Shown: one piece after another, positions 1 through 64,000 of the stretch
How the letters are laid out: every line of letters starts with the position of its first letter
Numbering within the stretch: position 1 is the first letter of the stretch
From: an uncultured virus (IMG/VR IMGVR_UViG_3300023283_000176)
Taxonomy: Duplodnaviria; Heunggongvirae; Uroviricota; Caudoviricetes
Reading direction: 5' to 3' (one strand)
Virus record (IMG/VR): IMGVR_UViG_3300023283_000176
Length of the DNA: 64,000 nt
Program-made: the position numbers and the translations under genes
The notes under the pieces: model-generated
What the model was told of the DNA's origin: nothing
Seen by the model: the letters and a program-made list of their open reading frames with translations, nothing else
Database searches by the model: none

Positions 1-174
1 AATCACACCATTCTGAAAGACGACCCCGAGTTTGATGCAAAGATCAATGATCTGATTACTGAGATGGAAACGTTTCAGAAAGCAAAAATTCAAGAACAGA
101 CCACTAAAGCGTTAGAAAACTACCTCGCAGGGCTGGTCGATTTGAAAGATAAGATAGCACAGGCGAATTATTAA
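1..174 (+). CDS. 3' part of a small tail-associated protein, paralog of ORF 50809..51084
   Basis: Frame 1 reads NHTILKDDPEFDAKINDLITEMETFQKAKIQEQTTKALENYLAGLVDLKDKIAQANY*; nt 1-104 are the exact reverse complement of 50873-50976. Confidence 0.85.
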   Translation, partial: NHTILKDDPEFDAKINDLITEMETFQKAKIQEQTTKALENYLAGLVDLKDKIAQANY

Positions 175-190
175 CACACTGACATAAATC

Positions 191-220
191 AAGAGGGGCA
201 GGGTAAAACCTGTCCTTTTT
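191..220 (+). terminator. Intrinsic terminator after the partial CDS
   Basis: AGGGGCAGG-gtaaaa-CCTGTCCTT hairpin followed by T run. Confidence 0.6.
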
Positions 221-291
221 TAATGGATGAAAGTTATCTAATCTATCTGTGAGGTCCCCAAGGGTTCCCCGTGATGAAATCCGCCCCAAAA

Positions 292-331
292 AGAAAAACC
301 CTGCAAGTCTGTAAATTGTTGACCTGCAAGG
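292..331 (-). terminator. Terminator-like hairpin downstream of the attP1 tRNA fragment
   Basis: CCCTGCAAGTC...GACCTGCAAGG imperfect stem; T run follows on the minus strand; loop contains TAAATTGTTG like the 27957 hairpin. Confidence 0.55.
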
Positions 332-342
332 CTTTAAGTGTG

Positions 343-390
343 TGGGCGCTACTGGATTCGAACCAGTGACCCCCTGCTTGTAAGACAGAT
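343..390 (-). other. attP core 1: 3' half of tRNA-Val(TAC)
   Basis: Reverse complement ATCTGTCTTACAAGCAGGGGGTCACTGGTTCGAATCCAGTAGCGCCCA gives an anticodon arm (TAC), T arm and 3' acceptor strand, with no 5' half; lies directly upstream of an integrase. Confidence 0.85.
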
Positions 391-494
391 TGCGTGTGTA
401 TTTGGGTATGATTAATTATTATTTAAAGTATTGTTTTTGTTGATATAAAGCCGGTTTTCGTTTATATTCATTCTCAATGGTTCTCACAACTGGC

Positions 495-515
495 GTGCCC
501 CAGGTGTGCCCCAAA
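495..515. repeat. Putative integrase arm-type sites (GTGCCCCA x2; related CCCC repeats at 252-290)
   Basis: Tandem GTGCCCCA repeats beside the att core. Confidence 0.5.
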
Positions 516-525
516 ACAAGATACA

Positions 526-1713
526 ATGCCAAAGAAAAAATTGACTGCAAAATTCGTGGATAAGATTAAAGTAGATAAACGCACTGCTTATTATGATATG
601 GTTATAAATGGATTAGGGTTAAGAGTTTCACAAACTGGGACGAAAACCTTTTTCTATCGCCACCACGCGAATGGTAAACAATATAGACATACATTGGGAC
701 ATTACCCAACAATGTCACTCGCTGATGCAAGAGCAGAAGTTCTTGGAATGCAAAGTAAAATACGGAAGGGAGAATTTCCAGTTGAAGAGGAACCTTCTGA
801 TGATATCACCTTTAAAGAACTGCACGAAATCTACAAAAAAATTCTTCTCCCAACTATGAGAGAAAAATCTCAAGATTTCCACAATTGGGTCGTAAACTCA
901 AAAATCTTACCCGTGTTTGGTGATCAACCGATAGACGAAATCACGAAAAAAGACGTGGTGCGAATGTTAGATAAAATAGCCATTGAAAATGAAACTCCTA
1001 CCACCGCCAATCGTACCCGTGCCCGTTTACATCATATCTTTGAGTTCGCTGTGGATCGTGGATATATTGAGACTAATGTAGTTTCAAGTACGAAGCCATA
1101 TAAGGGTGGAGAAACTCAGAGGGAGAGGTACTATGATGAGTTAGAAACTAAAGCGATTTGGGAAGTCATAGAAAAACAGAATGAGCCTGTGAGGTCCTAT
1201 CTAAAGATTATAACCCTGACGGGTCAGCGACGTACAGAAACCCTGAATATGCGCTGGCAGGACATTGAGAGACTAAAAGAAAACGATTTCGAGGGGTGGG
1301 TTTGGAGAATACCGCCTGAGAAGAGTAAATCTAAGCGGGAGCATATTGTACCGCTATCCCTGTTTGCCCATGAGGTAATTGAAAATTTACGGCAAGACTA
1401 CTGCGAGTTTGTTTTCGCGTCAAGATTCAAAGACGGGGTGACTATCGGTTTGAAAACAGTTAAACGGGCTGTCAAAAATATAAAGGAAGAGACTGGAATT
1501 AATTTCAGACTCCACGACATGCGTAGGACGGTAGCCACTCACATGGCTAAAAATGGTGTATCGGCGGAAGTCTTGAGTCGGGTCCTCAACCATAAAAGCG
1601 GTGGTGGTGGAAACGTGATCACCAGGATTTACAACCGACACAGCTATTTACCTGAGAAAAAAGAAGCTTTGAATCTTTGGGGTAAGAAATTACAGGAAAT
1701 CATCGAGGCATAA
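526..1713 (+). CDS. int: Tyrosine integrase 1 (P4/IntA-like, N-terminal arm-binding domain)
   Basis: GLGLRVSQTGTKTFFYR arm domain; catalytic TGQRRTE, K, HDMRRT, LNH, IYNR. Confidence 0.95.
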   Translation: MPKKKLTAKFVDKIKVDKRTAYYDMVINGLGLRVSQTGTKTFFYRHHANGKQYRHTLGHYPTMSLADARAEVLGMQSKIRKGEFPVEEEPSDDITFKELHEIYKKILLPTMREKSQDFHNWVVNSKILPVFGDQPIDEITKKDVVRMLDKIAIENETPTTANRTRARLHHIFEFAVDRGYIETNVVSSTKPYKGGETQRERYYDELETKAIWEVIEKQNEPVRSYLKIITLTGQRRTETLNMRWQDIERLKENDFEGWVWRIPPEKSKSKREHIVPLSLFAHEVIENLRQDYCEFVFASRFKDGVTIGLKTVKRAVKNIKEETGINFRLHDMRRTVATHMAKNGVSAEVLSRVLNHKSGGGGNVITRIYNRHSYLPEKKEALNLWGKKLQEIIEA

Positions 1714-1723
1714 AAATGAAACT

Positions 1724-2200
1724 TTGACAACTCCCACGGCTAAAGCAAGTGGGATTCTTGCACGACGCTTGCCCTTCATGCGGCTACGTTATCGCACAGA
1801 AGCGATTGCCCTCGCTCCTTAATATTCTTACTCGCGTTAAGATCAGCATTGTCCGTATGACCACACTTAACACATTCAAATTCACTTTGACTCTGACGAT
1901 TCTCCTTACTTATATGTCCACAATTGTTACACTCTTGGGAAGTGTATTTTGGATCAACTTTCACAACATCAGTCTTATATGAAAGCATATTTACAAACAT
2001 AGACCAACTGGCGTCCGAAATGTGGTTACTGAGTCTGTTGTTTTTGGACATCCCGGATACATTCAAATCTTCAACAAAAACTGTATTATTCTCTTTGGCT
2101 ATTTGAGTTGACAGTTTATGGAGAAAGTCTTTTCTGACACGTTTTAATTTCAAATGTGTACGTCTAATCCTTTCTACTTGTTTGTACCAATTATTTGTCG
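1724..2200 (-). mobile_element. IS200/IS605-family remnant: right end plus 5'-truncated tnpB
   Basis: Minus strand ends GAATCCCACTTGCTTTAGCCGTGGGAGTTGTCAA (hairpin plus TCAA); tnpB C-terminus lies upstream. Confidence 0.8.
1776..2200 (-). pseudogene. tnpB: Truncated TnpB (RuvC-II, Zn finger, RuvC-III only)
   Basis: DFLHKLS, VEDLNVSGM, YTSQECNNCGH, FECVKCGHTDNADLNASKNI; N-terminal half and RuvC-I are absent. Confidence 0.85.
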
Positions 2201-2254
2201 TAAGGAATTGGTGTTTTTCTGTTCATATAGAAAAGAGAACTAAAATTATAGACT

Positions 2255-2404
2255 ATGAAACAGGAAATTGAAATACTGCAACAAATTGAAAGTTATGTAA
2301 GGGGAGAATTAAGTGAAACTGAGATAGACTATCTATGGACCCAGTTTTTAAAGAACCCTGAATATTACAATTGGTTTGAAATAATGTTGATGCTTACCAA
2401 ATAA
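2255..2404 (+). CDS. 49-aa protein resembling an anti-sigma-factor N-terminal domain
   Basis: Hand translation MKQEIEILQQIESYVRGELSETEIDYLWTQFLKNPEYYNWFEIMLMLTK; I..Y..GELS..E...L pattern. Confidence 0.5.
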   Translation: MKQEIEILQQIESYVRGELSETEIDYLWTQFLKNPEYYNWFEIMLMLTK

Positions 2405-2469
2405 ACGAAATTTCCACGATTCTGCACTATTTAATATTAGAGGTTAACCTTTAATATTCAGACAGAGAG

Positions 2470-3729
2470 ATGGCAAATTTCAAGAGGAAAAAATACGACT
2501 ACGTTTTAAACAAACCTACTAACCAGTTAATACAGACGCTTAAACAGAAACCCAGTTTCGTCGGATGGTCGCCTGAGAGGGTGGCAGATTATTTTGATAC
2601 CACAGTTGGCACAGCTAAAAACGCCTTAGCATACCTAACACAGAATGGAACCGAGATAGAAAATGAATCAGTTGAATTTAAAGCTGACAAAAATTTTGAG
2701 AAGAAAGCTGACCAATTTGGTGTAAAAACCGATTATGAACATTTTCTGGACACTCATGGAATTGACCCCGAAGATGTTGTTCAGGTTTATTTCAAAGGTA
2801 ATGGCGATAAAATTGATTTCACGGTCAATACAAGATTCAACCAAGATGAAAAAGATTTGGACGAGCAACGATTAGTTCATTTTTTACAATCTAAAAGATT
2901 TGAATTGCCATTACCGAAAGCACAATGTAAAACATATCCGGACACAATTGCGGTAATTAACCTTTACGATGCCCATGTTGACAAATTAGGGCATCTCGGG
3001 GAAGGTGGTAAATCGGAATTAGAAAGGAATTTGACTGTTTTGAAAGACGAATTTCAGAAAATCCTGGAAAAGGTTTTAAAAGACCAGCCAAACAATATCA
3101 TTTTTCCCATCGGTAATGATTTTTTCAATACCAACGGAAGTGAACCAGCTACGAAAAAGGGAACACCACAAGAAACCTCTATTCATTGGCAAGACGCCTT
3201 TGAAGCAGGCATTGATTTTTATCGTTCCTGTATTGATGAAATTATAAAATACTGTAATGTAACTTTGATTTCAATTTCAGGAAACCATGATTCAGATAAA
3301 ACTTATTATTTGGGTCAGGTTTTAAAAGGCGTTTATGGGAACGAACCCAGAGTGAAAATGGATATGACTAAAAACAATCGTAAATATCTGTTTGAGAGTG
3401 ACGTTTTATTTGGTTTCCAGCATGGTGATATAGCCAAAAATAAAATCCGTAGACTGCCCAATGTTATGGCCGTTGAACAACCTGAAAATTGGGGGGAAGC
3501 GAAGTATCGAGTGTGGTTGCTTGGAGATGTGCACCACAAAGAAAAATATACAACATTTTCTACGTTGGAAGATCAAGGAGTTGAGATCCATTTCTTCCGG
3601 TCAGCTACCAGCGCAGATACATGGCATTATGATCAAATGTGGATTGATGCTAAAAAAAGCATTACTGCTATCGTGTTCCAGAATTCAGCGAAAGATCTAC
3701 ACACATACGAAACTATATTTCAAAACTAA
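2470..3729 (+). CDS. Calcineurin-like metallophosphoesterase
   Basis: Motifs DAH, GND, GNHD, HGD, GDVHH. Confidence 0.85.
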   Translation: MANFKRKKYDYVLNKPTNQLIQTLKQKPSFVGWSPERVADYFDTTVGTAKNALAYLTQNGTEIENESVEFKADKNFEKKADQFGVKTDYEHFLDTHGIDPEDVVQVYFKGNGDKIDFTVNTRFNQDEKDLDEQRLVHFLQSKRFELPLPKAQCKTYPDTIAVINLYDAHVDKLGHLGEGGKSELERNLTVLKDEFQKILEKVLKDQPNNIIFPIGNDFFNTNGSEPATKKGTPQETSIHWQDAFEAGIDFYRSCIDEIIKYCNVTLISISGNHDSDKTYYLGQVLKGVYGNEPRVKMDMTKNNRKYLFESDVLFGFQHGDIAKNKIRRLPNVMAVEQPENWGEAKYRVWLLGDVHHKEKYTTFSTLEDQGVEIHFFRSATSADTWHYDQMWIDAKKSITAIVFQNSAKDLHTYETIFQN

Positions 3730-3738
3730 TTAATTACT

Positions 3739-4128
3739 ATGCCCCAAAAAACAGAAGATAGAGACTATAAGAAAGAATATCGTAGATATCATGGCAAGCC
3801 CGAACAACGTAAACGACGAAGCAAACGCAATAAAGCCAGGCGTAAAATGGCTAAAAAGGGTCGTGTAAAGAAAGGTGATGGTAAAGAGGTTGACCATCGT
3901 GTACCACTCAGCAAAGGGGGTTCAAATCACGAATCTAATCTCAGGGTAACATCACGTAAGGCTAATAGAAAAAAATACGACGGTGGTGGACGTAAACGTA
4001 AAGGTGAACGTAAACGCCGTGCAAACAAAAAATACAAACCCAAAACCGCTTCACAGCGACGTAGGGTCAAGGAAAAAATGACAGCCCGACCACAGTACCC
4101 AAAGAAAAGTAGAATTAAGAATAAATAG
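3739..4128 (+). CDS. Basic HNH endonuclease-like protein
   Basis: EVDHRVPLSKGGSNHESNL HNH motif; very K/R-rich. Confidence 0.8.
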   Translation: MPQKTEDRDYKKEYRRYHGKPEQRKRRSKRNKARRKMAKKGRVKKGDGKEVDHRVPLSKGGSNHESNLRVTSRKANRKKYDGGGRKRKGERKRRANKKYKPKTASQRRRVKEKMTARPQYPKKSRIKNK

Positions 4129-4137
4129 GATATAATT

Positions 4138-4557
4138 ATGCCCGATTTTAAAAAGGACAGAGTAGAAAAAAAGCAACAAAATTTTTCAAAGAATGTAGAA
4201 CCCAGGATTGGAAACGGAGAAGAAAGGAACACAGAAAGACAAATTAAACCTGTTGAAACTAACAGGCGTTCTGTGGACCCAACTCCAAACCCTTCTTTTG
4301 AACACCCTAAAGGACACGTTTCTGCTGGATTTAGAGGTTCAGTGAAACAGGGCGTTTTATCAAGGACTCCCAACAATGCAGTTTTCCCTTCTGGCGATAG
4401 CCAACCAAGACAACCAAATGGTAGCACAAAGCCTGCCAATCTTAGTCGTAGTACCACAAAGAGGTCGAAACTGAGTGGAAGTACGAATGAGGCCAATGTT
4501 ACCAGAAAAGGACGTTTAGTTAAACCCAATGGAAGGGTGAGACGGCGTAATCCGTAA
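4138..4557 (+). CDS. Hypothetical basic, low-complexity protein
   Basis: ORF in operon context, followed by a terminator. Confidence 0.6.
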   Translation: MPDFKKDRVEKKQQNFSKNVEPRIGNGEERNTERQIKPVETNRRSVDPTPNPSFEHPKGHVSAGFRGSVKQGVLSRTPNNAVFPSGDSQPRQPNGSTKPANLSRSTTKRSKLSGSTNEANVTRKGRLVKPNGRVRRRNP

Positions 4558-4570
4558 CATGGGGTATATG

Positions 4571-4602
4571 ATGGGGGGTGCTTCACCCCTCATCTTTTTT
4601 TT
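4571..4602 (+). terminator. Intrinsic terminator
   Basis: ATGGGGGGTG-ctt-CACCCCTCAT followed by a T run. Confidence 0.75.
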
Positions 4603-4687
4603 GTGTTGTGTAGGAATTTTTTTGAAATCCATAAAACCCTTTATACATTGGCATCAGATTAAAGAATTGTCCTCTAAACCCCAAACA

Positions 4688-4855
4688 ATGAATGCTGAAC
4701 ACGAACTTATTATTGCCTTAGTTCAAGCCCTCAAAGACACAAACAGATTCATAGAACCATTCATATTTGAATCTGCTGAATTAAGCGCACAATTATCTGA
4801 AAATGAAGAACTGATTCAGATGGTCGAACCTGACATCGACAATTTTAACTTTTAA
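4688..4855 (+). CDS. Hypothetical protein (start reassigned to MNAEHEL)
   Basis: ATG 4688 directly follows CCTCTAAACCCC. Confidence 0.6.
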   Translation: MNAEHELIIALVQALKDTNRFIEPFIFESAELSAQLSENEELIQMVEPDIDNFNF

Positions 4856-4863
4856 CCCCCCCT

Positions 4864-5145
4864 ATGATTAATAAATTTACAGAATGGATAGGTCAAGCCC
4901 TATATGAAGATGCACTTGAATTTGTGAATACTGGCATTAAAAAAGCCGATGTAGCTTATCAACGTTTAGCTGAGTCCAAAGAAGTGAAAAAACAAAAAAA
5001 TGACAAAATCACGGAAAAGATTCGAAAAATGAACCAAAAAAAGGATCAAAACAATCGTGAAATTGAAAACATTGGTAAACAACAAAAACAACTTTCAAAT
5101 CTGATGACAAACTTGGAAAAATTGAAATCACCCCCTACGCCCTAA
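4864..5145 (+). CDS. Hypothetical coiled-coil protein
   Basis: ORF with K/Q/N-rich heptads. Confidence 0.6.
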   Translation: MINKFTEWIGQALYEDALEFVNTGIKKADVAYQRLAESKEVKKQKNDKITEKIRKMNQKKDQNNREIENIGKQQKQLSNLMTNLEKLKSPPTP

Positions 5146-5254
5146 CCTCTAAACCCAAACCAAACCCCCTACGGTGTGGCATGTGAAAGCGTCACTTCCG
5201 TCTCCCATAATGGGAAATTTAATTAAAAGATGATCCTCTAAACCTCAATATATT

Positions 5255-5893
5255 ATGTCCGAACACGCCCCTTTTTATAATATTACTTTCGACGGAATCT
5301 CTGCCCAAGATTTTGAATTCGATGCTGATATAATCTCAATCGAAGGGATGATTGTTAATTCGTCAGATCCGTATGGAACCCTGCGTACAATTTTGAAAAC
5401 AATTAAGACCAAACACGGTATCGAAGATGCGTCTAATTTCGAAATCATGTTATTCCTATCTGAAACATATTTTCAGAAATTGGAAAAAATGATTGTCGAA
5501 AATTCATTGGGTGATTTTGAATCTGGTAATCCATACTTCAAATGTGAAACCAGTCTTGGTCCCATCATTGTTAAACCTATTGAACCAACCGAGATGGAAG
5601 AAACAATTAATGACGGTGTAACTAACATTTCTGTCCAATGTATGCCTCAGTTATTTGAAGATCTGATTAACACTGTAGGCAGTTTTAAAAAACTCATTGA
5701 CGTGGTCAAGGAAGAAAATTTGGCTAAAGGAAATCCCGTAATTGGTATTGAACCAGATTCTTTTTTAAATCTGAAAAAATTAGCATTTGAACATCTGGAA
5801 ACTTTAACTATGGATATTGATGGTCAAGAGATCAAATTCTTTCCAGAGGTAAAGTCCTGCAATTATCCAAAATGTGACTGTGACAAAGTATGA
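5255..5893 (+). CDS. Hypothetical protein
   Basis: 212-aa ORF preceded by the upstream motif. Confidence 0.7.
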   Translation: MSEHAPFYNITFDGISAQDFEFDADIISIEGMIVNSSDPYGTLRTILKTIKTKHGIEDASNFEIMLFLSETYFQKLEKMIVENSLGDFESGNPYFKCETSLGPIIVKPIEPTEMEETINDGVTNISVQCMPQLFEDLINTVGSFKKLIDVVKEENLAKGNPVIGIEPDSFLNLKKLAFEHLETLTMDIDGQEIKFFPEVKSCNYPKCDCDKV

Positions 5894-6468
5894 CATGGCC
5901 CCAGTTTTACAAAGATAGGGTGGGTAGCCATCAATACCTACTCTACTTTGTAGACAAATATACCCCTTTTATTGATAAAATAAGTGAGTTGGTAGAAGAT
6001 TATATGTTTGGTATAGGAGAATTTGGTTGTGGGATTGCAACCACTTCAAAAGCCTTACAATACATTGGGTTGCCACATACTCATTACTGTTATGATATCT
6101 GTCCAACAATGTTGTATTTAGCTCGTGAGAACGTATTTCCGGATTTCTATTTTGGAAATTGCGAGACTCGCAAGTGTTTATTCCATTTACATGATATAAG
6201 TAAAAAAATGCCACCTCGACGTTATGACTTAATACATAGTCACGGCGTACTTGAACATTTTTCAGATGTTGAAATACAATCCATCATATATCATCAGCTT
6301 AATATGTCAGATAATATTGTTCATTATGTTCCAGGAGAATACGATGAACCTTCATTTGGAGACGAACGTTTAATGTCTGCATCGCAATGGCGGGAAATTT
6401 TGAAAGACTATCCTGTCGAAGTGTCTCAATTTAATGAAAATGATTTAATGATAACCTCTAAACCCTAA
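5890..6468 (+). CDS. Class I SAM-dependent methyltransferase
   Basis: EFGCGIA motif I; YDLIHSHGVLEHF. Confidence 0.8.
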   Translation: MTWPQFYKDRVGSHQYLLYFVDKYTPFIDKISELVEDYMFGIGEFGCGIATTSKALQYIGLPHTHYCYDICPTMLYLARENVFPDFYFGNCETRKCLFHLHDISKKMPPRRYDLIHSHGVLEHFSDVEIQSIIYHQLNMSDNIVHYVPGEYDEPSFGDERLMSASQWREILKDYPVEVSQFNENDLMITSKP

Positions 6469-6470
6469 TT

Positions 6471-7013
6471 ATGAAAGAACCGATTTCCACTATTACTAAT
6501 TTATTTTATGGTATCGTAGGTGTCATGTTTATTGGCGAATTGCCCTTAGTTGGGTTGGCACTGATTTCATTATTCGTGTCATCGGCATGGTTTCATTGGA
6601 CCAAAGGAATCAAAGCAAACACTGCTGATGTAATGGGCATGTTTTTTGTGTTCAATTCTATTATCGGAGCAATTATGGTAAACTTGGGTGCCTCTTTATT
6701 TGCCAGCCATGCTTTTGTAGTAGGAATGACAGCATTTATGGTTTGGAAAAGAGATTCTTATTCAACCATAGAAACGATAGCTATCCAATTTGCAATGATC
6801 ATCCTGGGCATGTCAGTGATTACAAATGATCTGTGGTTTATCGGTTGGTTTGGTTTAGCGATGATATTCAATATACCGTTTCTATTTCATCAAACATTTA
6901 ACAAAATCACAGGCATTGCATTAAATGAAAATTTAGTTGATGTGAGTCATGGCATATGGCATGTATCCACAGCAATGGGTTTTCACGAATTAATAACCAA
7001 TTTAACCTCTTAA
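6471..7013 (+). CDS. Multi-pass membrane protein, CREST (ceramidase/hemolysin-III/PAQR)-like
   Basis: About six TM segments; SSAWFH, D, HGIWH motifs. Confidence 0.6.
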   Translation: MKEPISTITNLFYGIVGVMFIGELPLVGLALISLFVSSAWFHWTKGIKANTADVMGMFFVFNSIIGAIMVNLGASLFASHAFVVGMTAFMVWKRDSYSTIETIAIQFAMIILGMSVITNDLWFIGWFGLAMIFNIPFLFHQTFNKITGIALNENLVDVSHGIWHVSTAMGFHELITNLTS

Positions 7014-7015
7014 TT

Positions 7016-7522
7016 ATGAACAAAACAAAAATGTCAGAAGAACGAAATATATTTGCTTCGAATACTTTTATCGAACGCCCAACAACAGACCCTGTCAGAC
7101 TTGTGCATGAAGCTAACGTAGTTATAAATGTTTCCAAAAAAATGTTCTTAGAAGAAGTGTGGGGGGATTTATGGAAACTTGAAAAACCGCCAACACTTAC
7201 ACTTAGTGAATACGAAAAAGAAGCCAGAAAAACAGCAATTTATCCCAATTCGGTCAATATTCTTTACCCTTCTCTTGGTTTGGCCGGTGAGGCAGGTGAA
7301 ATAGCCAATAAAGTCAAGAAAATTTATCGTGATGACAAAGGAAAATTAAAAGAAGGTCGTCGTGAAGAAATAGAAAAAGAATTGGGCGACGTGCTTTGGT
7401 ATTTATCGGCTGTAGCAAAAGACATAGGCACTGATTTGAATACTGTGGCTTGCCAAAATTTGATGAAACTTAAAAGACGACAAGCAGAAAATAAAATTCA
7501 AGGGAGTGGCGATGAGCGGTAA
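7016..7522 (+). CDS. mazG: MazG-like nucleotide pyrophosphohydrolase
   Basis: LGLAGEAGEIANKVKK...ELGDVLWY; start reassigned to ATG 7016. Confidence 0.85.
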   Translation: MNKTKMSEERNIFASNTFIERPTTDPVRLVHEANVVINVSKKMFLEEVWGDLWKLEKPPTLTLSEYEKEARKTAIYPNSVNILYPSLGLAGEAGEIANKVKKIYRDDKGKLKEGRREEIEKELGDVLWYLSAVAKDIGTDLNTVACQNLMKLKRRQAENKIQGSGDER

Positions 7523-8144
7523 GTTAATAGGAATATCGGGTAAAGCTGGTTCAGGCAAAGACACATTATTTAAATTGATTGATTTTGTGGCTACGCCAGA
7601 CATTTTATTTGAAAACAAAAAATTTGCTTACAAAGTCAAATTGATAGCCAGCGTTCTCACAGGCATCCCCCTGAAAAAATTTGACGACCAGAAGTTTAAA
7701 AAGGAACGTCTTGGTTACGAATGGTCACAAGTAAAACATTATATGACCCAAGGCTGTAAACATGGTTATTTAGATGTTATGACTGTCCGAGAATTACTAC
7801 AGAAGATAGGTACAGAAGCCATCAGAGATAATGTTCATCCGAATGCGTGGATTAACGCTCTTTTTACTGATTACAGTGACATTTGCAATTGGATTATAAC
7901 AGATGTCCGATTTCCAAATGAAGCTGATGCTATTAAAGAACGTGATGGTTTTTTGGTCCGCATCGAACGACCAGAGTTAAAAAGATATGATCATCTGTCT
8001 GAAACAGCGTTAGACGATTATGATGGTTTTGACCACACTATAATTAACGATGCGAGTATTGTGGATCTTTATGATCAATGTTCGCCAATTTTTGACTACA
8101 TAGGCATCGAAAACTATAACGAGAAAACAACTAAACACCAATGA
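7512..8144 (+). CDS. Deoxynucleoside monophosphate kinase
   Basis: GISGKAGSGKDT P-loop; RELLQKIGTE; ITDVRFPNE; HLSE. Confidence 0.9.
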   Translation: MSGKLIGISGKAGSGKDTLFKLIDFVATPDILFENKKFAYKVKLIASVLTGIPLKKFDDQKFKKERLGYEWSQVKHYMTQGCKHGYLDVMTVRELLQKIGTEAIRDNVHPNAWINALFTDYSDICNWIITDVRFPNEADAIKERDGFLVRIERPELKRYDHLSETALDDYDGFDHTIINDASIVDLYDQCSPIFDYIGIENYNEKTTKHQ

Positions 8145-8277
8145 AACGTCTCATACAATTAAAGTTGACATTAACTTTAATACCAAAAAACTTAGCTGAC
8201 CTCAAATTACACTATAAAGCAGGTACGTTGATTATTCAGGTGTACCGATTATTGATTGTACTTATACGGGTAAAAAT

Positions 8278-8562
8278 ATGACTGTATTAGAATATGCAAC
8301 CGTTGTGTTTATTACACAGTTAATTTTCATCGGTACGCGTACATGGAACGTCAGAGCCATATCAGACCGTAATCTCTTTCAAGTATTGTTGTCCGGCGCT
8401 TTTGTTCACATTTCATGGTTAGTGTCTGTGGCCATTGGTGCTGTTTCAATGCATGAAATAATCGCTAATTTTAATTTTGAATACATTCCCGTTGTTATTG
8501 GTTCACTTACTGGTGGATTGATTGGCAGTTGGATTGGTTTAATGGAAAAGGACAAGAAATGA
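8278..8562 (+). CDS. Small membrane protein
   Basis: Three hydrophobic segments. Confidence 0.65.
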   Translation: MTVLEYATVVFITQLIFIGTRTWNVRAISDRNLFQVLLSGAFVHISWLVSVAIGAVSMHEIIANFNFEYIPVVIGSLTGGLIGSWIGLMEKDKK

Positions 8563-9074
8563 AATACCTCTACACCCTAATATTTTTATTGCTGAGTACC
8601 CCGGTTTTTTCTCAGACACAAATTGTGTTCGATCCGCAAGTAAAAAATTTGATAGATGAAATTATAACAAATGTGCACGAAGAAAGATCTCTTTGTTTGG
8701 AATACACAAAAATTAAAGATCTTCTTTTAATTACTGATTATAAATATCCGATCACAATTTACACATCTCGTCATTCTGTGGTAAGTGCACCTTGCCCACC
8801 GGGTTTTATTGATTACCATACGCATCCACCTATGGCGATGTTTGGCCCAAGCTTGCGTGAGTATTATCAAGAAAACACTGGCCAGTTTTTAAAAGAGAAA
8901 CAACAGATGGTCTATTTATCGAAAAATGACATCATGTATGGTGAAGCACACAATATGGAATATATGATGGTACAATCTACCCCGAATCATTATGCTTGGT
9001 GGAGTGCGGAGCAGGTCTATGAACACAAAGATGCTATGATTTTACTTCCAATTGAAAACCAGAAAAGTTGGTAA
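8559..9074 (+). CDS. Secreted protein with a JAB/MPN-like motif
   Basis: Signal peptide MKYLYTLIFLLLSTPVFSQ; E...YHTHP...LSKND. Confidence 0.5.
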   Translation: MKYLYTLIFLLLSTPVFSQTQIVFDPQVKNLIDEIITNVHEERSLCLEYTKIKDLLLITDYKYPITIYTSRHSVVSAPCPPGFIDYHTHPPMAMFGPSLREYYQENTGQFLKEKQQMVYLSKNDIMYGEAHNMEYMMVQSTPNHYAWWSAEQVYEHKDAMILLPIENQKSW

Positions 9075-9251
9075 ATGACAGATAAAGAAGTTGTGCAAAG
9101 TTTACGTGAAATAGCAGACCAAATTGAGGATGGTGCGCCAGTAGAAACCGCTTATTCGAAAGTTTACGGACATAAATACACTGTGCAGGCCACAGTCATT
9201 CAACAAGGCGTAAAAGAATCAAAACAACTAAGAAACATAATAAGCCAGTGA
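9075..9251 (+). CDS. 58-aa hypothetical protein
   Basis: Hand translation MTDKEVVQSLREIADQIEDG...; start abuts the previous stop codon. Confidence 0.55.
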   Translation: MTDKEVVQSLREIADQIEDGAPVETAYSKVYGHKYTVQATVIQQGVKESKQLRNIISQ

Positions 9252-9310
9252 TCATGGGATAGCCACGCTTTTGTACGGCGTGTACGGCGGTTCGATTCCG
9301 CCCACTGGCT
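9244..9310 (+). tRNA. tRNA-Thr(TGT) with a reduced D-arm
   Basis: Acceptor GCCAGTG/CACTGGC; anticodon stem ACGCT/GGCGT with loop TTTGTAC; T arm GGCGG-TTCGATT-CCGCC. Confidence 0.75.
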
Positions 9311-9331
9311 CAAACCTCTAAACCCGACATT

Positions 9332-9931
9332 ATGAATAAATATACACTACTTCTAATCGCCATCTCTATTGGAGCAACCGTGCTTGTGATGGAATGGATT
9401 AAAACACCTGAAATAATTGAAACGGTTAAAACTGAGGTGGTACAAGATACCACTGTGGTGGACTCTCTCAAGGAAGAAGTGCAATGCTGGAAAGAAATTG
9501 CAGAGCAAGACCGTGATACCGTGGTTGTTAACCTACCCACACCCATACCCACAGACAGCGCCGGTTTCAATAAATACGACATACCCTACTCGGATTCTAC
9601 TTTGAGTGCGAGAATCGGCCTGACTGTGGACGGTACATTAAAAGAAACTGTTTTTGAATACACCATAAAACGGGAATTGGTTACACAGATCAACAACACA
9701 ATCACCCGCACCCGATATGTGGAGACAGAAAGAACTATCACAAGAACAATACAACCAACAGGTTACTTCTCAGTAGAAGTAACAGCAAGTACTGATTTAC
9801 TTGCCCCCGGGCTTTCTTACACCACTAAGAACCAAAACCGTTTTGTTTTAGGATATGATATTGTAAATGAAGCTCCGGTGGGGACAATTTCTATACCAAT
9901 TAAAAATTTGAATCCTTTTAAATTATTCTGA
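9332..9931 (+). CDS. Membrane-anchored protein, possibly spanin-like
   Basis: N-terminal TM helix, T/V-rich linker, beta-rich C-terminus; next to a holin-like gene. Confidence 0.45.
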   Translation: MNKYTLLLIAISIGATVLVMEWIKTPEIIETVKTEVVQDTTVVDSLKEEVQCWKEIAEQDRDTVVVNLPTPIPTDSAGFNKYDIPYSDSTLSARIGLTVDGTLKETVFEYTIKRELVTQINNTITRTRYVETERTITRTIQPTGYFSVEVTASTDLLAPGLSYTTKNQNRFVLGYDIVNEAPVGTISIPIKNLNPFKLF

Positions 9932-10050
9932 GATGGGTAAAGACGACCGAAACAGAACAAAGAACTTTAAAATGTATTGGGCGAATTATGACAAGATTTT
10001 TACCCAAGACACCCCTGATGACGTAGAACCCCCAAAGACAACAGACACAG

Positions 10051-10299
10051 ATGAAGATTAAAGACTGCTTATATACCCAAGACCCGGAAAAAGGAGGAAC
10101 ACATAAATTAAGCCAATCACGCCTATACTTAATGCTGTCAGTATTGTTAATGTTTGTTACCATAATTGTAACTTTAATCACTGATGTCAAATTAGAACGG
10201 GTGGATCTTGTGACGAATGTATTGTTGTTTATGATTGGCATATTCTCAGGATACAGCCTGACGGGTAAAGGATTGACCATGAAAAGGGACAAACAATGA
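10051..10299 (+). CDS. Holin-like two-TM protein
   Basis: Two TM helices and a basic C-terminus. Confidence 0.5.
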   Translation: MKIKDCLYTQDPEKGGTHKLSQSRLYLMLSVLLMFVTIIVTLITDVKLERVDLVTNVLLFMIGIFSGYSLTGKGLTMKRDKQ

Positions 10300-11672
10300 G
10301 TTTATACAAAACCATCCTTAGTATAGGCATAAAAATAGGTGACGGGACCCCTCCCGTCGCCATAACCTCTAAACGCCAATACAATATGCTTAAAGATATG
10401 CACCCTTACGGGTTTTTGTCTTAAACGATATGCATGGGTGTTTAATTACTACCAAGATAAATATTTTTTTTATAAAGTCAATGCCGGTTTTAATATTTTT
10501 TTTTAATTGTAAGGAATTGGGCAGGCCCCAAGCAAACCCACCCCTTATCCAACGTTTAGGTTTAGAGGCTATGGCATCTCCTAAATGCCGGGGCAATGAT
10601 AAAAATTCTTTAAACCAATATCTACCCATTTTCCTAAATGTTATAAAAACCAAATTAATGACACTTTCTGCAAATAGTGCCAATAATTAGTCAGCTGTCA
10701 AGTATTACTGGACGACTGCTTTTTAATTCCAACTGATTATATGGTCAGTACTAATCAAATGTCTGTTGCGAGCTACTTCGCAATAGGTTCAACTTTTTTT
10801 GCAACCCACTTCGCAATTGGATTTTCTAAAGTTTATTTAATATGAGAGACTTTAGTAGTAGTAAATGGGTATAATATCGCCTCATGTTAGCAGAATCATG
10901 CTTATTTGCTGTTCTATCCCAATTTTGATACATTACCCTGTTTTTGCTTATTTGAAGCCCTCAGATCTAAAATTTGTGTTTGTTTGTAATTTACGGCAAA
11001 AATGGTCAAAACTTGCCAAAATATGGTGTATGTACTGTTTATATAGTACATTTGACATTGAGGCCTCTTTTAATGCACTGATTTGTTTTTGTTCTTACCT
11101 AATTTTTTTAAGTGGGTGTTTATAGAACAAGGGGAAATAATCTATTCTAAGAAAGTTTGTGAGGTCTTTTACTTAACTTTTTTAAGTGTTTGGATGTTTG
11201 AGCAAAATTTTTGATACGCATTAAAAACGGAACTATCACGCTTGGGGCGGGAGCGGTCGACCCCCGACGTACCCCCACCCTGCGATTTGTTTTTCTCCTT
11301 TCAACTATTTTTTTAGTTTTTTCTCCATTTTGACACTCAATTGTTTCTATATCCTGTATTTTCAACGTTTAATTTATACGTTTCTGTTTTTTATATGTTT
11401 ACCGTTCTTACGATTGTCTTAATATTAATTGTTATGTATTGGATAAGTGATTGATTTCTTATATATATGGTTATATGTTCAGTGAGATCAAGAGATTAGA
11501 AGATTTCATTTTATTGAGCTTATCTGTAAGCCATTGTTTTTATTCTAATAAGTGTGCTCTCAACTAACTTTATAATATGTGACATTTTTTTGTTTTAATT
11601 CTTGGTTTTTTGTCTTATAAGTTCTTGATAATTAACCACTTACAAATTTTCTTTATTTTCCCAAATTCCCTC

Positions 11673-11720
11673 TTGCGTTAGACTTCACTTATGTATATCA
11701 TTATCACAGTTATTTGACAT
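11673..11720 (+). promoter_or_regulatory. Sigma70-type early promoter plus boxA-like element
   Basis: TTGCGT-17 nt-TATCAT (11673-11701), then GTTATTTGACAT (11709-11720). Confidence 0.65.
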
Positions 11721-12310
11721 TCTGAAACGGCACACGTTCCCGCAAGGGAATTATGTAAAGACTGCCATATCTTTACAAAGCTGTTTTAGGTTCTTTCACT
11801 TATTGACGTGTTACAAGCAATGAATGGGCTGTGCACTATTGTATCGGTGTAGATACTCTAAAGTGGATAGTGTCTTAAAGTGACAGTTTAAGACTGAAAA
11901 GATTGTTTACCCGCAAAATGTGGCGGGTTTGGCCATAGAAAGGTAGGATTGCACTATTGCCTACGGTCTATGTGACATTCTATGAAGTGTCCGTGCAACG
12001 GTATCGGACACATAAAATACACTTCTGAATATTGGTTTGCTATTCGCATATCTGAATATAGGGCTGTCGTATTAAAAAGCGCTATTGATAGGAGAAACCT
12101 ATTATATAGGTAGTATCTTAAAAATTGTAGCGGTGGACAAGTGATTAGTAAGGTATCGGATAAGTACTAATACTTTAGTGACAAGTTAAGTAAGATATAC
12201 ACCAGCTTCTGAATAGAAGTAAAAAACTTACTTATATGAACTTGGGTAGTTTGTGGTAACGCAAATGATGCCTGTTTAACGCTTTTGTAAGTTAAATTTT
12301 AAAGCGTTCA
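11705..12310 (+). ncRNA. Candidate large structured non-coding RNA (~600 nt)
   Basis: No credible ORF; more than 12 helices, nested junctions, G-U pairs and GNRA loops between a promoter and a terminal hairpin. Confidence 0.6.
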
Positions 12311-12390
12311 TTTTATATAGTGTGACAGCTATATATTTTCTCTTGTCAAAATGGCAAGTCAAATCAACATAAATAAAACCATACAATACA

Positions 12391-13011
12391 ATGAAAAAAT
12401 CAAAACAGAACAAACGAGACATAGAAAAACGAAACGATGAACTCAAAAGATTGAAAGACTTACAAATAGAAGCACTTAAAGAAGCGCAAAATGTAGATAG
12501 ATCATTATCTAATGTAATGAGAAATTTAATCCGATTGCATGAAAACGATAACAATGCATTTAAATTAGAAGCAACACAACGCACAATTATTGAAAATAAT
12601 CTAATTAGTGCATTGATTCCCTTTATGAAAGGGAAAACGCTTCGTAAATGGAACAGAGAAGAATTAAATTACAACTATTTCCGCATTAATGGTAAAACAG
12701 TGCGGAGAATTCAAACTGAACAGAACAAAAAAGAGAACAAGAATCTTGTAAAAGAAAAAATGCAAGCCATTAGAGACAAATTTGTCTCTGATTTTGGTAA
12801 AGCAACGGGCATCAAAGTTGATGCAAATAAAGTTGATGTTCAACATACTATAGAAACAATTAAACATGAACGAAAATTTAGCATGAGAGAAGTATTGACG
12901 CTTCTTATAAGAGCACAAGCTGAATTTAAAGCACACGGTAATATTAAAAGTACAAGAGCAAACATTGAAGCGGTATTAGTGCCCTTAAAAGCGCAGAAAA
13001 AAAGCGCATAA
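12391..13011 (+). CDS. First early gene; basic hypothetical protein
   Basis: 206-aa K/R-rich ORF. Confidence 0.75.
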   Translation: MKKSKQNKRDIEKRNDELKRLKDLQIEALKEAQNVDRSLSNVMRNLIRLHENDNNAFKLEATQRTIIENNLISALIPFMKGKTLRKWNREELNYNYFRINGKTVRRIQTEQNKKENKNLVKEKMQAIRDKFVSDFGKATGIKVDANKVDVQHTIETIKHERKFSMREVLTLLIRAQAEFKAHGNIKSTRANIEAVLVPLKAQKKSA

Positions 13012-13182
13012 TATTTATTGTCTGCAATGTGACAGCTATAGGCTTTACGCTGATTATATAACTTTGAACGGTTATATAGTCTTATCTAATCTAATTCCTG
13101 GCTAACGGGCAGGAACCAACACGTAGTAGAACTATGTCCGTAACAAAACTACGGTTAACTTCTAAACTCCAACTCCAATACC

Positions 13183-13377
13183 ATGTTAAACTCATATATT
13201 AGTACCCAAACTACATTTAATGATAACAGTTATAAATCTACCATTGTACAGTTACGTATATGGAAGAAAGACGGCACGCAAGAAGTGTTTCACTTTGCAA
13301 ATCGTAGCCAAGCTAACCAGCAGGCCACATTCTACCGAGAAAGACCAGACGTTAAAAATGTAATGGTGGCATCATAA
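13183..13377 (+). CDS. Hypothetical early protein
   Basis: Preceded by a motif variant. Confidence 0.6.
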   Translation: MLNSYISTQTTFNDNSYKSTIVQLRIWKKDGTQEVFHFANRSQANQQATFYRERPDVKNVMVAS

Positions 13378-13484
13378 TTGCGAAGTTCGCAATATAAACA
13401 ATTTGTTTGAGTAAATTATATTTATTATACTCATGCCAAGCTATAGGTTTATACCTATAGTTATAACCTCTAAATCCCAATATT

Positions 13485-13595
13485 ATGAAAATCTTAATTA
13501 TAGTTTTGATTATAGCTTTATTCGTACCACAACTAATTGATTTGTGGTTGACTATAAACATATTAGGCTGGGGATACTGTGAATATAACGGTATA
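13485..13595 (+). CDS. 36-aa hydrophobic micro-protein
   Basis: MKILIIVLIIALFVPQLIDLWLTINILGWDTVNITV after AACCTCTAAATCCC. Confidence 0.55.
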
Positions 13596-13643
13596 ACCTG
13601 GCAATCGTTTCATAAATCCGAACTTTATAACCTCTAAATCCCA

Positions 13644-13718
13644 ATGGAATATCTTATAATAATCCCAATAGTAGTATGGGCATTCGGTACTATCATCGAC
13701 GTAACTATACTACAGTAA
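13644..13718 (+). CDS. 24-aa hydrophobic micro-protein
   Basis: MEYLIIIPIVVWAFGTIIDVTILQ after AACCTCTAAATCCC. Confidence 0.5.
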   Translation: MEYLIIIPIVVWAFGTIIDVTILQ

Positions 13719-13734
13719 CCTTTAAACCCTAATT

Positions 13735-13881
13735 ATGATATCACTAATAGCCTTAGAATGGGTACAGGCATCTAACAAGGTGTCGCATCTCATTCACTTA
13801 GTACAAACAGAACTAAAACGACAAATGTGCACTGATGAAATTCAAGTAGTGGAATCAGTGTATAAAAATTTTAAACCCTAA
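13735..13881 (+). CDS. 48-aa micro-protein
   Basis: Follows AACCTTTAAACCC. Confidence 0.5.
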   Translation: MISLIALEWVQASNKVSHLIHLVQTELKRQMCTDEIQVVESVYKNFKP

Positions 13882-13885
13882 CACA

Positions 13886-14002
13886 ATGTCACAAACAGAA
13901 TACGACGAACTACAAACAGAATACGACGAACTACAAACAGAATACGACGAAATACTAACAGACTTAAACGGTCTTCAAATTTTAGAGGAATATTATGCCT
14001 AA
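13886..14002 (+). CDS. 38-aa acidic micro-protein with (QTEYDEL) repeats
   Basis: MSQTEYDELQTEYDELQTEYDEILTDLNGLQILEEYYA. Confidence 0.5.
   Translation: MSQTEYDELQTEYDELQTEYDEILTDLNGLQILEEYYA
13891..13951 (+). repeat. 21-bp tandem repeat, about 3 copies
   Basis: ACAAACAGAATACGACGAACT x2.9. Confidence 0.95.
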
Positions 14003-14384
14003 AGTAGAATTATCCCAAAACACAATATACAGACTAAAGCAACTTCTGGGTGAAATACGTGTACTTGACAAAAAGATTATGGACGGTATCCCAAATAAAA
14101 TACGTACTAAAGATGACGTATTCAACGAATACTACCCTAATGGAGTGCAAGGACTGAAAAAATACGACACAGCTGTACCCATAACACTCATGGACGATAT
14201 CGTAGATAAGGTAGGCAAACACGCCAACCAACATAGATTGAGATATGTTTACGGTTATGGTATTAACGAACAAAATCATCGAATCGAAGGGCTTATCCCT
14301 ATCACGGAACAAGCAGAACTAATCCTGCAAACCTACAACCATATTGTAGGTGTTTCAGTACAATTTCCAACATTAAATCTATAA
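13995..14384 (+). CDS. Hypothetical early protein
   Basis: 129-aa ORF. Confidence 0.7.
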   Translation: MPKVELSQNTIYRLKQLLGEIRVLDKKIMDGIPNKIRTKDDVFNEYYPNGVQGLKKYDTAVPITLMDDIVDKVGKHANQHRLRYVYGYGINEQNHRIEGLIPITEQAELILQTYNHIVGVSVQFPTLNL

Positions 14385-14388
14385 AACT

Positions 14389-14553
14389 ATGAATACAATA
14401 GACTTCATTGCAGTGGTATGTTTATTCATCATCACTGCATTTTTTGCGAGGTTCGCAATTCCGCCAAGCCTTGCAAATATATACATCGCTGGCGGTATCA
14501 TAATAATATCCTATCACACACTAAAAAAGGTAACAAAATGGCTTACACAATAG
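14389..14553 (+). CDS. 54-aa two-TM micro-protein
   Basis: Hand translation MNTIDFIAVVCLFIITAFFARFAIPP... Confidence 0.5.
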   Translation: MNTIDFIAVVCLFIITAFFARFAIPPSLANIYIAGGIIIISYHTLKKVTKWLTQ

Positions 14554-15074
14554 ACGATATGCGTATTTACGTAGCCTCACTACATGATTATGTATCGGGG
14601 CGATTGGTTGGCAAGTGGTTTGATCTTACTGACTATGTTGACAAACCCGAGTTAATGGATGCTATCCAAGAATACCTGCAAGAAGTAACCCATGCATTCG
14701 ATGATGGAATCGTACGAGAAGAATGGGGGTATTATGACTATGAGGGTTTTCCTCGTATATTTTATTCAGAGTACCACATTCCGTTTGATCTGTTTTACAG
14801 GTTAGACAGAGAAGGTACGCACGATATGGATATATACCTTATCTATGCAGAATATTTTGGTATAGAAGATGCAGATGATATCATCAAAGAAGTAAATGAC
14901 AACTACTACGGTGAGTATGACTCTATGTTAGAGTTTGCCGAAGAATGGTTTGAGCAAACAGAAGCACACATGGTGCCTCAACATCTGCGGTTTTATTTTG
15001 ACATGGAACAGTACGCACGAGAACTCATGTTCGACTTCGATTTTATAGACGGACACGTATTTTTAAAACATTAA
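14538..15074 (+). CDS. ardA: ArdA antirestriction protein (DNA mimic)
   Basis: RIYVASLHDYVSGRLVGKWFDL, EEWGYYDYEGF, YFDMEQYAREL...GHVF; highly acidic. Confidence 0.9.
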   Translation: MAYTIDDMRIYVASLHDYVSGRLVGKWFDLTDYVDKPELMDAIQEYLQEVTHAFDDGIVREEWGYYDYEGFPRIFYSEYHIPFDLFYRLDREGTHDMDIYLIYAEYFGIEDADDIIKEVNDNYYGEYDSMLEFAEEWFEQTEAHMVPQHLRFYFDMEQYARELMFDFDFIDGHVFLKH

Positions 15075-15090
15075 CCAAAACCCTATTACA

Positions 15091-15906
15091 ATGAACACAC
15101 AAACAATACCTACATACCTGCCATTATTCAGTGGCTTTTATAATACGATCTGGTCGACAGATAATGAAGCCGAATATCTTAGTGAAAAATGGGGTTACCC
15201 GAGAGACTATGTAATTGAAGCATTGATTCAGTGCTTTGATTACGAAGAATACCAAACAGACATCGTACAATTTATCTGCGACCATGTTTCAGATATATTA
15301 AAAGAAGAAGGGTGGATTACATCTATGCAGTTTGAAAATATAAGTAGTCCACGGGAGTATAACTTCAAAAACGACAGTGGTAATGTCCAAGTGGAATTAT
15401 CTCCCACCAACTCAGACAACATACTAACTTCTGTTCGTGCACATTGGGATCAGTTTAGTAAGCACATTAGTAACCATTACATAAGTGGTCCGGGGTTTAT
15501 TTCGCTCCACTCAAACGATGCACATGATTGGGTGAACGACACTATGGATTTTACTCGGTTCGATGACGAACATAAGCTGGGTGCTGTGTTAGAATTTTTG
15601 CTCTACTACGTAGCAGGGGTCAGCGAAGAAACGATCTACAATTGTATGGTAGACAACACGTCCCTGTCCCATTATTACGATGATAAGAAAGTCAAATCCA
15701 TAACCCTGATAGAATTGGGTGAACCACACGGCTTTGAGTGTACTGGATACCACTGCACACATTGTAGCCGTGAGTTGAATGGTGTTAATCCATTTGATTC
15801 TGCTACTATCGAGAAAGCGTTTCAATTCTTTGAACGGTTTGGTAAGCGTACTGATGTGGTATGTTACAGATGTGCCGGAGAAATCTACGGTAAACCAGTC
15901 AACTAA
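15091..15906 (+). CDS. Acidic hypothetical early protein with C-terminal Cys motifs
   Basis: LPLFSGFYNT, SPREYNF, CxxC pairs. Confidence 0.7.
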   Translation: MNTQTIPTYLPLFSGFYNTIWSTDNEAEYLSEKWGYPRDYVIEALIQCFDYEEYQTDIVQFICDHVSDILKEEGWITSMQFENISSPREYNFKNDSGNVQVELSPTNSDNILTSVRAHWDQFSKHISNHYISGPGFISLHSNDAHDWVNDTMDFTRFDDEHKLGAVLEFLLYYVAGVSEETIYNCMVDNTSLSHYYDDKKVKSITLIELGEPHGFECTGYHCTHCSRELNGVNPFDSATIEKAFQFFERFGKRTDVVCYRCAGEIYGKPVN

Positions 15907-16115
15907 TTCTTTGAACAACTCAAGAAACATGATATTGAGTTAGACGAATTTGACAGAATTGTTGACAAATTAATTAAAAACATGGAGTTTCCAAATGTCA
16001 GTTAAGAAAAATCAAATCAAGGCTTTGCGTATGATGGTCGAACGCCCTATGCCGACTGATTCATATACGTCAGAGCAAGCAAAAAAGAATTAGATAACCT
16101 CTAAACCCTAAAACA

Positions 16116-16442
16116 ATGCGAATATTAATCATGTTAATCATACTAATTGGTTGTAGTACACAACCTAATCAGGTCTCAAATGTACAACTAACAAATAATG
16201 GGCATGAACTCATACTTACATGGGACAATGCTACTGTAGTTGAAATAGAAGAAAAACGTGGCTCACAAGATACGTGGGTTACAATTGGTACTATCAGAGG
16301 CACAGAATTTAAACGAGTGGTAAGTACATTTGAGATACAAGGACAACCGGCCGGTGAATGCGATACGTTCGCTTTCCGTGTTAACGGTGTCCAATCTAAT
16401 ACAGTACAAATTTGTAATCAACCTACAATCTCTAAACAATAA
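16116..16442 (+). CDS. Putative lipoprotein
   Basis: MRILIMLIILIG-C lipobox-like signal; beta-rich body. Confidence 0.65.
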   Translation: MRILIMLIILIGCSTQPNQVSNVQLTNNGHELILTWDNATVVEIEEKRGSQDTWVTIGTIRGTEFKRVVSTFEIQGQPAGECDTFAFRVNGVQSNTVQICNQPTISKQ

Positions 16443-16446
16443 TACT

Positions 16447-17226
16447 ATGCAACTACATAAAATCAAATCACAAATTAAGAAACTAAATTATTATGATCAT
16501 TTCCCGGTCAACATAGGTGGGTATGAAATTGAGATATACCATGACGATTGGTGTGAAGATCCGCGTGCATGGGGTAGCGTATTTACAATGGTGTGTGCTC
16601 ATGGAAAATATGATCTGGGTGACGAACGACACGACCCCAAAGGTGTCGACAATTGGGATGAAAATATGTTGGCTTATTTTGCTGGCTATAACTTTGCTGA
16701 TGTCACATTAGAATGTCATTGGATAAGTGATGAACCCAAAGAAAAACTTGATCAAATCTATCGGTGGATTGACAACAACGTACTCTGGCTACCACTTTAC
16801 TTATATGATCATAGTGGGATAACTATGCAAAGCAAGGCATTCAATAGTATGTGGGATTCAGGACAAGTTGGATTCATCTACATTACTCGTGAACAAGCGC
16901 GTAAAGAATGGAATTGGGATCGTATTTCTTCTAAGCGTGAAGAACAGTTATACACGTGGATGAAAGGTGAGGTGGAGATCTATGACCACTACCTACGTGG
17001 TGAAGTTTACGGTTACAATATCGAATACGGTGATGAACTCGTTGATTCTTGTTCAGGATATTATGGTGATCAACATGATGACGATGGGTATATGTTAGAT
17101 GTAATTGGTAATATGATCCAATACCACCAAACTAAGAAACGTAAATATAAACACAAAAAACTAAAAGCCCTTATTAAAGAGGGGGTGCCCTTTCACAAAC
17201 GACAACAAATAATCTCTAAACAATAA
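16447..17226 (+). CDS. Acidic phage early protein
   Basis: LPLYLYDHSGIT...WDSGQVGFIY...YLRGEVYGY; start reassigned to 16447. Confidence 0.75.
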   Translation: MQLHKIKSQIKKLNYYDHFPVNIGGYEIEIYHDDWCEDPRAWGSVFTMVCAHGKYDLGDERHDPKGVDNWDENMLAYFAGYNFADVTLECHWISDEPKEKLDQIYRWIDNNVLWLPLYLYDHSGITMQSKAFNSMWDSGQVGFIYITREQARKEWNWDRISSKREEQLYTWMKGEVEIYDHYLRGEVYGYNIEYGDELVDSCSGYYGDQHDDDGYMLDVIGNMIQYHQTKKRKYKHKKLKALIKEGVPFHKRQQIISKQ

Positions 17227-17230
17227 TGTT

Positions 17231-17737
17231 ATGGATAGAACATATAAAGCACTACAAACAGCACAATCATATATAAAAGATTTGCTTGAATCTTTGGATG
17301 ATCAAATGGATTTGGAATCCATACCTGAATATATGGAAATCAAAGATGCTTTGGATTTTCAAGAGGGTTTCTTCCCTATCACATCCGTACACAGGGCCGA
17401 TCTCGAAGATCTTGGTTTTGATACCAGTAATGTAAGCGATCAAAGAATGGAACGCATCGCTGAGAAAATGGCAGATGATTATTGTAATCAGTTGTTTCAT
17501 ACATCATTAGAGATCATTGCTGATGACCAGGGTGTGCCACGGCAAAACAACTTCGATATTGACCAAGTAACAGACATCCTTAAATCTGATTTTCGACATT
17601 ATGAAAATAGAGGGAGAGAAATTACAGAAACTGATATTGTAAACATCGCTCACTTGATTGCGTATAGACGCAATATTGATTGTGCGGACCCAATCATCGA
17701 CGAAATAATAGACGAAGTGAGAAAATACTATAAATAA
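17231..17737 (+). CDS. Acidic hypothetical protein
   Basis: 168-aa ORF. Confidence 0.7.
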   Translation: MDRTYKALQTAQSYIKDLLESLDDQMDLESIPEYMEIKDALDFQEGFFPITSVHRADLEDLGFDTSNVSDQRMERIAEKMADDYCNQLFHTSLEIIADDQGVPRQNNFDIDQVTDILKSDFRHYENRGREITETDIVNIAHLIAYRRNIDCADPIIDEIIDEVRKYYK

Positions 17738-17769
17738 TTATTAAACCTCTAAACCTAAAATATAATACA

Positions 17770-19317
17770 ATGGCAAAAGTAAAAAATATCGACAATGGAG
17801 AAATTGTTGAACGTAAACTACAAACCGACTACGACGGTAAACTCTTTGTTAATTACAAAGGTAAACTCAAACACGTAACACGTATCTATGACCATGAACT
17901 GAATGATTATGTTATGTTGCTGAATCCCAATGATAAAACTGAATACCAAAAAAGGTATCAGAAAATCTTTAGCGGGGATTCTTATTTTAACATCACTCAT
18001 AGATGGGTACATCAAACACAATTAGAGGCGCGTGATGCTAATGAACGTTTATTCTTTGGACCCGACGAACCACATATACTCTACTCTTATGGGCACCACT
18101 TCCCACTTGGAATCAGATTAGATCTACCAAGATATGATACTCCGGTCATTTTGGTGAACACCAATCGGTATTCGCGTAATACGAATGAACAAAGACATAC
18201 TTTGTTAAAAGCAATACCAGATGATTGGACAGTGGTTAAGTGGGACATGGAAGAAACTGTGAGTTTCACTCGGTACGTCACTAATGCTGAGGGTAAACAT
18301 GATTTCAATGTGATCATCACTTGGTTCATTAATCAGATGAACAAACAACGTGAAAAAGGTATGCGTCGTGTCAAGGTCGATACGTTGGAAATAAGTCTGA
18401 ATAAATACAATACACTTAAAAAAGAAGCTCAAAAGTTCATTGAAGTTTTTCAGTGCAAATCGGTACTATTACAAAGTCAACTAAATGAAATCAACCGTGA
18501 TTTCTTTAGTAATTTTGCTGAGGCACGGGCAAAAATCGAACCATTGATCGAAAAACAAATTGAAACTCGAATGGAACGAGACCATATTCGAGCTAATGCT
18601 GTTAATCGGTACCTTGATCAGTTCATTAATGTATGGAAAGATTATGTTTTGGTCAATGAGCAGATTGAACAGATCAAAGATCCAAACCATCCTCGCACTA
18701 AAATGGATAAACTTAATTTAACTGTATATACAGATCTGCCAAGAGAGCAATTGAGTAGAATTGTAAAACGGAAATCGGGGAAAGATTTGCCCAGTCTTGA
18801 ATTTGTCCAAAATGAATTGGGTTTTTTACAAGAAACGGATATATTAACCTTACAGATGGCCAAAATATTGCATCAAAATGATGGACAAATGACCCTGAAT
18901 GCTCTCTGGAAAGTGTGTATTGAGGCCGGTTTGTTTTGTGGGTATGGTTTTTTAGATGGAATACATAAAAGAGTGAAACGTCTAAAAGAAATGGGTTTCG
19001 TTATTGATCCACCTACAACAAACGACACCTTAATTGCTTTTAATGGTGAGTATTTCAGAACAAGTCTAAATGTGACTCTAACCATTAAAGAAGTACGAGA
19101 AGCATTAGCTATTTACAAACGCTACGCAAGTGACGCTATTGCAAAAGCCATTGAAAAAGGTAACTATAAAGACTTTGTGAATATCAATGGGCGGTTGAAC
19201 CTTGCTAATTATTCATCGGTTCCAGCCGTCGATCCCAAAGGTAGGTTCAAGTTTGGATGTCACATAATCCCAAAAACAGAAATCGAATACGTAATCCAAA
19301 AATTAAACGAGGTATAA
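17770..19317 (+). CDS. Hypothetical early protein
   Basis: 515-aa ORF; YSYGHHFP and GCHII motifs; preceded by the upstream motif. Confidence 0.8.
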   Translation: MAKVKNIDNGEIVERKLQTDYDGKLFVNYKGKLKHVTRIYDHELNDYVMLLNPNDKTEYQKRYQKIFSGDSYFNITHRWVHQTQLEARDANERLFFGPDEPHILYSYGHHFPLGIRLDLPRYDTPVILVNTNRYSRNTNEQRHTLLKAIPDDWTVVKWDMEETVSFTRYVTNAEGKHDFNVIITWFINQMNKQREKGMRRVKVDTLEISLNKYNTLKKEAQKFIEVFQCKSVLLQSQLNEINRDFFSNFAEARAKIEPLIEKQIETRMERDHIRANAVNRYLDQFINVWKDYVLVNEQIEQIKDPNHPRTKMDKLNLTVYTDLPREQLSRIVKRKSGKDLPSLEFVQNELGFLQETDILTLQMAKILHQNDGQMTLNALWKVCIEAGLFCGYGFLDGIHKRVKRLKEMGFVIDPPTTNDTLIAFNGEYFRTSLNVTLTIKEVREALAIYKRYASDAIAKAIEKGNYKDFVNINGRLNLANYSSVPAVDPKGRFKFGCHIIPKTEIEYVIQKLNEV

Positions 19318-19318
19318 T

Positions 19319-19501
19319 ATGAACATTAAAGAAATTTTAATCGGTGCAGGAATAATAGTATTAGCTATATTTTTGACTGGTGTTTTAGTCAAAACGTTAA
19401 ATCTTGACCCAACAGTGTCAGCACTAATTGTCCTTGGACTCACCTACAGAGGTGGGTTCCAAAGACATCAATCTATCACACAAAACGAGGTAACACAATG
19501 A
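19319..19501 (+). CDS. Small membrane protein
   Basis: Two hydrophobic segments. Confidence 0.55.
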   Translation: MNIKEILIGAGIIVLAIFLTGVLVKTLNLDPTVSALIVLGLTYRGGFQRHQSITQNEVTQ

Positions 19502-19821
19502 ATTTCAACGTAGAGAAAAAAGACAGCGGTGCATACGAAATCAGCACTGTGATTCACAAACGAAGGCTCTCGAAGGTATATATGGGCTATTCAAAAAAAG
19601 AAGCCATAAACGGTTTCAAAAAAGAAATAACAGAAAAATACGCAAAGGACATCGAACATTACCTATATAATGGACTCGGAGAATTAAGGAATGCTATTAT
19701 ATTAGCTGACCATATCGAATATGGTCCTGAGTCAGACAGAGATAATTTAGCCCAGATGTTTGACGACATTGAATACAACTTTGAACAATTAAAACGTGAG
19801 GCAAATAATGAAATGACTTGA
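19498..19821 (+). CDS. Hypothetical protein
   Basis: ORF in operon. Confidence 0.65.
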   Translation: MNFNVEKKDSGAYEISTVIHKRRLSKVYMGYSKKEAINGFKKEITEKYAKDIEHYLYNGLGELRNAIILADHIEYGPESDRDNLAQMFDDIEYNFEQLKREANNEMT

Positions 19822-19852
19822 TTTTCTAATATATTTTACATACTTTCAAATT
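19817..19852 (+). promoter_or_regulatory. Promoter copy A
   Basis: TTGATT-17-TACTTT; near-identical to 29782-29817. Confidence 0.65.
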
Positions 19853-19873
19853 TAACCTCTAAACCCAAATAAT

Positions 19874-20038
19874 ATGTCAATTGAAAAAATCGCATCCCAC
19901 AGAATACGTCATAATATTAACGAAGTTAACGAATTTCTTCGTGAACAAAACACGTTAAAGTGGGATTTTAAACACGCTTTAAAAGCACACCGTGGAGAGT
20001 TAAAACAAGAACTCAATAGACGTAATGATGAACAATAA
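19874..20038 (+). CDS. 54-aa hypothetical protein
   Basis: Hand translation MSIEKIASHRIRH...; follows the upstream motif. Confidence 0.55.
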   Translation: MSIEKIASHRIRHNINEVNEFLREQNTLKWDFKHALKAHRGELKQELNRRNDEQ

Positions 20039-20414
20039 ACAAAAAAACGAACTGTTAAAATTAGCAGATGAACTTGAATCAGGTGATATCGAATTCGATG
20101 AATTCAGGTTTGATCGTTTTACAGGCGTACTTAAATGTGGAACTGTGGGGTGTGCACTTGGTCACTTCGCCGTACGTCATCCGGAATGGGAGATTGATGA
20201 AAAAGGTGTGCCTTATTATACATCAATAAATGGCGTTGGTCCAATTGGGGACGCATCCAAATATTTTAGTCTGCCATACGAATTGGCAGAATTAATGTTC
20301 GTCCCCGAAGTAGGACAAAAAAGTATCATCGAACCATTGCCCGCCGATGCTACACCTGGGCAAGCGGCAAGGCAGATAAGAACCGTAATAGACCACTATG
20401 AAAATAACTATTAA
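20025..20414 (+). CDS. Hypothetical phage protein
   Basis: CGTVGCALGH motif. Confidence 0.7.
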   Translation: MMNNKQKNELLKLADELESGDIEFDEFRFDRFTGVLKCGTVGCALGHFAVRHPEWEIDEKGVPYYTSINGVGPIGDASKYFSLPYELAELMFVPEVGQKSIIEPLPADATPGQAARQIRTVIDHYENNY

Positions 20415-20706
20415 AATTAACGACTATATGATCACCAATATTTTGCTTGCCGCATTGGTAAGTGAATCATTGATGACATCCAAAGAAGCGCATGAACACA
20501 AAAATGCAGACATTCATACATTGCTCACTAATAACGAAGTGCGGTTAATTGAAAAAAACCTGAAAGATGTCGAAATTGCCGATCAACAATTTTGGTTGTC
20601 TGTTCATTCGATAGTGGATAAAGTTTTGATTGAGTCATTAGACTTTGATAAAATTTATTCACGAATAAAAATAAATCAAACAAAAGGTCTCAGATTAGTC
20701 AAGTAG
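20398..20706 (+). CDS. Hypothetical protein
   Basis: ORF in operon. Confidence 0.6.
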   Translation: MKITIKINDYMITNILLAALVSESLMTSKEAHEHKNADIHTLLTNNEVRLIEKNLKDVEIADQQFWLSVHSIVDKVLIESLDFDKIYSRIKINQTKGLRLVK

Positions 20707-20773
20707 TTATCAAGGAATATTTTGGCTGTCTGATACATACCCTTTATTTTAATCACAATCAAACACACACAAC

Positions 20774-21088
20774 ATGAAAGCAATAATCAATAACAAAAGA
20801 TACGACACTGAAACTTCAACACATATAGCCAGTTTTCATAATGGTTTAAGTAGATCTGATTTCAACCATATAACTGAAAATTTATATCGGACACAAAAAG
20901 GAAATTGGTTCTTAGTTGCTGATGGTGGTGCTAATACCAAATATTCTGTTCCGGCAGGAAATATGTGGTCTGGTGTTTCTGATCAATTTGTGGCTCTCAC
21001 CCATGAAGAAGCATTACAATGGCTGGAAAAACATGAAGAAGTAGGTGTCATTGAAAAATATTTCAGTGATCAAATTGAAGATGCTTAA
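20774..21088 (+). CDS. Hypothetical phage protein
   Basis: IINNKRYDTETS...LYRTQKGNWFL. Confidence 0.75.
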   Translation: MKAIINNKRYDTETSTHIASFHNGLSRSDFNHITENLYRTQKGNWFLVADGGANTKYSVPAGNMWSGVSDQFVALTHEEALQWLEKHEEVGVIEKYFSDQIEDA

Positions 21089-21148
21089 ATGAAATACACC
21101 CCCCCCCATCTATACTGGTGGGGGGAAACCTCTAAACCCCAAAACAAT

Positions 21149-21358
21149 ATGTCATCACAATACAGAAAATCCAGGCGTCGTATTTTGGAAGAATTTGAAC
21201 GACTGTCTGACGAAGAACAAGAAGCAATTCTAAATTCCCCCGATGGTCGAATGCCCGAAGAAGATGCAGAAGATTTTTGCGACAGGGTAAACACCAAACG
21301 TGTGGTAAATCAAACCATTGATCGCTACCATCGAGCAGTAGAACAAGGTATGGTATGA
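21149..21358 (+). CDS. Hypothetical protein (start reassigned)
   Basis: ATG 21149 follows a hairpin plus the upstream motif. Confidence 0.6.
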   Translation: MSSQYRKSRRRILEEFERLSDEEQEAILNSPDGRMPEEDAEDFCDRVNTKRVVNQTIDRYHRAVEQGMV

Positions 21359-21636
21359 TTACCCGTAAAGATCTATTACAGGACATCAGGAACTATCACG
21401 AAATGTTTAACAGAAATTATTGGATGCTCGAAGTTAAACGTCTCGCTGATCAGAGAATAGACACACAATTACGTAATGATGTTTTGACTGCATATCGGGG
21501 TCTGACTAAATGTGTTTCAGAATATCGTAAACGTTTCTTGGGTCATACCAATGATTCAGACGTCAATGAATACATAGAAACACTCGAACATGCATTAGAA
21601 CAAGAACCCCCACAAATATTAACCGAAGAAATATGA
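21355..21636 (+). CDS. Hypothetical protein
   Basis: ATGA-coupled ORF. Confidence 0.6.
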   Translation: MITRKDLLQDIRNYHEMFNRNYWMLEVKRLADQRIDTQLRNDVLTAYRGLTKCVSEYRKRFLGHTNDSDVNEYIETLEHALEQEPPQILTEEI

Positions 21637-22115
21637 GTGTATATAACAACATGGACACAGCAATTGAGGGGTTGAATAATCTATTAGACATGGATTATGA
21701 AACCTTATCAGAACGAGAAGAATTTGACAATATCGAATTCCTTATAAAGGTCGCCGAGACAATAGCCATAGATTATGAGTCATCTGAATTTTATGATCCG
21801 GCTAAATTACATATCATTGGTAAACATCTTGAAGAATTCGGCAAAACTTTAAAAGACGCCAGTAAAGAAGATTTGATTGATGAATTGTTGCTCATGCAAG
21901 AAAATGAGGACGATAAATCGTTTGAAATCTGTGGACAGACTCTTACCCTCACGAACCGTCCCAAATATACATATCCAGACGATGAGCGTCTAACACTTTT
22001 GGAACGTCAGAAAAAATCAACTGCTGGTGCTCTTAAAAATTACAAGAATAAATTACGCAAAAATGGAGAAGTGAGTGCAATTAACAATTTTTCTGTCTCC
22101 ATTTCAAAATCCTAA
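21633..22115 (+). CDS. Hypothetical protein
   Basis: ATGA-coupled ORF before ERF. Confidence 0.65.
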   Translation: MSVYNNMDTAIEGLNNLLDMDYETLSEREEFDNIEFLIKVAETIAIDYESSEFYDPAKLHIIGKHLEEFGKTLKDASKEDLIDELLLMQENEDDKSFEICGQTLTLTNRPKYTYPDDERLTLLERQKKSTAGALKNYKNKLRKNGEVSAINNFSVSISKS

Positions 22116-22137
22116 CCTCTAAACCCCAATATATATA

Positions 22138-23013
22138 ATGTCGAAGAAAACATTTGAACAGAAAATTATTGATATCCAAAATAAAATCAATGTACCCAAA
22201 TCTCATTTCAATAGTTTTGGTGGATACCATTTTCGTAATTGCGAAGATATCCTGACAGCAGTGAAACCCCATCTTGCTGAATATGATCTATTACAAACCA
22301 TTAGTGATAAAATCATGGTTGTAGGAGAGGGCGAACAGCAACGTGTCTACATCAAAGCAACGGTAGAAGTTACTGATGGTGACAAATCAAAAGTGGTCAC
22401 AGGCTTTGCCAGAGAGGAAGATTCAAAGAAAGGTATGGACGATGCCCAGGTTAGTGGTTCTACGTCCAGCTATGCCCGTAAATATGCCCTTAATGGAATG
22501 TGGTTGATTGATGATGTAAAAGATCCTGATACGGAAGAACTAACAAAAGAACGTCAGAAAAAATCAACTAAGAAAACTAAGAAAAAGAGCACCAAAAAAT
22601 CTGTTAAAAAAACAGATACGGACGACGGTAGTTCTAAAAAGAAATCTACCAAGAAAAAAAGTGCTGAGAAACCTGGGCCATCCAAGAAAAAATCTATAAA
22701 AAAGGATGAGGCTCCATCCAAAAAAAAGACCACAAAGAAATCTGGTGGTTCAAAGAAAAAAGCCACCAAAACCACAAAGAAGAAATCTACCAAGAAGAAA
22801 AGTGCTAAGAAAACAACTAAAAAAGAACCCAAAAATAATGGTTCAGTAGATGTAGACATGGATGATGCTGTCGTAGAAGAATTAATGACCTCAGAAAGTG
22901 CATCAGAAGTGACACAGAAGTTGTTATCTATGCGCAATGAGGCCGACAACGCCCCTGCTTTCATGAAGAAGTACATGGCCATAGCAAACGAGATCATCGA
23001 ACAATTTGAATAA
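22138..23013 (+). CDS. erf: ERF-family single-strand annealing protein with a Lys-rich insert
   Basis: NSFGGYHFRNCEDIL, KKGMDDAQVSGSTSSYARKYALNG. Confidence 0.9.
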   Translation: MSKKTFEQKIIDIQNKINVPKSHFNSFGGYHFRNCEDILTAVKPHLAEYDLLQTISDKIMVVGEGEQQRVYIKATVEVTDGDKSKVVTGFAREEDSKKGMDDAQVSGSTSSYARKYALNGMWLIDDVKDPDTEELTKERQKKSTKKTKKKSTKKSVKKTDTDDGSSKKKSTKKKSAEKPGPSKKKSIKKDEAPSKKKTTKKSGGSKKKATKTTKKKSTKKKSAKKTTKKEPKNNGSVDVDMDDAVVEELMTSESASEVTQKLLSMRNEADNAPAFMKKYMAIANEIIEQFE

Positions 23014-23063
23014 ACCTCTAAACCCCAATGGGGGGAGCACCCCCCCCTTAAATTTTATACAAT

Positions 23064-23408
23064 ATGTTAAAAGAACTATCATACGAAGAACTCATTGAAA
23101 GAAAAGAAACCCTCTTAATGGAAGCGGATGATATTGAGCACCAGCTTGATATGGCGTCTGCATTGCAGAAAAAAGAGGGAGAATATTCTGATCCTGAATG
23201 GTACGCTAAGGCTAAATATGCTCGTAAGTGTCGTCTCAGAGAAGTAGAAAGAATAAATCGACGATTGTCTAAATTGGATGTTTTAACCCCCCTTGTTGAA
23301 GAATTGGATGCTTTTTTAACCCAAATTGAAAAAGATCCACGCATCACACCTGAACAACAAGAAAAATTAAATGAAACTAAATCTAATTTAGAAAAGATAA
23401 ACCTCTAA
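23064..23408 (+). CDS. Hypothetical protein
   Basis: 114-aa helical ORF. Confidence 0.65.
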   Translation: MLKELSYEELIERKETLLMEADDIEHQLDMASALQKKEGEYSDPEWYAKAKYARKCRLREVERINRRLSKLDVLTPLVEELDAFLTQIEKDPRITPEQQEKLNETKSNLEKINL

Positions 23409-23415
23409 ACTCCCT

Positions 23416-24075
23416 GTGCTTAAAATATTAGTGGCTTGTGAAGAAAGCCAGACGATAACTAAGAAAGTTAGAGAAATCGGCGGTGAGGCGTTTTCTTGTG
23501 ATGTAGAACCATGTAGTGGCGGACATCCTGAATGGCACATTCAAGATGATGTTGTCAAAGTGTTGGATGGTGGGTGGGATGTTATGATCGCCCATCCACC
23601 CTGCACTTATTTAACTGTGACCGGAAATGCATGGTACTACCATCCTGATGACTCTCACTTACCAACTGATAAACGGAGACCACATCCTCGGTTTCCCAAC
23701 AGACAGAAAAAGAAACAAAAAGCTATAAATTTTTTCATGGGTTTAGCGAAAGCTCCTATTGATAAAATAGCGATAGAAAACCCGGTAGGTGTGATGAGTA
23801 CCGAATGGCGAAAGCCCGATCAGATCATACAGCCATATCATTTTGGCGATCCGCACTCAAAGAGAACTTGTTTGTGGCTCAAAAATTTGCCAAAGTTACG
23901 TGCAACAAAAATAGTTAAACCTGAATTTGTAACGTATAAAAGTGGCAAAAAACACCCAAAATGGGTTGCTGATACAATTGATCTACCACCCAAAGAAAGA
24001 AATAAAGTACGTAGCAAAACCTTTAATGGTATTGCCAATGCAATTGTTAACCAATGGATAAAACCTTTATTATGA
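23416..24075 (+). CDS. Phage DNA cytosine methyltransferase-like protein
   Basis: LVACEESQ, IAHPPCTYL (PC catalytic), IENPVG, RSKTF. Confidence 0.85.
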   Translation: MLKILVACEESQTITKKVREIGGEAFSCDVEPCSGGHPEWHIQDDVVKVLDGGWDVMIAHPPCTYLTVTGNAWYYHPDDSHLPTDKRRPHPRFPNRQKKKQKAINFFMGLAKAPIDKIAIENPVGVMSTEWRKPDQIIQPYHFGDPHSKRTCLWLKNLPKLRATKIVKPEFVTYKSGKKHPKWVADTIDLPPKERNKVRSKTFNGIANAIVNQWIKPLL

Positions 24076-24359
24076 TTACACAAATATTTCCAGACATGAA
24101 ACAAGGAGCACAACTTACTTATCAAGGCTCAATGGGTCAACAAAAAATGACCCTGTACCATCACGATAAAAAGAATTTAATAGTCATAGAGTTGTCCCGA
24201 CCTTTTAGAGAAACTGACAACTATAATTGTATCGAAAATGATTTTTTACAGTGTACTATTAAAGATGGGGAGTTTCATGTAAGAATCATGTTCGCTTTCA
24301 GCGGAGCAGTGATGTTAGGTAAGCTGTTATTTTATACCGCAGAAACGATATACAATTAA
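24054..24359 (+). CDS. Hypothetical protein
   Basis: ORF in operon; the start may be 24072. Confidence 0.55.
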   Translation: MDKTFIMITQIFPDMKQGAQLTYQGSMGQQKMTLYHHDKKNLIVIELSRPFRETDNYNCIENDFLQCTIKDGEFHVRIMFAFSGAVMLGKLLFYTAETIYN

Positions 24360-24871
24360 TCATCCACAATTTCAGCGTCCTCAATGTTGTTCTTTTCAAG
24401 CAATTTGACCAATTTTTTTAGTCCACCGCCCTCTCCAACAAAGAAATTATTTTGTTGGTTTTTGGGTATGGATTTAGATCCTTCTTTCTGCCACCCATCT
24501 GCTTCCAGAGCACGTAATTCGCTGGCACGAATCTTCGAATTACCTTTGGCTTCTTCAAAATGGATAAAATGTAAAGATTCAGAATACAAAGACTTAATTG
24601 TCTCTAAAACAGAAACAAAATTTTTATCTTCTTTTGTCCATTTATAATATGTGCCTGTAGAAATGCCTGCACGTATAGCCGGTTGCAATTTTTTTGGAAA
24701 AGATTCCAGAAATTCAATAATGTAAAGTTGTTGGTCAGATGAAAGATCGTCCCAACCATCAATCATGTCCAATTGGATAATGTCTCCATCTGGAAAACGT
24801 TGTTTAATTGCGCTGGATTTGGGAAGAAACTTTTCGACTTTGTTCGACATAACATTTAATTTAATTGACAA
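24356..24871 (-). CDS. Terminase small subunit-like HTH protein
   Basis: AIRAGISTGTYYKWTKEDKNF HTH; C-terminal QQNNFF...IEDAEIVD. Confidence 0.5.
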   Translation of the reverse strand: MSIKLNVMSNKVEKFLPKSSAIKQRFPDGDIIQLDMIDGWDDLSSDQQLYIIEFLESFPKKLQPAIRAGISTGTYYKWTKEDKNFVSVLETIKSLYSESLHFIHFEEAKGNSKIRASELRALEADGWQKEGSKSIPKNQQNNFFVGEGGGLKKLVKLLEKNNIEDAEIVDD

Positions 24872-24902
24872 TCACATACAAAGATAAAAACAAAAACACA
24901 AT

Positions 24903-25523
24903 ATGAATAAAAAAACCTCGACAACACGAAATAAAAAAGACCCTTTTAAGGGCGTACGTGACCCACACAACACTTTGGGAATGGAAAAAGAAGAATATGA
25001 AAAATATAAAGCAGATCTAATTCAAGAATATGCGGATAATCCAAAACTTTCCATGAATTATATGGTTAACCGTGAACAAGAAAAAGGAATAAAACTATAT
25101 TATTCTCGTTTTCAACGTTGGTTGCGTGCCGCAGAAGATGTTGAAGTTCGTGGCCGTTCTCAAGCACGTAAAGAAATTGGAGAAGAACGTGGGATGTCTT
25201 ATGGAATGTACGTTCGTATGGACCAAATTGAAGATTTAAAAAAGTTTGAAAACCAAAGCGCTTTAGTTCGAATGGGACTCGATTTGGTTTTAGGAAATCG
25301 GACCCCAAATTGCATTCTGTTCCTGGGTGAAGGTAAAAATGTAATTTTCATAGACAATCAGAAAAAGGAAAGAGTTGAAGCCTATGTGGTTGGCGATCTA
25401 ACTAAAATGGAAAAGAAAGTAGTGCAAACATTAATCAATAAAGCAAATGAATACGGAACAGAATATATTGCGAAGTTCGCAATTGAAAATGAATTAAAAT
25501 ATTACGGTGCCAATGAAAATTAA
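24903..25523 (+). CDS. Hypothetical protein
   Basis: 206-aa ORF divergent from the terS-like gene. Confidence 0.7.
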   Translation: MNKKTSTTRNKKDPFKGVRDPHNTLGMEKEEYEKYKADLIQEYADNPKLSMNYMVNREQEKGIKLYYSRFQRWLRAAEDVEVRGRSQARKEIGEERGMSYGMYVRMDQIEDLKKFENQSALVRMGLDLVLGNRTPNCILFLGEGKNVIFIDNQKKERVEAYVVGDLTKMEKKVVQTLINKANEYGTEYIAKFAIENELKYYGANEN

Positions 25524-25977
25524 TAAAAGCAACATACACAGTAAACAAGTATTACCAAGTGATGAATATTCGTTCACTATCACACAAGCATATTTCCATG
25601 AAAGAGTTGATTTTCCGTTATTAGTTTTGTGTCACACTGTTGACACTGGTGAATTTGCATATCAACACGCTTTAGCTAAATTCAATCTCACTATAGGTTC
25701 TGGTCAAGCACGATTGAAAAGATTCTCCGATAACATTGGGTTCTGTTGGTTTGTAGATGAAACAACAGATCCCCTTTTCACAGAACAGTTTATTGCTTTG
25801 CGTGGTGTTATGAAAGTAGAGCAATACATGAATCGACAAAAGAAAACCATTGAAACCAAAATCATTGAATGGTCTCCTGCTGTCGGTGATCCTGAGTATA
25901 ATGTCACAAAAGACAAGGACACAGAAGTATTTAAAACCTCAAAACAAAAAGGTAAACCCAAACTACCAATACAATGA
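25513..25977 (+). CDS. Hypothetical protein (possible OB-fold)
   Basis: VLPSDEYSFTITQA beta-rich pattern. Confidence 0.55.
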   Translation: MKINKSNIHSKQVLPSDEYSFTITQAYFHERVDFPLLVLCHTVDTGEFAYQHALAKFNLTIGSGQARLKRFSDNIGFCWFVDETTDPLFTEQFIALRGVMKVEQYMNRQKKTIETKIIEWSPAVGDPEYNVTKDKDTEVFKTSKQKGKPKLPIQ

Positions 25978-26352
25978 TTAGACGAGAAATAAAAAAAAGG
26001 CCCCAAAACGACAATAGAGAACTTTAATTTTTTCCATGATTATGAAAATACTCGAAGATGGGTACTTCACAATTGTCCAGAAGTTTTAGACTCACTTGAT
26101 GAAGCTTATAAAAAGTGGGTGGTTATGATTGGGTCTATGAGAATTCTGATTAACACAACCAATTGTGGATATCTTCCACATAAAAGAGAAAAAATGTAAT
26201 TAAAGCCAGAGTTATTGAAGTAGATAAAAACAAAGCTAACTCAATTAAAGTTCTTCGCGTCAGAAATGTTTACTAAATTTCTGACAGAAAATTAACAAAA
26301 ATTTCCACAGGTCTAACCGCCTGTGGTTTGAACCTCTAAACCCCAACATATT

Positions 26353-26700
26353 ATGTCTGACAACATTTCCTCATTGAAAACGTATTTGGTTTTTACTGCC
26401 ATCATTGGAACTATTACCATGTTTCTAATTGGTCTATTTGCTCATCAAGAAAAAATGAAACTAATGGAGAAAGAGCGTAAACAAGAGTTTCAAAAATTGT
26501 TCCAACGACACACAGTAATTATACGACCTGATGATCTCATGTATATTTTCCATCGTGACTTATCACGTAAATATGGTGTTGATTTTAAACAACTGATCAT
26601 CACCCAGGAAGGGGATTATCTTCTTAAAACCAACAACAAGAATTACAAGTTTCGTACAGCAACAGAACTTGTTCAACACATTAACTCTAAATCCCAATAA
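26353..26700 (+). CDS. Membrane-anchored hypothetical protein
   Basis: N-terminal TM helix; upstream motif. Confidence 0.65.
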   Translation: MSDNISSLKTYLVFTAIIGTITMFLIGLFAHQEKMKLMEKERKQEFQKLFQRHTVIIRPDDLMYIFHRDLSRKYGVDFKQLIITQEGDYLLKTNNKNYKFRTATELVQHINSKSQ

Positions 26701-26701
26701 A

Positions 26702-26929
26702 ATGATTTTGAAAGACATTATATACGGAAATGATTTATTGGATTACATTCAATTTCATTTCACAGAGACTAAGCCCAACCAAATAAGCGTCTTAAAAGAT
26801 GTGGACCCAAAGACTTTTAACCATATCTATGTCTTGGCAGACGAATTGGGTCTTGGTGTTAAAAAGAATGCAGTGACTTTAGAAATACTCCACAACTATG
26901 GATACTTAATTTTAATCAAAAAAATATGA
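26702..26929 (+). CDS. Hypothetical protein
   Basis: ATG 26702 after a motif variant. Confidence 0.55.
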   Translation: MILKDIIYGNDLLDYIQFHFTETKPNQISVLKDVDPKTFNHIYVLADELGLGVKKNAVTLEILHNYGYLILIKKI

Positions 26930-27240
26930 AACAGATAGATAAATTTGAATACAAAAGGCCCGACCAAATCGTAGAGGTTTGGGAAAGGGAAGAAGGTAAA
27001 AGGTTTTTTGTGTACCGTTACCGTGGTTCACAAATGGCCGTTTTTCTGGCAGAAAATTCAGATCGTTTTGTTCGTTACGCAGATTCGATTTTATATCCGG
27101 AAACAGAACCATTATTTGAAATAACTATTGACCATCCTGATGTGCAAGCTGTGGATACAATGTCCAGACAAGGTACAATGTTTCACATGGTGATGGAATT
27201 TATAGTAAATTATGAATCAATAGATGTTGTAGAGTTATGA
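26926..27240 (+). CDS. Hypothetical protein
   Basis: ATGA-coupled ORF. Confidence 0.6.
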   Translation: MKQIDKFEYKRPDQIVEVWEREEGKRFFVYRYRGSQMAVFLAENSDRFVRYADSILYPETEPLFEITIDHPDVQAVDTMSRQGTMFHMVMEFIVNYESIDVVEL

Positions 27241-27299
27241 AATTATCAGATGATCAAAAAAACGAATTAGATAAAGCTATAGAATTAATGGTGAGTTAA

Positions 27300-27623
27300 A
27301 TGAATTGGATTGATGAAGTCGACGATATGTTGGCTCAAATAGAAGGCACAGTTAAAGGCAATGAGGGCGACACAATTACTAAAGTACGTGGGATCATCAG
27401 TGCTCATCGCAAAGAAAAAAACAACATTACTGAATTACGATCATTTTGTGAAGAACATCGTGTAGAAGTACTGTTGCAAGATGATATGCTTTTTCATTGC
27501 TTTATTGATTTTGAAGAAGGACATGGTTCGTGGAGTGTGATGGATAACCCATTGGATTCTATGATATACGGAATGCAACAATTTAAATTTTTTAAAAAAA
27601 GAGAACATAATGAAAACGTATAA
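27300..27623 (+). CDS. Hypothetical protein
   Basis: 107-aa ORF. Confidence 0.6.
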   Translation: MNWIDEVDDMLAQIEGTVKGNEGDTITKVRGIISAHRKEKNNITELRSFCEEHRVEVLLQDDMLFHCFIDFEEGHGSWSVMDNPLDSMIYGMQQFKFFKKREHNENV

Positions 27624-27715
27624 AGTAATCAACAAAGCACACCCATCCTTTCCACATGAAATTGGGAAGGTTTTTTGGAAAGAATTAGACAACCTTTAAC
27701 CTCTAAACCCCTACA

Positions 27716-27904
27716 ATGAAAGACCTCAGAATGCTCAGACCTAAACAACTATGTGAAGTTCTCTCCATTAGTGTTCCCACTCTATACAGATGGGAAGCAG
27801 AAGGTAAAGTGCCAATTGAGAAAGTCCGATTAGGGCCTGGAATTGTTGCTTACCGGCGAACGGATGTCGAGAAATGGATTAATGGTGAATTTGAAATAAA
27901 TTAG
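27716..27904 (+). CDS. xis: AlpA-type excisionase / recombination directionality factor
   Basis: MLRPKQLCEVLSISVPTLYRWE...LGPGIVAYRRTDVEKWI; adjacent to attP2. Confidence 0.85.
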   Translation: MKDLRMLRPKQLCEVLSISVPTLYRWEAEGKVPIEKVRLGPGIVAYRRTDVEKWINGEFEIN

Positions 27905-27949
27905 GTTTTGTTGCCCTATGGTTACCCTAACTATTATATTGGGCATAAA

Positions 27950-27991
27950 CAAAAAAACCCTGTGAGAAGATAAATTGTTGTCTCACAGGGT
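27950..27991 (-). terminator. Terminator downstream of the attP2 tRNA fragment
   Basis: ACCCTGTGAGA...TCTCACAGGGT 11-bp stem; T run on the minus strand. Confidence 0.75.
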
Positions 27992-28000
27992 GTTAGGGTT

Positions 28001-28047
28001 GAGCGGGAAACGGGATTCGAACCCGCGACCCCCACCTTGGCAAGGTC
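28001..28047 (-). other. attP core 2: 3' half of tRNA-Gly(GCC)
   Basis: Reverse complement GACCTTGCCAAGGTGGGGGTCGCGGGTTCGAATCCCGTTTCCCGCTC; no 5' half. Confidence 0.85.
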
Positions 28048-28194
28048 ATAAATGGGGTTATCATTAATTCTAAATTGTGGTTGAAATTGTTGTTTACTCT
28101 TGATTTAGATAGATTTTGGTTTTATTTTATTCTCATTAATTATTGGGTTTTGTTACCCTATGGTTACCCTAAAACAAAAATGAGATACCATATC

Positions 28195-29403
28195 ATGCCA
28201 AAATTAAACTTTACTTATTTACATAAAAAGAAATTAGACGTGCAAAAACAAACTGATTTTTATGATACTGTTACCCCTGGTCTTGGACTCAGAGTTAACC
28301 CCGGTGGAAGTAAAACGTTTTTTTATCGGTATCGTCACAATAATAAAAATCGACGCTATACAATTAATCGTTACACAAGCAATTTTACCGTAACAGACGC
28401 AAGATCCAAAGTAGATGAGCTTCGTAGTAAAGTACGAAATGGTAAAGACCCTGTAGGAGAACAAAAAGCAAAAAAAGAAAAACCAGATTCTATAAATTTT
28501 CAAAAGCTACATGAAATCTACCAAAAAATACACTTGGTTAATTTAAGAGAAAGTACACGCAAGTATCATAATTGGGTAATGTCTTCTAAAATTTTACCTA
28601 TACTTAATGGATACAGTATCAATGAAATCTCAAAGAAGCATATCGTTCGTGTATTGGATAAAATTGCAATAAACGACGATGCACAAACCACAGCCAATAA
28701 AGCTCGATCTCGTCTGCATCATGTGTTCGAATTCGGTATCCAGCGTGGTTATTTGACAATTAATCCCGTCTCAGGCACAAAGCCATACAAAGGTGGCAAT
28801 AATCAACGGGAAAGGTACTATCACCAAGATGAAATTAAAAAGATATGGCAAGCTGTTGAAAACCTGAATGAACCTGTGCAAAGTTATATGAAGATCATCA
28901 TGCTCACAGGACAGAGACGAAGCGAAACACTTTATATGAAATGGGAAGATGTCCATCACATATCAGATAATGATTTTGAGGGTTGGGTATGGGTCATTCC
29001 AAAAGAGTTAGCCAAGTCTAAACGTGAACACACTGTCCCACTCCCACCCACAGCGTTTGAAGTCATTGATGGGTTGAGACAGGACTACAACCCTTATGTG
29101 TTCGCGTCTCGATTCGAGGACGATATTCCAATAGGACTCAAAACTGTGAAACGAGCAGTGAAAAATATCAAAGACAATGCGGTGGTAGATTTCAGATTAC
29201 ATGACATGCGTCGTACAGTGGCGACACAGATGGCAAAACTTGGAACCTCGGCCGATGTGCTTTCAAAAATACTGAATCACACAACCGGGGGGTCAGGTAG
29301 CCTCGTGACACGTATATACAACCGCTATCAATACAGAACAGAAATGTTAACAGCCCTGACTAAATGGGCAGACGTAATTCAACAATTGCGAGACTCGCAA
29401 TAA
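28195..29403 (+). CDS. int: Tyrosine integrase 2, paralog of integrase 1
   Basis: GLGLRVNPGGSKTFFYR; TGQRRSE, HDMRRT, LNH, IYNR; start MPKL chosen by alignment to int1. Confidence 0.95.
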   Translation: MPKLNFTYLHKKKLDVQKQTDFYDTVTPGLGLRVNPGGSKTFFYRYRHNNKNRRYTINRYTSNFTVTDARSKVDELRSKVRNGKDPVGEQKAKKEKPDSINFQKLHEIYQKIHLVNLRESTRKYHNWVMSSKILPILNGYSINEISKKHIVRVLDKIAINDDAQTTANKARSRLHHVFEFGIQRGYLTINPVSGTKPYKGGNNQRERYYHQDEIKKIWQAVENLNEPVQSYMKIIMLTGQRRSETLYMKWEDVHHISDNDFEGWVWVIPKELAKSKREHTVPLPPTAFEVIDGLRQDYNPYVFASRFEDDIPIGLKTVKRAVKNIKDNAVVDFRLHDMRRTVATQMAKLGTSADVLSKILNHTTGGSGSLVTRIYNRYQYRTEMLTALTKWADVIQQLRDSQ

Positions 29404-29427
29404 CTTAAACTAAACCTCTAAACCCCA

Positions 29428-29673
29428 ATGAGACCAAAGAACTATTTTTTGTTAAAAAACGAACATCGTCGAGCACTTAATAATTTAGTTATTCAAACCA
29501 CGTATGAACATCGTAGTGAAATAACAGAAAAAGAATTGTTCACAGACGAATTTGAATGGGTATATAAACCCACCGGCGAAGTAGTTGAACATACATTCCA
29601 TAATCCAAGAAATTACCAAAAAGAAACAAGAAAGATGAAAATTTATAAAGCTAAAGAAAGGAGAAAAATATGA
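29428..29673 (+). CDS. Hypothetical protein
   Basis: Follows the upstream motif. Confidence 0.6.
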   Translation: MRPKNYFLLKNEHRRALNNLVIQTTYEHRSEITEKELFTDEFEWVYKPTGEVVEHTFHNPRNYQKETRKMKIYKAKERRKI

Positions 29674-29781
29674 CATCTAATAAATTAGTGAAGCATATCG
29701 TTCAGTACAACACTGATTATGTAGGAAAAGAACAATTAATAAAAATAGTTTAAATCGCCAGAAAAATTGTAGAAAATAAAG

Positions 29782-29817
29782 CTTGATTTTCTCATAGATT
29801 TTACATACCTTGAAATT
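29782..29817 (+). promoter_or_regulatory. Promoter copy B, ahead of the replication operon
   Basis: TTGATT-17-TACCTT; near-identical to 19817-19852. Confidence 0.65.
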
Positions 29818-29838
29818 ATAACCTCTAAACCCTACAAA

Positions 29839-31611
29839 ATGCAAATTACTCCAAGACCCTACCAAGCGTCTGCTGTGGAGAAATTTATTGATTCATATAA
29901 TCGTGGGATAACCCGACAGTTATTTGAATCGGCTACAGGCACCGGAAAAACATATACTGCCTGTTTCCTGAGAGATCATTTCAAACCCAATAAGCAGACC
30001 GTTTTTTTAGTAGATGAAATAAACCTGGCCTACCAAGCACGAAAATCATTTATGACTGCCGACCCCTCTCTACAAGTCGGTATTGAAATGAATAAATATG
30101 AACATTCTCCTGATAATGATGTAGTAATTACATCTATACCTACAATTGGTAGAGCAGGTAGTAAAAGGATTAAGAAATTCGATCCTGAACGTATTGGTTT
30201 GGTCATTGTGGATGAAGCTCACAAGTCCATCAGTGAAACATGGATACGCTCACTTAACTATTTACAAGTTGGTCCGGATAATTACGACACAGAGAAGCTA
30301 TTATTGGGAATGACCGCGACGCCAAACCGACCCGATGGTAAGCCTCTCTCAATTCTTTTTGATGACGTGACGGAAAGATATGATATCCGTTGGGCATTGA
30401 AAAATGGATGGCTTACTGACTTTGAATTCTATCGTATTAAAACCGATACAGATATTAGTCAAGTCAAAAAAAGAGGTGGGGAATTTGTAAAGAAAGACTT
30501 GGCAGAGAAAGTTGATAACGTTGATCGTAATTTCCAAATATTTAAAGCCTACAAAGAATATTCTGATGGTGAACCGGCCGTTTGTTTTGCAGTAAGTGTT
30601 GACCATGCCAAATATCTTACAGAATTGTTCAATAAGAATGGTGTAAAGTCAGCGGTTATCCATGCCAAAACACCCAAAGTCAAACGTAAAGAATATATTA
30701 AAGGATTTAAAGATGGTACTATCAAAGTTCTCCATAATTATGGTACACTTACAACTGGTTTCGATGCGCCGGACACCACTACAATTATTCTTGGTCGGCC
30801 CATCGGTAGTAATCTACTCTACCAACAGATTATTGGTCGGGGTTTAAGACCCTCAACTGACTCATTTGTAGATCACATGGATGATCCTGATGAACGTAAA
30901 ATGGCAATGAAATTTTCCAAAAAGCCATATTGTAAAATCATTGACTTTCACGATGTAACACAAAATAATGATGTTTGCACTGTCTCATCTTTATTTGGTT
31001 TTAATGTCAATTTACAACCCAAAAAAGGCCAGCGTTTTTATAAAGATGTAGTAGAGAAGTTAGATGAGGTTGAAAAAGAAGAAGGTATTGATGTCAGCAT
31101 GATTACAGATCTGGACAATATCGAACTTCATGTTGAACGTAGTAAACCTGAACTAAGTGACGTACTCAACATACCTGATGAAGTTGCATTGCATTCCAAT
31201 AAATCCTGGGTGAAAGTGGGAGATAAATATGAAATTGCATACAGCAAGGACGAAAAAGTTCTCACTATTAAGAAAAATCAATTAGATCAGTTTGAATTGG
31301 GTGAATATGATATGAAAACTAAAATGGAGCACAAACTTAATACATTTGGTTCCCTTTCAGGTGCAATCATCACAGGAGACAAATATGCCGATGAAAATTA
31401 TGATACTACGTATGACAGCACAGTTGGTTATGAAGATGATGGTGTGACTCGAAAACAATTTAAATACATCACTCAATTTCTTGCCAAAAAAGGTTTGGTC
31501 GTGCATGATGAAAGATATGAAGATACAGGTGTGCGAAAACTCACTTTCAATGACGAATTGTTGACTAAAGGTAAGGCTTCAAGACTATTAGATAGGTTAT
31601 TCAACGCATGA
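29839..31611 (+). CDS. Superfamily II (DEAH) helicase
   Basis: ATGTGKT, VDEAH, MTATP, TTGFDAP, QIIGRGLR. Confidence 0.95.
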   Translation: MQITPRPYQASAVEKFIDSYNRGITRQLFESATGTGKTYTACFLRDHFKPNKQTVFLVDEINLAYQARKSFMTADPSLQVGIEMNKYEHSPDNDVVITSIPTIGRAGSKRIKKFDPERIGLVIVDEAHKSISETWIRSLNYLQVGPDNYDTEKLLLGMTATPNRPDGKPLSILFDDVTERYDIRWALKNGWLTDFEFYRIKTDTDISQVKKRGGEFVKKDLAEKVDNVDRNFQIFKAYKEYSDGEPAVCFAVSVDHAKYLTELFNKNGVKSAVIHAKTPKVKRKEYIKGFKDGTIKVLHNYGTLTTGFDAPDTTTIILGRPIGSNLLYQQIIGRGLRPSTDSFVDHMDDPDERKMAMKFSKKPYCKIIDFHDVTQNNDVCTVSSLFGFNVNLQPKKGQRFYKDVVEKLDEVEKEEGIDVSMITDLDNIELHVERSKPELSDVLNIPDEVALHSNKSWVKVGDKYEIAYSKDEKVLTIKKNQLDQFELGEYDMKTKMEHKLNTFGSLSGAIITGDKYADENYDTTYDSTVGYEDDGVTRKQFKYITQFLAKKGLVVHDERYEDTGVRKLTFNDELLTKGKASRLLDRLFNA

Positions 31612-32846
31612 GTAAAATAGAAGAACATTTATTAGAAGGAAAATTTGCGTCCCCACAGGGTTTTAAAAAATACTTTAATCTGCCTGAAAGACGGTTTTTT
31701 CATATAGTAAAAAGAGATTGGTATGAATTAGAAAATCCTCGATTCATGGGTGGTTCTATACATCTGAAATATGAAGATGAGTGGATGTATTATGAAGTTT
31801 GTGACACAAGATATAAAAGAGGTCGGTATTGTGGTAAAAACAATCTCACCGAAGTGGTACATAATCAAGTACATAAACCGGAAAAAGATCAACATATTAG
31901 CACTTTTTCACATTGTTACCGATGGCAGAAACACGTAAGAAACACAAAAAAACTTTCAGGTGTCCAGTCTAAAGTAGAGTCTCCATTAATATGGATTGAA
32001 TTAGACAGAGAATCTCTTGAAAAATCAATTAGTGATGCGTGGTTGATTGCTCGTCGATTTCCTTATCCTGAACACATGAGGTTTTGGTTTTCAGGCAATA
32101 AATCAATCCATATCGGTGTCAATGCTGAATTGTTTGGAAACCCAATTGGATGGGGGCGGGATGTCGCTGGCAGAGGAAAATTGTTTTACAATTTAGCCAC
32201 TAAAATTGCAGGCGATGTTCGTCATAGTAATAAATTAGCAGATCCCTATTTTATATCTGATGAAGAATTGCAAATGTTTTATGAAGGCACGTTTGGAGAA
32301 TTTCTACCAAAGGGACCGAATGGAAAACAAGAGGCAAGGCAACGATTGGAAAATCTTGATCCATCTTTATACTCAGTCAATTCATTAATCCGGATGCCGT
32401 ATTCAATCCATGAAAAAACCGGGAAACAAAAAATTGAAGTGTGTTTAGATGATTTAGCTAAATATAAATTACGACAAATAAAACCCAGGCAATTTCCCAA
32501 AACAAAACCACATCTACTTGAATGGACTTTTGAATGTTATCAAAAGAAAGAAAAACCACAAAGAGAAGTCGATTTAAGTTCTTATGAAAAAAATGTGGTA
32601 GTTCAAATCGTTGGTAAATATTTTGATGGTTTCAACCCACAAGAGGCCAATTCAGATGGATATGTTACTGATTTAAAAAATCCTATGTATAATGATACAC
32701 GAGGTTCTTGTTCAGTGAATATCAACACGGGTTTGATACACGATTTTGGGAACGATCAAGTATTTGATTTACCTGATCTTGTGGGACAAATGGAAAAAAT
32801 TGGACGTAAGAAAGCAAAATACATAATTTCTCAATACGAATCTTAA
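31608..32846 (+). CDS. Archaeo-eukaryotic-type primase
   Basis: IELD, FSGNKSIH, LIRMPYSIHEKTG. Confidence 0.75.
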   Translation: MSKIEEHLLEGKFASPQGFKKYFNLPERRFFHIVKRDWYELENPRFMGGSIHLKYEDEWMYYEVCDTRYKRGRYCGKNNLTEVVHNQVHKPEKDQHISTFSHCYRWQKHVRNTKKLSGVQSKVESPLIWIELDRESLEKSISDAWLIARRFPYPEHMRFWFSGNKSIHIGVNAELFGNPIGWGRDVAGRGKLFYNLATKIAGDVRHSNKLADPYFISDEELQMFYEGTFGEFLPKGPNGKQEARQRLENLDPSLYSVNSLIRMPYSIHEKTGKQKIEVCLDDLAKYKLRQIKPRQFPKTKPHLLEWTFECYQKKEKPQREVDLSSYEKNVVVQIVGKYFDGFNPQEANSDGYVTDLKNPMYNDTRGSCSVNINTGLIHDFGNDQVFDLPDLVGQMEKIGRKKAKYIISQYES

Positions 32847-32866
32847 TAACCTCTAAACCCCATACA

Positions 32867-35149
32867 ATGAGTGAACAACTACTTTATGGTCACAATGACC
32901 AAAAGAACATAGTTGCCATTGAAAGAATGCATGACCAGTCTCTTGTAGAAATTTACACGAGGACAGATGGTAAATTAAAAAAGACAGTAGAAAGGATGCC
33001 TTTATTTGCTTTGGCTCCAAAAAAAATAATAAAGGAAATTGATCAAAACACAGCACGTGTTACGCCACTATTAGGCAACAACTATTACGATACATTAATC
33101 ACCAGTAACAATTCACGTTATCTATATACTTTAAGAAAAGTACTTGACGATTTTAATATGCCCAGCTTTCATCAACAATATTATATCCAAACTGGGAAAA
33201 CACTATTTAAAGGGATGGGTTTTGATGATGTGCGTACTTTATGTTTTGATATAGAGGTGATTACTACAGATGGTTATGAATTTCCAAACGCTCAACGTAA
33301 AGGAGATGAAATCGTAATCATTGCAATGTATGATAATACGGGTTGGTTTAAAGTCCTTTTTCAAGATGAACTAACGAATGAAGAAGGGTTGATTCGAGAA
33401 TTTATTAAACAAATTCATTATAGAGATCCTGATGTTATTGTCAATCATAATATTTTTAATTTTGATCTTACTTATTTGTCAGACAGGTGTAAACTGCATG
33501 ATATTGATTTTCGTATAGGGCGTAATGGTGACGAACCTTATGTATATGAGACCTCAGTCAGATTGGCTGATTCAAATATGTCCTACAACAATTACAATGT
33601 ACACGGTCGGCATATTATTGATACCATGATTTTGGCCCGACAAGCTGATGTGGTCAAAAGAGAATTTAAAAATTATCGTTTAAAATACTTGGCTAAAAAA
33701 ATTGGAATATCTTCAAAATCACGTGTTTATGTAGAGGGTGGAGAGATAACTAATATGTGGCACAATGATCCTGATAAATTAATTACTTATGCCCTGGATG
33801 ATGTGATTGAAGCAATGGGTGTTTACGAACACTTTGCTCAAAGCATCTTTTTTTCCACACAATTTATTCCTATGGGATACCAAGATACGTTCCGTCTTGG
33901 GTCGGGTGGCAAGATTGATAATATGTTTATGCGATATTATATTCATAATCGCTTTTCTTTTCCTGAACCGGAGCCAGAAAGACACATCTCTGGAGGTTAC
34001 GCGGGTGTAGGCAAGTATGGATATACCCCAGACCCTTTAGTGTACGCAGACGTAAAATCTTTGTATCCATCTTTGGCTCGTGGACTTAATATTCAACCCA
34101 AAGCAGATACACTTGGGTATTATCCAAAACTACTAAATCTTTTAACCCAAAAAAGGTACTCTATTAAATCTAACATTAAAAAAACTGACGACCCCAACGA
34201 AAAAGATATGTGGAAATCAATGGATGGGTCTGTAAAAATTCTACTCAACACAATGAGTTATGGATACCTTTCTTGGAATAGGGGCGCTTTTAACGATTAT
34301 GATGAAGCTGAACGTATTACAAAAGGTGGACAAAAAATTCTAAAACAAATGATTTCCACCACGCAGGATAAAGGCGGTGAGGTTATCAAATGGGATACAG
34401 ATGGTATGCTCACTACAATACCAAACACCTTTGATAATGCTGATCAGTATATTGAATGGATCACGGATATTTTTGATGAACACATAATTATTGAAAACGA
34501 TGGTGAATATGATTCTGCAATCATTTTTGATAAGAAGTCTTATGCACTCAAGAAAAAAGATGGCGAAGTAGATGCAAAGGGGCAAACCATACGTGGCCGC
34601 TCCATTGAGCCATTTGGTCGTCATCTGATTTTAAGATGTGTAGAACATATAATGAACGATGAACCCCAAAAAGTTTGGAATGAATATTATGATTTAAAAG
34701 AAATGATCGAAGATCAAACGTTACCAGTACGCTTAATTGCGGTGAGAGGAAACATTAAAGAGAATTTGATTGATTATCAAGAAGGTGTAAAATTGGGTGC
34801 GCAAGACGGTGGCAGGAATCGCTCTGCTGTTTATGAACTCGCTTTACAATCTGATCAATCCTATCAAATAGGTGATTCTATTACGTATTATGTAAAAGAA
34901 CCCCCGGTGGTTTGGATGCATTTTCGTAACAAGAAAGCTAAAAAAACCCTAAAATTAAAGAAGTATGAATCATGTGAATTTGTTGAAAATTACAACGAAG
35001 ATTTAGATGTGAAATACTATTTAGACAGACTGGAAAAACACATGAAAAGATTTTTACCAGTCTTACCTAAAGAACAATTCGCCGAGAACGGCATCAAACT
35101 AAAATCCAAAGACAAAGATAAATTAGCTGAATATGAACTTTCAACTTAG
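32867..35149 (+). CDS. polB: Family B DNA polymerase with 3'-5' exonuclease
   Basis: FDIE, NIFNFDL, YALDD; DVKSLYPS, KILLN..YG, WDTDG. Confidence 0.95.
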   Translation: MSEQLLYGHNDQKNIVAIERMHDQSLVEIYTRTDGKLKKTVERMPLFALAPKKIIKEIDQNTARVTPLLGNNYYDTLITSNNSRYLYTLRKVLDDFNMPSFHQQYYIQTGKTLFKGMGFDDVRTLCFDIEVITTDGYEFPNAQRKGDEIVIIAMYDNTGWFKVLFQDELTNEEGLIREFIKQIHYRDPDVIVNHNIFNFDLTYLSDRCKLHDIDFRIGRNGDEPYVYETSVRLADSNMSYNNYNVHGRHIIDTMILARQADVVKREFKNYRLKYLAKKIGISSKSRVYVEGGEITNMWHNDPDKLITYALDDVIEAMGVYEHFAQSIFFSTQFIPMGYQDTFRLGSGGKIDNMFMRYYIHNRFSFPEPEPERHISGGYAGVGKYGYTPDPLVYADVKSLYPSLARGLNIQPKADTLGYYPKLLNLLTQKRYSIKSNIKKTDDPNEKDMWKSMDGSVKILLNTMSYGYLSWNRGAFNDYDEAERITKGGQKILKQMISTTQDKGGEVIKWDTDGMLTTIPNTFDNADQYIEWITDIFDEHIIIENDGEYDSAIIFDKKSYALKKKDGEVDAKGQTIRGRSIEPFGRHLILRCVEHIMNDEPQKVWNEYYDLKEMIEDQTLPVRLIAVRGNIKENLIDYQEGVKLGAQDGGRNRSAVYELALQSDQSYQIGDSITYYVKEPPVVWMHFRNKKAKKTLKLKKYESCEFVENYNEDLDVKYYLDRLEKHMKRFLPVLPKEQFAENGIKLKSKDKDKLAEYELST

Positions 35150-35483
35150 ACGAGGTACACTCGTAGCAGACCCTGAAATTAAAACAACCCAAAATGGGAA
35201 ACAAATGGCCATCTTTTCCCTTGCGGAAAACCATTCAAAACCTGTCCATGACGAGAAAGGTGATATCGTTGATTGGGAAGAAACAGGAACAAGTTTCTTT
35301 GATTGTATCGCCTTTGGGGAAATGGCTGAGGAAATCAGTTATTTCGAAAAAGGTGAACACATTGAAGTTACCAAAGGATTTTGTCGACAGAATAAATGGG
35401 AAGATCAAGATGGAAACACACGATATGATTATGATTTTATCATAAACGATTTTGAACAATTCATACCCAAATCACAACAATAA
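35133..35483 (+). CDS. ssb: Single-stranded DNA-binding protein
   Basis: GTLVADPEIKTTQNGK...FSLAEN...FFDCIAFG...WEDQDG. Confidence 0.9.
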   Translation: MNFQLRRGTLVADPEIKTTQNGKQMAIFSLAENHSKPVHDEKGDIVDWEETGTSFFDCIAFGEMAEEISYFEKGEHIEVTKGFCRQNKWEDQDGNTRYDYDFIINDFEQFIPKSQQ

Positions 35484-35530
35484 CTACGGAAGTACATAAA
35501 TTATTTTAATAACCTCTAAAACCCCATACA

Positions 35531-36406
35531 ATGACAGAAGAATTAACAATCCCGGTTGTCGAACTTTTTGAAGATGATGACCTTAATGAATTAACAGGTT
35601 TAATCTTTCGTCTTGATGAGGATTACGAAATCACTCGTGATACCATCAAAGAAAAGATGTATGAAGCGTTCCATTTAAAATGGGAAATGGGAAAACAATT
35701 GTGGATATATGAAGAAATTGTCAAAGACCATTTTGATACTTGGGCAGAATTCGCAGAAGCAATTGGTAAAAACCCCTCTCAAATTTCCAGAGCAAAAAAA
35801 GGTTATGAATATCTTTTGGATGCTGGTGCGGAAACATGGGAAGAAGTTTTGGATTTGTTACAGAAAAAACAAATCAGTCCTACCGTTAAAAACTTTGAAG
35901 GGATTGGGCGTTTATTAAATGCGCCTGAGCCTGATCAACAAGAAACCCTACAAGAAAGGGAACCTAAAGATTTAAAAAGGATGCAGGAACTACAAGATGA
36001 AGTAGAAGAAATCCTGGAACGCAATAGCAATAAAACACAACCTGTAAAAGATAGTGAACTTGAATTAGCTGAGGACACACTCAACTATATGAAAGAAGCT
36101 ATCGAGAAAATGAAACGACAGGATATTTACAATGTTGGATTTCAAAGCGAGAGCTACCTTGAATTCATTCGTAATTATGGTCGTGATCTTATAACGGGCA
36201 AAGCCTGTGAAAGGTGTGAACCGCATCACGCTCATCCAGATGGTGGAACCGGGAATTACGCTGAAAAACTGCCTGATTGGACAGCTATACCATTAGACCA
36301 TAAAACGCACAAAGATATAACAGAAGGGAGATTAGAACCCACAGCCGAGCAAATACTACGAGCACAAGTGCAATGCTTGGCCACATTCATCATCACATAC
36401 ACATAA
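35531..36406 (+). CDS. HTH protein with a C-terminal DUF968/HNH-like domain
   Basis: TWAEFAEAIGKNPSQISRAK HTH; EPHH...GGTG..KLPDWTAIPL...H. Confidence 0.55.
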   Translation: MTEELTIPVVELFEDDDLNELTGLIFRLDEDYEITRDTIKEKMYEAFHLKWEMGKQLWIYEEIVKDHFDTWAEFAEAIGKNPSQISRAKKGYEYLLDAGAETWEEVLDLLQKKQISPTVKNFEGIGRLLNAPEPDQQETLQEREPKDLKRMQELQDEVEEILERNSNKTQPVKDSELELAEDTLNYMKEAIEKMKRQDIYNVGFQSESYLEFIRNYGRDLITGKACERCEPHHAHPDGGTGNYAEKLPDWTAIPLDHKTHKDITEGRLEPTAEQILRAQVQCLATFIITYT

Positions 36407-36456
36407 ATTAATTGCCACCTCGATAAAGGGGTGGCTTAACCTCTAAACCCCATACA

Positions 36457-37356
36457 ATGAAAACAAACGAAATCGTAGCAGGTGGTAAATACACACCAAA
36501 AATGATCATACCAAGCGGAAGCCTTATGTTAGATCGTGTTCTTAATAAAGGTGGATATCCTACTGGTTCTATGATCCACTATTACAGTGGACAAGAGGGT
36601 GCTTTTAAAACAGCATTGTCTTTAATGGGATTAATGAATATGCAAGCTGAGGGTGAGCGTGTTGGTTTTGTAGATGCTGAAAATTCACTTGATGTTGAAT
36701 GGGCACAAAACATTGGTATAGATATCAACGAAGATCGTTGGGTGTATTCAATGCCCACATCAGGCGAAATTGCCTTAGAACACGTCGAACAAATGATCAT
36801 AGAACATGAATGTAAAGCAATTGTGTTAGACTCAATTGATGCGTGCCAACCTGCCAAATACCAGGAAAGTGAATACGGAGAATCGAGTATGATGATCCAC
36901 GCAAAACTGATCAACAAATTCGCACGTCGTATTATAGGACTCTGTAAAGATCACGATGCCATAGTATTCGTCATCAATCAAATGAGAACAGCAGGTGGAT
37001 CAGGTATGACCTACAACAAGCCATCAGGCGGTAAAGGCCTGCCATTTTACTCTACCATTAACATTGAAATGAGAAGAAGTAAAAGTCCATCCAATCTCAT
37101 AGGTGTAAGAAACATACCTTTAACCATTAATATAAAACGTAGTAAACTCGGTCGTTCATTTCTTGAAGTTGAAACCTTTGGTACACAAGGTAGAGCTATT
37201 GACAATGAATTAGAACTGGTCACATTAGCTCAGGAAAAAAATATCATCACTCGCGCAGGTAGTTGGTTTAAAGCTGGCGATGAAACCATTGGCCAAACCC
37301 TGGAATCGGCAAAAGAATGGGCATTACAACATCAACCAAAAATCATGGAAGAATGA
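36457..37356 (+). CDS. recA: RecA/UvsX-like recombinase
   Basis: IPSGSLMLDRVL..GGYP, FVDAENSLD, IVLDSI, VINQMR, GGKGLPFYS, AGSWF. Confidence 0.9.
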   Translation: MKTNEIVAGGKYTPKMIIPSGSLMLDRVLNKGGYPTGSMIHYYSGQEGAFKTALSLMGLMNMQAEGERVGFVDAENSLDVEWAQNIGIDINEDRWVYSMPTSGEIALEHVEQMIIEHECKAIVLDSIDACQPAKYQESEYGESSMMIHAKLINKFARRIIGLCKDHDAIVFVINQMRTAGGSGMTYNKPSGGKGLPFYSTINIEMRRSKSPSNLIGVRNIPLTINIKRSKLGRSFLEVETFGTQGRAIDNELELVTLAQEKNIITRAGSWFKAGDETIGQTLESAKEWALQHQPKIMEE

Positions 37357-37643
37357 CATTATTTAAACTGAAACATAAAAAGACAGGCAAAACATATATT
37401 GGAACCACATTCAACACAATAGCCGAAGAAATTGATAAAATTATATCTAATGAAAAGATATGTCCTGAATTGGCGGCAGATATTAAAAATAGTGGGTTAA
37501 GTAGATTTAAAAGTCAAAAAATAACCAGTAGTGAATCAGGAGTTAAAATCGCAAAACTCGAAAAAGTACACATTAATATGTTAAAAAAGAGAGATATGTG
37601 CTATAACGATGAACCCATCCTTTGCAAATTTTATAATCTCTAA
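37353..37643 (+). CDS. Small GIY-YIG-like protein
   Basis: TLFKLKHKKTGKTYIGTT...E...YN. Confidence 0.5.
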   Translation: MTLFKLKHKKTGKTYIGTTFNTIAEEIDKIISNEKICPELAADIKNSGLSRFKSQKITSSESGVKIAKLEKVHINMLKKRDMCYNDEPILCKFYNL

Positions 37644-37653
37644 ATTCCAAACA

Positions 37654-38091
37654 ATGATCAACTTATTTGGTAAGCAGTTAATTAGCCAAATAAAAAACGA
37701 TTTTGTTAGACACAAAATTGACATTGCTGAAACAAGCAAAATCATTATCAAATACAAAAAATATTCATACAGACAAATTGCAGAGAATATGAAACTGAGT
37801 AACTACCAGATTTCATACGCTTTGCGAAACCCCAAAAAAACTACATCGAAAAAACTTATAAACATTTACCGTACACTCATCGAAATGGGCGATCCAAAAT
37901 TTCAGAAACAAGAAAAAAAATATGTGTTAATACCATCATGGATATACCCTAAAACCGGCGAACCCATATTTGTAAATGGTTCTCAGATTGCAAATTTATG
38001 GGGGATTGATTTGAATGAGTGTGTATTGTGGGATTTTGCCACAAAAGAACAAAAAGAAACATTAATTCCATTGGAGGTTGAAACAAAATGA
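37654..38091 (+). CDS. HTH-containing hypothetical protein
   Basis: YSYRQIAENMKLSNYQISYAL. Confidence 0.55.
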   Translation: MINLFGKQLISQIKNDFVRHKIDIAETSKIIIKYKKYSYRQIAENMKLSNYQISYALRNPKKTTSKKLINIYRTLIEMGDPKFQKQEKKYVLIPSWIYPKTGEPIFVNGSQIANLWGIDLNECVLWDFATKEQKETLIPLEVETK

Positions 38092-38450
38092 AAGGTAAGC
38101 AAATGACATTATTTCTCAGTTATTTTGAAAAACATACAGACGATCCACTTATCAAACACATGGTAAAAAGACGGATTCGTAATTATAGTTTAGGATTACG
38201 AAGGCATATAGAAATTATGGTCGACCGAGCAGATCCACCAAAAATGGAATGGAAACTTTATATATTAGCCATAATGAAATTTTTTCCTACGTTGCATGAA
38301 CCCATCCTTAAAGTAATGGGAGAAAAAGTGGAAGATCAATGGAAATTAAGAGAAGATGAGATCACCAAAAAATTCAAAAAACTTTTAACTGATCTCAATC
38401 TTCCTATTCCTCGTATTCTATCGAATCAAGCAGACCCAACGGGGGTATAA
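38088..38450 (+). CDS. Hypothetical protein
   Basis: Last gene of the plus-strand operon. Confidence 0.6.
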   Translation: MKGKQMTLFLSYFEKHTDDPLIKHMVKRRIRNYSLGLRRHIEIMVDRADPPKMEWKLYILAIMKFFPTLHEPILKVMGEKVEDQWKLREDEITKKFKKLLTDLNLPIPRILSNQADPTGV

Positions 38451-41400
38451 ACTGTTGGGCCACATTAAAGCCAACTCTCTCTACAGACCGATCATCTTCC
38501 ATCACACCAGTTAAAAATCTGGCAACGCCGGCTATATCTCCCGATATCATGGAGATCCCTGCTGGTGTTGGATCATTAAACCTATGCATACCCGCCGCAA
38601 GTGGACCACCATAACCGGCATTTACAAAACCATCAACAAGGGCCTGTTCCATCCCATACATATACATCATCAGAGATGCCATATCTTTGATATGTTTGGC
38701 GTCTCCGATCCTCACTTGGTCATCTACGGAATCGTTCGCATTAAGTGTAATATCTTCGATATTTAAACTTTCGACCACACCGCCTCGGCCAGTAAAACCA
38801 AAAGTGTTCAATTCGTCCTGGGGACTATCATCATCAAAAGCGAAATTTAGAACTGCTAATGAAGCGAATTTCCGCATGGAATCCATACTCCAAGTAAACA
38901 TTTTGTTCAATCCGGATGCGCCCACTAACCTCACAAAAGAATCAAGAGATCGGAATGGAAGATCATCAATAGCTTGATCGCTCCAACCTAATTTCTTGAA
39001 CCTTGCTCTCCTTTTCTTAGGACTCATAAATCTTGTGGCTAATAAATTGTACATCAGATTCGTTTTAGACGAAGCCTCTGGGTGTTTATCTGTAAATGAT
39101 CGTAATGGATTCAAGAACCTCCTTTCAACTGTCTGCATAGACTGGTTAAATGAAAAATTCCAAAATGTAGTAGCTACTCTTGCAGTCGGATTATGCCACT
39201 CAGGTCTGAACATCTGATTTTTACCAGTGTATGTTTCAGTAGCTCTAATAATGACTCTTTCAAGCACATCTTCTACAAGTGGGTCCATATCGCTACTTAA
39301 AAAACGTTTGCCGTTACGACCAGCCTCTGTTAGCCTTTCATTTAAATCAGGTATTCGATCCACAACATCGTCAATTTCACTTCTTGCGATGCCCAACATT
39401 TCAAACTGTGCTTGCACATCTCCACGACTAACACCTCTTATTCCATTACCATCTCTTATCTGTCTCCAATTTTTAACCAAATCATTTAACATGGTCATGT
39501 GGGCCATCCAATTCATGGTCAAATTGACTTCATTTTTTGTACGCAAATTGCCTAATGTTAATTTAATACCCGCATTTTCAGTTAAACTGCCTAACGGTGA
39601 TTCTCTGAGTTGTTTAGGTACTAAATTAGGTACATCAAATTTTTGAGTCCAAAATCTTGAAAGTGATCGGCTGAAACTATTAAAACCACCTACAAAATTT
39701 AAAGCAGGATCGTCCGAACTAAAAGCGTGTTTTGGTGCATCATCGAAATCTGCCAACATAGCTTCCACTTGTCGAAATACGACCCCAAGTTCTTCACTAT
39801 TTTGGATTAAATTAGACAAATTGTTCGTAGGTGCTACCCTTCCCAATACACGCATCACATCCTTAAAACTGGTTAACTGTGAAGTGGTAATAAAAGTTTG
39901 GAAAGTGTCCAATAAAGCAATGGAAGTGGCATAACGTCCATAAAAAAGGTTTCTAATGCCCTCAGATATTTGCTGATTACGCAACTTACGATCCAAAAAA
40001 TCTTTTTTCTGTTTCGCTGTGGAAAAATTAGCAAGCTCGGGAATAATTCTGAAAACTTCATTATAAGCTGTTTTCATGCGCTCAACATGCGATCTGGCAT
40101 CTGACTGTCTGAAACCTGTATCCAATAAATCACTCTCCATTTTATTGAATTTTTTCCCTAATTCAGTTTCGTCAAGAATGTTAAATTTCAACGCTTCAAT
40201 TCTCTTTGCCACATCCCCCGCATAACGATCAAGAATAACACTTGGGTCTGTCTCTCTCCATCGTTGATCAATTAAGAAATTACGTGGGTTCTCCAAAAAA
40301 CTGGAATTCTTAACAAAATCCCCAGTTAACATTAGATCATAAAAATCATCATATTCTTTATTATTTGCTAATCGAATGACATTAAAAGTTTGGTTATTAT
40401 CACCTTGTAAATTTGTTAGCGGATTATCGTCACTATCCTCAATGACAAACCGTTTTACTTTTCGGACCCGTCCATCACCCATCGGTGTTTCTTTAACTAC
40501 TTCTTTGATGACACCACGATTCAACAACCCTTGCGTAAAATTATCATCTGTGAAAGCACCAAAATTTCTTTCAAAAGCCTGTTGGGCTTCCCTGGGCACT
40601 CTTTGTGAATTACCTATGGCGTTTTTCAAATGAAGAATGGCTTTTTCCTGGGTCTCAAACTCAAATGTTTTTACTTTTTGAGTGTCAGGATCATATTTTT
40701 TAACAGCATCATCCTCAGCATTTAAGTCCATAAAGGACTGTCTTAATTCAGCCTCAAAATTTTCCTCTCCCATTTCTTTTCTGGCTCTGCCAATTTTAGA
40801 ACGAGAGGACATTTGTGGATAATAAAATTCTTCAAGGCCCTCAGTAAACCGTAATTTAACATCTCGAATCTTGTCCAACCTTTTAACTGCCGGATCAAAT
40901 CTTTTTGCGTTTTTAAGAACTTTCTTCACATTTTTGTCATCAAACGTTTGAATGTACTCATCCCATGTACCCTTAAATTTAAGAAAGAAATCATCTACCA
41001 GAATTTGATATTGATTTTGATTCATAGTAAATCTGGAATCACCAGACTTAACCGTTCTCATTCTTTCAGTCATCCACACACGAGAAGTTTCCTGTCTTTC
41101 AAATCCATTCAGTAATGTTCGATGTTCGCTGGCAAGTTCCTTGAATCTGTTACGCATAGATTTGATAGCATCTACAACCCTTTCGTCATTAAGCATCTTC
41201 TCATCAATCTTCTGGAAAGTGCGTCCATTGGGGGAATTGTATTGCTGATCTACACTTTTTTGAGTTTCCACAATTCGAGCAGTGCCGTCCTCATTGAACT
41301 CAAGTTTGCTATTCATCAACCTGTCAAGTGATTCATTAAAGGCTCTTGTTCTTGACCTTTCTCGTTGCGAACCTCGCAATTGGCGGGTCCCATTTGAAGT

Positions 41401-44400
41401 TGTTATTTGATCAGGCACAAATTCGTCAAGAATTTCAGGGCCTACCCTTAAAAAAGTATTGAAAGCATTAACACCATGTTTCTCATTAAACTCATCACCA
41501 AAACTGTTTCGCATTTGTTGAATTTTGGCAGGTAAGTTTGTCAAGAAATCACTGAACTCCATTACAGATTGCACACCACTTCTTTGTGCCATTGAAAAAG
41601 TGGATTGTACAAATTTATTCTGTACCATCTTACGAGTGGCTTCTTGTAATCCGTTTCCTGATTCAAGAATATCTCTGACATTTTGGTTGAATCTTGAAAA
41701 AATGGGGTCGTCGGGTGAAAGTAAAACTCCTCTGGATTGGGCTTCTTTGACTAAAGTTTCTTTTTCGCCTTTACGTAATGTCTGCACTGCACTTGGGTCT
41801 ATTGTGTCGTCAATAGAATCAACAAAACCCTTTTTAAGTGTGGCCACTTTTCTATATGCTCTGGGTGTGTATGCCTGAAAACCTTTCCGTAAAAGACCGC
41901 CAACAATTAAGGCACCAAGTACACCCTGAAACGAAAACAAACTCGCTTCTTGTGTTTCAAATTCATTTAAATCTATATCAAGAGCTTCTTCGGCGACCAT
42001 AATGCCAAGACCGGCTGTGGCCATTGCAAATGGTTTGTGGATTTTTGGAATTCCAGGGGTGGGTCTGACTTGTCTCACGCCTTGTAAATAAGATTCAACT
42101 GTTTCTCTCGAAGTTGAAGCCAGATCACGTCTGAGTTTTAAAATTCTGCCACTATTATTGCTTTGAACAGCGACCATGAACTTCCCATCTCTTTCAACTA
42201 TATTGTAACTTTTATCTACACCAGATGTATTGAATGTTTGTTCTTTTCCTAATGACCCATCATCTTTCACAAGTCTATAAGCAAAATTACCATTTTTTGT
42301 GCCTGTGTGTTTTGCATTACGTCGGTTTCCATCTGAATCTCTCAATGAAAAATAATCACCAACTTCCAAATCATTAGTTTGGACCGCTGGTGTGTCAGGA
42401 TCGTATTCTTTAGTTGCCCCATTTACTGGGGTTTCCAATTTAGAATTGATCTCTGCTTCAATGCGAGCATTTTCAAATCCATTTGATCGAAGATCGACAA
42501 TAACTTGTTGAGCGTGTTTATTCACCGTTTGTGGTTCAATTTGTTTTAACGGAACAGGTGGGTTAGCTCCTTGAGTAATATAGGAATCTGTGGGGCGTGT
42601 TTTTTCAAGTTTAGATGTGTCTGTGATGTCAGTATCTTTGAATTCACTTACATCTTTTAGTTGATCCTTAGAAATTAACTTAATGAAACGCCGACCTTTT
42701 GGTCCAACAAATTCGATGCCATCAAACTGGCCCTCATATACATCTCTTGGTTCAACAACTTCGTCCGCTGTTTTCCGCATAGAACGTTGAACATTTGCAA
42801 CTAAACTGCCTTCTCCTACCTCAACAATCTTACCTGAAAAATCTGGAAATGGGTCTTGAACTTGTGCTATTCTTACACGTTGTAACGCACCTGTGGTTGT
42901 AGTCAACTCATTGGGAGAAATCCTTTGATAAAAAGGATTCAGTTTCATTTGACCATTGATCTCAATAAAGCGGTCAGTAGGAATGGTTTCGTCCAATCCG
43001 CCATTCGGGTGGGTAGGTACTTCATTCACACGTATATAATCTACTGTCCCATCAGGATTTTCTGTATAAAAAATGTCTCCTTTTTTACCGGGTTTTTTAG
43101 GATTAAATTTTCGAATGGCTCGACCACCATTTAATTGATTATAGTCGGTTAACATGGAACCGCCTGCAACCCTTAGTACGTTTTCAGGTTCTAACTCATC
43201 CATTGAATAACCAACATTCTCAACAAAACGTCCTTGCAGACCTGTTTCTTGTAAAGTGGGGTCTGTTTTTTTGGCTTTGTTGACCACTTTTCGATAAGAT
43301 TGTCGGATATTTTTGCTGGTAATTTTTGTGATCTTATCTAAAGCAGAACCAAAATTTTTATCTATCCTTTCTAAAAGTGTTTGCCTTTCTAATTCGAGAG
43401 TCTTGGTTTTTAACTCTTTTGTTTTGGCTTTCAGATCTACTTCGCCTCTGGTAAGACCTTCTTGTTCCAAAGTTTGTAAACGTTGGGAAAGTCTGTCAAT
43501 CGCAGAATCAATTTCAGGTTCATTAAAATTCCTAATTGTATTCTGTGCATTTGGATCTTCTTTTAATCCGTTCAGTGTTTGTATTCTTTGCTGAATAGCA
43601 TCTGAATCGTTGATATCAATTAAATCATCATTGTCATTGGTTAACCACCTACGAACACCGGGGGGGGCATCCTCAAAAAATGAATTAGTGGCATCCAAAT
43701 CAGAGAGTCGTTGTTGTAAAAACAGACTTGCGTTGATACGTTCATCAATTTGCTTTTCCAATGCGTCCCGGTTCGATTCTTTACCGAAGTTTAGACGATT
43801 ACGCAGATCTACTAACTGATTGTCTACTCGTTCCATGACCGAAGCAATGTTGGCACGGTCGTTTAAATTAAGTTCAAATCTGTTGTTTAAAAATTTCTCT
43901 GCTTTTTCTGCTTCCTGTCTTAAAGTGTTTTCGTCGACCTTTTTTAATCGAATCTTTTGTGCCTTTCTACCTTTTGTTGTGTCAAGTTGGTTTTCGAGAA
44001 ATTGAACAACTTTATTCAGTTCTTTGATTTCTCTTTCGTTCGCGCTTTTAATGGAAGCATCAGCGGTCTCAGCATTAGCACGTCTGTTTAAATCGACTAT
44101 CCGATCTTCAACTCTACGAATACCATTTCTCACGGAACTTGGGCTATCAAAATTTACTTCTCCTATTTTTTTGACATTTTGTTCAAAGAAAACTTTACCA
44201 TCGCTTATATCCGCTTTCACAGAGGCTAAATCAGCTTCGGGTGTGTTCTCACCTTTACCTTTAGACACTCTGGACTCAGTAGCGTCCACAGGTGCACGAA
44301 ACAAACGACCATCAATGTCTTGCAATACAAATTGATCTCCAATAATTGATCTTATTGTGCCACGCCTACCATCAAAGACTCTTTGTTCGCCAAAGTGTTC

Positions 44401-47400
44401 TTCAAAAAAATCGTTGGCTCTACTATTGCTTTCCAAATCCCCCGTTCTCTCACTGGCTAAAAAACGATTCAATTCCCTTTGTTTGTCCACTTCTCCTGCG
44501 TTGGCTCTCATTCCTTCAACCAAATCAGCTATCCACTCATTTGGTTTAATTTCCATAACTTCGTAAAGTTCTTTTCCATTCACAGTAACTTGCTGTACTC
44601 GTGAATTAGGAATATCTGAGGCAATATCTACCGCTTCTGCTTTGCTCATTTGAAAAGCACCGCCTGAATTGGTTTTCTTTTCAATATCGACTTCTTCTAA
44701 ATCACGTAAAGCGTTTATGAATTTATTATAACCCTTTCCATCCATAATCTGTGCCATATTTGCGGACACATTCTTCCAAAATAATTTAGTAAAGGACTCG
44801 CTTAAAAGATCAATGCTATCCGCATTTAGAACATCCCCCCTTTCATTTCCAAACAGTGTATTAGAAGAACCCACATTCTTTTCATATTCTGTAATGGTGT
44901 CCCTCATTTGTCCTTTCAGGTCTTTGACCAATGGTTTGATGTTGGTCACAAAATCACTTGCGAGGTCATCCATTGTAACCTGATCTTCTTGAACGCTTTT
45001 AGCAATTGCTTGGCCAGCGCTTTGGACATTCGATTCAAGATCTTTTCTTGGCATTTCAGCCAAACCTGTTCTCATTTCTTCAATGAAACGTCTGTAATCT
45101 GGACTAAAGGCTTCTCTAAATTGATCAGTTTTAATAGGTTTGCCTGTTTGCGGGTCTACTCTCAAACCTGAAAATTCTTGTCCGGCTAATTTGAAAAGAC
45201 TGTTTTTACCAAATCTTGCACCACCAATAACAGAATCAAATAAAATTCCAAGTGTTTCCTCAGCTAAAACATTCACACCAATTCTCATAAGTGGTGCGTA
45301 CCATGCCTTGTCGCCGAGATTTTTGAACCAACCCTCAACATCAGTATCGTAATCAAACACAACGTCGTTACCAAGATCTACCAAACCAGACCCAAGCAAA
45401 TTGTCTTTATCACTAAATTCGTCTTGAGGTAATTCATTGATAATATTATACAATGCGCCACCTGCTACAAAATCTAACGTCTGTGCTGTGCCTGAATTTG
45501 ATTGTTTAAGGCCGGAAGCTAATTTTCTTAATCTCAATTCAGAGGCTTTGTAAAGTCCTGCACCAGAAGCGTTTTTAGGTGGTTTCAAAAACATTTTGGC
45601 TCTTTGTAAATTTGTGGCTTTACGAATGCCAGACAAATGTTTTGCATTTCGGGTAGCTACTCTTTGTACAATGCTTTTATCAATTTGTTTACCAAGAGCC
45701 TTATTAAGTGGTCGGCCCATGCCTTTAAATAAAAATATGGAAGAAACCAATGGTGCTACAATTTGAGTGGCTTGTTGTATAGAAGTCAATCCTGCGTTGG
45801 GTGCATACGTGGATTGAGTAATTTCAGCAATGTCTTGAACCATTTGATCCGAAAATTGACGCAACTCGCCTTTAGATTTAAATTCTCCGTTTTGGATTCC
45901 ATTAGACATAGCTTCAACAAAATCACTCCCCTCACCTGTGAGACGGAAAAACGTTTTTCCGACAAAATCATTAAGCATAGATGTAACTGAATTCAGAGCA
46001 ACAGTTCCTGTATTCCAAACTGCCCCACCAAGAGTTAAAATGTCATTATTTAAAACATAGGAACGTTCAACATTGCCCTCTCTTTTTGTAAGTGGTTCAT
46101 CCGTAGGAATTTGCCCAACTCGGTCTCTTACAACTCTTTCTTGAACAACATTGCCTTCATCATCAAAAACGCGCTCTACTTCTTGAATGTCAGCTAAAGA
46201 AAATAAACGTCGTGTGGCTTCATCCTGTAAACGTTCAATCCGGTTAGGCTCCAAAACCATTTTCTCTCCATCCTCGCTATTGCGTACAAACATATCAAGT
46301 CCATTCCGATATGTCAGTAAATCAGTAGCAAGTTTTACCATTGCAGGCGCAGAATCATAATCGAACTCATATAAAGGATTGCCTTCTTCGTCCTCTTTAA
46401 AACCATTGTTCTCAAAAGCGTGTACTTGAATAGTTTTAAAAAGGTCGGCAACTTTAACGTCCTCATGTTCGTCGTCCAACAATTGTTTTGAAAAAAGTCT
46501 TAGAAAATTGTCATAAGTAGCACTGTCATTAAATGAATTAGTGTCCTCATCAAATAAAGTGTGTACTAAATCTTCGGGGGTGACAATATCATTATCAGCT
46601 ATGAAACCTTTTAAGTCATCTACGGCGATATTGTCTTGTAACTCATCCATCCTTTCTTTATCGTTAAAAGATGTAAGGTTAGACACAAATTCACCAAAAA
46701 AAGATGATTCTTGACCTGTAGTTTCAGTTTCTTTTTGTCCGACTTTTTCAATCAAAGACGCGACAGCCAAAGCATCATTTTCACGAGTGCCTGGTTGTAT
46801 TTCCTCGTTTTCGTGTCCATCAATAAATGGTGCGGTGAAACCATTATGGATAGCAGGTTTAGACTTTTTGGGTGTGATTGGTTTGAATTCTGTGTTGTTG
46901 ACAACGCTTTTAGCGTATTCTAATGGAGTCTGTCCATCTTGTGTAGGTGAATTCAAAAAACGAATGGCTTTTCTTGCAAAACGGCTTTGTTCTTCAAATG
47001 GAACATCAGTGTCCGTCTCTTGGAAAAAATTGATATAATCAGTTAAGCCTTCTTTCCCAAAACGGTCAAAAATGGCGAACGCTTCCGCGTATCTTTTTGG
47101 AAAACGATTTGCCATTGAAGGATCAATTATGCCCGCATTGTGTTTATTGGTAAGTTGTTCATTGAATTCATTCAACTTAACATCGAGAACTTGTTGTTGT
47201 AATTGTTGATCATTGTTAAATAAATCTCGAAAAGCTGTTTCATTCATATCCAACTTTCCGTCTTTATTTACTAAACCCCCAAACTGTTTTGCATTTTTCT
47301 CAATCAAACTTTGAGCACCATTAACAGTAGTCAGATCCATTTCCTTTTTGGTTTTCTCAAGTCCTGACCTCAAACTTTTACGTACTTCTTCCCCTGAATA

Positions 47401-47769
47401 TGCTGTTTGGGTTACAGTGTTATGAATGTTTTTTTGAATTTTTGAAAGGGTTGCCTCTCTTGTGGTATTATTTTCTTCAAAAAATTCATCAGGATTTCGG
47501 TCTCCAAGTTGTTGTTCCAATACATTGTTGGCAACCTCAGAGACCAGAGACGGATCTGATCTAAGATCGTTTAAAATGGAGGTGGGATTGTGGCCTGTCC
47601 GGCCAGGTAAAAACTGTTTAAAAAAATTTCCTGTAATGATGTCTTGTTCTGTAAAATCTTCTTGGTCGGCTATCAAAGGAACATCAACAGGAGTGTTTGT
47701 CCTTGAGGACGGATTAGTTATAGTTTGTGTTTGTTGTTCTTCGTTTTGAGGAGTTTCGTTGTTAATCAT
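38404..47769 (-). CDS. Giant (3121 aa) putative internal virion / ejection protein
   Basis: Uninterrupted 9.4-kb ORF at the end of the virion operon, after two smaller helical proteins. Confidence 0.7.
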   Translation of the reverse strand: MINNETPQNEEQQTQTITNPSSRTNTPVDVPLIADQEDFTEQDIITGNFFKQFLPGRTGHNPTSILNDLRSDPSLVSEVANNVLEQQLGDRNPDEFFEENNTTREATLSKIQKNIHNTVTQTAYSGEEVRKSLRSGLEKTKKEMDLTTVNGAQSLIEKNAKQFGGLVNKDGKLDMNETAFRDLFNNDQQLQQQVLDVKLNEFNEQLTNKHNAGIIDPSMANRFPKRYAEAFAIFDRFGKEGLTDYINFFQETDTDVPFEEQSRFARKAIRFLNSPTQDGQTPLEYAKSVVNNTEFKPITPKKSKPAIHNGFTAPFIDGHENEEIQPGTRENDALAVASLIEKVGQKETETTGQESSFFGEFVSNLTSFNDKERMDELQDNIAVDDLKGFIADNDIVTPEDLVHTLFDEDTNSFNDSATYDNFLRLFSKQLLDDEHEDVKVADLFKTIQVHAFENNGFKEDEEGNPLYEFDYDSAPAMVKLATDLLTYRNGLDMFVRNSEDGEKMVLEPNRIERLQDEATRRLFSLADIQEVERVFDDEGNVVQERVVRDRVGQIPTDEPLTKREGNVERSYVLNNDILTLGGAVWNTGTVALNSVTSMLNDFVGKTFFRLTGEGSDFVEAMSNGIQNGEFKSKGELRQFSDQMVQDIAEITQSTYAPNAGLTSIQQATQIVAPLVSSIFLFKGMGRPLNKALGKQIDKSIVQRVATRNAKHLSGIRKATNLQRAKMFLKPPKNASGAGLYKASELRLRKLASGLKQSNSGTAQTLDFVAGGALYNIINELPQDEFSDKDNLLGSGLVDLGNDVVFDYDTDVEGWFKNLGDKAWYAPLMRIGVNVLAEETLGILFDSVIGGARFGKNSLFKLAGQEFSGLRVDPQTGKPIKTDQFREAFSPDYRRFIEEMRTGLAEMPRKDLESNVQSAGQAIAKSVQEDQVTMDDLASDFVTNIKPLVKDLKGQMRDTITEYEKNVGSSNTLFGNERGDVLNADSIDLLSESFTKLFWKNVSANMAQIMDGKGYNKFINALRDLEEVDIEKKTNSGGAFQMSKAEAVDIASDIPNSRVQQVTVNGKELYEVMEIKPNEWIADLVEGMRANAGEVDKQRELNRFLASERTGDLESNSRANDFFEEHFGEQRVFDGRRGTIRSIIGDQFVLQDIDGRLFRAPVDATESRVSKGKGENTPEADLASVKADISDGKVFFEQNVKKIGEVNFDSPSSVRNGIRRVEDRIVDLNRRANAETADASIKSANEREIKELNKVVQFLENQLDTTKGRKAQKIRLKKVDENTLRQEAEKAEKFLNNRFELNLNDRANIASVMERVDNQLVDLRNRLNFGKESNRDALEKQIDERINASLFLQQRLSDLDATNSFFEDAPPGVRRWLTNDNDDLIDINDSDAIQQRIQTLNGLKEDPNAQNTIRNFNEPEIDSAIDRLSQRLQTLEQEGLTRGEVDLKAKTKELKTKTLELERQTLLERIDKNFGSALDKITKITSKNIRQSYRKVVNKAKKTDPTLQETGLQGRFVENVGYSMDELEPENVLRVAGGSMLTDYNQLNGGRAIRKFNPKKPGKKGDIFYTENPDGTVDYIRVNEVPTHPNGGLDETIPTDRFIEINGQMKLNPFYQRISPNELTTTTGALQRVRIAQVQDPFPDFSGKIVEVGEGSLVANVQRSMRKTADEVVEPRDVYEGQFDGIEFVGPKGRRFIKLISKDQLKDVSEFKDTDITDTSKLEKTRPTDSYITQGANPPVPLKQIEPQTVNKHAQQVIVDLRSNGFENARIEAEINSKLETPVNGATKEYDPDTPAVQTNDLEVGDYFSLRDSDGNRRNAKHTGTKNGNFAYRLVKDDGSLGKEQTFNTSGVDKSYNIVERDGKFMVAVQSNNSGRILKLRRDLASTSRETVESYLQGVRQVRPTPGIPKIHKPFAMATAGLGIMVAEEALDIDLNEFETQEASLFSFQGVLGALIVGGLLRKGFQAYTPRAYRKVATLKKGFVDSIDDTIDPSAVQTLRKGEKETLVKEAQSRGVLLSPDDPIFSRFNQNVRDILESGNGLQEATRKMVQNKFVQSTFSMAQRSGVQSVMEFSDFLTNLPAKIQQMRNSFGDEFNEKHGVNAFNTFLRVGPEILDEFVPDQITTSNGTRQLRGSQRERSRTRAFNESLDRLMNSKLEFNEDGTARIVETQKSVDQQYNSPNGRTFQKIDEKMLNDERVVDAIKSMRNRFKELASEHRTLLNGFERQETSRVWMTERMRTVKSGDSRFTMNQNQYQILVDDFFLKFKGTWDEYIQTFDDKNVKKVLKNAKRFDPAVKRLDKIRDVKLRFTEGLEEFYYPQMSSRSKIGRARKEMGEENFEAELRQSFMDLNAEDDAVKKYDPDTQKVKTFEFETQEKAILHLKNAIGNSQRVPREAQQAFERNFGAFTDDNFTQGLLNRGVIKEVVKETPMGDGRVRKVKRFVIEDSDDNPLTNLQGDNNQTFNVIRLANNKEYDDFYDLMLTGDFVKNSSFLENPRNFLIDQRWRETDPSVILDRYAGDVAKRIEALKFNILDETELGKKFNKMESDLLDTGFRQSDARSHVERMKTAYNEVFRIIPELANFSTAKQKKDFLDRKLRNQQISEGIRNLFYGRYATSIALLDTFQTFITTSQLTSFKDVMRVLGRVAPTNNLSNLIQNSEELGVVFRQVEAMLADFDDAPKHAFSSDDPALNFVGGFNSFSRSLSRFWTQKFDVPNLVPKQLRESPLGSLTENAGIKLTLGNLRTKNEVNLTMNWMAHMTMLNDLVKNWRQIRDGNGIRGVSRGDVQAQFEMLGIARSEIDDVVDRIPDLNERLTEAGRNGKRFLSSDMDPLVEDVLERVIIRATETYTGKNQMFRPEWHNPTARVATTFWNFSFNQSMQTVERRFLNPLRSFTDKHPEASSKTNLMYNLLATRFMSPKKRRARFKKLGWSDQAIDDLPFRSLDSFVRLVGASGLNKMFTWSMDSMRKFASLAVLNFAFDDDSPQDELNTFGFTGRGGVVESLNIEDITLNANDSVDDQVRIGDAKHIKDMASLMMYMYGMEQALVDGFVNAGYGGPLAAGMHRFNDPTPAGISMISGDIAGVARFLTGVMEDDRSVERVGFNVAQQFIPPLGLLDSIEYEE

Positions 47770-47771
47770 AA

Positions 47772-49052
47772 TTAAAATTGAGGATTGTTTTCAAAAACGG
47801 TTCCACCGATTAAAGGATTGAAAGAATTGGCATCGTTTGAATTGGAACGCTTAGTGGGTTGGGTATCGTCGCCAGTTTTAAAATAAGTCGTAATGTCACT
47901 GGGAATGAAATCTTCATCATTTTCGCTCACTAAACGAAGTTTTGGGATTTTTTCTGCTTCGATTTCGGTAGCTTCGATAAATTGAGCCAATAAATCATTA
48001 TAATTTTTCTGAATAGTTTCCATTCGATCTCTTAAACGTCGTTGTGATGTTTCCAAACCAGCTTGTGAAGAACCACGACTTTCGACATCAAATTCTTCAT
48101 TTTCCAAAATTGTTTTAAAATTCTGGTCTACAATTTCTTTTGGGACACCTACAAAATCTATACTTTGAAAATCTCCAGCAATTTTTGTTCCAAATATATT
48201 TTTTGTGTTATCAGTGAAATCAATGCCTTTTTGTGGAATAGATAAAAACTTGCGAATAGTAGGCGTTTGTTCAGGTATTTCTCGATCATCAGGTTGAACA
48301 GTGCCTTCAATAATATTATCAATTACATTGGTGTTGTTGGTTTTTATGGCTTGTCTTAACTTATCTTGAAAACTATCAAAAGGTAAAAACTGAGTACCAT
48401 CCTGACCTTGTGCCGGTTCTCCTGTCTGACGAATCTGTTCCTTTTCGGCTTCAACAGTATTTAAAATGTCCAATGCCTGACGGGTCTTTTGTGTTTGGTT
48501 ACGGAATTCAGTCAAAGTCATTGGTTGTTGGTTCAGACCTAACCCGTCCACTTTAATCAATTTTTCTCCCGTATTTTGGTCAAAATCAAATTCAACTTGA
48601 GCATTTGCTGTATCTAAAAAATCACCAAAATCGCCAAAGAAATTTTCTTGAAATTTTTGAAACTCTTTACGAAAATCTTCTTGTGAATTAGCTATGGTTC
48701 GACTATTACGAGCATTAATTTGTCCTGTTTGAACGGCTCTATCTAAACGATTTTGTTCAGCTTGGAAATCTCTGTTTAATTCCCCTTGTTCAGCTTGGAA
48801 ATCTTGTTGTTCGCCCAACACAGTGAGTCTGAGATCTCTCTGATTTGCCAATACTTCACGCCTGAATTCTCGATTTTGATCATCTCTTCGTAAAGTGAAG
48901 TCCTGTTGGGCGCGTCTCAAAGCTAATTGACGAGCAAACTGACGTTGTTCTGCTTGAACTTGTTTACGATCACGAAAAACTTGTAATAAGTTGTCTAAAC
49001 CGGGGGTGACACGATCAGCAAAACCTTGAAAATTAGATGTCGGGATTCTCAT
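47772..49052 (-). CDS. Putative ejection / DNA pilot protein
   Basis: Q/R-rich helical repeats (DFQAEQ x2); position in operon. Confidence 0.55.
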   Translation of the reverse strand: MRIPTSNFQGFADRVTPGLDNLLQVFRDRKQVQAEQRQFARQLALRRAQQDFTLRRDDQNREFRREVLANQRDLRLTVLGEQQDFQAEQGELNRDFQAEQNRLDRAVQTGQINARNSRTIANSQEDFRKEFQKFQENFFGDFGDFLDTANAQVEFDFDQNTGEKLIKVDGLGLNQQPMTLTEFRNQTQKTRQALDILNTVEAEKEQIRQTGEPAQGQDGTQFLPFDSFQDKLRQAIKTNNTNVIDNIIEGTVQPDDREIPEQTPTIRKFLSIPQKGIDFTDNTKNIFGTKIAGDFQSIDFVGVPKEIVDQNFKTILENEEFDVESRGSSQAGLETSQRRLRDRMETIQKNYNDLLAQFIEATEIEAEKIPKLRLVSENDEDFIPSDITTYFKTGDDTQPTKRSNSNDANSFNPLIGGTVFENNPQF

Positions 49053-49882
49053 TACTCAACAATTCTTAAAAGTTGACCTGGTTCAATTTGGTTGGGATCT
49101 TGTATGCCATTGATTCTTATTAGTTGTTCAACAGTTAAGCCAGCCCTCTCTGCAATGCCACTTAATGTGTCGCCTGATTGTACAGTGATTTGTCCATTCA
49201 CCAAACCACTTAAAGACCGTCTTTGTGGAGTGCGGATTGCGGCTTGGTCATTTTGAGGTGTGAAAACATCACGAGTTTCCTCATTGTTGAGAACCAAATC
49301 AGGTACATTATCTTCTGCTTCTAATGGGGTGGATGTGGGTTGATTATTTGAACCAAAAGAATTCAAAATGTTCTTTGTACCCGCACCTGCTTCGGGACCT
49401 GCTACTGCTGAAATCCCTGCTCCGAGCACAGATGTGGCTAAATTGAATCCAATCTGTTTACGGGCCAACTTCGCATCCTCACGAGCTTTTTCACGAGCTA
49501 TCTTATTCTCTGCACGTCTTTCGTCTTGCCGTGCGAACTCTTGATTGAAACGATCCTGTGCAGTTTCACGTAATTGGATGTCTTGTTCAGTAATTAATTG
49601 TTCACCATCTACCAATCCTTGTTGTTGATTGCGGGAAAGTTGTTGATTGCCAGCTATTGCTGTAGCACTATTGTTGACTTGATCAAGACTCCGACGTGAA
49701 TCGCTGACAGAACGATTGGTTGCCGTACGGAAACGGTCTCTAATTGTTTCTTGCTGAGTTTCGTCCAATCCCGACAAACGTTCTTGTAGAGATGTTAGCA
49801 AATTAGAATCAAGTGGTAACTGTGGTGCGTTTCTTTCTGCTTCTGCGGGGTCTGGTAAAAGACCAAATAGATTAAATGGCAT
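49052..49882 (-). CDS. Putative ejection protein with a C-terminal LysM domain
   Basis: ITVQSGDTLSGIAERAGLTVEQLIRINGIQDPNQIEPGQLLRI. Confidence 0.8.
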   Translation of the reverse strand: MPFNLFGLLPDPAEAERNAPQLPLDSNLLTSLQERLSGLDETQQETIRDRFRTATNRSVSDSRRSLDQVNNSATAIAGNQQLSRNQQQGLVDGEQLITEQDIQLRETAQDRFNQEFARQDERRAENKIAREKAREDAKLARKQIGFNLATSVLGAGISAVAGPEAGAGTKNILNSFGSNNQPTSTPLEAEDNVPDLVLNNEETRDVFTPQNDQAAIRTPQRRSLSGLVNGQITVQSGDTLSGIAERAGLTVEQLIRINGIQDPNQIEPGQLLRIVE

Positions 49883-49891
49883 AACGTTCTC

Positions 49892-50434
49892 TTAAATGAT
49901 TGAAATTCGTTTGTCTACCCATCCTCGGATAAACTTCTGTAAATTAATATTTTGGTTAGAAATGTTGATATAATAAGCCCCTTGTTGGCAATTCAAAAGA
50001 GTATAAATAATCTGACTATCAGACTGTATTTTTTCAAAAGCTTCCAATGTTACAGGACCAATAAGGCCATCAACAATTAATTTCTCAAAAATGGGGTCTT
50101 TTAAATATGCCCTACGCATTGTGTTCAGTATTGTCTGAAAAAAAATGCCAGCCCTCATTACTCCGGCATTGACGCCAATATCAAAGAGTTTATGTGCTAC
50201 ATCGAAAGACGTCTCACTAATTGTATCCAATTTGAGTTTGTCCCAAAATAGTTCTTTATATATGACTCTGGCCGTGTTTTTGGGTAGATTCGTCATATTA
50301 CCCTTATAACCAAATTGTCTGGCCGTCTTTTCTGTGATCCCGTAACGTGTTTTTTTACCGGGGTCTAACGGGTCGTCTACATATCCCTTTTCAATAAGGA
50401 TGATGTCCTCAAAAGCTGAATTAAAATTATTCAT
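49892..50434 (-). CDS. Glycoside hydrolase family 108 endolysin with a PG-binding domain
   Basis: EKGYVDDPLDPGKKTRYGIT; VDGLIGPVTL; FIRGWVDKR. Confidence 0.9.
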   Translation of the reverse strand: MNNFNSAFEDIILIEKGYVDDPLDPGKKTRYGITEKTARQFGYKGNMTNLPKNTARVIYKELFWDKLKLDTISETSFDVAHKLFDIGVNAGVMRAGIFFQTILNTMRRAYLKDPIFEKLIVDGLIGPVTLEAFEKIQSDSQIIYTLLNCQQGAYYINISNQNINLQKFIRGWVDKRISII

Positions 50435-50717
50435 CCGACACAGTATCGTCTTTTGTTTTAGGTTCTTCTGGTTTAGTTTCTGGCGGATTGTTAGCTTCTT
50501 CTTGCTGTTTCATTTGTTGTATCTTGGAATTGCGAATGATTTGGTTATAATTAAATAAATCATTACGAACAGTCGCAATTGCCTGACGTAATTCGTCCGC
50601 TTGATCAAGATCTTCATAATCAAAACTGATACTTCTTTTGATGATTTTTTCTATTTTGTTAAGCGTTCCAATGCCATTAACTACAACTTGAGGTACTTCT
50701 TTATCAATATTTTTCAT
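50427..50717 (-). CDS. Hypothetical protein
   Basis: Preceded on the minus strand by the upstream motif. Confidence 0.65.
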   Translation of the reverse strand: MKNIDKEVPQVVVNGIGTLNKIEKIIKRSISFDYEDLDQADELRQAIATVRNDLFNYNQIIRNSKIQQMKQQEEANNPPETKPEEPKTKDDTVSDE

Positions 50718-50759
50718 TGTTAAAATTGTTTAGGGTTTAGAGGTTGCTATAAAGATAGT

Positions 50760-50790
50760 AAGGATTCCTCAGAAAACCTGAGAAATCCTT
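50760..50790. promoter_or_regulatory. Inverted repeat (terminator or operator)
   Basis: AAGGATTCCTCAG-aaaac-CTGAGAAATCCTT. Confidence 0.55.
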
Positions 50791-50808
50791 GACAACAGAA
50801 TAAAAAGT

Positions 50809-51084
50809 TTATATCTGCTCTATCTTATTTTTCAGTTCTAACAAACTATTGTCATAATTTTCCAATGCTTTGGTGGTCTGTTCTTGAATTTTTGCTTTCT
50901 GAAACGTTTCCATCTCAGTAATCAGATCATTGATCTTTGCATCAAACTCGGGGTCGTCTTTCAGAATGGTGTGATTGACATGTCCATCCACGGTCTGACC
51001 CTTAATATTAACTGCATTGTCTGTACTTGTGGCCTGAATGTAGAAATTCTGTCCTACATTGGCATTGACTGTGTGATTAATCAT
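50809..51084 (-). CDS. Small tail-associated protein, duplicated at the window start
   Basis: Downstream of the tail fibre; 104-bp identity with nt 1-104. Confidence 0.75.
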   Translation of the reverse strand: MINHTVNANVGQNFYIQATSTDNAVNIKGQTVDGHVNHTILKDDPEFDAKINDLITEMETFQKAKIQEQTTKALENYDNSLLELKNKIEQI

Positions 51085-51239
51085 TATTCTTTAAAATTAG
51101 GGTTCGTATTTTGGTTATTTCCCCCACCACCGATATTATCTCCGTTAGAAGAATCAGTATTGTTTGATGGGTTAGTCATTACTTTGTTAACGATAAATGC
51201 AATTGCGAGTATCGCAATTATTATAATTACTGTAGTCAT
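51084..51239 (-). CDS. 51-aa membrane-anchored micro-protein
   Basis: Hand translation MTTVIIIIAILAIAFIVNKVMTNPSNN...; TAATG coupling to the next gene. Confidence 0.55.
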   Translation of the reverse strand: MTTVIIIIAILAIAFIVNKVMTNPSNNTDSSNGDNIGGGGNNQNTNPNFKE

Positions 51240-51249
51240 GTTGTCTCCG

Positions 51250-52044
51250 TTAGTTGGTTAAAGTTATAGTGTTACTCCACGTACTGTTCGTGTTTGATTT
51301 TAATTGAATGTCTATTGTATCACCTGGGTCTAAAAATTGGGGTAAAAATATGTCGCCTTCTTTAGGATTCGATGATGTGCCCCAATTAATTTGATTGGTG
51401 AAACTATTTGAGTTTGTTTGCCATGTACCACCATTAATTCTGAATCTCATAGTAAAATCAGAGGGTGTTGCATTGACATTCCATTCAAGATGGACTTCGG
51501 CACTTGACTTCAAGAACGAATCAGGAGATCCGACCAATGATGGAATGTCTGATGTGTCTTGTTCGGTAGTAAATTGTTCACCTGAATCTATGATTGGGTT
51601 ATTAACATTGAATTCGTTCTCATAAAAAACCCTAACAGCATAATCTGTGTTATCATCAGGAGCAAATCCTGAACTGGATGCCATTACTGTGTGGATTCCG
51701 TTTGTGTCTGCGGTGTTGGTTGTGGTAGTGTGTACTGTATCTCCTGAATCGGGTTGGTTTAAATTTGTTCCATCTGATTTCAATTCCCAAAACTCAAACC
51801 AAAAACTAACAGTAACGCCCCCCCAATCTTGTATGTCCACTCTAAGTCGGGCATCATTAGACGAAATGTTGTCAGGTGTTAAAATGACTGCAAAGGGACT
51901 ACCAAACCCGTCAAAATCCGTCAATCTAATGTTAGGAGCGGAACCAAAAATGCGTTCAGCCATAGGTTTCATTGATGTGGGTCTTACATTCGGATGAAAC
52001 TCTTGTTGTAAATCTACTAATGAAAATGGTATATTTACTGACAT
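51250..52044 (-). CDS. Tail-tip / adhesin-like protein with Ig/FN3-like domains
   Basis: FSLVDLQQEF...RLTDFDG N-terminus; beta-sandwich pattern; follows the fibre gene. Confidence 0.6.
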   Translation of the reverse strand: MSVNIPFSLVDLQQEFHPNVRPTSMKPMAERIFGSAPNIRLTDFDGFGSPFAVILTPDNISSNDARLRVDIQDWGGVTVSFWFEFWELKSDGTNLNQPDSGDTVHTTTTNTADTNGIHTVMASSSGFAPDDNTDYAVRVFYENEFNVNNPIIDSGEQFTTEQDTSDIPSLVGSPDSFLKSSAEVHLEWNVNATPSDFTMRFRINGGTWQTNSNSFTNQINWGTSSNPKEGDIFLPQFLDPGDTIDIQLKSNTNSTWSNTITLTN

Positions 52045-55000
52045 TATCGTAACCTCGCATGTTTCATTTTTAACGATTTAACCTCTCGATGTAATTCCTG
52101 TATGGCTTTGGTTAAGTATGGAATCAATTGTATAGATGAGATGGATAAATACCCTTCATCTTCATTACCGCGAACAATATGCGGTAAAACATCTCTTATG
52201 TCCTGTGCAATAAAACCTGACTCAAATTTACCTTCTTTTTTATAAGTGGCTGGTAGTAACATATCAATTACTGACAATCCTTCTGTAAGGTCAGTTATGT
52301 TTGTTTTAAGTCTGCGGTCAGAACTCAGCATAAAATCGCCAGCGACTATCGTAGTGTTACCTTGCTGTTTGTAAGAGCCGTCACTCACAAAATGCCACTC
52401 ATTTGCCCCGTCATCATGCCAGATGTGGTCTGTGTTAGTGCCTGAACCTGCTGATATGAGAGCGTTGTTTTGAAAATGAATATCACCTGATGAATCTACA
52501 CCTGTAAATGTGCCCTTCCTATCCGAGTCGATGACGGTTGTGCCGTTGACTGCTATATTACCAGCTACATCTAATTTCTGTGCAGGGGTTTGTGTTCCTA
52601 TGCCTAAATCTCCACCATTAATGAAATTTTTCCCAGCTCCAGTTAATCTCCAAGCTGGACTTCCATTCTCAAAATATGTTATTCCTTCTTGTGTTGCGTA
52701 TGATATATAATCACCAGATGTATTACCCATTCCATCGAAAAAAATCTTTGATGAGATTGCTAAATTCCTATCCGAGTCGATGACAGGCACACCGGCTATT
52801 TGGTAGGAATCATTTGTGGTAATCGGAACATTAAGATTGAATCGAATACGCCCAAGCTCTGCGTAATTAATTCCGCCCCGCCACAGATACAATCCTTCAC
52901 CCGCAGAAGTAGCCTCGGGATGATTCTCTCTAACCCACATCAATCCATAATGGGAGGAGGCTTTCGTAAATCCACTACCGTGGCCAGATCCAGACCAGGA
53001 GTTGCCAATCGACCAAATATTAGCCGCCCAGTTTGATGATGCATCAGTGGTCTGTCCATAGCCACCCGTGAGACCTCTGCGAACGTCAATGCCGTTTGAC
53101 CCCAGCGCATTAAGTGTAGACGAATCAATAACAAAGTTACCGCCCCCGGCATCATTGAAAAATCTCAAGTCCCCATTTGCATTAATAAAAGTAGTCCAGA
53201 TCCGCGTACCGCCGTGATTAAAGTAGAAAGCATCCCTGTTAACTGATGAATCACCGGTTAACACAAGCCTTGAGCCATTCAGATCAATTTCCGGAATTCC
53301 GCTAACTACTTTGAATTTTCCGGAAAATAAGTTTTGGTTCGAGTCGATGACGGTTGTGGAGCCAGCCTTTAACACTTTTTGAAATTGTAAATCCTGATCG
53401 ACTCTGAATCTGTCACTTACTGCTTCTGTAATTAGCGTGTCTCCTGTATATAATCTAACACCAGATGTAATATTACTTTCAAGACGTAAGAAACCTGAAG
53501 ATCTTAATGAAACAGAAGCTCCCCCAAGTTGTTCAATGAATGCTGTACCAGCACCAGTTAGAAAAGTCGCTTCTCTACCTGTAAAATTCCTATCCGAGTC
53601 GATGACGGTTGTGCCGTTGACATTGAATCCACTATTCGCCCTTACAACTCCTCTGAATTCCCAATCATTATTAGTATGAAGATTCCTTGCAGTCCAATGA
53701 TCTACTCCGTCTGATCGTCTCCATAATGTAATGTAGTCATTACCTCCACCAGTGGTGACAGGGGAGCCATCGCCATTATACTCTATACCCCCACCGTTGC
53801 TTGTAGATTGTCCCACATACACACGTCCAGTACCTTGAGAATTGCCCAGAAGTTCAATTACTGATGCTCCGGTATCATCACTAAGTACCCTTACAACAGT
53901 GTCAATGCCATTGTCGAATGTCTGGGTTCCGGAAAACGTATTACTTTGGTTTTTAAGTGGTACGTTGAAGCTTAACTGATTGTCTGTTATAGGATCACCC
54001 ACGTTGATTTTAGTGGCAGGGTCAAAATTACCTGCGTGCCATACGGGGTCAGTGCCTATGTTTACGCCTGCGAATTCCACAATGTCAGATGGACTTATAG
54101 ATTGGGGTAGGGAAAGAGTGATGTCATCATTAAGTACCGCACCATTAGATGTAGTAACGCTTACTTGGTTAGCTGTGCCTAAAAGTGAACCACTTTGTAC
54201 TACCAATGAGTCACTATTCGACACCGTAACATCAGAAGTTGCCCAATTACTTGAAACAAAACCTTTTTTATTGATAGCTTTAATTCTATATTCAAATACA
54301 CTGGACGGGTTGTTTATTGTAATACTGTTTAAAATTCTAATAAACTGTGTGCCTTTAACTCTTGCAATAGGTTCATAACCTTGTGAATCTTTGTTTTCTT
54401 CGATAATATATTCAGAAATGGGTTGTGTCATAGGTGGGTCCCATTTCAATTCCACAATTAAATTTCCGCCTTTTGATTCGTTTGATGCCGTGAAATTTGG
54501 AACATCCGGGGCAGGGATGATTTCAGTTGTTTTTGATAAACCTTGTAATCGACCAACTCCATAAGCAAAGCGTTGATTTGGGGTGGCAGTAATTGTTATC
54601 CCCCTGTTGCTTATGGTGGTTTTAGTTTTATATTCATTGACTTTAATATTGGTTACATCAATTCCTTGAAAAAATGCTCCCGAGAAAAAAGAAAGACGTG
54701 CAAAAGAATAACCTGTAGTGTGGCCCATCACTGCCCAACTGGATGGTTGAGTTTCAGACTCTAAATCAATCTCGGAAACCACATCCCAATTGGTCCCGTC
54801 AGTAGACATTTCCAATCTGGCTTTTATGTCTGTAACCGGTTGACCAATTGTAGATGTTGTTTCAATATCAAAAGTGATTTCAATAGCCACATCACTGTTC
54901 TCAATATTAACAGAATTGCTGTTTGTAATGTGGTTCCCAATCGCAAAAGGTGGTGGGGTGTGTGTTAACGAAGTGATTGACTTTTCAACAATTAAAGAAG

Positions 55001-57074
55001 TTGGAGATGTCGGATCAGAAGCATTGTGTTGGAACAATAATGCTTGTGTCACACCATCATCTTCATATAATTTAATACTTGGATCAGACGCATTAAACTC
55101 CATACCACCTTGAGGGGAAATGCTTTCAAATCTGTCCCCAAAAATCTGATAAGAACCAAGTGTTGCATTCAACGCAAACAAATCGTTCACCGTTATCTTA
55201 TCAGCAGTAATTGAGCCATCAATGACTTGACCTGTTCCAACAACGTTCGTACCAAGTCCATCAGCTCCAAGTACCAAGTTACCATCCTGATCAAAGACCT
55301 CAAGCCCCCAATCAGTCGTAGCCGTACCAAGTTTACCTATATTGATTCGACGCTGTGGTGTGGTCTGTGTGTCGTCGATTTGAATAAGTGACCCGTCTGC
55401 ATCAATCACCATATTGCCTGCCCCATTTTGTATTCTGCCAGCGGTCAGAACACCCATCGAAGCACTTAACGCTGAAAGTTGGGCAACGTTGATTAAATTG
55501 GCAGTGATTTCATTAGCTCCAATCTCGTTAGCTGTTATTACTCCCGCACCTATTTCATTCGCGGTAATCGTGTCAGATGCTATTTCAAGAGCAGTGATGG
55601 TCCCTACCCCAATTTCATTGGCTGTAATCGTGTCGCTGGCGATCTCATTCGCAGTAATCGTATCGGAAGCAATGTAATTAGCCGTTATTTTGTCGGCCCA
55701 TATTAGTTCTGAGGTAATAGATGAAGTGAAAGCTGTGTTGGCTATAAGGGTCTCGGTCCATACTGTTGAACTCACAAGTGAATCTATGAACGCGGTGTTG
55801 CCAACAATTTGATTAACGTCCAATTCATTTGTTGTAATACTGTCAACAGCAATTTCATTTGCAGTGATTGTGTCAGACTCTATTTCATTTGCAGTGATTT
55901 GATCCGCACCAATATTATTAGTTGTAATTGTGTCAGTAGCAATTTCATTGGAGGTAATAGTTCCTGCAAAAATTTCATTCGCCGTGATTGTGTCAGTAGC
56001 AATTTCATTGGAGGTAATAGTTCCTGCAAAAATTTCATTCGCAGTAATCGTATCAGATGCTATTTCAAAAGCTGTTATTTGGTCCGCACCGATATTGTTT
56101 GCGAGTATTGTTCGAGAAGCAATTTCATTTGCTGTTATCTCACCTGCTCCAATTTTGGTGGCTATAATAGCACCAGTAGCTATTTTTGGTGTGGTTATGG
56201 ATGCGTCATTAATTTGGGTCTCAGTTATCTGACCTGTAATGTTCGTCGCTGAAACATTGGAAGTCCATTCTGACCCCGTGTCCCGATACACTGTATTGTC
56301 AGTTGTTAAAAATACAATTCTGCCTACATTACCAGGTGAGGGTAGTGTGTCCACTCTTTCAATCGGTGCGAGTCCATCTGCGAATTTACTAATATCAATA
56401 ACTCCTTCACCATCCGTCAGTTTAGTGTCAATGTCTGCCTGTAATGCAGGTAATTCGACATCATTTAAATCAGCTAAATCTGATTCAAGTGCGGGGATGT
56501 CTGTCGTCTCAAGTGTGTCTAAACGAGAATCTAAATCAGGTAATTGAACCAAATTCAGGTCATCAATGTCTGCCTGTAATGCAGGTAGTTCGACGTCGTT
56601 AAGATTACTCAGATCATTTTCTAAAGCAGGTATTTTGATCGTGTTTAATTCATCAACGTTGGTTTCCAGTGCAGGAACTTTAGTGGTTTCAAGTGTGTCT
56701 AAACGAGAATCTAAATCAGGTAATTGAACCAAATTCAGGTCATCAATGTCTGCTTGTAATGCAGGCAACTGATTATTGTTCAAATCGTCCAAATCAGCTT
56801 CAAGGGCAGGTATTTTTACGTTATTTAACTCGTCTAAATCAGCCTGTAATGCAGGCAACTTTGTGTTATTAAGTTCGTCAATCGCATCTTGTGCATTGGA
56901 TAAGTCAAGTGATAATGAATCAATGTCAAGTTCAGAGCCTATTTGAATTGCGAGATCCGCAAGTTTTTGTACTTGTACCTCACCCATAGGTGTCCATGTA
57001 AAGAACCTATTTGTGTCAGAAACAGAACTAATTATTTGTTCATCAAGTAAATCAAAGGACTCTAAAACAGCCAT
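52044..57074 (-). CDS. Tail fibre with a C-terminal peptidase S74 chaperone
   Basis: 15-aa coiled-coil repeats, ITANEI repeats, FN3-like domain, SSDRRLKTNI...GFIAQD...LIPYLTKAIQEL. Confidence 0.9.
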   Translation of the reverse strand: MAVLESFDLLDEQIISSVSDTNRFFTWTPMGEVQVQKLADLAIQIGSELDIDSLSLDLSNAQDAIDELNNTKLPALQADLDELNNVKIPALEADLDDLNNNQLPALQADIDDLNLVQLPDLDSRLDTLETTKVPALETNVDELNTIKIPALENDLSNLNDVELPALQADIDDLNLVQLPDLDSRLDTLETTDIPALESDLADLNDVELPALQADIDTKLTDGEGVIDISKFADGLAPIERVDTLPSPGNVGRIVFLTTDNTVYRDTGSEWTSNVSATNITGQITETQINDASITTPKIATGAIIATKIGAGEITANEIASRTILANNIGADQITAFEIASDTITANEIFAGTITSNEIATDTITANEIFAGTITSNEIATDTITTNNIGADQITANEIESDTITANEIAVDSITTNELDVNQIVGNTAFIDSLVSSTVWTETLIANTAFTSSITSELIWADKITANYIASDTITANEIASDTITANEIGVGTITALEIASDTITANEIGAGVITANEIGANEITANLINVAQLSALSASMGVLTAGRIQNGAGNMVIDADGSLIQIDDTQTTPQRRINIGKLGTATTDWGLEVFDQDGNLVLGADGLGTNVVGTGQVIDGSITADKITVNDLFALNATLGSYQIFGDRFESISPQGGMEFNASDPSIKLYEDDGVTQALLFQHNASDPTSPTSLIVEKSITSLTHTPPPFAIGNHITNSNSVNIENSDVAIEITFDIETTSTIGQPVTDIKARLEMSTDGTNWDVVSEIDLESETQPSSWAVMGHTTGYSFARLSFFSGAFFQGIDVTNIKVNEYKTKTTISNRGITITATPNQRFAYGVGRLQGLSKTTEIIPAPDVPNFTASNESKGGNLIVELKWDPPMTQPISEYIIEENKDSQGYEPIARVKGTQFIRILNSITINNPSSVFEYRIKAINKKGFVSSNWATSDVTVSNSDSLVVQSGSLLGTANQVSVTTSNGAVLNDDITLSLPQSISPSDIVEFAGVNIGTDPVWHAGNFDPATKINVGDPITDNQLSFNVPLKNQSNTFSGTQTFDNGIDTVVRVLSDDTGASVIELLGNSQGTGRVYVGQSTSNGGGIEYNGDGSPVTTGGGNDYITLWRRSDGVDHWTARNLHTNNDWEFRGVVRANSGFNVNGTTVIDSDRNFTGREATFLTGAGTAFIEQLGGASVSLRSSGFLRLESNITSGVRLYTGDTLITEAVSDRFRVDQDLQFQKVLKAGSTTVIDSNQNLFSGKFKVVSGIPEIDLNGSRLVLTGDSSVNRDAFYFNHGGTRIWTTFINANGDLRFFNDAGGGNFVIDSSTLNALGSNGIDVRRGLTGGYGQTTDASSNWAANIWSIGNSWSGSGHGSGFTKASSHYGLMWVRENHPEATSAGEGLYLWRGGINYAELGRIRFNLNVPITTNDSYQIAGVPVIDSDRNLAISSKIFFDGMGNTSGDYISYATQEGITYFENGSPAWRLTGAGKNFINGGDLGIGTQTPAQKLDVAGNIAVNGTTVIDSDRKGTFTGVDSSGDIHFQNNALISAGSGTNTDHIWHDDGANEWHFVSDGSYKQQGNTTIVAGDFMLSSDRRLKTNITDLTEGLSVIDMLLPATYKKEGKFESGFIAQDIRDVLPHIVRGNEDEGYLSISSIQLIPYLTKAIQELHREVKSLKMKHARLR
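52516..53621. repeat. Four direct repeats in the tail-fibre tip (core CGAGTCGATGAC)
   Basis: 35-bp identity at 52516-52550 and 53587-53621; partial copies at 52765-52784 and 53340-53358. Confidence 0.9.
55925..56042. repeat. 60-bp tandem duplication in the fibre shaft
   Basis: ATTGTGTCAGTAGCAATTTCATTGGAGGTAATAGTTCCTGCAAAAATTTCATTCGC x2. Confidence 0.9.
56509..56765. repeat. ~77-bp direct repeat at a 180-bp period in the fibre N-terminal coiled coil
   Basis: 56509-56585 vs 56689-56765, one mismatch. Confidence 0.9.
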
Positions 57075-57482
57075 TTATTTTAGTTTAAAAAACTTATCAT
57101 TTATAGAAAGGAACCCTCTTGAACCAAGTTTGACAAAATAGATTTTTGGGATTACTCCAAAATAATTTTCAATCCCCTCTAAAAAATCCTCAGTCACTTT
57201 AGTTAACTCGTATGTCATATAAGGGATTTCGGGAGACTCAATGATTGATTCAAGTACTGACTCTACAGAAACCAATTCAATGTTTTCAGTATTGACAACA
57301 CCAATTGCTTCAATGTTGTCAGGAGTAACAATAATAAATTCTGTTTTATCAGAAGGGATTAAAGACTCAAGAATGGATGACATATTAGCCGTGACCGCAT
57401 TCTCGTTCATAATAGGAGTTGGTGTTATAGATTGAAGTTCAGTCTGAAAATTATTTAATGTGTTTAATTCTGAGGATTTCAT
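57075..57482 (-). CDS. Virion-operon hypothetical protein
   Basis: Operon position. Confidence 0.65.
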   Translation of the reverse strand: MKSSELNTLNNFQTELQSITPTPIMNENAVTANMSSILESLIPSDKTEFIIVTPDNIEAIGVVNTENIELVSVESVLESIIESPEIPYMTYELTKVTEDFLEGIENYFGVIPKIYFVKLGSRGFLSINDKFFKLK

Positions 57483-57775
57483 AATTCAAATGGGTCATCC
57501 CCAAAGTGCAGTAAAAAATCTCTTGAAACGACAAGTTCGTCAGTGTAAATTTTGATGGAATATTCTCCTGTAGGCATGTCCACAGGTGATTCAATGACCA
57601 TTACTGTTTCTTGATTAGGTGGATTTCCCACAGATGTGACACCAGTTGCATCTAAACTATATTCTGTTCCATCATCTGCGAATGCGGAAGCGTGTAGTGT
57701 CTGTCCATCAAGATCAAGTTCTGACGTAAATTTGATCGGACGTTTTGTGTCGCCCTTGAATAATTCAACTGCCAT
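57479..57775 (-). CDS. Virion-operon hypothetical protein (fibre-docking-like beta sandwich)
   Basis: FKGDTKRPIKF; preceded by the upstream motif. Confidence 0.6.
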   Translation of the reverse strand: MAVELFKGDTKRPIKFTSELDLDGQTLHASAFADDGTEYSLDATGVTSVGNPPNQETVMVIESPVDMPTGEYSIKIYTDELVVSRDFLLHFGDDPFEL

Positions 57776-57794
57776 GTTGGGTTGGGTTTAGAGG

Positions 57795-60692
57795 TTATCT
57801 TCGTTTTACAAGATAATCAAAACCTATGGAACGAAGAAAAAATCCCTCGACAACAGAACGAATTTTCCAGAAAAAACTTCGAGAATTATTTGATCTGCCT
57901 GTTCCAGGTTTTATACCGATCTTGTAACGACCATTAATTTTAGTTTTCTGTGTGAGATCAACAATATATGGATTCTCAAAATATTTGGAATCATAATGTA
58001 ATTCCAAAAGACCAAGGTTTGGGCTTTCAGTGTCTACATATAGTTTACGATATCGTTTTAATTGGGTGGGTGCATCTAATGTGTTTGCAGTAGATGTTAT
58101 TTCGGTAACAAATTGATCTCCGCCAAAATCATTGCCTTGATTATGCAAATTGTACTGATCATTCCTGAAAGCCATAAGCTCATCAGCAAAATGTTGGCCT
58201 ACCACATTACCATACGTATAAGGACCCATCCATTCACCCAATTCAAAAGAATATGCATATGTTTTTGCAGTAACACCCTGTGGAATAGGTATGGACACGC
58301 TATTTTGATTATCAGTATTATCAAGTCCTTCAAATACTGTCAACCTGTATTCTTTGTTACGTGGGTCAATCATTCCAACGCATGTGTCACCAATTTCAAT
58401 AGAGCCATTGGTTAAATTCTGCATTTGTCCGTCAAACATCCATACATCTCTTGTATCTGAAAAAATGACCATTTTTTCAAATTCAACAATCGAATTGTAT
58501 TGAATATGCGGTACAGATTTTAAAATCCATTGTGGGTTATGTAGAAACTGTGAAGATTTGATAAAAATATCACCAGAATCGTTTTGGGCTAACTGACCAC
58601 CCGCCTGACTCACAGCCACGGCTCGTTCACAAAATATTAACAATGTGTTACGGTGTGAGGCCAGTTTAATTATTTTACCGTATTCAGTGGGCACATCAAG
58701 AAATGATGTAAACAAATACTTTCTGGCACCAGATCTATTCGAACCCACGACTGTCTTTTCAGACCACACTAACTGGTTAGGGAATTCTTCTTCAAGTAAT
58801 TTTAAATCTTCTTCAAGTAATAATCTTTCAATTACATTGGATTCGAGCAAACGTGGAAATATTAAAGATTCTTCCTGCACATATTCAAATCCTGTGTGTT
58901 TAAAACGCCCATTGAAAAGAAAATTCTGTGTAAAAGTAGTTTGGTCATAATAACTACCGATGTAAATTAAATTGTCGTTGATGAATTCGTCAGCTTCGGT
59001 GGAATCAAAAATAGTGTTTGCTTCAAGACCAACATGTAAATCAAACGTATCTTGAAATAATGTCTCACTACCTGGTACGGCGATTTGGTCAATCTCTGAA
59101 CCTGTTGGGTCAGGAAGTTCAAAATCAACGCCTACCAATTCAAAATTAAATCTTGGAGTCAAACCACCGTCTGTACGTATGAACTCGTCTCCACGTAAAA
59201 TGTCCGGATCGAAATCGAATCTATCGTAATTACCAACTGTGTCCTGATTGTTGATTCCGCGCCTGTCTATTCGCGAATAAATTGAATCAAAAGGTAAAAC
59301 CAAATAAATTCTGGATGATGGTGGTATGAGTAAATGTCCGTGATCTGTGGCTCTTACGTCCGCAGAAAATGAAGTATCAACAACGGAATCAACTGTTTCT
59401 TCAAAATCAACAAAATCAGAAGAATCTACCTGTGTACTTAAATTGACCAAATTCTTCAATCTGACCTTTACATCCGCTACCCTAACAGCCCGTTCTAATG
59501 AATCTGCAAAGGATAATTTGTAAACATATTCATATAAAAAACCATCCGGAGGGGCATTATGAAATGCGTTATCCTCATGATCATCATCAACAATTATATG
59601 AGCGTGTCTGCTATAAGTAAGCGGTTGTTGTTCAACGAAGGATTTTTCCAAAAAATCAGGCACAAATTCAGATGCCTCTACAGCATCTATAAAATTACCA
59701 CTGCCTGTATCAGGAATAAAAACATCCACCTCATCAACAATAATGAAATCATTTATATTGACGTTCTCAATCCTCTGAAAATCTTCATCACGAATAATAT
59801 CAAAATATTTTGCGGTCCAATTCCCAGAAGTTGAGTTAAAACCGTAATTAGCAAAAACTCTTTTAAAAAATTTAAAACCAAGAAAAATCTGTGGCCGATT
59901 GTTGAAAAAAGGTAATTCTGTTTGTGAAGAAGCTAATGTTTGTACGTTCTGATTATTGATTTCAATAGAATTAAAAGGGATGGTTAATTTATCTTCTTCA
60001 TTGATGTTCGGGTCTTTTTGGACTCTCAAAAACAACGCAACGACTTGAAAAGAACCATCAAAATCGCCACTCACATCAGGTATAGGATTCAACTTTAAAG
60101 TCTTGTCCCTTTCAATATTTTGCAGTTCATTTGAAACTGGCATGTGGAAACTATCTTGACCATCAGGAAAAACTACTTTCGCATATAATTGGACTGTTGC
60201 ATTAGTTGGTAATGTTGGGTTACCTTCTTCCACGGCCACATCAACTGTCTCGATGTTGAACAAGCGAGGGAAATTTACAGACCTTTCAGGATATACCAAA
60301 TCACCCCTGATGATACGATCTTCCATCTCTGTTTGAGTTCCGTGTTTTTCAGTGTAAACGATTTCTAAATCATCAAGGTCGTTGCCTTCAAGTTTGCCGT
60401 CGTCTACATATTCAATGAACTTTATCTCTGTACCTAATACCGTTTCTTGGTTAGGATCGACAGTTTCAATATGTCTGAATGGTGTGTCTCCTTCTTTTCG
60501 ATATATTTCAACTCGGGCATATTTGACATCCGTTGGTTTTGAATGCAAATCCTCAGATACTACAATATCTAAATCCGCTTTTCTCTGGGTCAAATCGGTG
60601 CGGATGATTTTTGGTTGAGACACCATACTAACATGCCCATCGACATACTGGTGTCTATAAACATAATAATATGTTTGATCGGGTTTCAACAT
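57795..60692 (-). CDS. Tail nozzle / stabilisation protein (C-terminal part)
   Basis: YYYVYRHQYVDG..S; FLDVPTEYGKIIKL..LLIFCE; TYAYSFELGEW; KRYRKLYV. Confidence 0.65.
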   Translation of the reverse strand: MLKPDQTYYYVYRHQYVDGHVSMVSQPKIIRTDLTQRKADLDIVVSEDLHSKPTDVKYARVEIYRKEGDTPFRHIETVDPNQETVLGTEIKFIEYVDDGKLEGNDLDDLEIVYTEKHGTQTEMEDRIIRGDLVYPERSVNFPRLFNIETVDVAVEEGNPTLPTNATVQLYAKVVFPDGQDSFHMPVSNELQNIERDKTLKLNPIPDVSGDFDGSFQVVALFLRVQKDPNINEEDKLTIPFNSIEINNQNVQTLASSQTELPFFNNRPQIFLGFKFFKRVFANYGFNSTSGNWTAKYFDIIRDEDFQRIENVNINDFIIVDEVDVFIPDTGSGNFIDAVEASEFVPDFLEKSFVEQQPLTYSRHAHIIVDDDHEDNAFHNAPPDGFLYEYVYKLSFADSLERAVRVADVKVRLKNLVNLSTQVDSSDFVDFEETVDSVVDTSFSADVRATDHGHLLIPPSSRIYLVLPFDSIYSRIDRRGINNQDTVGNYDRFDFDPDILRGDEFIRTDGGLTPRFNFELVGVDFELPDPTGSEIDQIAVPGSETLFQDTFDLHVGLEANTIFDSTEADEFINDNLIYIGSYYDQTTFTQNFLFNGRFKHTGFEYVQEESLIFPRLLESNVIERLLLEEDLKLLEEEFPNQLVWSEKTVVGSNRSGARKYLFTSFLDVPTEYGKIIKLASHRNTLLIFCERAVAVSQAGGQLAQNDSGDIFIKSSQFLHNPQWILKSVPHIQYNSIVEFEKMVIFSDTRDVWMFDGQMQNLTNGSIEIGDTCVGMIDPRNKEYRLTVFEGLDNTDNQNSVSIPIPQGVTAKTYAYSFELGEWMGPYTYGNVVGQHFADELMAFRNDQYNLHNQGNDFGGDQFVTEITSTANTLDAPTQLKRYRKLYVDTESPNLGLLELHYDSKYFENPYIVDLTQKTKINGRYKIGIKPGTGRSNNSRSFFWKIRSVVEGFFLRSIGFDYLVKRR

Positions 60693-61174
60693 TATGCTAT
60701 GGGTTCACCTGCTTGGATTCGTGGATAATCAGGTACAAAATCATTAAAAAAGTATTCACCTGATATAAAATTTATCATTTTATTAAATGGAGAAATGAAG
60801 ATTGTAGTGTGTTGTAATAACATTTCGCCATTATCTAAACCGGGGTTTACGCCAAGATCAAACGTTGTGATTAATAATGGGTCGTCATATCTATCAGTTA
60901 CATCAAAGATCTTGATTTTAGTAGTCCCATCTGTTTTGATATAATAAACCATCATATCTTGGTTTGATGAAAAGGTGATATCAAATATACGACTGATATC
61001 AATATCATTGAGAATGTCTTTCTCAAGAAACCCCTCAATACGAGCCACACTCATCGTATTCCCTCTGTCAGATATACGAGCATTCTTTAAACCAAAAATA
61101 CGATTTGGTTCTGCTTTGTAAGGATCAATTCGTTCATTGATCCCTTTTTGAAATCTAAGCGTTTCTTGTCTCAT
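60692..61174 (-). CDS. Tail nozzle / stabilisation protein N-terminal-like part
   Basis: FQKGINERIDP...LKNARI start resembles podoviral nozzle N-termini. Confidence 0.5.
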   Translation of the reverse strand: MRQETLRFQKGINERIDPYKAEPNRIFGLKNARISDRGNTMSVARIEGFLEKDILNDIDISRIFDITFSSNQDMMVYYIKTDGTTKIKIFDVTDRYDDPLLITTFDLGVNPGLDNGEMLLQHTTIFISPFNKMINFISGEYFFNDFVPDYPRIQAGEPIA

Positions 61175-61923
61175 TATAAGCTCTTATTGCGTGGGGTTTT
61201 GCTAATATATCGGATGCGTTTATTTTCGCGTTTCTGTTTGTATCTCTGTGTACCAAAATGACGTGGTTTTAATCTGACATGGGGACGATTTTTTGTTCCT
61301 CTCCATTTTCTTGAAACATCATGAGCTTCTTCGCTGGCCTCTAATGGGTCGCCTATACCAAGTATCCTTTCTACCTCAGTAATGATCGCATTCCAATAAG
61401 TGTCATCCAAATTGCGGATGTATGTTTCAGTCGGTTTGAAATAATATTCAACAAAAATTAAATCATTTACTTCTTTAGGAAACGGGGCGATCACCAATAC
61501 GTTTTTAAAATCATCTTCGTTTGTAAGATTTAACCGTGGTGTAGAATACAACGGTTTGTTCTTCATTTTAGCAATGCGTTCGATATTGAAATGATTGTCC
61601 CAAAATTCCAGGTCGAGTTTTCGTTCATTCACTCGAATATCGTCCAATTCAGAATAATCGTCCGGCAACATGAAATAAGAAAATAAATGTTCACCATTAC
61701 GATTAATATATTTTTTCCCATCTTCTGGTAAATACTGTACTGTCTTTGGGGGGATGACCGACCGATTTTGTAACTTAATGATGGCTCTCTTAACATTGAA
61801 AGGGATACTATTTAGAATGTCCTCTCTATTTGTTTTCACAACCTGATCATCAACCACTCTCTCTTGTGGTATTTTAGTTTTGATGGCTGTACGTACTACT
61901 TCATAAATATTACTCATCGTCAC
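61174..61923 (-). CDS. Tail ring / adaptor-like protein
   Basis: FMLPDDY...IAPFP...VEYYFKP. Confidence 0.55.
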   Translation of the reverse strand: MTMSNIYEVVRTAIKTKIPQERVVDDQVVKTNREDILNSIPFNVKRAIIKLQNRSVIPPKTVQYLPEDGKKYINRNGEHLFSYFMLPDDYSELDDIRVNERKLDLEFWDNHFNIERIAKMKNKPLYSTPRLNLTNEDDFKNVLVIAPFPKEVNDLIFVEYYFKPTETYIRNLDDTYWNAIITEVERILGIGDPLEASEEAHDVSRKWRGTKNRPHVRLKPRHFGTQRYKQKRENKRIRYISKTPRNKSL

Positions 61924-62773
61924 TCACCTGTTGCGGTTGTGGGGTTGTTAGTTTACGTAATATGGAATTAACTACCTGTTCACGAGTTTGAAGAATGACA
62001 GAAGTACTTAATGGGATTTTTTCTTCTGGTTTTTCGATTTTTACCCAATCCGGAATGTACCAAATATGGAAAAAACCTATATCATTAGATATGTATAAAT
62101 CACCACTGTTCTCACTAAATGTATAATGTGAAACTTGCGAGGTTCGCAATTCTCGAAATGGTAAATAATAAGGCTCAACCAAAGCGTCGCCAACAAACAT
62201 CCAATAATGCTGTTCAAGATTAGATAAATCATTAGTGAAATCCACACTGGCTTCAAAATTCTGTGTAGCCCTGTAATATTTTCCATTTTGTACTACATAA
62301 ACCAATTGCCCAGTCTCAATTTGTTCACCCGTTACCAAATAAGTGACCTCATCAGAAAGGAATGTCAGTGATTTTGAAGCAACATTTTGTACGTCATTCA
62401 CTGCGACATACAATTTATCATTTATGCGGGCAAGTGTGTCTTTTGAAAATGTTTGTGGTGTGTCTTTGATCTTATTATTGGTAACATAACCAATGGCACG
62501 AATAATGGATTGATGTGGATCAAGATCATTTTCGGGTGGTGGGTCCAACTTAACCTTTTTAAATTGGGTACTGATCGCCGAAGGGTTGGGTAAATTAAAT
62601 GTTTTTTCAATCGCATATCGCTCATCATTGCCTTGTTTAATGTCCTGACTTCGTGCAATTGGAGCGAACAGATTGAACTCTCTGATTATATCCTCAGTAA
62701 AAATTTCGCTTCTGCTTAACCCTTGTGTGGTTAACATTGTAGTTACCAACTCGGTAAAATCTTTTAATGTCAT
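61910..62773 (-). CDS. Tail ring / adaptor-like protein
   Basis: Operon position; WYIPD...IPL. Confidence 0.5.
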   Translation of the reverse strand: MTLKDFTELVTTMLTTQGLSRSEIFTEDIIREFNLFAPIARSQDIKQGNDERYAIEKTFNLPNPSAISTQFKKVKLDPPPENDLDPHQSIIRAIGYVTNNKIKDTPQTFSKDTLARINDKLYVAVNDVQNVASKSLTFLSDEVTYLVTGEQIETGQLVYVVQNGKYYRATQNFEASVDFTNDLSNLEQHYWMFVGDALVEPYYLPFRELRTSQVSHYTFSENSGDLYISNDIGFFHIWYIPDWVKIEKPEEKIPLSTSVILQTREQVVNSILRKLTTPQPQQVSDDE

Positions 62774-63429
62774 TATAGTCCATTGTCTCTGATTTCACTT
62801 AAAAAACTATTTTCATAAGCACCGGCTAAATCGCCATTTTGATCTTTCAGTGCCATTTTCTTACAAGAAGCGTATATGACGGCCCTTTCCAGGTGTTTTG
62901 GTAAATCTGGTAAATCTGTATCAGTGTCAGTTATTGGTGTCGGTTTGACAATATAATAGAGACGTACCTGATCTTCATTTGTAGAAATCTCTTTACCAAA
63001 AATCTGCATTGTTTTTTGTTGACTATTTGAAGCAATGTGGTAAAAATATTCCATCCAATTAGGTATTGCGGTCCCAAGATCAATCAAAATAAGTTGTTTG
63101 CTTTTAAGCTCCCTGAGCGTGATGGTCTCAGAACGTGAAACGTCAATAAAGGCTGAATGAACAATATCTAAAATAGTGTCGGGTAAATCTATTTCAGTGA
63201 CTTGATTACCATTTTCTTCTACAACTGGTTCAACAACATCAATTACGTTCCTTAAACGTAAATCATCTAAGGAACGTAATGTGACATCAGTGTCTCTTTC
63301 CATTTGTGCCAATACAGACACAGTACGAGAATACCCACCATTTAAAAATTCGATAACGTCATCAGGAGAAAAGAATTCATCTTCTTGATCCCCGTATGTA
63401 GATATGACTTTTTCGACGAGTGTTCTCAT
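62773..63429 (-). CDS. Tail ring / adaptor-like protein
   Basis: FSPDDVIEFLN...IDLPD...LYYIVKP...DLPKHLERAVIYA. Confidence 0.65.
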   Translation of the reverse strand: MRTLVEKVISTYGDQEDEFFSPDDVIEFLNGGYSRTVSVLAQMERDTDVTLRSLDDLRLRNVIDVVEPVVEENGNQVTEIDLPDTILDIVHSAFIDVSRSETITLRELKSKQLILIDLGTAIPNWMEYFYHIASNSQQKTMQIFGKEISTNEDQVRLYYIVKPTPITDTDTDLPDLPKHLERAVIYASCKKMALKDQNGDLAGAYENSFLSEIRDNGL

Positions 63430-63431
63430 AT

Positions 63432-63935
63432 TTAACCGTCTTTATCTTTTTTAGTGGATTTCTTTTTGGTGGGCGATTTTTTGGTCACTTTTTTCTTAGT
63501 CGCTGTCTTAGTCGTATCTTGGTCATTGTCTTGGTCAGTGTCGCCATCATCACCATTATCAGCTTCCATGACCTCAATAATATCATTAGTGGCTGGTACG
63601 CCAACCAATTCTGCTTTAATTAAAGATGGAAATGTGTTTTTAGCGCCAACAACTTGACCAACTTTTAAAATTGTTTCATCTGAAACATCGTCAAAAAAGT
63701 CGGAACCGATATATTCTGGTTCATCGTCATTTTCAAGATAATTAGCAACCAATTCAGGATCAGTCACAAGAACATATCTGCCTCTTTTGTAGAAACTGTG
63801 ACTCAAAAGGGCTTTGATTTCTTCTTTATCAGTAGTGGTTTTTGTGCCTTTTGAAAAGTAAATTTCTTTTTCGCCAGCAAAAATGGGACCAATTCTGTTC
63901 TGTTTAGGTGATTTGGATGCAAAAGTTACTTCCAT
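63432..63935 (-). CDS. Virion-operon hypothetical protein with acidic and Lys-rich tail
   Basis: FSKGTKTTTDKEEIKALLSH; preceded by motif variants. Confidence 0.65.
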   Translation of the reverse strand: MEVTFASKSPKQNRIGPIFAGEKEIYFSKGTKTTTDKEEIKALLSHSFYKRGRYVLVTDPELVANYLENDDEPEYIGSDFFDDVSDETILKVGQVVGAKNTFPSLIKAELVGVPATNDIIEVMEADNGDDGDTDQDNDQDTTKTATKKKVTKKSPTKKKSTKKDKDG

Positions 63936-64000
63936 TGTCGTAGGGTTTAAATTTGAAGTTAGGGGTTTAAAAAAGACACTAACCCCGTCAAGAGTTAGTG

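Follow-up and report, generated by a model that had tools for sequence, protein, structure and literature searches.

Placement of the repeat in the window

The window, the 64-kb stretch of viral DNA analysed here, is part of a temperate, podovirus-like phage whose host probably belongs to the family Balneolaceae. Annealing and RecA-like proteins are among its products, an HTH-like candidate is located at 24903 and the product at 24850 resembles a small terminase; neither an Rfam match nor a standard tRNA was found in the window. A short asymmetric repeat of 13 nucleotides was present in many copies and in a single orientation relative to the genes (Table 1). About 30 copies on the sense strand, associated with start codons, had been reported by the first-pass annotation, and both number and placement were confirmed: 30 near copies (at most 2 mismatches) were detected against 1.55 expected by chance, the exact 13-mer occurred 16 times compared with 0 in 100 shuffles, and the whole record of 73,950 bases contained 19 exact copies and 0 of the reversed-pattern control. 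Each of the 17 start codons named there was an ATG, and the motif ended 2-15 nt before it. The 13-mer stood as a repeat of the window but not as the conserved unit, which was AACCTC(C/T)AA plus a C-run. The element contained no G and consisted of AACCTC(C/T)AA, then the C-run, then an A/C-rich spacer, and AACCTC(C/T)AA alone was common to the window phage and a prophage relative (G147). In these two phages 29-35 genes per phage carried the motif, capsid, scaffold-like and tail genes included, and it was found ahead of the earliest genes and of runs of consecutive genes. A seven-base periodicity of the leaders was dropped, being the consensus itself and nothing more.

Table 1. Copies of the repeat in the window and their surroundings
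Feature	Position	Strand	Context
Variant copy, 2 mismatches	4669..4681	+	Before ATG 4688; orthologous start in G147 also with motif
Exact copy	5144..5156	+	Overlaps upstream stop; no clear gene behind
Variant copy	5233..5245	+	Before ATG 5255
Exact copy	6453..6465	+	Inside end of upstream gene; before ATG 6471
Short copy (AACCTCT core)	7004..7012	+	Before ATG 7016, MazG-like gene
Exact copy	9313..9325	+	1 nt past degenerate tRNA-Thr-like sequence; before ATG 9332
Copy	10364..10376	+	After hairpin; before 12-codon frame
Copy	13465..13477	+	Before ATG 13485 (50 aa)
Copy	13629..13641	+	Before short hydrophobic frame
Copy, 1 mismatch	13717..13729	+	Before an ATG
Exact copy	16096..16108	+	Before ATG 16116
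Variant AATCTCTAAACAA	16427..16439	+	Inside upstream gene; before ATG 16447
Variant AATCTCTAAACAA	17211..17223	+	Inside upstream gene; before ATG 17231
Copy	17744..17756	+	Before ATG 17770
Host-type promoter TTG-N20-TACTTTCA, then exact copy 19854-19866	19818..19866	+	Predicted from transcript +2; ATG 19874
Exact copy	21127..21139	+	After strong hairpin; before ATG 21149
Exact copy	22114..22126	+	Before Erf-like annealing protein, ATG 22138
Exact copy	23013..23025	+	Before 7-codon frame in hairpin, upstream of ATG 23064
Copy	23400..23412	+	Before GTG 23416 (DNA methyltransferase)
Exact copy	26331..26343	+	After hairpin; before ATG 26353
Exact copy	27698..27710	+	Before excisionase-like gene, ATG 27716
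Exact copy	29413..29425	+	Before ATG 29428
Host-type promoter TTG-N20-TACCTTGA, then exact copy 29820-29832	29783..29832	+	Predicted from +3; helicase ATG 29839
Exact copy	32848..32860	+	Before DNA polymerase, ATG 32867
Copy	35511..35523	+	Before ATG 35531
Exact copy	36438..36450	+	Before RecA/UvsX-like gene, ATG 36457
Variant copy	37635..37647	+	Before ATG 37654
Exact copy	50733..50745	-	4 nt past TATCTTTA box; predicted from +1; ATG 50717
Exact copy	57784..57796	-	After TATCTTGT box; predicted from +8; ATG 57775
Degenerate leader (AACCCCTAA ... TAAACCC)	63936..63967	-	Before ATG 63935

The distance from the first motif base to the start codon had a median of 20 nt and an SD of 4 nt, compared with an SD of 224 nt for the distance to the upstream stop. 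An ATG was located 13-32 nt past the first base in 24 of the 30 near copies and in 15 of the 16 exact ones; the start behind the near copy at 23400 was GTG, no clear gene lay behind those at 5144 and 8565, and minus-strand near matches at 628, 4339 and 10570 were not tied to any called gene. Over the whole record, 23 of 25 sites had an ATG at a distance of 11-32 nt downstream, as did 33 of 36 in the G147 prophage (background 0.30-0.36), compared with only 3 of 10 host sites. With gene starts taken from a simple purpose-made caller, neither curated nor measured, a stop/start overlap with the gene upstream was seen for 6/64 motif genes versus 57/98 others (p=1e-10), an avoidance of coupled genes that may partly be a coding constraint, and 41 of 99 uncoupled genes had no motif. 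The copies inside the upstream gene (11/59) preserved the spacing to the start. Adenine at -3 was found in 45/64 motif genes versus 267/635 host genes, while adenines at -12 and -13 were slightly above host level (35 and 34 of 64 vs 290 and 304 of 635) and adenine at -6 was near it. The predicted unpaired fraction at -25 to -1 was 0.75 in motif genes, compared with 0.58 in 150 host genes and 0.62 in the 41 uncoupled phage genes without motif. Adjacent leaders were more alike than in shuffled order (p=0.002 and 0.009).

Relatives and host genes

The G147 prophage sits in a sequenced host chromosome, its capsid is 74% identical to that of the window phage and about 35 motif copies were counted in it. 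In a third contig (L193, 11 kb) the motif lay ahead of the capsid gene. The proteins of the diverged phages were 25-75% identical, and the motif core was nearly fixed. Position 7 of the core was T in 21/21 copies of the window phage versus C in 22/30 copies of G147. Among 11 orthologous starts picked by hand from both strands, 8 showed this switch in the same direction, and it exceeded codon-level bias (p=4e-4 and 0.014); the genome-wide base bias, with a third-position T share of 0.69 vs 0.48, went in the same direction. The capsid gene was found in only 1/283 genomes of the order and 1/401 of the class, so two genomes and one 11-kb contig are the whole basis for the conservation. No capsid relative was found among annotated phages, and no relative in protein scans of viral contigs, a set that may lack close records. 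Scans of viral contigs for the motif followed by ATG yielded 47 and 21 single matches resembling chance, and near copies numbered at most 6 in each of the 42 records searched among those 47. For the tRNA-Val attachment core, 25 loci in several phyla matched, and alone it does not fix the host; none of 23 genomes with such a match was enriched for the motif. A palindrome, TTGCGA-N3-TCGCAA, had 10 exact copies in this phage, 4 each in G147 and L193, and 0 in 800 kb of the host; it was indifferent to gene starts, adjoined few motif copies and was more operator-like.

Host genes were compared in the G147 chromosome and its order, and the window phage's own host strain may differ. The first-pass annotation had considered that the motif might be equally common before host genes. 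Instead, 1 of 635 host genes carried it and 282 other genomes of the order showed 0-4 matches per genome, the same as the control and without excess, so the motif was phage-specific. Among the 20 best host matches, picked by hand, 1 preceded a plausible gene. Host leaders were A/U-rich and not C-rich (C 0.16 vs 0.30 in motif leaders), the words that they favour (TAAC, CTAA, AAAC) make up the motif, and the host encodes a six-repeat S1 protein. The leaders of unrelated Salinibacter phages were A/C-rich and G-poor too, with repeated words of their own.

16S rRNA and candidate functions

The reported absence of purine-rich Shine-Dalgarno (SD) sites was borne out, as 0 of 64 motif genes of both phages paired at -4.5 kcal/mol or stronger. 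The motif is not complementary to the 16S 3' tail and so fails as an SD site, and its pairing with the rest of the 16S rRNA was no better than that of shuffles. The likeness of ACCUC to the anti-SD itself was upheld: the core equals the host tail (GGAUCACCUCCUUUC) at 6/6 bases in most G147 copies and at 5/6 in the window phage. The accompanying premise of anti-SD sequestration in Bacteroidota was weakened, since the likely Balneolaceae host lacks several pocket residues and a minority of its genes have GGAG or GGAGG. In bS21, Arg replaced the Tyr54 of Flavobacterium (5/5; numbering assumed ungapped), and in bS18 Phe50 and Tyr32 were absent (3/3 read) and Asn56, Gln58 and Lys/Arg37 were kept. 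Asn56 of bS18 is described as contacting U1537 and C1538 (PMC7797042).

The repeat lies at a set position before starts, mostly of non-coupled genes, is absent from host genes, is conserved in a diverged prophage and does not pair with 16S rRNA. Promoter boxes were present ahead of 19854 and 29820, as previously noted, and a host-type box was located upstream at 6 of 63 motif sites, so the motif is transcribed there. Three functions had been left unranked by the first-pass annotation, of which translation initiation is now favoured and RNA processing and a DNA site are less so. We consider it moderately likely that this phage-private, G-free leader about 20 nt before starts is an SD-independent start signal on the mRNA for the host small subunit, probably via bS1. 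The leader, predicted to be single-stranded, would serve as an entry point for new initiation events, with the start codon set by openness plus the adenine at -3, and genes coupled to an upstream stop could do without it. In this phage with its annealing and RecA-like proteins, the copies have probably spread and been homogenised via local duplication or conversion, from which an own leader version in each phage would follow. In Flavobacterium, adenines at -3, -6, -12 and -13 are described as tuning initiation, with -14 to -11 predicted near S1 (PMC6847099), and bS1 as stimulating SD-less initiation (PMC13000457). UCCC in place of -14 to -11 is reported there to lower reporter output by 90% (PMC6847099). 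The C-richness of motif leaders at -10 to -8 counts against the start signal, as do the A/U-rich leaders of host genes, the near-host level of adenines at -12 and -13 and the 41 uncoupled genes that have no motif. A phage reader that co-evolves with the motif would account for the near-fixed core with its T/C switch just as well.

Such a reader defines the main rival to a host-read leader, an RNA tag with which the phage would mark its own messages so that a protein it encodes could promote, protect or repress them together, which is possible but unlikely. The absence from host genes, an almost invariant core in two diverged phages and also before the L193 capsid gene, and the same-direction switch at orthologous starts argue for it, but the earliest genes bear the motif too, the genome-wide base bias already matches the direction of the switch, and no KH, S1, ribosomal-protein, NusG or RNase family appeared among the scanned phage proteins (72 and 22 against PHROGs, 28 and 106 against Pfam, 26 against NCBIfam), most of which had no family at all. 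The single-sequence fold of a 164-aa protein was unusable (pLDDT 40), and the profile of a conserved 154-aa protein at 25513 matched no solved structure. It is very improbable that ACCUC(C), as a copy of 16S 1534-1539, docks on the 30S platform or a tail-binding protein and tethers the message without pairing. In favour of this mimicry, beyond the match itself and the retained bS18 residues, the core sits 13-27 nt ahead of the start, at the place of the platform, and AACCTC was enriched in the leaders of Salinibacter phage M31CR41-2 (6/68 vs 1.2 expected, a post hoc test), though not in those of M8CRM-1 (1/71) or RM378 (0/62). The missing bS21 and bS18 aromatic residues speak against it, and the UUUC end of the tail, source of many pocket contacts, is not copied. 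Moreover, U occupies position 7 in 21/21 copies here, yet the matches listed, from 98/283 genomes, contain no ACCUCU tail, the intramolecular tail would win over an mRNA, and a match of 5-6 bases within a C-rich leader could be chance.

Another reading is a stoperator, where a phage repressor bound to 13 bp of asymmetric DNA blocks elongation through the prophage. The motif would then resemble those of L5 and Bxb1 in size, asymmetry, its ~30 copies, transcription orientation and temperate phage (PMC3029335); it also covers +1 to about +20 of a predicted promoter at 6/63 sites and its version differs from phage to phage. This is nevertheless very unlikely, with the tie being to start codons and not to intergenic space, positions 10-13 varying freely in G147, the separate palindrome looking more like an operator, and no repressor identified among the HTH-like candidates. 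A processing site, at which long transcripts would be cut to give single-gene messages sharing one fixed leader, would suit the copies after hairpins, the one 1 nt past a tRNA-like sequence and the predicted 5' ends at promoter-proximal genes. It is highly improbable given that upstream hairpins were not enriched (14/64 motif genes vs 10/41 and 142/1000), that a cut would truncate the upstream gene for the 11/59 copies inside it, and that family scans recognised no nuclease of such kind. That the motif is a promoter served by an RNA polymerase or sigma factor of the phage, or just a generic start signal of the host, is extremely improbable, although it is repeated, oriented, ahead of genes and composed of host-favoured words. 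Separate host-type promoters lie upstream, the motif precedes consecutive genes, and no phage-encoded polymerase or sigma factor was recognised in family and motif scans; a 3121-aa protein and its G147 orthologue share no DxDxD or T7-type polymerase motif, and the former had no PDB or family match. The generic host signal is largely refuted by the host gene counts. A complementary small RNA was rejected, the antisense copies in the two phages being mostly in coding DNA and not shared, and in the host neither 8 near-matches nor 13 core matches, the latter within 800 kb, yielded a candidate partner, with about a quarter of its genome covered. Pairing with the tRNA-Val D-arm was dropped because it fits the T version only and the arm itself is paired, and a boxA likeness was dropped after inspection of the host rRNA leader.

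Comparison with known systems

The closest known kind of element is the start-associated sequence (SAS) of cluster K mycobacteriophages, described as an asymmetric element of about 13 bp that occurs in many copies, oriented alike and immediately upstream of ATG, mostly where a gap separates the gene from its upstream neighbour, rare in the host and of untested function (PMC3203893; PMC12699233). The repeat is likewise an asymmetric, oriented sequence directly upstream of mostly ATG starts and rare in the host. In those accounts the SAS has the consensus GGGATAGGAGCCC with an AGGAG core able to pair with 16S, and 11-19 copies in the non-structural half only at 3-7 bp spacing, about half of them with upstream inverted repeats (ESAS) (PMC3203893; PMC12699233). 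In contrast, the present motif has no sequence likeness to it, lacks G, cannot pair with 16S and copies the anti-SD, and precedes 29-35 genes, also capsid and tail genes, at a looser 11-32 nt; unlike the ESAS repeats, the TTGCGA palindrome adjoins few copies only. Cluster A stoperators of L5 and Bxb1 are similar in size (13 bp), asymmetry, copy number (24-34), orientation, phage-specific consensus and temperate phage, but are described as DNA sites that a repressor binds and that have no tie to start codons (PMC3029335), unlike the motif with its fixed spacing to the start and its copies inside genes. With SD-less starts of Bacteroidia the leaders share the lack of SD, open structure and A at -3, and adenines near -12/-13 that are close to host level here (PMC6847099, PMC7797042, PMC13000457), and differ from the loose adenine preferences described there (PMC6847099) in being a fixed phage-private word with C-runs, in a host class with partly kept pocket residues. 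A literature search that covered few subscription papers returned nothing on this element; the exact 13-mer occurred in one unrelated rat paper.

The kind of element is already known; in this case its word is fixed, shared within a diverged phage family and absent from host genes. It touches on start-site choice without Shine-Dalgarno and the role of phage start-associated sequences, two open questions, and since the motif is carried by a prophage in a sequenced host chromosome, its reader and function are directly testable. If the host reads it, the motif would offer a strong, ready-made leader for expression in Rhodothermia; if the phage does, it would point to an unknown RNA-binding protein. 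If the rRNA-tail mimicry were true, it would be a new initiation mechanism, a third route to ribosomes in which rRNA is imitated instead of paired with, and phage messages could outcompete host ones.

The epsilon enhancer of the T7 gene 10 leader is also a short single-stranded word, at about -20 and probably acting via S1; unlike the motif, it is rich in U, acts together with an SD and is not known to recur ahead of dozens of genes. Its opening letters may resemble those of the motif.

Occurrence of the motif and its link to start codons

The G-free 13-mer with the core AACCTC(C/T)AA was present in 16 exact copies in the window and in none of the shuffles, and with two mismatches or fewer 30 copies were detected, compared with 1.55 in shuffles; across the 73,950-base record 19 copies were exact. 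An ATG lay 13-32 nt after the first base in 24 of the 30 near copies and a GTG behind one more, and all 17 start codons named in the first-pass annotation were confirmed. Among the 283 genomes in a Balneolaceae genome's order, one (G147) harboured a prophage in synteny with the phage (about 73 kb; protein identities 25-75%), and the metagenome contig L193 was a third relative. With a motif gene defined by AACCTC(C/T)AA with at most one mismatch, 10-34 nt before a candidate start, 29 of 76 called genes in the record and 35 of 86 in the prophage carried the motif, gene starts being the output of a codon-score caller built for the present analysis. Positions 1-6 and 8-9 were near-fixed, partly owing to the search definition, and positions 10-14 formed a loose C-run. 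Position 7 was T in all 21 exact-core copies of the record and C in 22 of 30 of G147, a switch exceeding the base bias of the same direction (P = 4e-4 and 0.014), and the T form preceded the capsid gene of L193.

When a site pattern was used that required no ATG, and that was written after the sites had been viewed, an ATG followed 11-32 nt after 23 of 25 sites in the record and 33 of 36 in the prophage (background 0.36 and 0.30) and 3 of 10 host sites. The spacing from motif to start had an SD of 4 nt around 20, that from motif to upstream stop an SD of 224, and 11 of 59 copies lay inside the upstream gene. Overlap with the upstream stop was found in 6 of 64 motif genes versus 57 of 98 other genes (P = 1e-10), genes without a same-strand neighbour being counted as uncoupled and frames below 150 nt excluded. 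The motif leaders were nearly G-free, had A at -3 in 45 of 64 cases and showed a predicted unpaired fraction of 0.75 versus 0.58 for the host. The motif is real and phage-specific, a variant of a start-associated kind that is known but unexplained. Neighbouring leaders were more alike than in shuffled order, beyond the core (P = 0.002 and 0.009), which suggested local copying.

Host genes and promoter context

The G147 chromosome served as host control, standing in for the window phage's own host strain. Among the 30 matches to core plus ATG in the whole G147 genome, 23 were inside the prophage and 7 outside, equal to the control of 7. In 800 kb of host sequence 635 genes were called, and AACCTC(C/T) stood in the leader of 1 of them (of 16 under a looser one-mismatch rule); only one of the 20 best-looking host matches, picked by hand, had a plausible gene behind it. 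G147 held 24 matches and the other genomes of the order 0-4, like the reversed control. The case named in the first-pass annotation as refuting, a motif equally common before host genes, was not observed, host counts being at control level, and a host signal is largely ruled out.

A TAyyTT box, which we take to be the Bacteroidota -7 box, stood just upstream at 6 of 63 motif sites (background 1.9%), and the host rRNA leader showed TTG-N21-TATCTTTG. If the box is so assigned, the motif is predicted to start at +1 to +9 at these six sites; sites without a box were mostly mid-operon. The reading as a promoter or host signal is scarcely credible. No phage RNA polymerase or sigma factor was recognised among the phage proteins, and no polymerase motif common to the 3121-aa protein and its orthologue was found.

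Possible reading of the leader

With moderate confidence, we regard the motif as most likely a portable initiation leader at genes needing fresh initiation; the host small subunit would be its reader, probably via bS1, reader and effect being what we infer. A tag for a phage RNA-binding protein seems unlikely. A stoperator, the repressor-bound site that blocks elongation, is improbable, and a better candidate for an operator is the separate TTGCGA palindrome that all three relatives share. It is very improbable that the motif is a processing site.

Mimicry of the anti-SD would be a further reading, of small probability. The host 16S tail is GGAUCACCUCCUUUC, its anti-SD core did not vary among the matches listed for 98 of the 283 genomes, and the motif copies its ACCUCC or ACCUC, a resemblance that had been rightly seen before. 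None of the 64 motif leaders paired with the tail at -4.5 kcal/mol or stronger, and nothing notable was found for pairing elsewhere in 16S. The contacts that hold the tail in Flavobacterium come from bS21 Tyr54, bS18 Tyr32, Phe50, Asn56, Lys37 and bS6 (PMC7797042). Balneolaceae keep Asn56, Gln58 and Lys/Arg37; Tyr54, Phe50 and Tyr32 are absent, which weakens the earlier premise of Bacteroidota anti-SD sequestration and speaks against the mimic. Chlorobia are described as SD-poor though without Tyr54 (PMC9976891), so Balneolaceae may still sequester the tail. Host SD use was low (129 versus 125 mock sites at -4.5 kcal/mol), and GGAG occurred in 50 of 635 host leaders versus 24 expected.

The start-associated sequences (SAS) of cluster K mycobacteriophages (PMC3203893, PMC12699233) resemble the motif, which is likewise start-associated and would work alike; however, the motif lacks an SD core and is also found before virion genes, hence it is not a member. 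Phage Mordin carries a similar repeat (PMC4611695). No published description of the element was listed in literature searches.

Leaders of the same style with other words were detected in Salinibacter phages unrelated to the window phage. In 50 kb of each record, M8CRM-1 had CCCCTAC in 14 of 71 leaders plus one TAACCTCCAAACC, and M31CR41-2 had AACCTC in 6 of 68; the style was not seen in 50 kb each of RM378 (0 of 62) and Bacteroides phage BF1-TP2. M31CR41-2 also repeats AACCTCTCAG and CAGCCAAC, which together with AAACCCCCTACAG count as start-associated sequences of cultured phages.

Phage identity and other elements

The record encodes two integrases, an excisionase-like gene, a helicase, a family B polymerase, SSB, and RecA-like and Erf-like proteins, together with an SU10-type capsid and adaptor, a portal like that of P22 and a weak match to the crAss muzzle, which indicated a temperate podovirus-like phage. 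Its host is likely Balneolaceae, since, of the relatives with a name, the closest by capsid (74%) belongs to a Gracilimonas and those of the integrase belong to Balneolaceae. Contigs of 54-77 kb bear capsid homologues. Conserved hypothetical proteins of the phage are encoded at 16447, 25513 and 35531. The terminal repeat and the inverted match suggested that window 1-2674 likely belongs to a sister phage and was attached during assembly. The palindrome TTGCGA-N3-TCGCAA was counted in exact form 10 times in the record, where spacer variants also occur, and never in 800 kb of host; the G147 prophage carries 4 copies and the 11 kb of L193 another 4. It is found both within genes and in intergenic DNA, an HTH-like gene common to both phages retains one copy in its interior, and the palindrome looks like a candidate DNA-binding site.

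Located features (window positions unless another source is named)
Location	Feature	Reading
1-2674	Integrase; tRNA-Val attachment core (343-384)	
1-122	Reverse complement of 50855-50976 (97%)	
2675-2846	Repeated at record end (99%)	
38404-47769	3121-aa protein, ~31% identical to orthologue; last of three genes after lysin; no match in family and PDB searches	Likely ejected core protein
6159, 13378, 14444, 25468, 29386, 41365, 51203, 62135; record 66630, 71899	TTGCGA-N3-TCGCAA	
50786-50799; record 71580, 71940	CTGTTGTCAAGGA, upstream of late or divergent starts; above TATCTT box in two of three cases	Likely activator-dependent promoter element
11197-11280	Non-coding, 83% identical to G147 prophage, within 2.3-kb gene-poor region	Possibly genome end or packaging site
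2433-2458	Near-perfect palindrome before ATG 2470; left arm complementary to motif variant in right arm	Could mask its leader
23028-23051	7-codon frame made by G/C hairpin, led into by motif at 23013, directly before next gene	Possible small regulatory leader
9243-9311	Degenerate tRNA-Thr(TGT)-like sequence, end 1 nt before motif copy	
G147 prophage	tRNA-Thr and tRNA-Lys called when score threshold was relaxed	
L080 (G147:C1 1511230-1517960)	GGAACTATCATG, second repeated leader before 5 early prophage genes; once in 800 kb of host	
L279:42660-49101, L280, L293 (Salinibacter phages M8CRM-1, M8CC-19, M31CR41-2)	AAACCCCCTACAG repeated before early genes (M8CRM-1, M8CC-19); AACCTCTCAG and CAGCCAAC repeated (M31CR41-2)	
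L153, L160, L164, L167, L176, L207, L241 (Bacteroidales-like metagenome contigs)	Tandem heptamers TAACCTC/TAACCCC directly before ordinary-gene starts

Follow-up and report, generated by a model that had tools for sequence, protein, structure and literature searches.

The ORF-poor gap and its setting

The interval 11705..12310 forms the right-hand third of an ORF-poor gap of about 1.7 kb (10691..12390, + strand) in an uncultured phage, of which a stretch of 64,000 nucleotides (the window) was analyzed. The gap lies within a block of + strand genes, its flanking genes all share this orientation, and it is larger than the interval that was originally flagged. The stretch was found in DNA runs only, three from a single study, one of which may be its source; no RNA run was listed as containing it. 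The part at 11080-11320 contains three degenerate direct repeats of 34 nt as well as T-rich tracts. A GC-rich island at 11240-11285 was considered as terminator or attP and discarded, its folding being no better than that of shuffles.

The longest believable ORF in the gap has fewer than 45 aa; an 86-aa frame at 10865-11125 reads as junk. The first-pass annotation had called the interval ORF-free, which is nearly correct, since its longest ORFs, of 43 aa (11982..12113, + strand) and 31 aa (- strand), are at chance level. Very small proteins, such as the product of the 43-aa CxC...H frame, are extremely unlikely to be encoded in the interval. A search of this frame against 1.84 billion representative proteins did return two hits (E 7e-8 and 2e-7), but both proteins, of 566 and 1611 aa, are internally repetitive, and each matched a different half of the ORF via summed weak repeats, the best single segment containing 11/28 identities. 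Furthermore, the frame has no Pfam family and no leader motif upstream, and by our estimate 606 AT-rich bases would yield an ORF of 43 aa by chance. It probably is not a gene.

The leader motif is a 12-16-nt word located upstream of about 27 of the phage's genes. The gap 10691..12390 contains no copy at up to 3 mismatches, and no decayed copies either. Pairing of the RNA with the motif was rejected, the best duplexes reaching -13.6/-14.1 kcal/mol compared to a background mean of -14.2. Two scans of IMG/VR for the motif gave 31 and 29 single hits. The 31 looked like chance matches or conserved coding sequence, and the second scan gave single copies only; five candidate records hold one copy each. 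Among the matches listed from a metagenome scan, most were telomere-like CCCTAAA arrays and one, a 1.6-kb contig (L178), was a true relative. Literature searches for the leader word returned unrelated subjects only, and those for non-Shine-Dalgarno phage motifs returned none. The leader word is a by-product of this study and maybe its more testable novelty.

Directly downstream of the gap, gene 12391..13011 (+ strand) encodes a 206-aa orphan and has no leader motif. In a search against 5.8 billion proteins this protein matched only itself, it had no PHROG or Pfam family, a protein atlas yielded viral hypothetical proteins only, and tblastn against phages found none. An anti-restriction-family gene (phrog_2059, E 2e-26) is located 2.1 kb downstream of the interval. 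The phage also encodes a 3121-aa virion-block protein that matches no polymerase family in our searches. No antiterminator family was found among the neighboring proteins scanned. A search for the host via the integrase in GTDB genomes gave only 4 loci of 26-28% identity in unrelated taxa.

Hairpins and folding of the interval

All strings and helices named in the first-pass annotation were found in place. Perfect Watson-Crick, non-overlapping hairpins with a stem of at least 6 bp and a loop of 3-16 nt were counted in 11700-12339. Nine were present, six of which had stems of at least 7 bp. In 400 dinucleotide shuffles of this region we obtained 2.36±1.33 hairpins (maximum 7) and 0.68±0.83 of at least 7 bp (maximum 4), and 0/400 shuffles reached the observed nine or the observed six. 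Among 397 overlapping bins of 640 nt across the window (bin mean 2.7, sd 1.6), the interval has the highest hairpin density, and hairpins are fairly common over 9-15 kb of the phage. Most stems in the interval are perfect Watson-Crick palindromes, which would suit sites on DNA just as well. Among five-pair tetraloop hairpins, GNRA loops account for 2/9 on the + strand of the interval, 0/7 on its - strand and 14/551 in the whole window. Internal short repeats or iterons did not stand out: 13 repeated 8-mers were found in the interval against a mean of 11.8, and 30% of bins have as many. The word GTATCGG, which occurs three times in the interval, was dropped as a special word because its window-wide count (8 versus 3.5) was reached by 6/100 shuffles.

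Near its 5'-end, at 11721..11790, the + strand folds into a three-way junction with an MFE of -26.7 kcal/mol. The 11-bp closing helix, with CTGAAACGGC/GCTGTTTTAG, needs G-U pairs and encloses a hairpin with a GCAA loop as well as TGTAAAGA/TCTTTACA; in RNA letters the arms are GUUCCC-GCAA-GGGAAU and UGUAAAGA-(8-nt loop)-UCUUUACA. Pair probabilities of the junction are 0.96-0.97. For 11719-11792 the folding score was z -5.38 on the + strand and z -1.80 on the - strand, and the difference between strands (z -3.18) was matched in 0/400 shuffles; 74-nt folds with z <= -4.6 occur at about ten further places in the window. Within the interval, the junction is the only clearly strand-specific RNA-type fold. 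It provides a defined, probeable element of 70 nt.

Folding of the whole interval was less specific. The + strand reached -166 kcal/mol and was better than all shuffles (120/120, z -3.67; z -5.26 on 20 shuffles). However, the - strand also scored z -2.61 in the same test, and in paired shuffles the difference between the strands was z -0.98, with 18/113 as extreme. Hence, base composition explains the folding advantage of the + strand. Four of six sub-segments folded no better on the + than on the - strand beyond composition. Windows of 150 nt inside the interval ranged from z -0.5 to -3.1, whereas neighboring coding DNA reaches -5.2. One long-range helix with high pair probability was predicted (11796-11816/12125-12144, -17.8 kcal/mol, mean pair probability about 0.8), and it is the only one of this kind. 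It appears in both the MFE and the centroid structure, but 10.2% of 950 control segments contain an equally stable helix. Of the proposal of one structured RNA of about 600 nt, the strand-specific junction at the 5'-end was borne out, while the closing long-range helix and the middle part were not. Nothing shows that the interval folds as one large RNA.

Downstream of the junction, local hairpins follow one another on the + strand. The segment 11828..11894 comprises a bulged hairpin (GCUGU/AUAGU, CACU/AGUG, GUAUC/GAUAC) and the hairpin GUCUUAAA-GUGACAG-UUUAAGAC; it scored z -3.4 on the + and z -2.7 on the - strand, a difference that is not significant (57/400). The segment 11909..12011, with an ACCCGC/GCGGGU hairpin, CAUAGA/UCUAUG around GUAGG/CCUAC, and a GUGUCCG/CGGACAC hairpin, had no strand preference (z -2.4 on the + and -2.7 on the - strand). 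The sole population variant in a helix, 11945 A>G, keeps pairing (G-U) on the + strand only; it derives from a single contig at depth 2.9. In the middle part, 12014..12142, no excess structure was detected (z -0.77 on the + and -0.19 on the - strand, pair probabilities 0.2-0.5). Hairpins resume in 12144..12266 with AUUAGUA/UACUAAU, the nested helices CAAGUU/AACUUG, UAAGUAAG/CUUACUUA and GCUUCU-GAAU-AGAAGU, and finally GUUUGUG-GUAA-CGCAAAU; the + strand score of 12143-12242 was z -1.2. The last structure of the series, at 12278..12320, is a putative weak terminator-like end with a U-rich tail, consisting of AACGCUUU-(15-nt loop)-AAAGCGUU followed by CAUUUUAU. It is absent from the terminator scan, whose limit is exceeded by its 15-nt loop. 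Just downstream, at 12314..12335, lies the hairpin UAUAUAG-UGUGACAG-CUAUAUA, and a GTGACAG loop is common to this hairpin and that at 11872-11894, which have unrelated stems.

Promoter-like sites and searches for relatives

Two motifs of the gap were spotted first and counted afterwards: the composite TATA[AG]T-N0-5-TGACA has 3 matches in the window (11042, 11571 and 12316), all on the + strand and all in the 1.7-kb gap, compared to 0.85 expected on both strands, and ATKTGACATT was found 4 times in the window, again exclusively on the + strand and between 11050 and 11979, compared to 1.22 expected. The composite matches represent candidate rightward promoters. The first, TATAGT-N4-TGACA at 11042..11057, overlaps one copy of ATTTGACATT. 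The second, at 11571..11586, about 135 nt upstream of the junction, consists of TATAAT directly followed by ATGTGACATT. The third is TATAGT-TGACA at 12316, 56 nt before the next gene, where it overlaps, together with TGTGACAGCTATA, the hairpin at 12314..12335. TGTGACAGCTATA recurs at 13028 in the next intergenic gap. The ATTTGACATT at 11712..11721, which had been described as boxA-like (GTTATTTGACAT), is the third of the four ATKTGACATT copies, and the fourth is ATGTGACATT at 11970-11979. Within the interval, the + strand carries five TGACA words, two of them as hairpin loops, and ATGTGACAT is a 9-bp near-palindrome.

The candidate promoters have no -35 elements. The promoter of the first-pass annotation, TTGCGT-17-TATCAT at 11673..11701 (+ strand), does exist as a sequence, but its first hexamer agrees with TTGACA in 3/6 positions and it was absent from the consensus scan; a population variant, T>C at 11689, falls in its spacer. 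Three other promoter models were rejected. The sigma-70 consensus scan gave 6 promoter-like sites versus 10.2 in shuffles and did not list the site at 11571; (G/T)TGACA, taken as a -35 box, has a -10 box at the required distance of 16-18 nt only at 13029; and the Bacteroidota -7 box TAnnTTTG had 80 matches versus 81.7 expected, with 0 in the interval.

A search of the whole window with 4227 Rfam models gave 0 matches at gathering thresholds, in agreement with the earlier failure to assign a family. With the cut-off relaxed to E<=10, 11400-12500 gave four matches; none of them came near its gathering score, and the + strand of the interval had none. Since these are chance-level matches, the interval lies outside known RNA families. 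A blastn search of 11400-12500 against 50,697 phage records found no match. In IMG/VR, no homolog of the interval was found via relatives of flanking genes (the 206-aa gene, the anti-restriction gene, a 515-aa gene and PolB), and a 29-nt exact word from the junction was not found. Nor was a nucleotide match seen in the 51 loci that surround relatives of the dNMP kinase; shared synteny was lacking too, and no locus was hit by more than 2 of the 52 window proteins. No nucleotide match was found in 117 JGI metagenome loci. A covariance model of the junction, built from one sequence entered twice, recovered only itself in 500,265 bases, with no second copy in the window.

Possible nature of the interval

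The interval combines little ORF content, an excess of hairpins, a strand-specific junction fold and a cluster of motifs in one direction. We tentatively favor, as a reading that may well prove wrong, a rightward non-coding early RNA of local hairpins that resembles the early lncRNAs of phage phi14:2. In this reading, a 1.7-kb non-coding gap would open the early-type block of a novel podophage-like genome, with the interval forming its right-hand part, and the + strand would give rise to a non-coding early RNA of roughly 0.6-0.75 kb. Transcription may start from the -10-like/TGACA site at 11571-11584 or from a weaker site just before 11712, and may end at the weak terminator-like hairpin at 12278-12308, just before the 12316 site, which presumably serves the next gene. 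Such an RNA would open with the compact 70-nt three-way junction, followed by a series of independent local hairpins instead of a single globular fold. Its likeliest roles would be in housekeeping of early expression, as a stable 5' structure, as processing or attenuation points, or as a source of small 5'-derived RNAs.

The main rival reading, which we regard as unlikely but still worth serious consideration, places the function in the DNA. The palindromes and TGACA-type words would be protein-binding sites on double-stranded or transiently single-stranded DNA, for example in tandem early promoters with operators, in hairpin promoters for an injected polymerase, or in a replication or packaging origin, and any RNA would be incidental. 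The nine perfect Watson-Crick palindromes score alike on both strands, the - strand also beats shuffles (z -2.6), and the strand difference of the whole interval is not significant. ATKTGACATT and TATA[AG]T..TGACA reach into unstructured T-rich upstream DNA (11042, 11571), and TGTGACAGCTATA recurs at 13028; thus, the motifs track non-coding DNA and not the hairpin-rich part. The near-palindrome ATGTGACAT, the GTGACAG loop shared by two unrelated stems, the 34-nt repeats at 11080-11320 and the presence of a 3121-aa virion-block protein of unknown family point in the same direction. However, the junction, which has the best support of all elements, relies on G-U pairs and shows strong strand specificity. 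Regularly spaced iterons were not found, repeated 8-mers being at background, (G/T)TGACA has no -10 box at 16-18 nt except at 13029, and the giant protein matches no polymerase family in our searches. A functionless spacer, derived from decayed genes or a recombination scar and carrying hairpins as leftover terminators or as a by-product, is a rather improbable explanation. It would agree with the orphan character of both the region and the downstream gene, with the lack of conservation in our searches, with local folding scores like those of coding DNA and with the hairpins that are fairly common over 9-15 kb. On the other hand, the hairpin count was reached in 0/400 shuffles, the motifs cluster in one orientation and decayed leader motifs are absent. 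In addition, phage genomes rarely keep 1.7 kb without function.

A discrete structured ncRNA of about 600 nt, the main idea of the first-pass annotation, is more doubtful than a spacer. It would have a global architecture and act in trans, as a scaffold or as a decoy or sponge presenting several UGACA words in loops and linkers. The whole-interval fold that beats all shuffles, the two GNRA loops, the helix 11796-11816/12125-12144 kept in MFE and centroid with a pair probability of about 0.8, and the five TGACA words on the + strand, two of them hairpin loops, speak for it. The interval is bracketed by promoter-like and terminator-like signals and therefore could be a gene of its own. Against this, 10.2% of 950 controls equal the long-range helix, the center (12014-12142) has no excess structure, and the strand difference of the whole interval is not significant; Rfam families, a second copy in the window, covariance-model matches elsewhere and homologs were not found. 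In its most ambitious form, this idea assumes a free-standing RNA gene of about 600-730 nt whose RNA is produced at the onset of infection and begins with the junction. Its hairpin loops and linkers would present five or six (U/G)UGACA words, making it a scaffold or sponge for an RNA-binding protein of the host or the phage. We consider such a new class of large phage ncRNAs distinctly improbable, slightly more so than the general case. With GOLLD and ROOL the interval shares a size of about 600 nt, the phage setting and many hairpins, but it had no Rfam match at gathering thresholds, and the folding tests lend no support to a global fold.

Lambda-type nut sites (boxA/boxB) and the put RNA of HK022 are antitermination leaders. 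Like these, the junction is proximal to a candidate promoter and places two adjacent stem-loops in the nascent RNA (11736-11777). In contrast to put, both stem-loops are enclosed by an 11-bp helix, and, unlike in nut, the boxA-like word is one of four local 10-mer copies, two of which lie upstream of the promoter proposed in the first-pass annotation. The suggested boxA/Nus antitermination and anti-defense decoy have no support beyond position. In T7-type phages, the early left end carries tandem promoters for the host polymerase before the first anti-restriction gene. Here, several same-direction promoter-like sites are spread over about 1.3 kb of non-coding DNA before early genes, and an anti-restriction-family gene follows 2.1 kb downstream. 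The motif differs: TGACA comes after a -10-like hexamer and a -35 is absent, which departs from the sigma-70 pattern.

The closest parallel to the favored early RNA was found in phi14:2, a crAss-like Cellulophaga phage. In this phage, abundant rightward early lncRNAs originate from long intergenic regions of the early block; these regions are transcribed from the earliest time point at levels above most genes, and their function is unknown (bioRxiv 10.1101/2020.03.07.982082). Both phages have an ORF-free gap of about 1.7 kb in the rightward early block of a podophage (2905-4601 in phi14:2, 10691-12390 here). In the phi14:2 gap, one 606-nt part folded slightly better than its shuffles (z -2.49), as opposed to the other (z +0.17). 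Significant sequence similarity was not detected by blastn or nhmmer, no shared proteins were found, and the junction model had no match in the 100,418-bp record of phi14:2. Furthermore, transcription was demonstrated in phi14:2, whereas our interval is known from DNA sequence alone. The composite motif was rejected as a shared feature; it matches once in forward direction in phi14:2, within the lncRNA gap, but 2 and 3 matches were obtained with the reversed control pattern. A dedicated literature search for early structured phage lncRNAs returned unrelated subjects only. Short structured ncRNA candidates derived from 5'-UTRs have been described in virulent Pseudomonas phages, where each arises upstream of a gene, from the segment delimited by a promoter and a premature terminator (PMC10914365). 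Similarly, promoter-like and terminator-like signals bracket the structured stretch upstream of gene 12391. The ncRNAs of that study are about 90-210 nt long, experimentally mapped and conserved within genera (PMC10914365), in contrast to the 600-730 nt, the evidence from sequence motifs and the absence of relatives in our searches.

At present, this orphan candidate in an uncultured phage has the value of a lead and not of a result. If transcribed, it would be a second, unrelated example beside the unexplained early lncRNAs of phi14:2, and would suggest that such RNAs recur in the entry-proximal region of podophages with non-Shine-Dalgarno hosts.

Hairpins and coding status of the gap

The interval 11705-12310 (+) constitutes the right-hand third of an ORF-poor gap of 1.7 kb (~10691-12390), which exceeds the finding in size. 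All strings and helices that the first-pass annotation had described here were recovered where it had placed them. Its description of the segment as ORF-free was nearly correct; the longest frames have 43 aa on the plus strand (11982-12113) and 31 aa on the minus strand. An 86-aa frame at 10865-11125 looks like noise. The hairpin excess is real. Nine perfect, non-overlapping hairpins with stems of at least 6 bp and loops of 3-16 nt were found in 11700-12339, six of these with at least 7 bp, compared to 2.36±1.33 and 0.68±0.83 in 400 dinucleotide shuffles, none of which reached the observed counts. Among 397 overlapping bins of 640 nt (mean 2.7, sd 1.6), none was denser. Eight hairpins also occurred in bins overlapping the interval, in one bin at 12481 and in one at 60641, and hairpins are fairly common in the 9-15 kb section of the window. 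Further upstream in the gap, T-rich DNA at 11080-11320 (+) carries a 34-nt direct repeat in three degenerate copies, 68-74% identical to the reference copy. Among these lies a GC-rich island of 45 nt (11240-11285), which is unusual in a phage of 36% GC and folded no better than shuffles.

The non-coding status of the gap is further supported by the absence of a leader word that precedes many genes of this phage. This word, AACCTCTAAACC(C), with an extended consensus near (A/T)TAACCTCTAAACCCCAAtAcAATG, occurs 38 times at up to 2 mismatches versus 5.7 expected, a count reached in 0 of 100 shuffles. About 27 copies are located on the coding strand 3-16 nt upstream of a start codon, often after a GC-rich hairpin, within 4669-36449 (+) and 50734-57796 (-). 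No copy was found in 10691-12390, even at 3 mismatches, and the gene at 12391-13011 (+) also lacks it. The word is not Shine-Dalgarno-like and looks closer to an anti-SD sequence; candidate roles are signalling translation in a phage-specific manner, acting as a promoter whose transcripts have a very short leader, and marking a processing site. Pairing of an RNA from the interval with the word was no better than background. Multiple copies were seen in no cultured phage or IMG/VR contig. Among the metagenome matches listed, the only relative of the phage was contig L178 (1,615 bp, of which 616 bp were examined), with two copies, each after ...GCAAT and before ATG, and a 92-aa stretch of 55% identity to the ORF at 25507-25977. 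The matches listed for a 16-nt leader pattern were mostly degenerate, telomere-like CCCTAAA-type heptad arrays unrelated to the phage (loci L100, L120, L132, L137, L145, L146, L158 and others, on contigs of 28-57% GC).

Folding and strand preference

On the plus strand the whole interval folds at -166 kcal/mol, with z-scores of -5.26 (20 shuffles) and -3.67 (120 shuffles, all of which it beat); the minus strand gave -2.67 and -2.61. When every shuffle was folded on both strands, the observed energy difference of -40.2 between plus and minus was unremarkable (shuffle mean -33.9, sd 6.5; z -0.98), 18 of 113 shuffles being as extreme. Hence, the apparent strand preference is mostly a matter of G+U composition. 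Sliding 150-nt windows within the interval had z-scores from -0.5 to -3.1, and neighboring coding DNA was no worse, down to -5.2. A long-range helix (11796-11816/12125-12144; -17.8 kcal/mol, mean pair probability ~0.8) would close a 350-nt domain, and its strength was equalled in 10.2% of 950 control segments, each free to pair 150-520 nt downstream.

Among the parts of the interval, the 5' element alone stands out as a plus strand-specific fold of the RNA type. In a test of single segments with 400 paired shuffles each, the segment 11719-11792 had z-scores of -5.38 (plus) and -1.80 (minus), and no shuffle showed an equal or larger strand difference. Such differences were found in 57 shuffles for 11826-11896 (-3.41 and -2.68), 209 for 11903-12013 (-2.41 and -2.69), 111 for 12014-12142 (-0.77 and -0.19), 31 for 12143-12242 (-1.20 and +0.20), and 47 for 12236-12337 (-2.77 and -2.02). 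The element is a three-way junction (11721-11790, +). Its 11-bp closing helix requires G-U pairs and encloses two hairpins, one of 6 bp capped by a GCAA loop and one of 8 bp with a loop of 8 nt; the linkers measure 4, 2 and 2 nt. It is not unique, as about ten other sites of the window have 74-nt folds with z-scores of -4.6 or lower. Windows of this length beating the junction (z -5 to -6.2) were located at 27925-28010 (+), 279-352 (-), 38497-38570 (+), 35293-35366 (+), 63219-63316 (-), 20245-20318 (+) and 5905-5978 (+), at least those at 27925 and 279 in intergenic gaps. Minor points for RNA are GNRA loops, which cap two of nine tetraloop hairpins on the interval's plus strand, none of seven on its minus strand and 14 of 551 across the window, and a population variant, 11945 A>G, which changes an A-U to a G-U pair on the plus strand and was seen in one contig only, at a depth of 2.9.

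Homologs and genomic setting

As in the first-pass annotation, no known family could be assigned. Rfam 15 at gathering thresholds gave no match in the whole window, which rules out GOLLD, ROOL and other curated Rfam families; at E<=10 four chance-level matches were obtained around the interval, none on its plus strand. No homolog of the stretch was found by blastn against phages, among the IMG/VR relatives of four proteins that are either encoded close by or conserved, or by nucleotide and profile searches over the 51 IMG/VR and 117 metagenome loci listed. An exact 29-mer from the junction was absent from IMG/VR, and when the junction was turned into a covariance model, with its single sequence entered twice, this found only itself in 0.5 Mb of DNA and nothing in the genome of the crAss-like Cellulophaga phage phi14:2. 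The stretch itself is present in three DNA runs of one study, with two variants in or near the interval. The 206-aa product of the downstream gene (12391-13011) had no match in phages and only itself among 5.8 billion proteins.

With ~36% GC, the window represents a phage-like contig (its own contig measures 73,950 bp in the cluster record of one of the encoded proteins) and has no close relative in INPHARED or IMG/VR. Genes lie on the plus strand at 526-38450 and on the minus strand from 38404 to the end. Named families include two tyrosine integrases at 526-1713 (+) and 28075-29403 (+), the second midway through the replication block, an exonuclease, MazG, a dNMP kinase, an Erf-like and a UvsX-like protein, a helicase, a family-B DNA polymerase (at most 34% identity to Salinibacter phages), and an anti-restriction-family protein (14418-15074). 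The minus-strand block encodes tail-fibre-like, SU10-adaptor-like and lysis proteins and a 3121-aa ORF (38404-47769, -) without a PHROG, Pfam, PDB or phage match. Its single D[FYW]DxD word is DYDTD at residue 806. A 965-aa neighbor (57795-60692, -) has DFDPD at residue 493 and matches the crAss muzzle family below threshold (23.3 bits, cut-off 27). A tRNA-like gene at 9244-9310 (+) scored 27.5 bits with the Rfam tRNA model, just below the gathering score of 29, and was not called by ARAGORN; its predicted fold is cloverleaf-shaped, the D arm being very short and the anticodon apparently UGU, and the first leader word follows directly 3' at 9313. A tandem repeat (13891-13962; 21-nt unit, 3.4 copies, 96% match) just upstream of the gene at 13995 overlaps a 38-aa frame.

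Local motifs and possible functions

Two motifs cluster in the gap, and their chance figures are flattering because the motifs were spotted before counting: ATKTGACATT, found 4 times in the window versus 1.22 expected, all on the plus strand (11050, 11577, 11712, 11970), and TATA[AG]T-N0-5-TGACA, found 3 times versus 0.85 expected on both strands, all plus and inside the gap (11042, 11571, 12316). The word called boxA-like in the first-pass annotation is the third copy of the former. TGTGACAGCTATA at 12321 has a second copy at 13028, within the intergenic gap that follows, and a GTGACAG loop is common to two hairpins with unrelated stems (11872-11894, 12314-12335). At the usual distance the sites lack a -35 box; they also differ from the Bacteroidota -7 box, and a sigma-70 scan did not list them. 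If they acted as promoters, as the motifs may suggest, rightward transcripts would start near 11052, 11580 and 12325, and the interval would fall between the second and third candidate site. A weak terminator-like hairpin with a U-rich tail (12278-12308) lies just upstream of the third.

Control at the DNA level, by promoters, operators, hairpin promoters or an origin, ranks second among the readings of the stretch, as a less probable one. A spacer without its own function is unlikely. The first-pass annotation had proposed a new structured RNA of 600 nt, a claim that goes further than the evidence, and one large trans-acting RNA appears quite doubtful. Least of all do we expect small proteins, for which the case is weak: the two library matches of the 43-aa ORF were repeat proteins matching different halves of it.

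In phi14:2, two long intergenic regions of the early block are reported to be transcribed rightward above most genes, from the earliest time point and persistently, with unknown function (bioRxiv 10.1101/2020.03.07.982082). The phi14:2 record has an ORF-free gap (2905-4601) at the early intergenic region, of which two 606-nt parts folded with z-scores of -2.49 and +0.17; it shares neither sequence similarity nor a covariance-model match with the present stretch. The finding is a genuine sequence feature and a fair candidate. Our tentative preference is for a rightward non-coding early RNA, in which the 5' junction and the following chain of local hairpins may act on stability, processing or attenuation of the early transcript.
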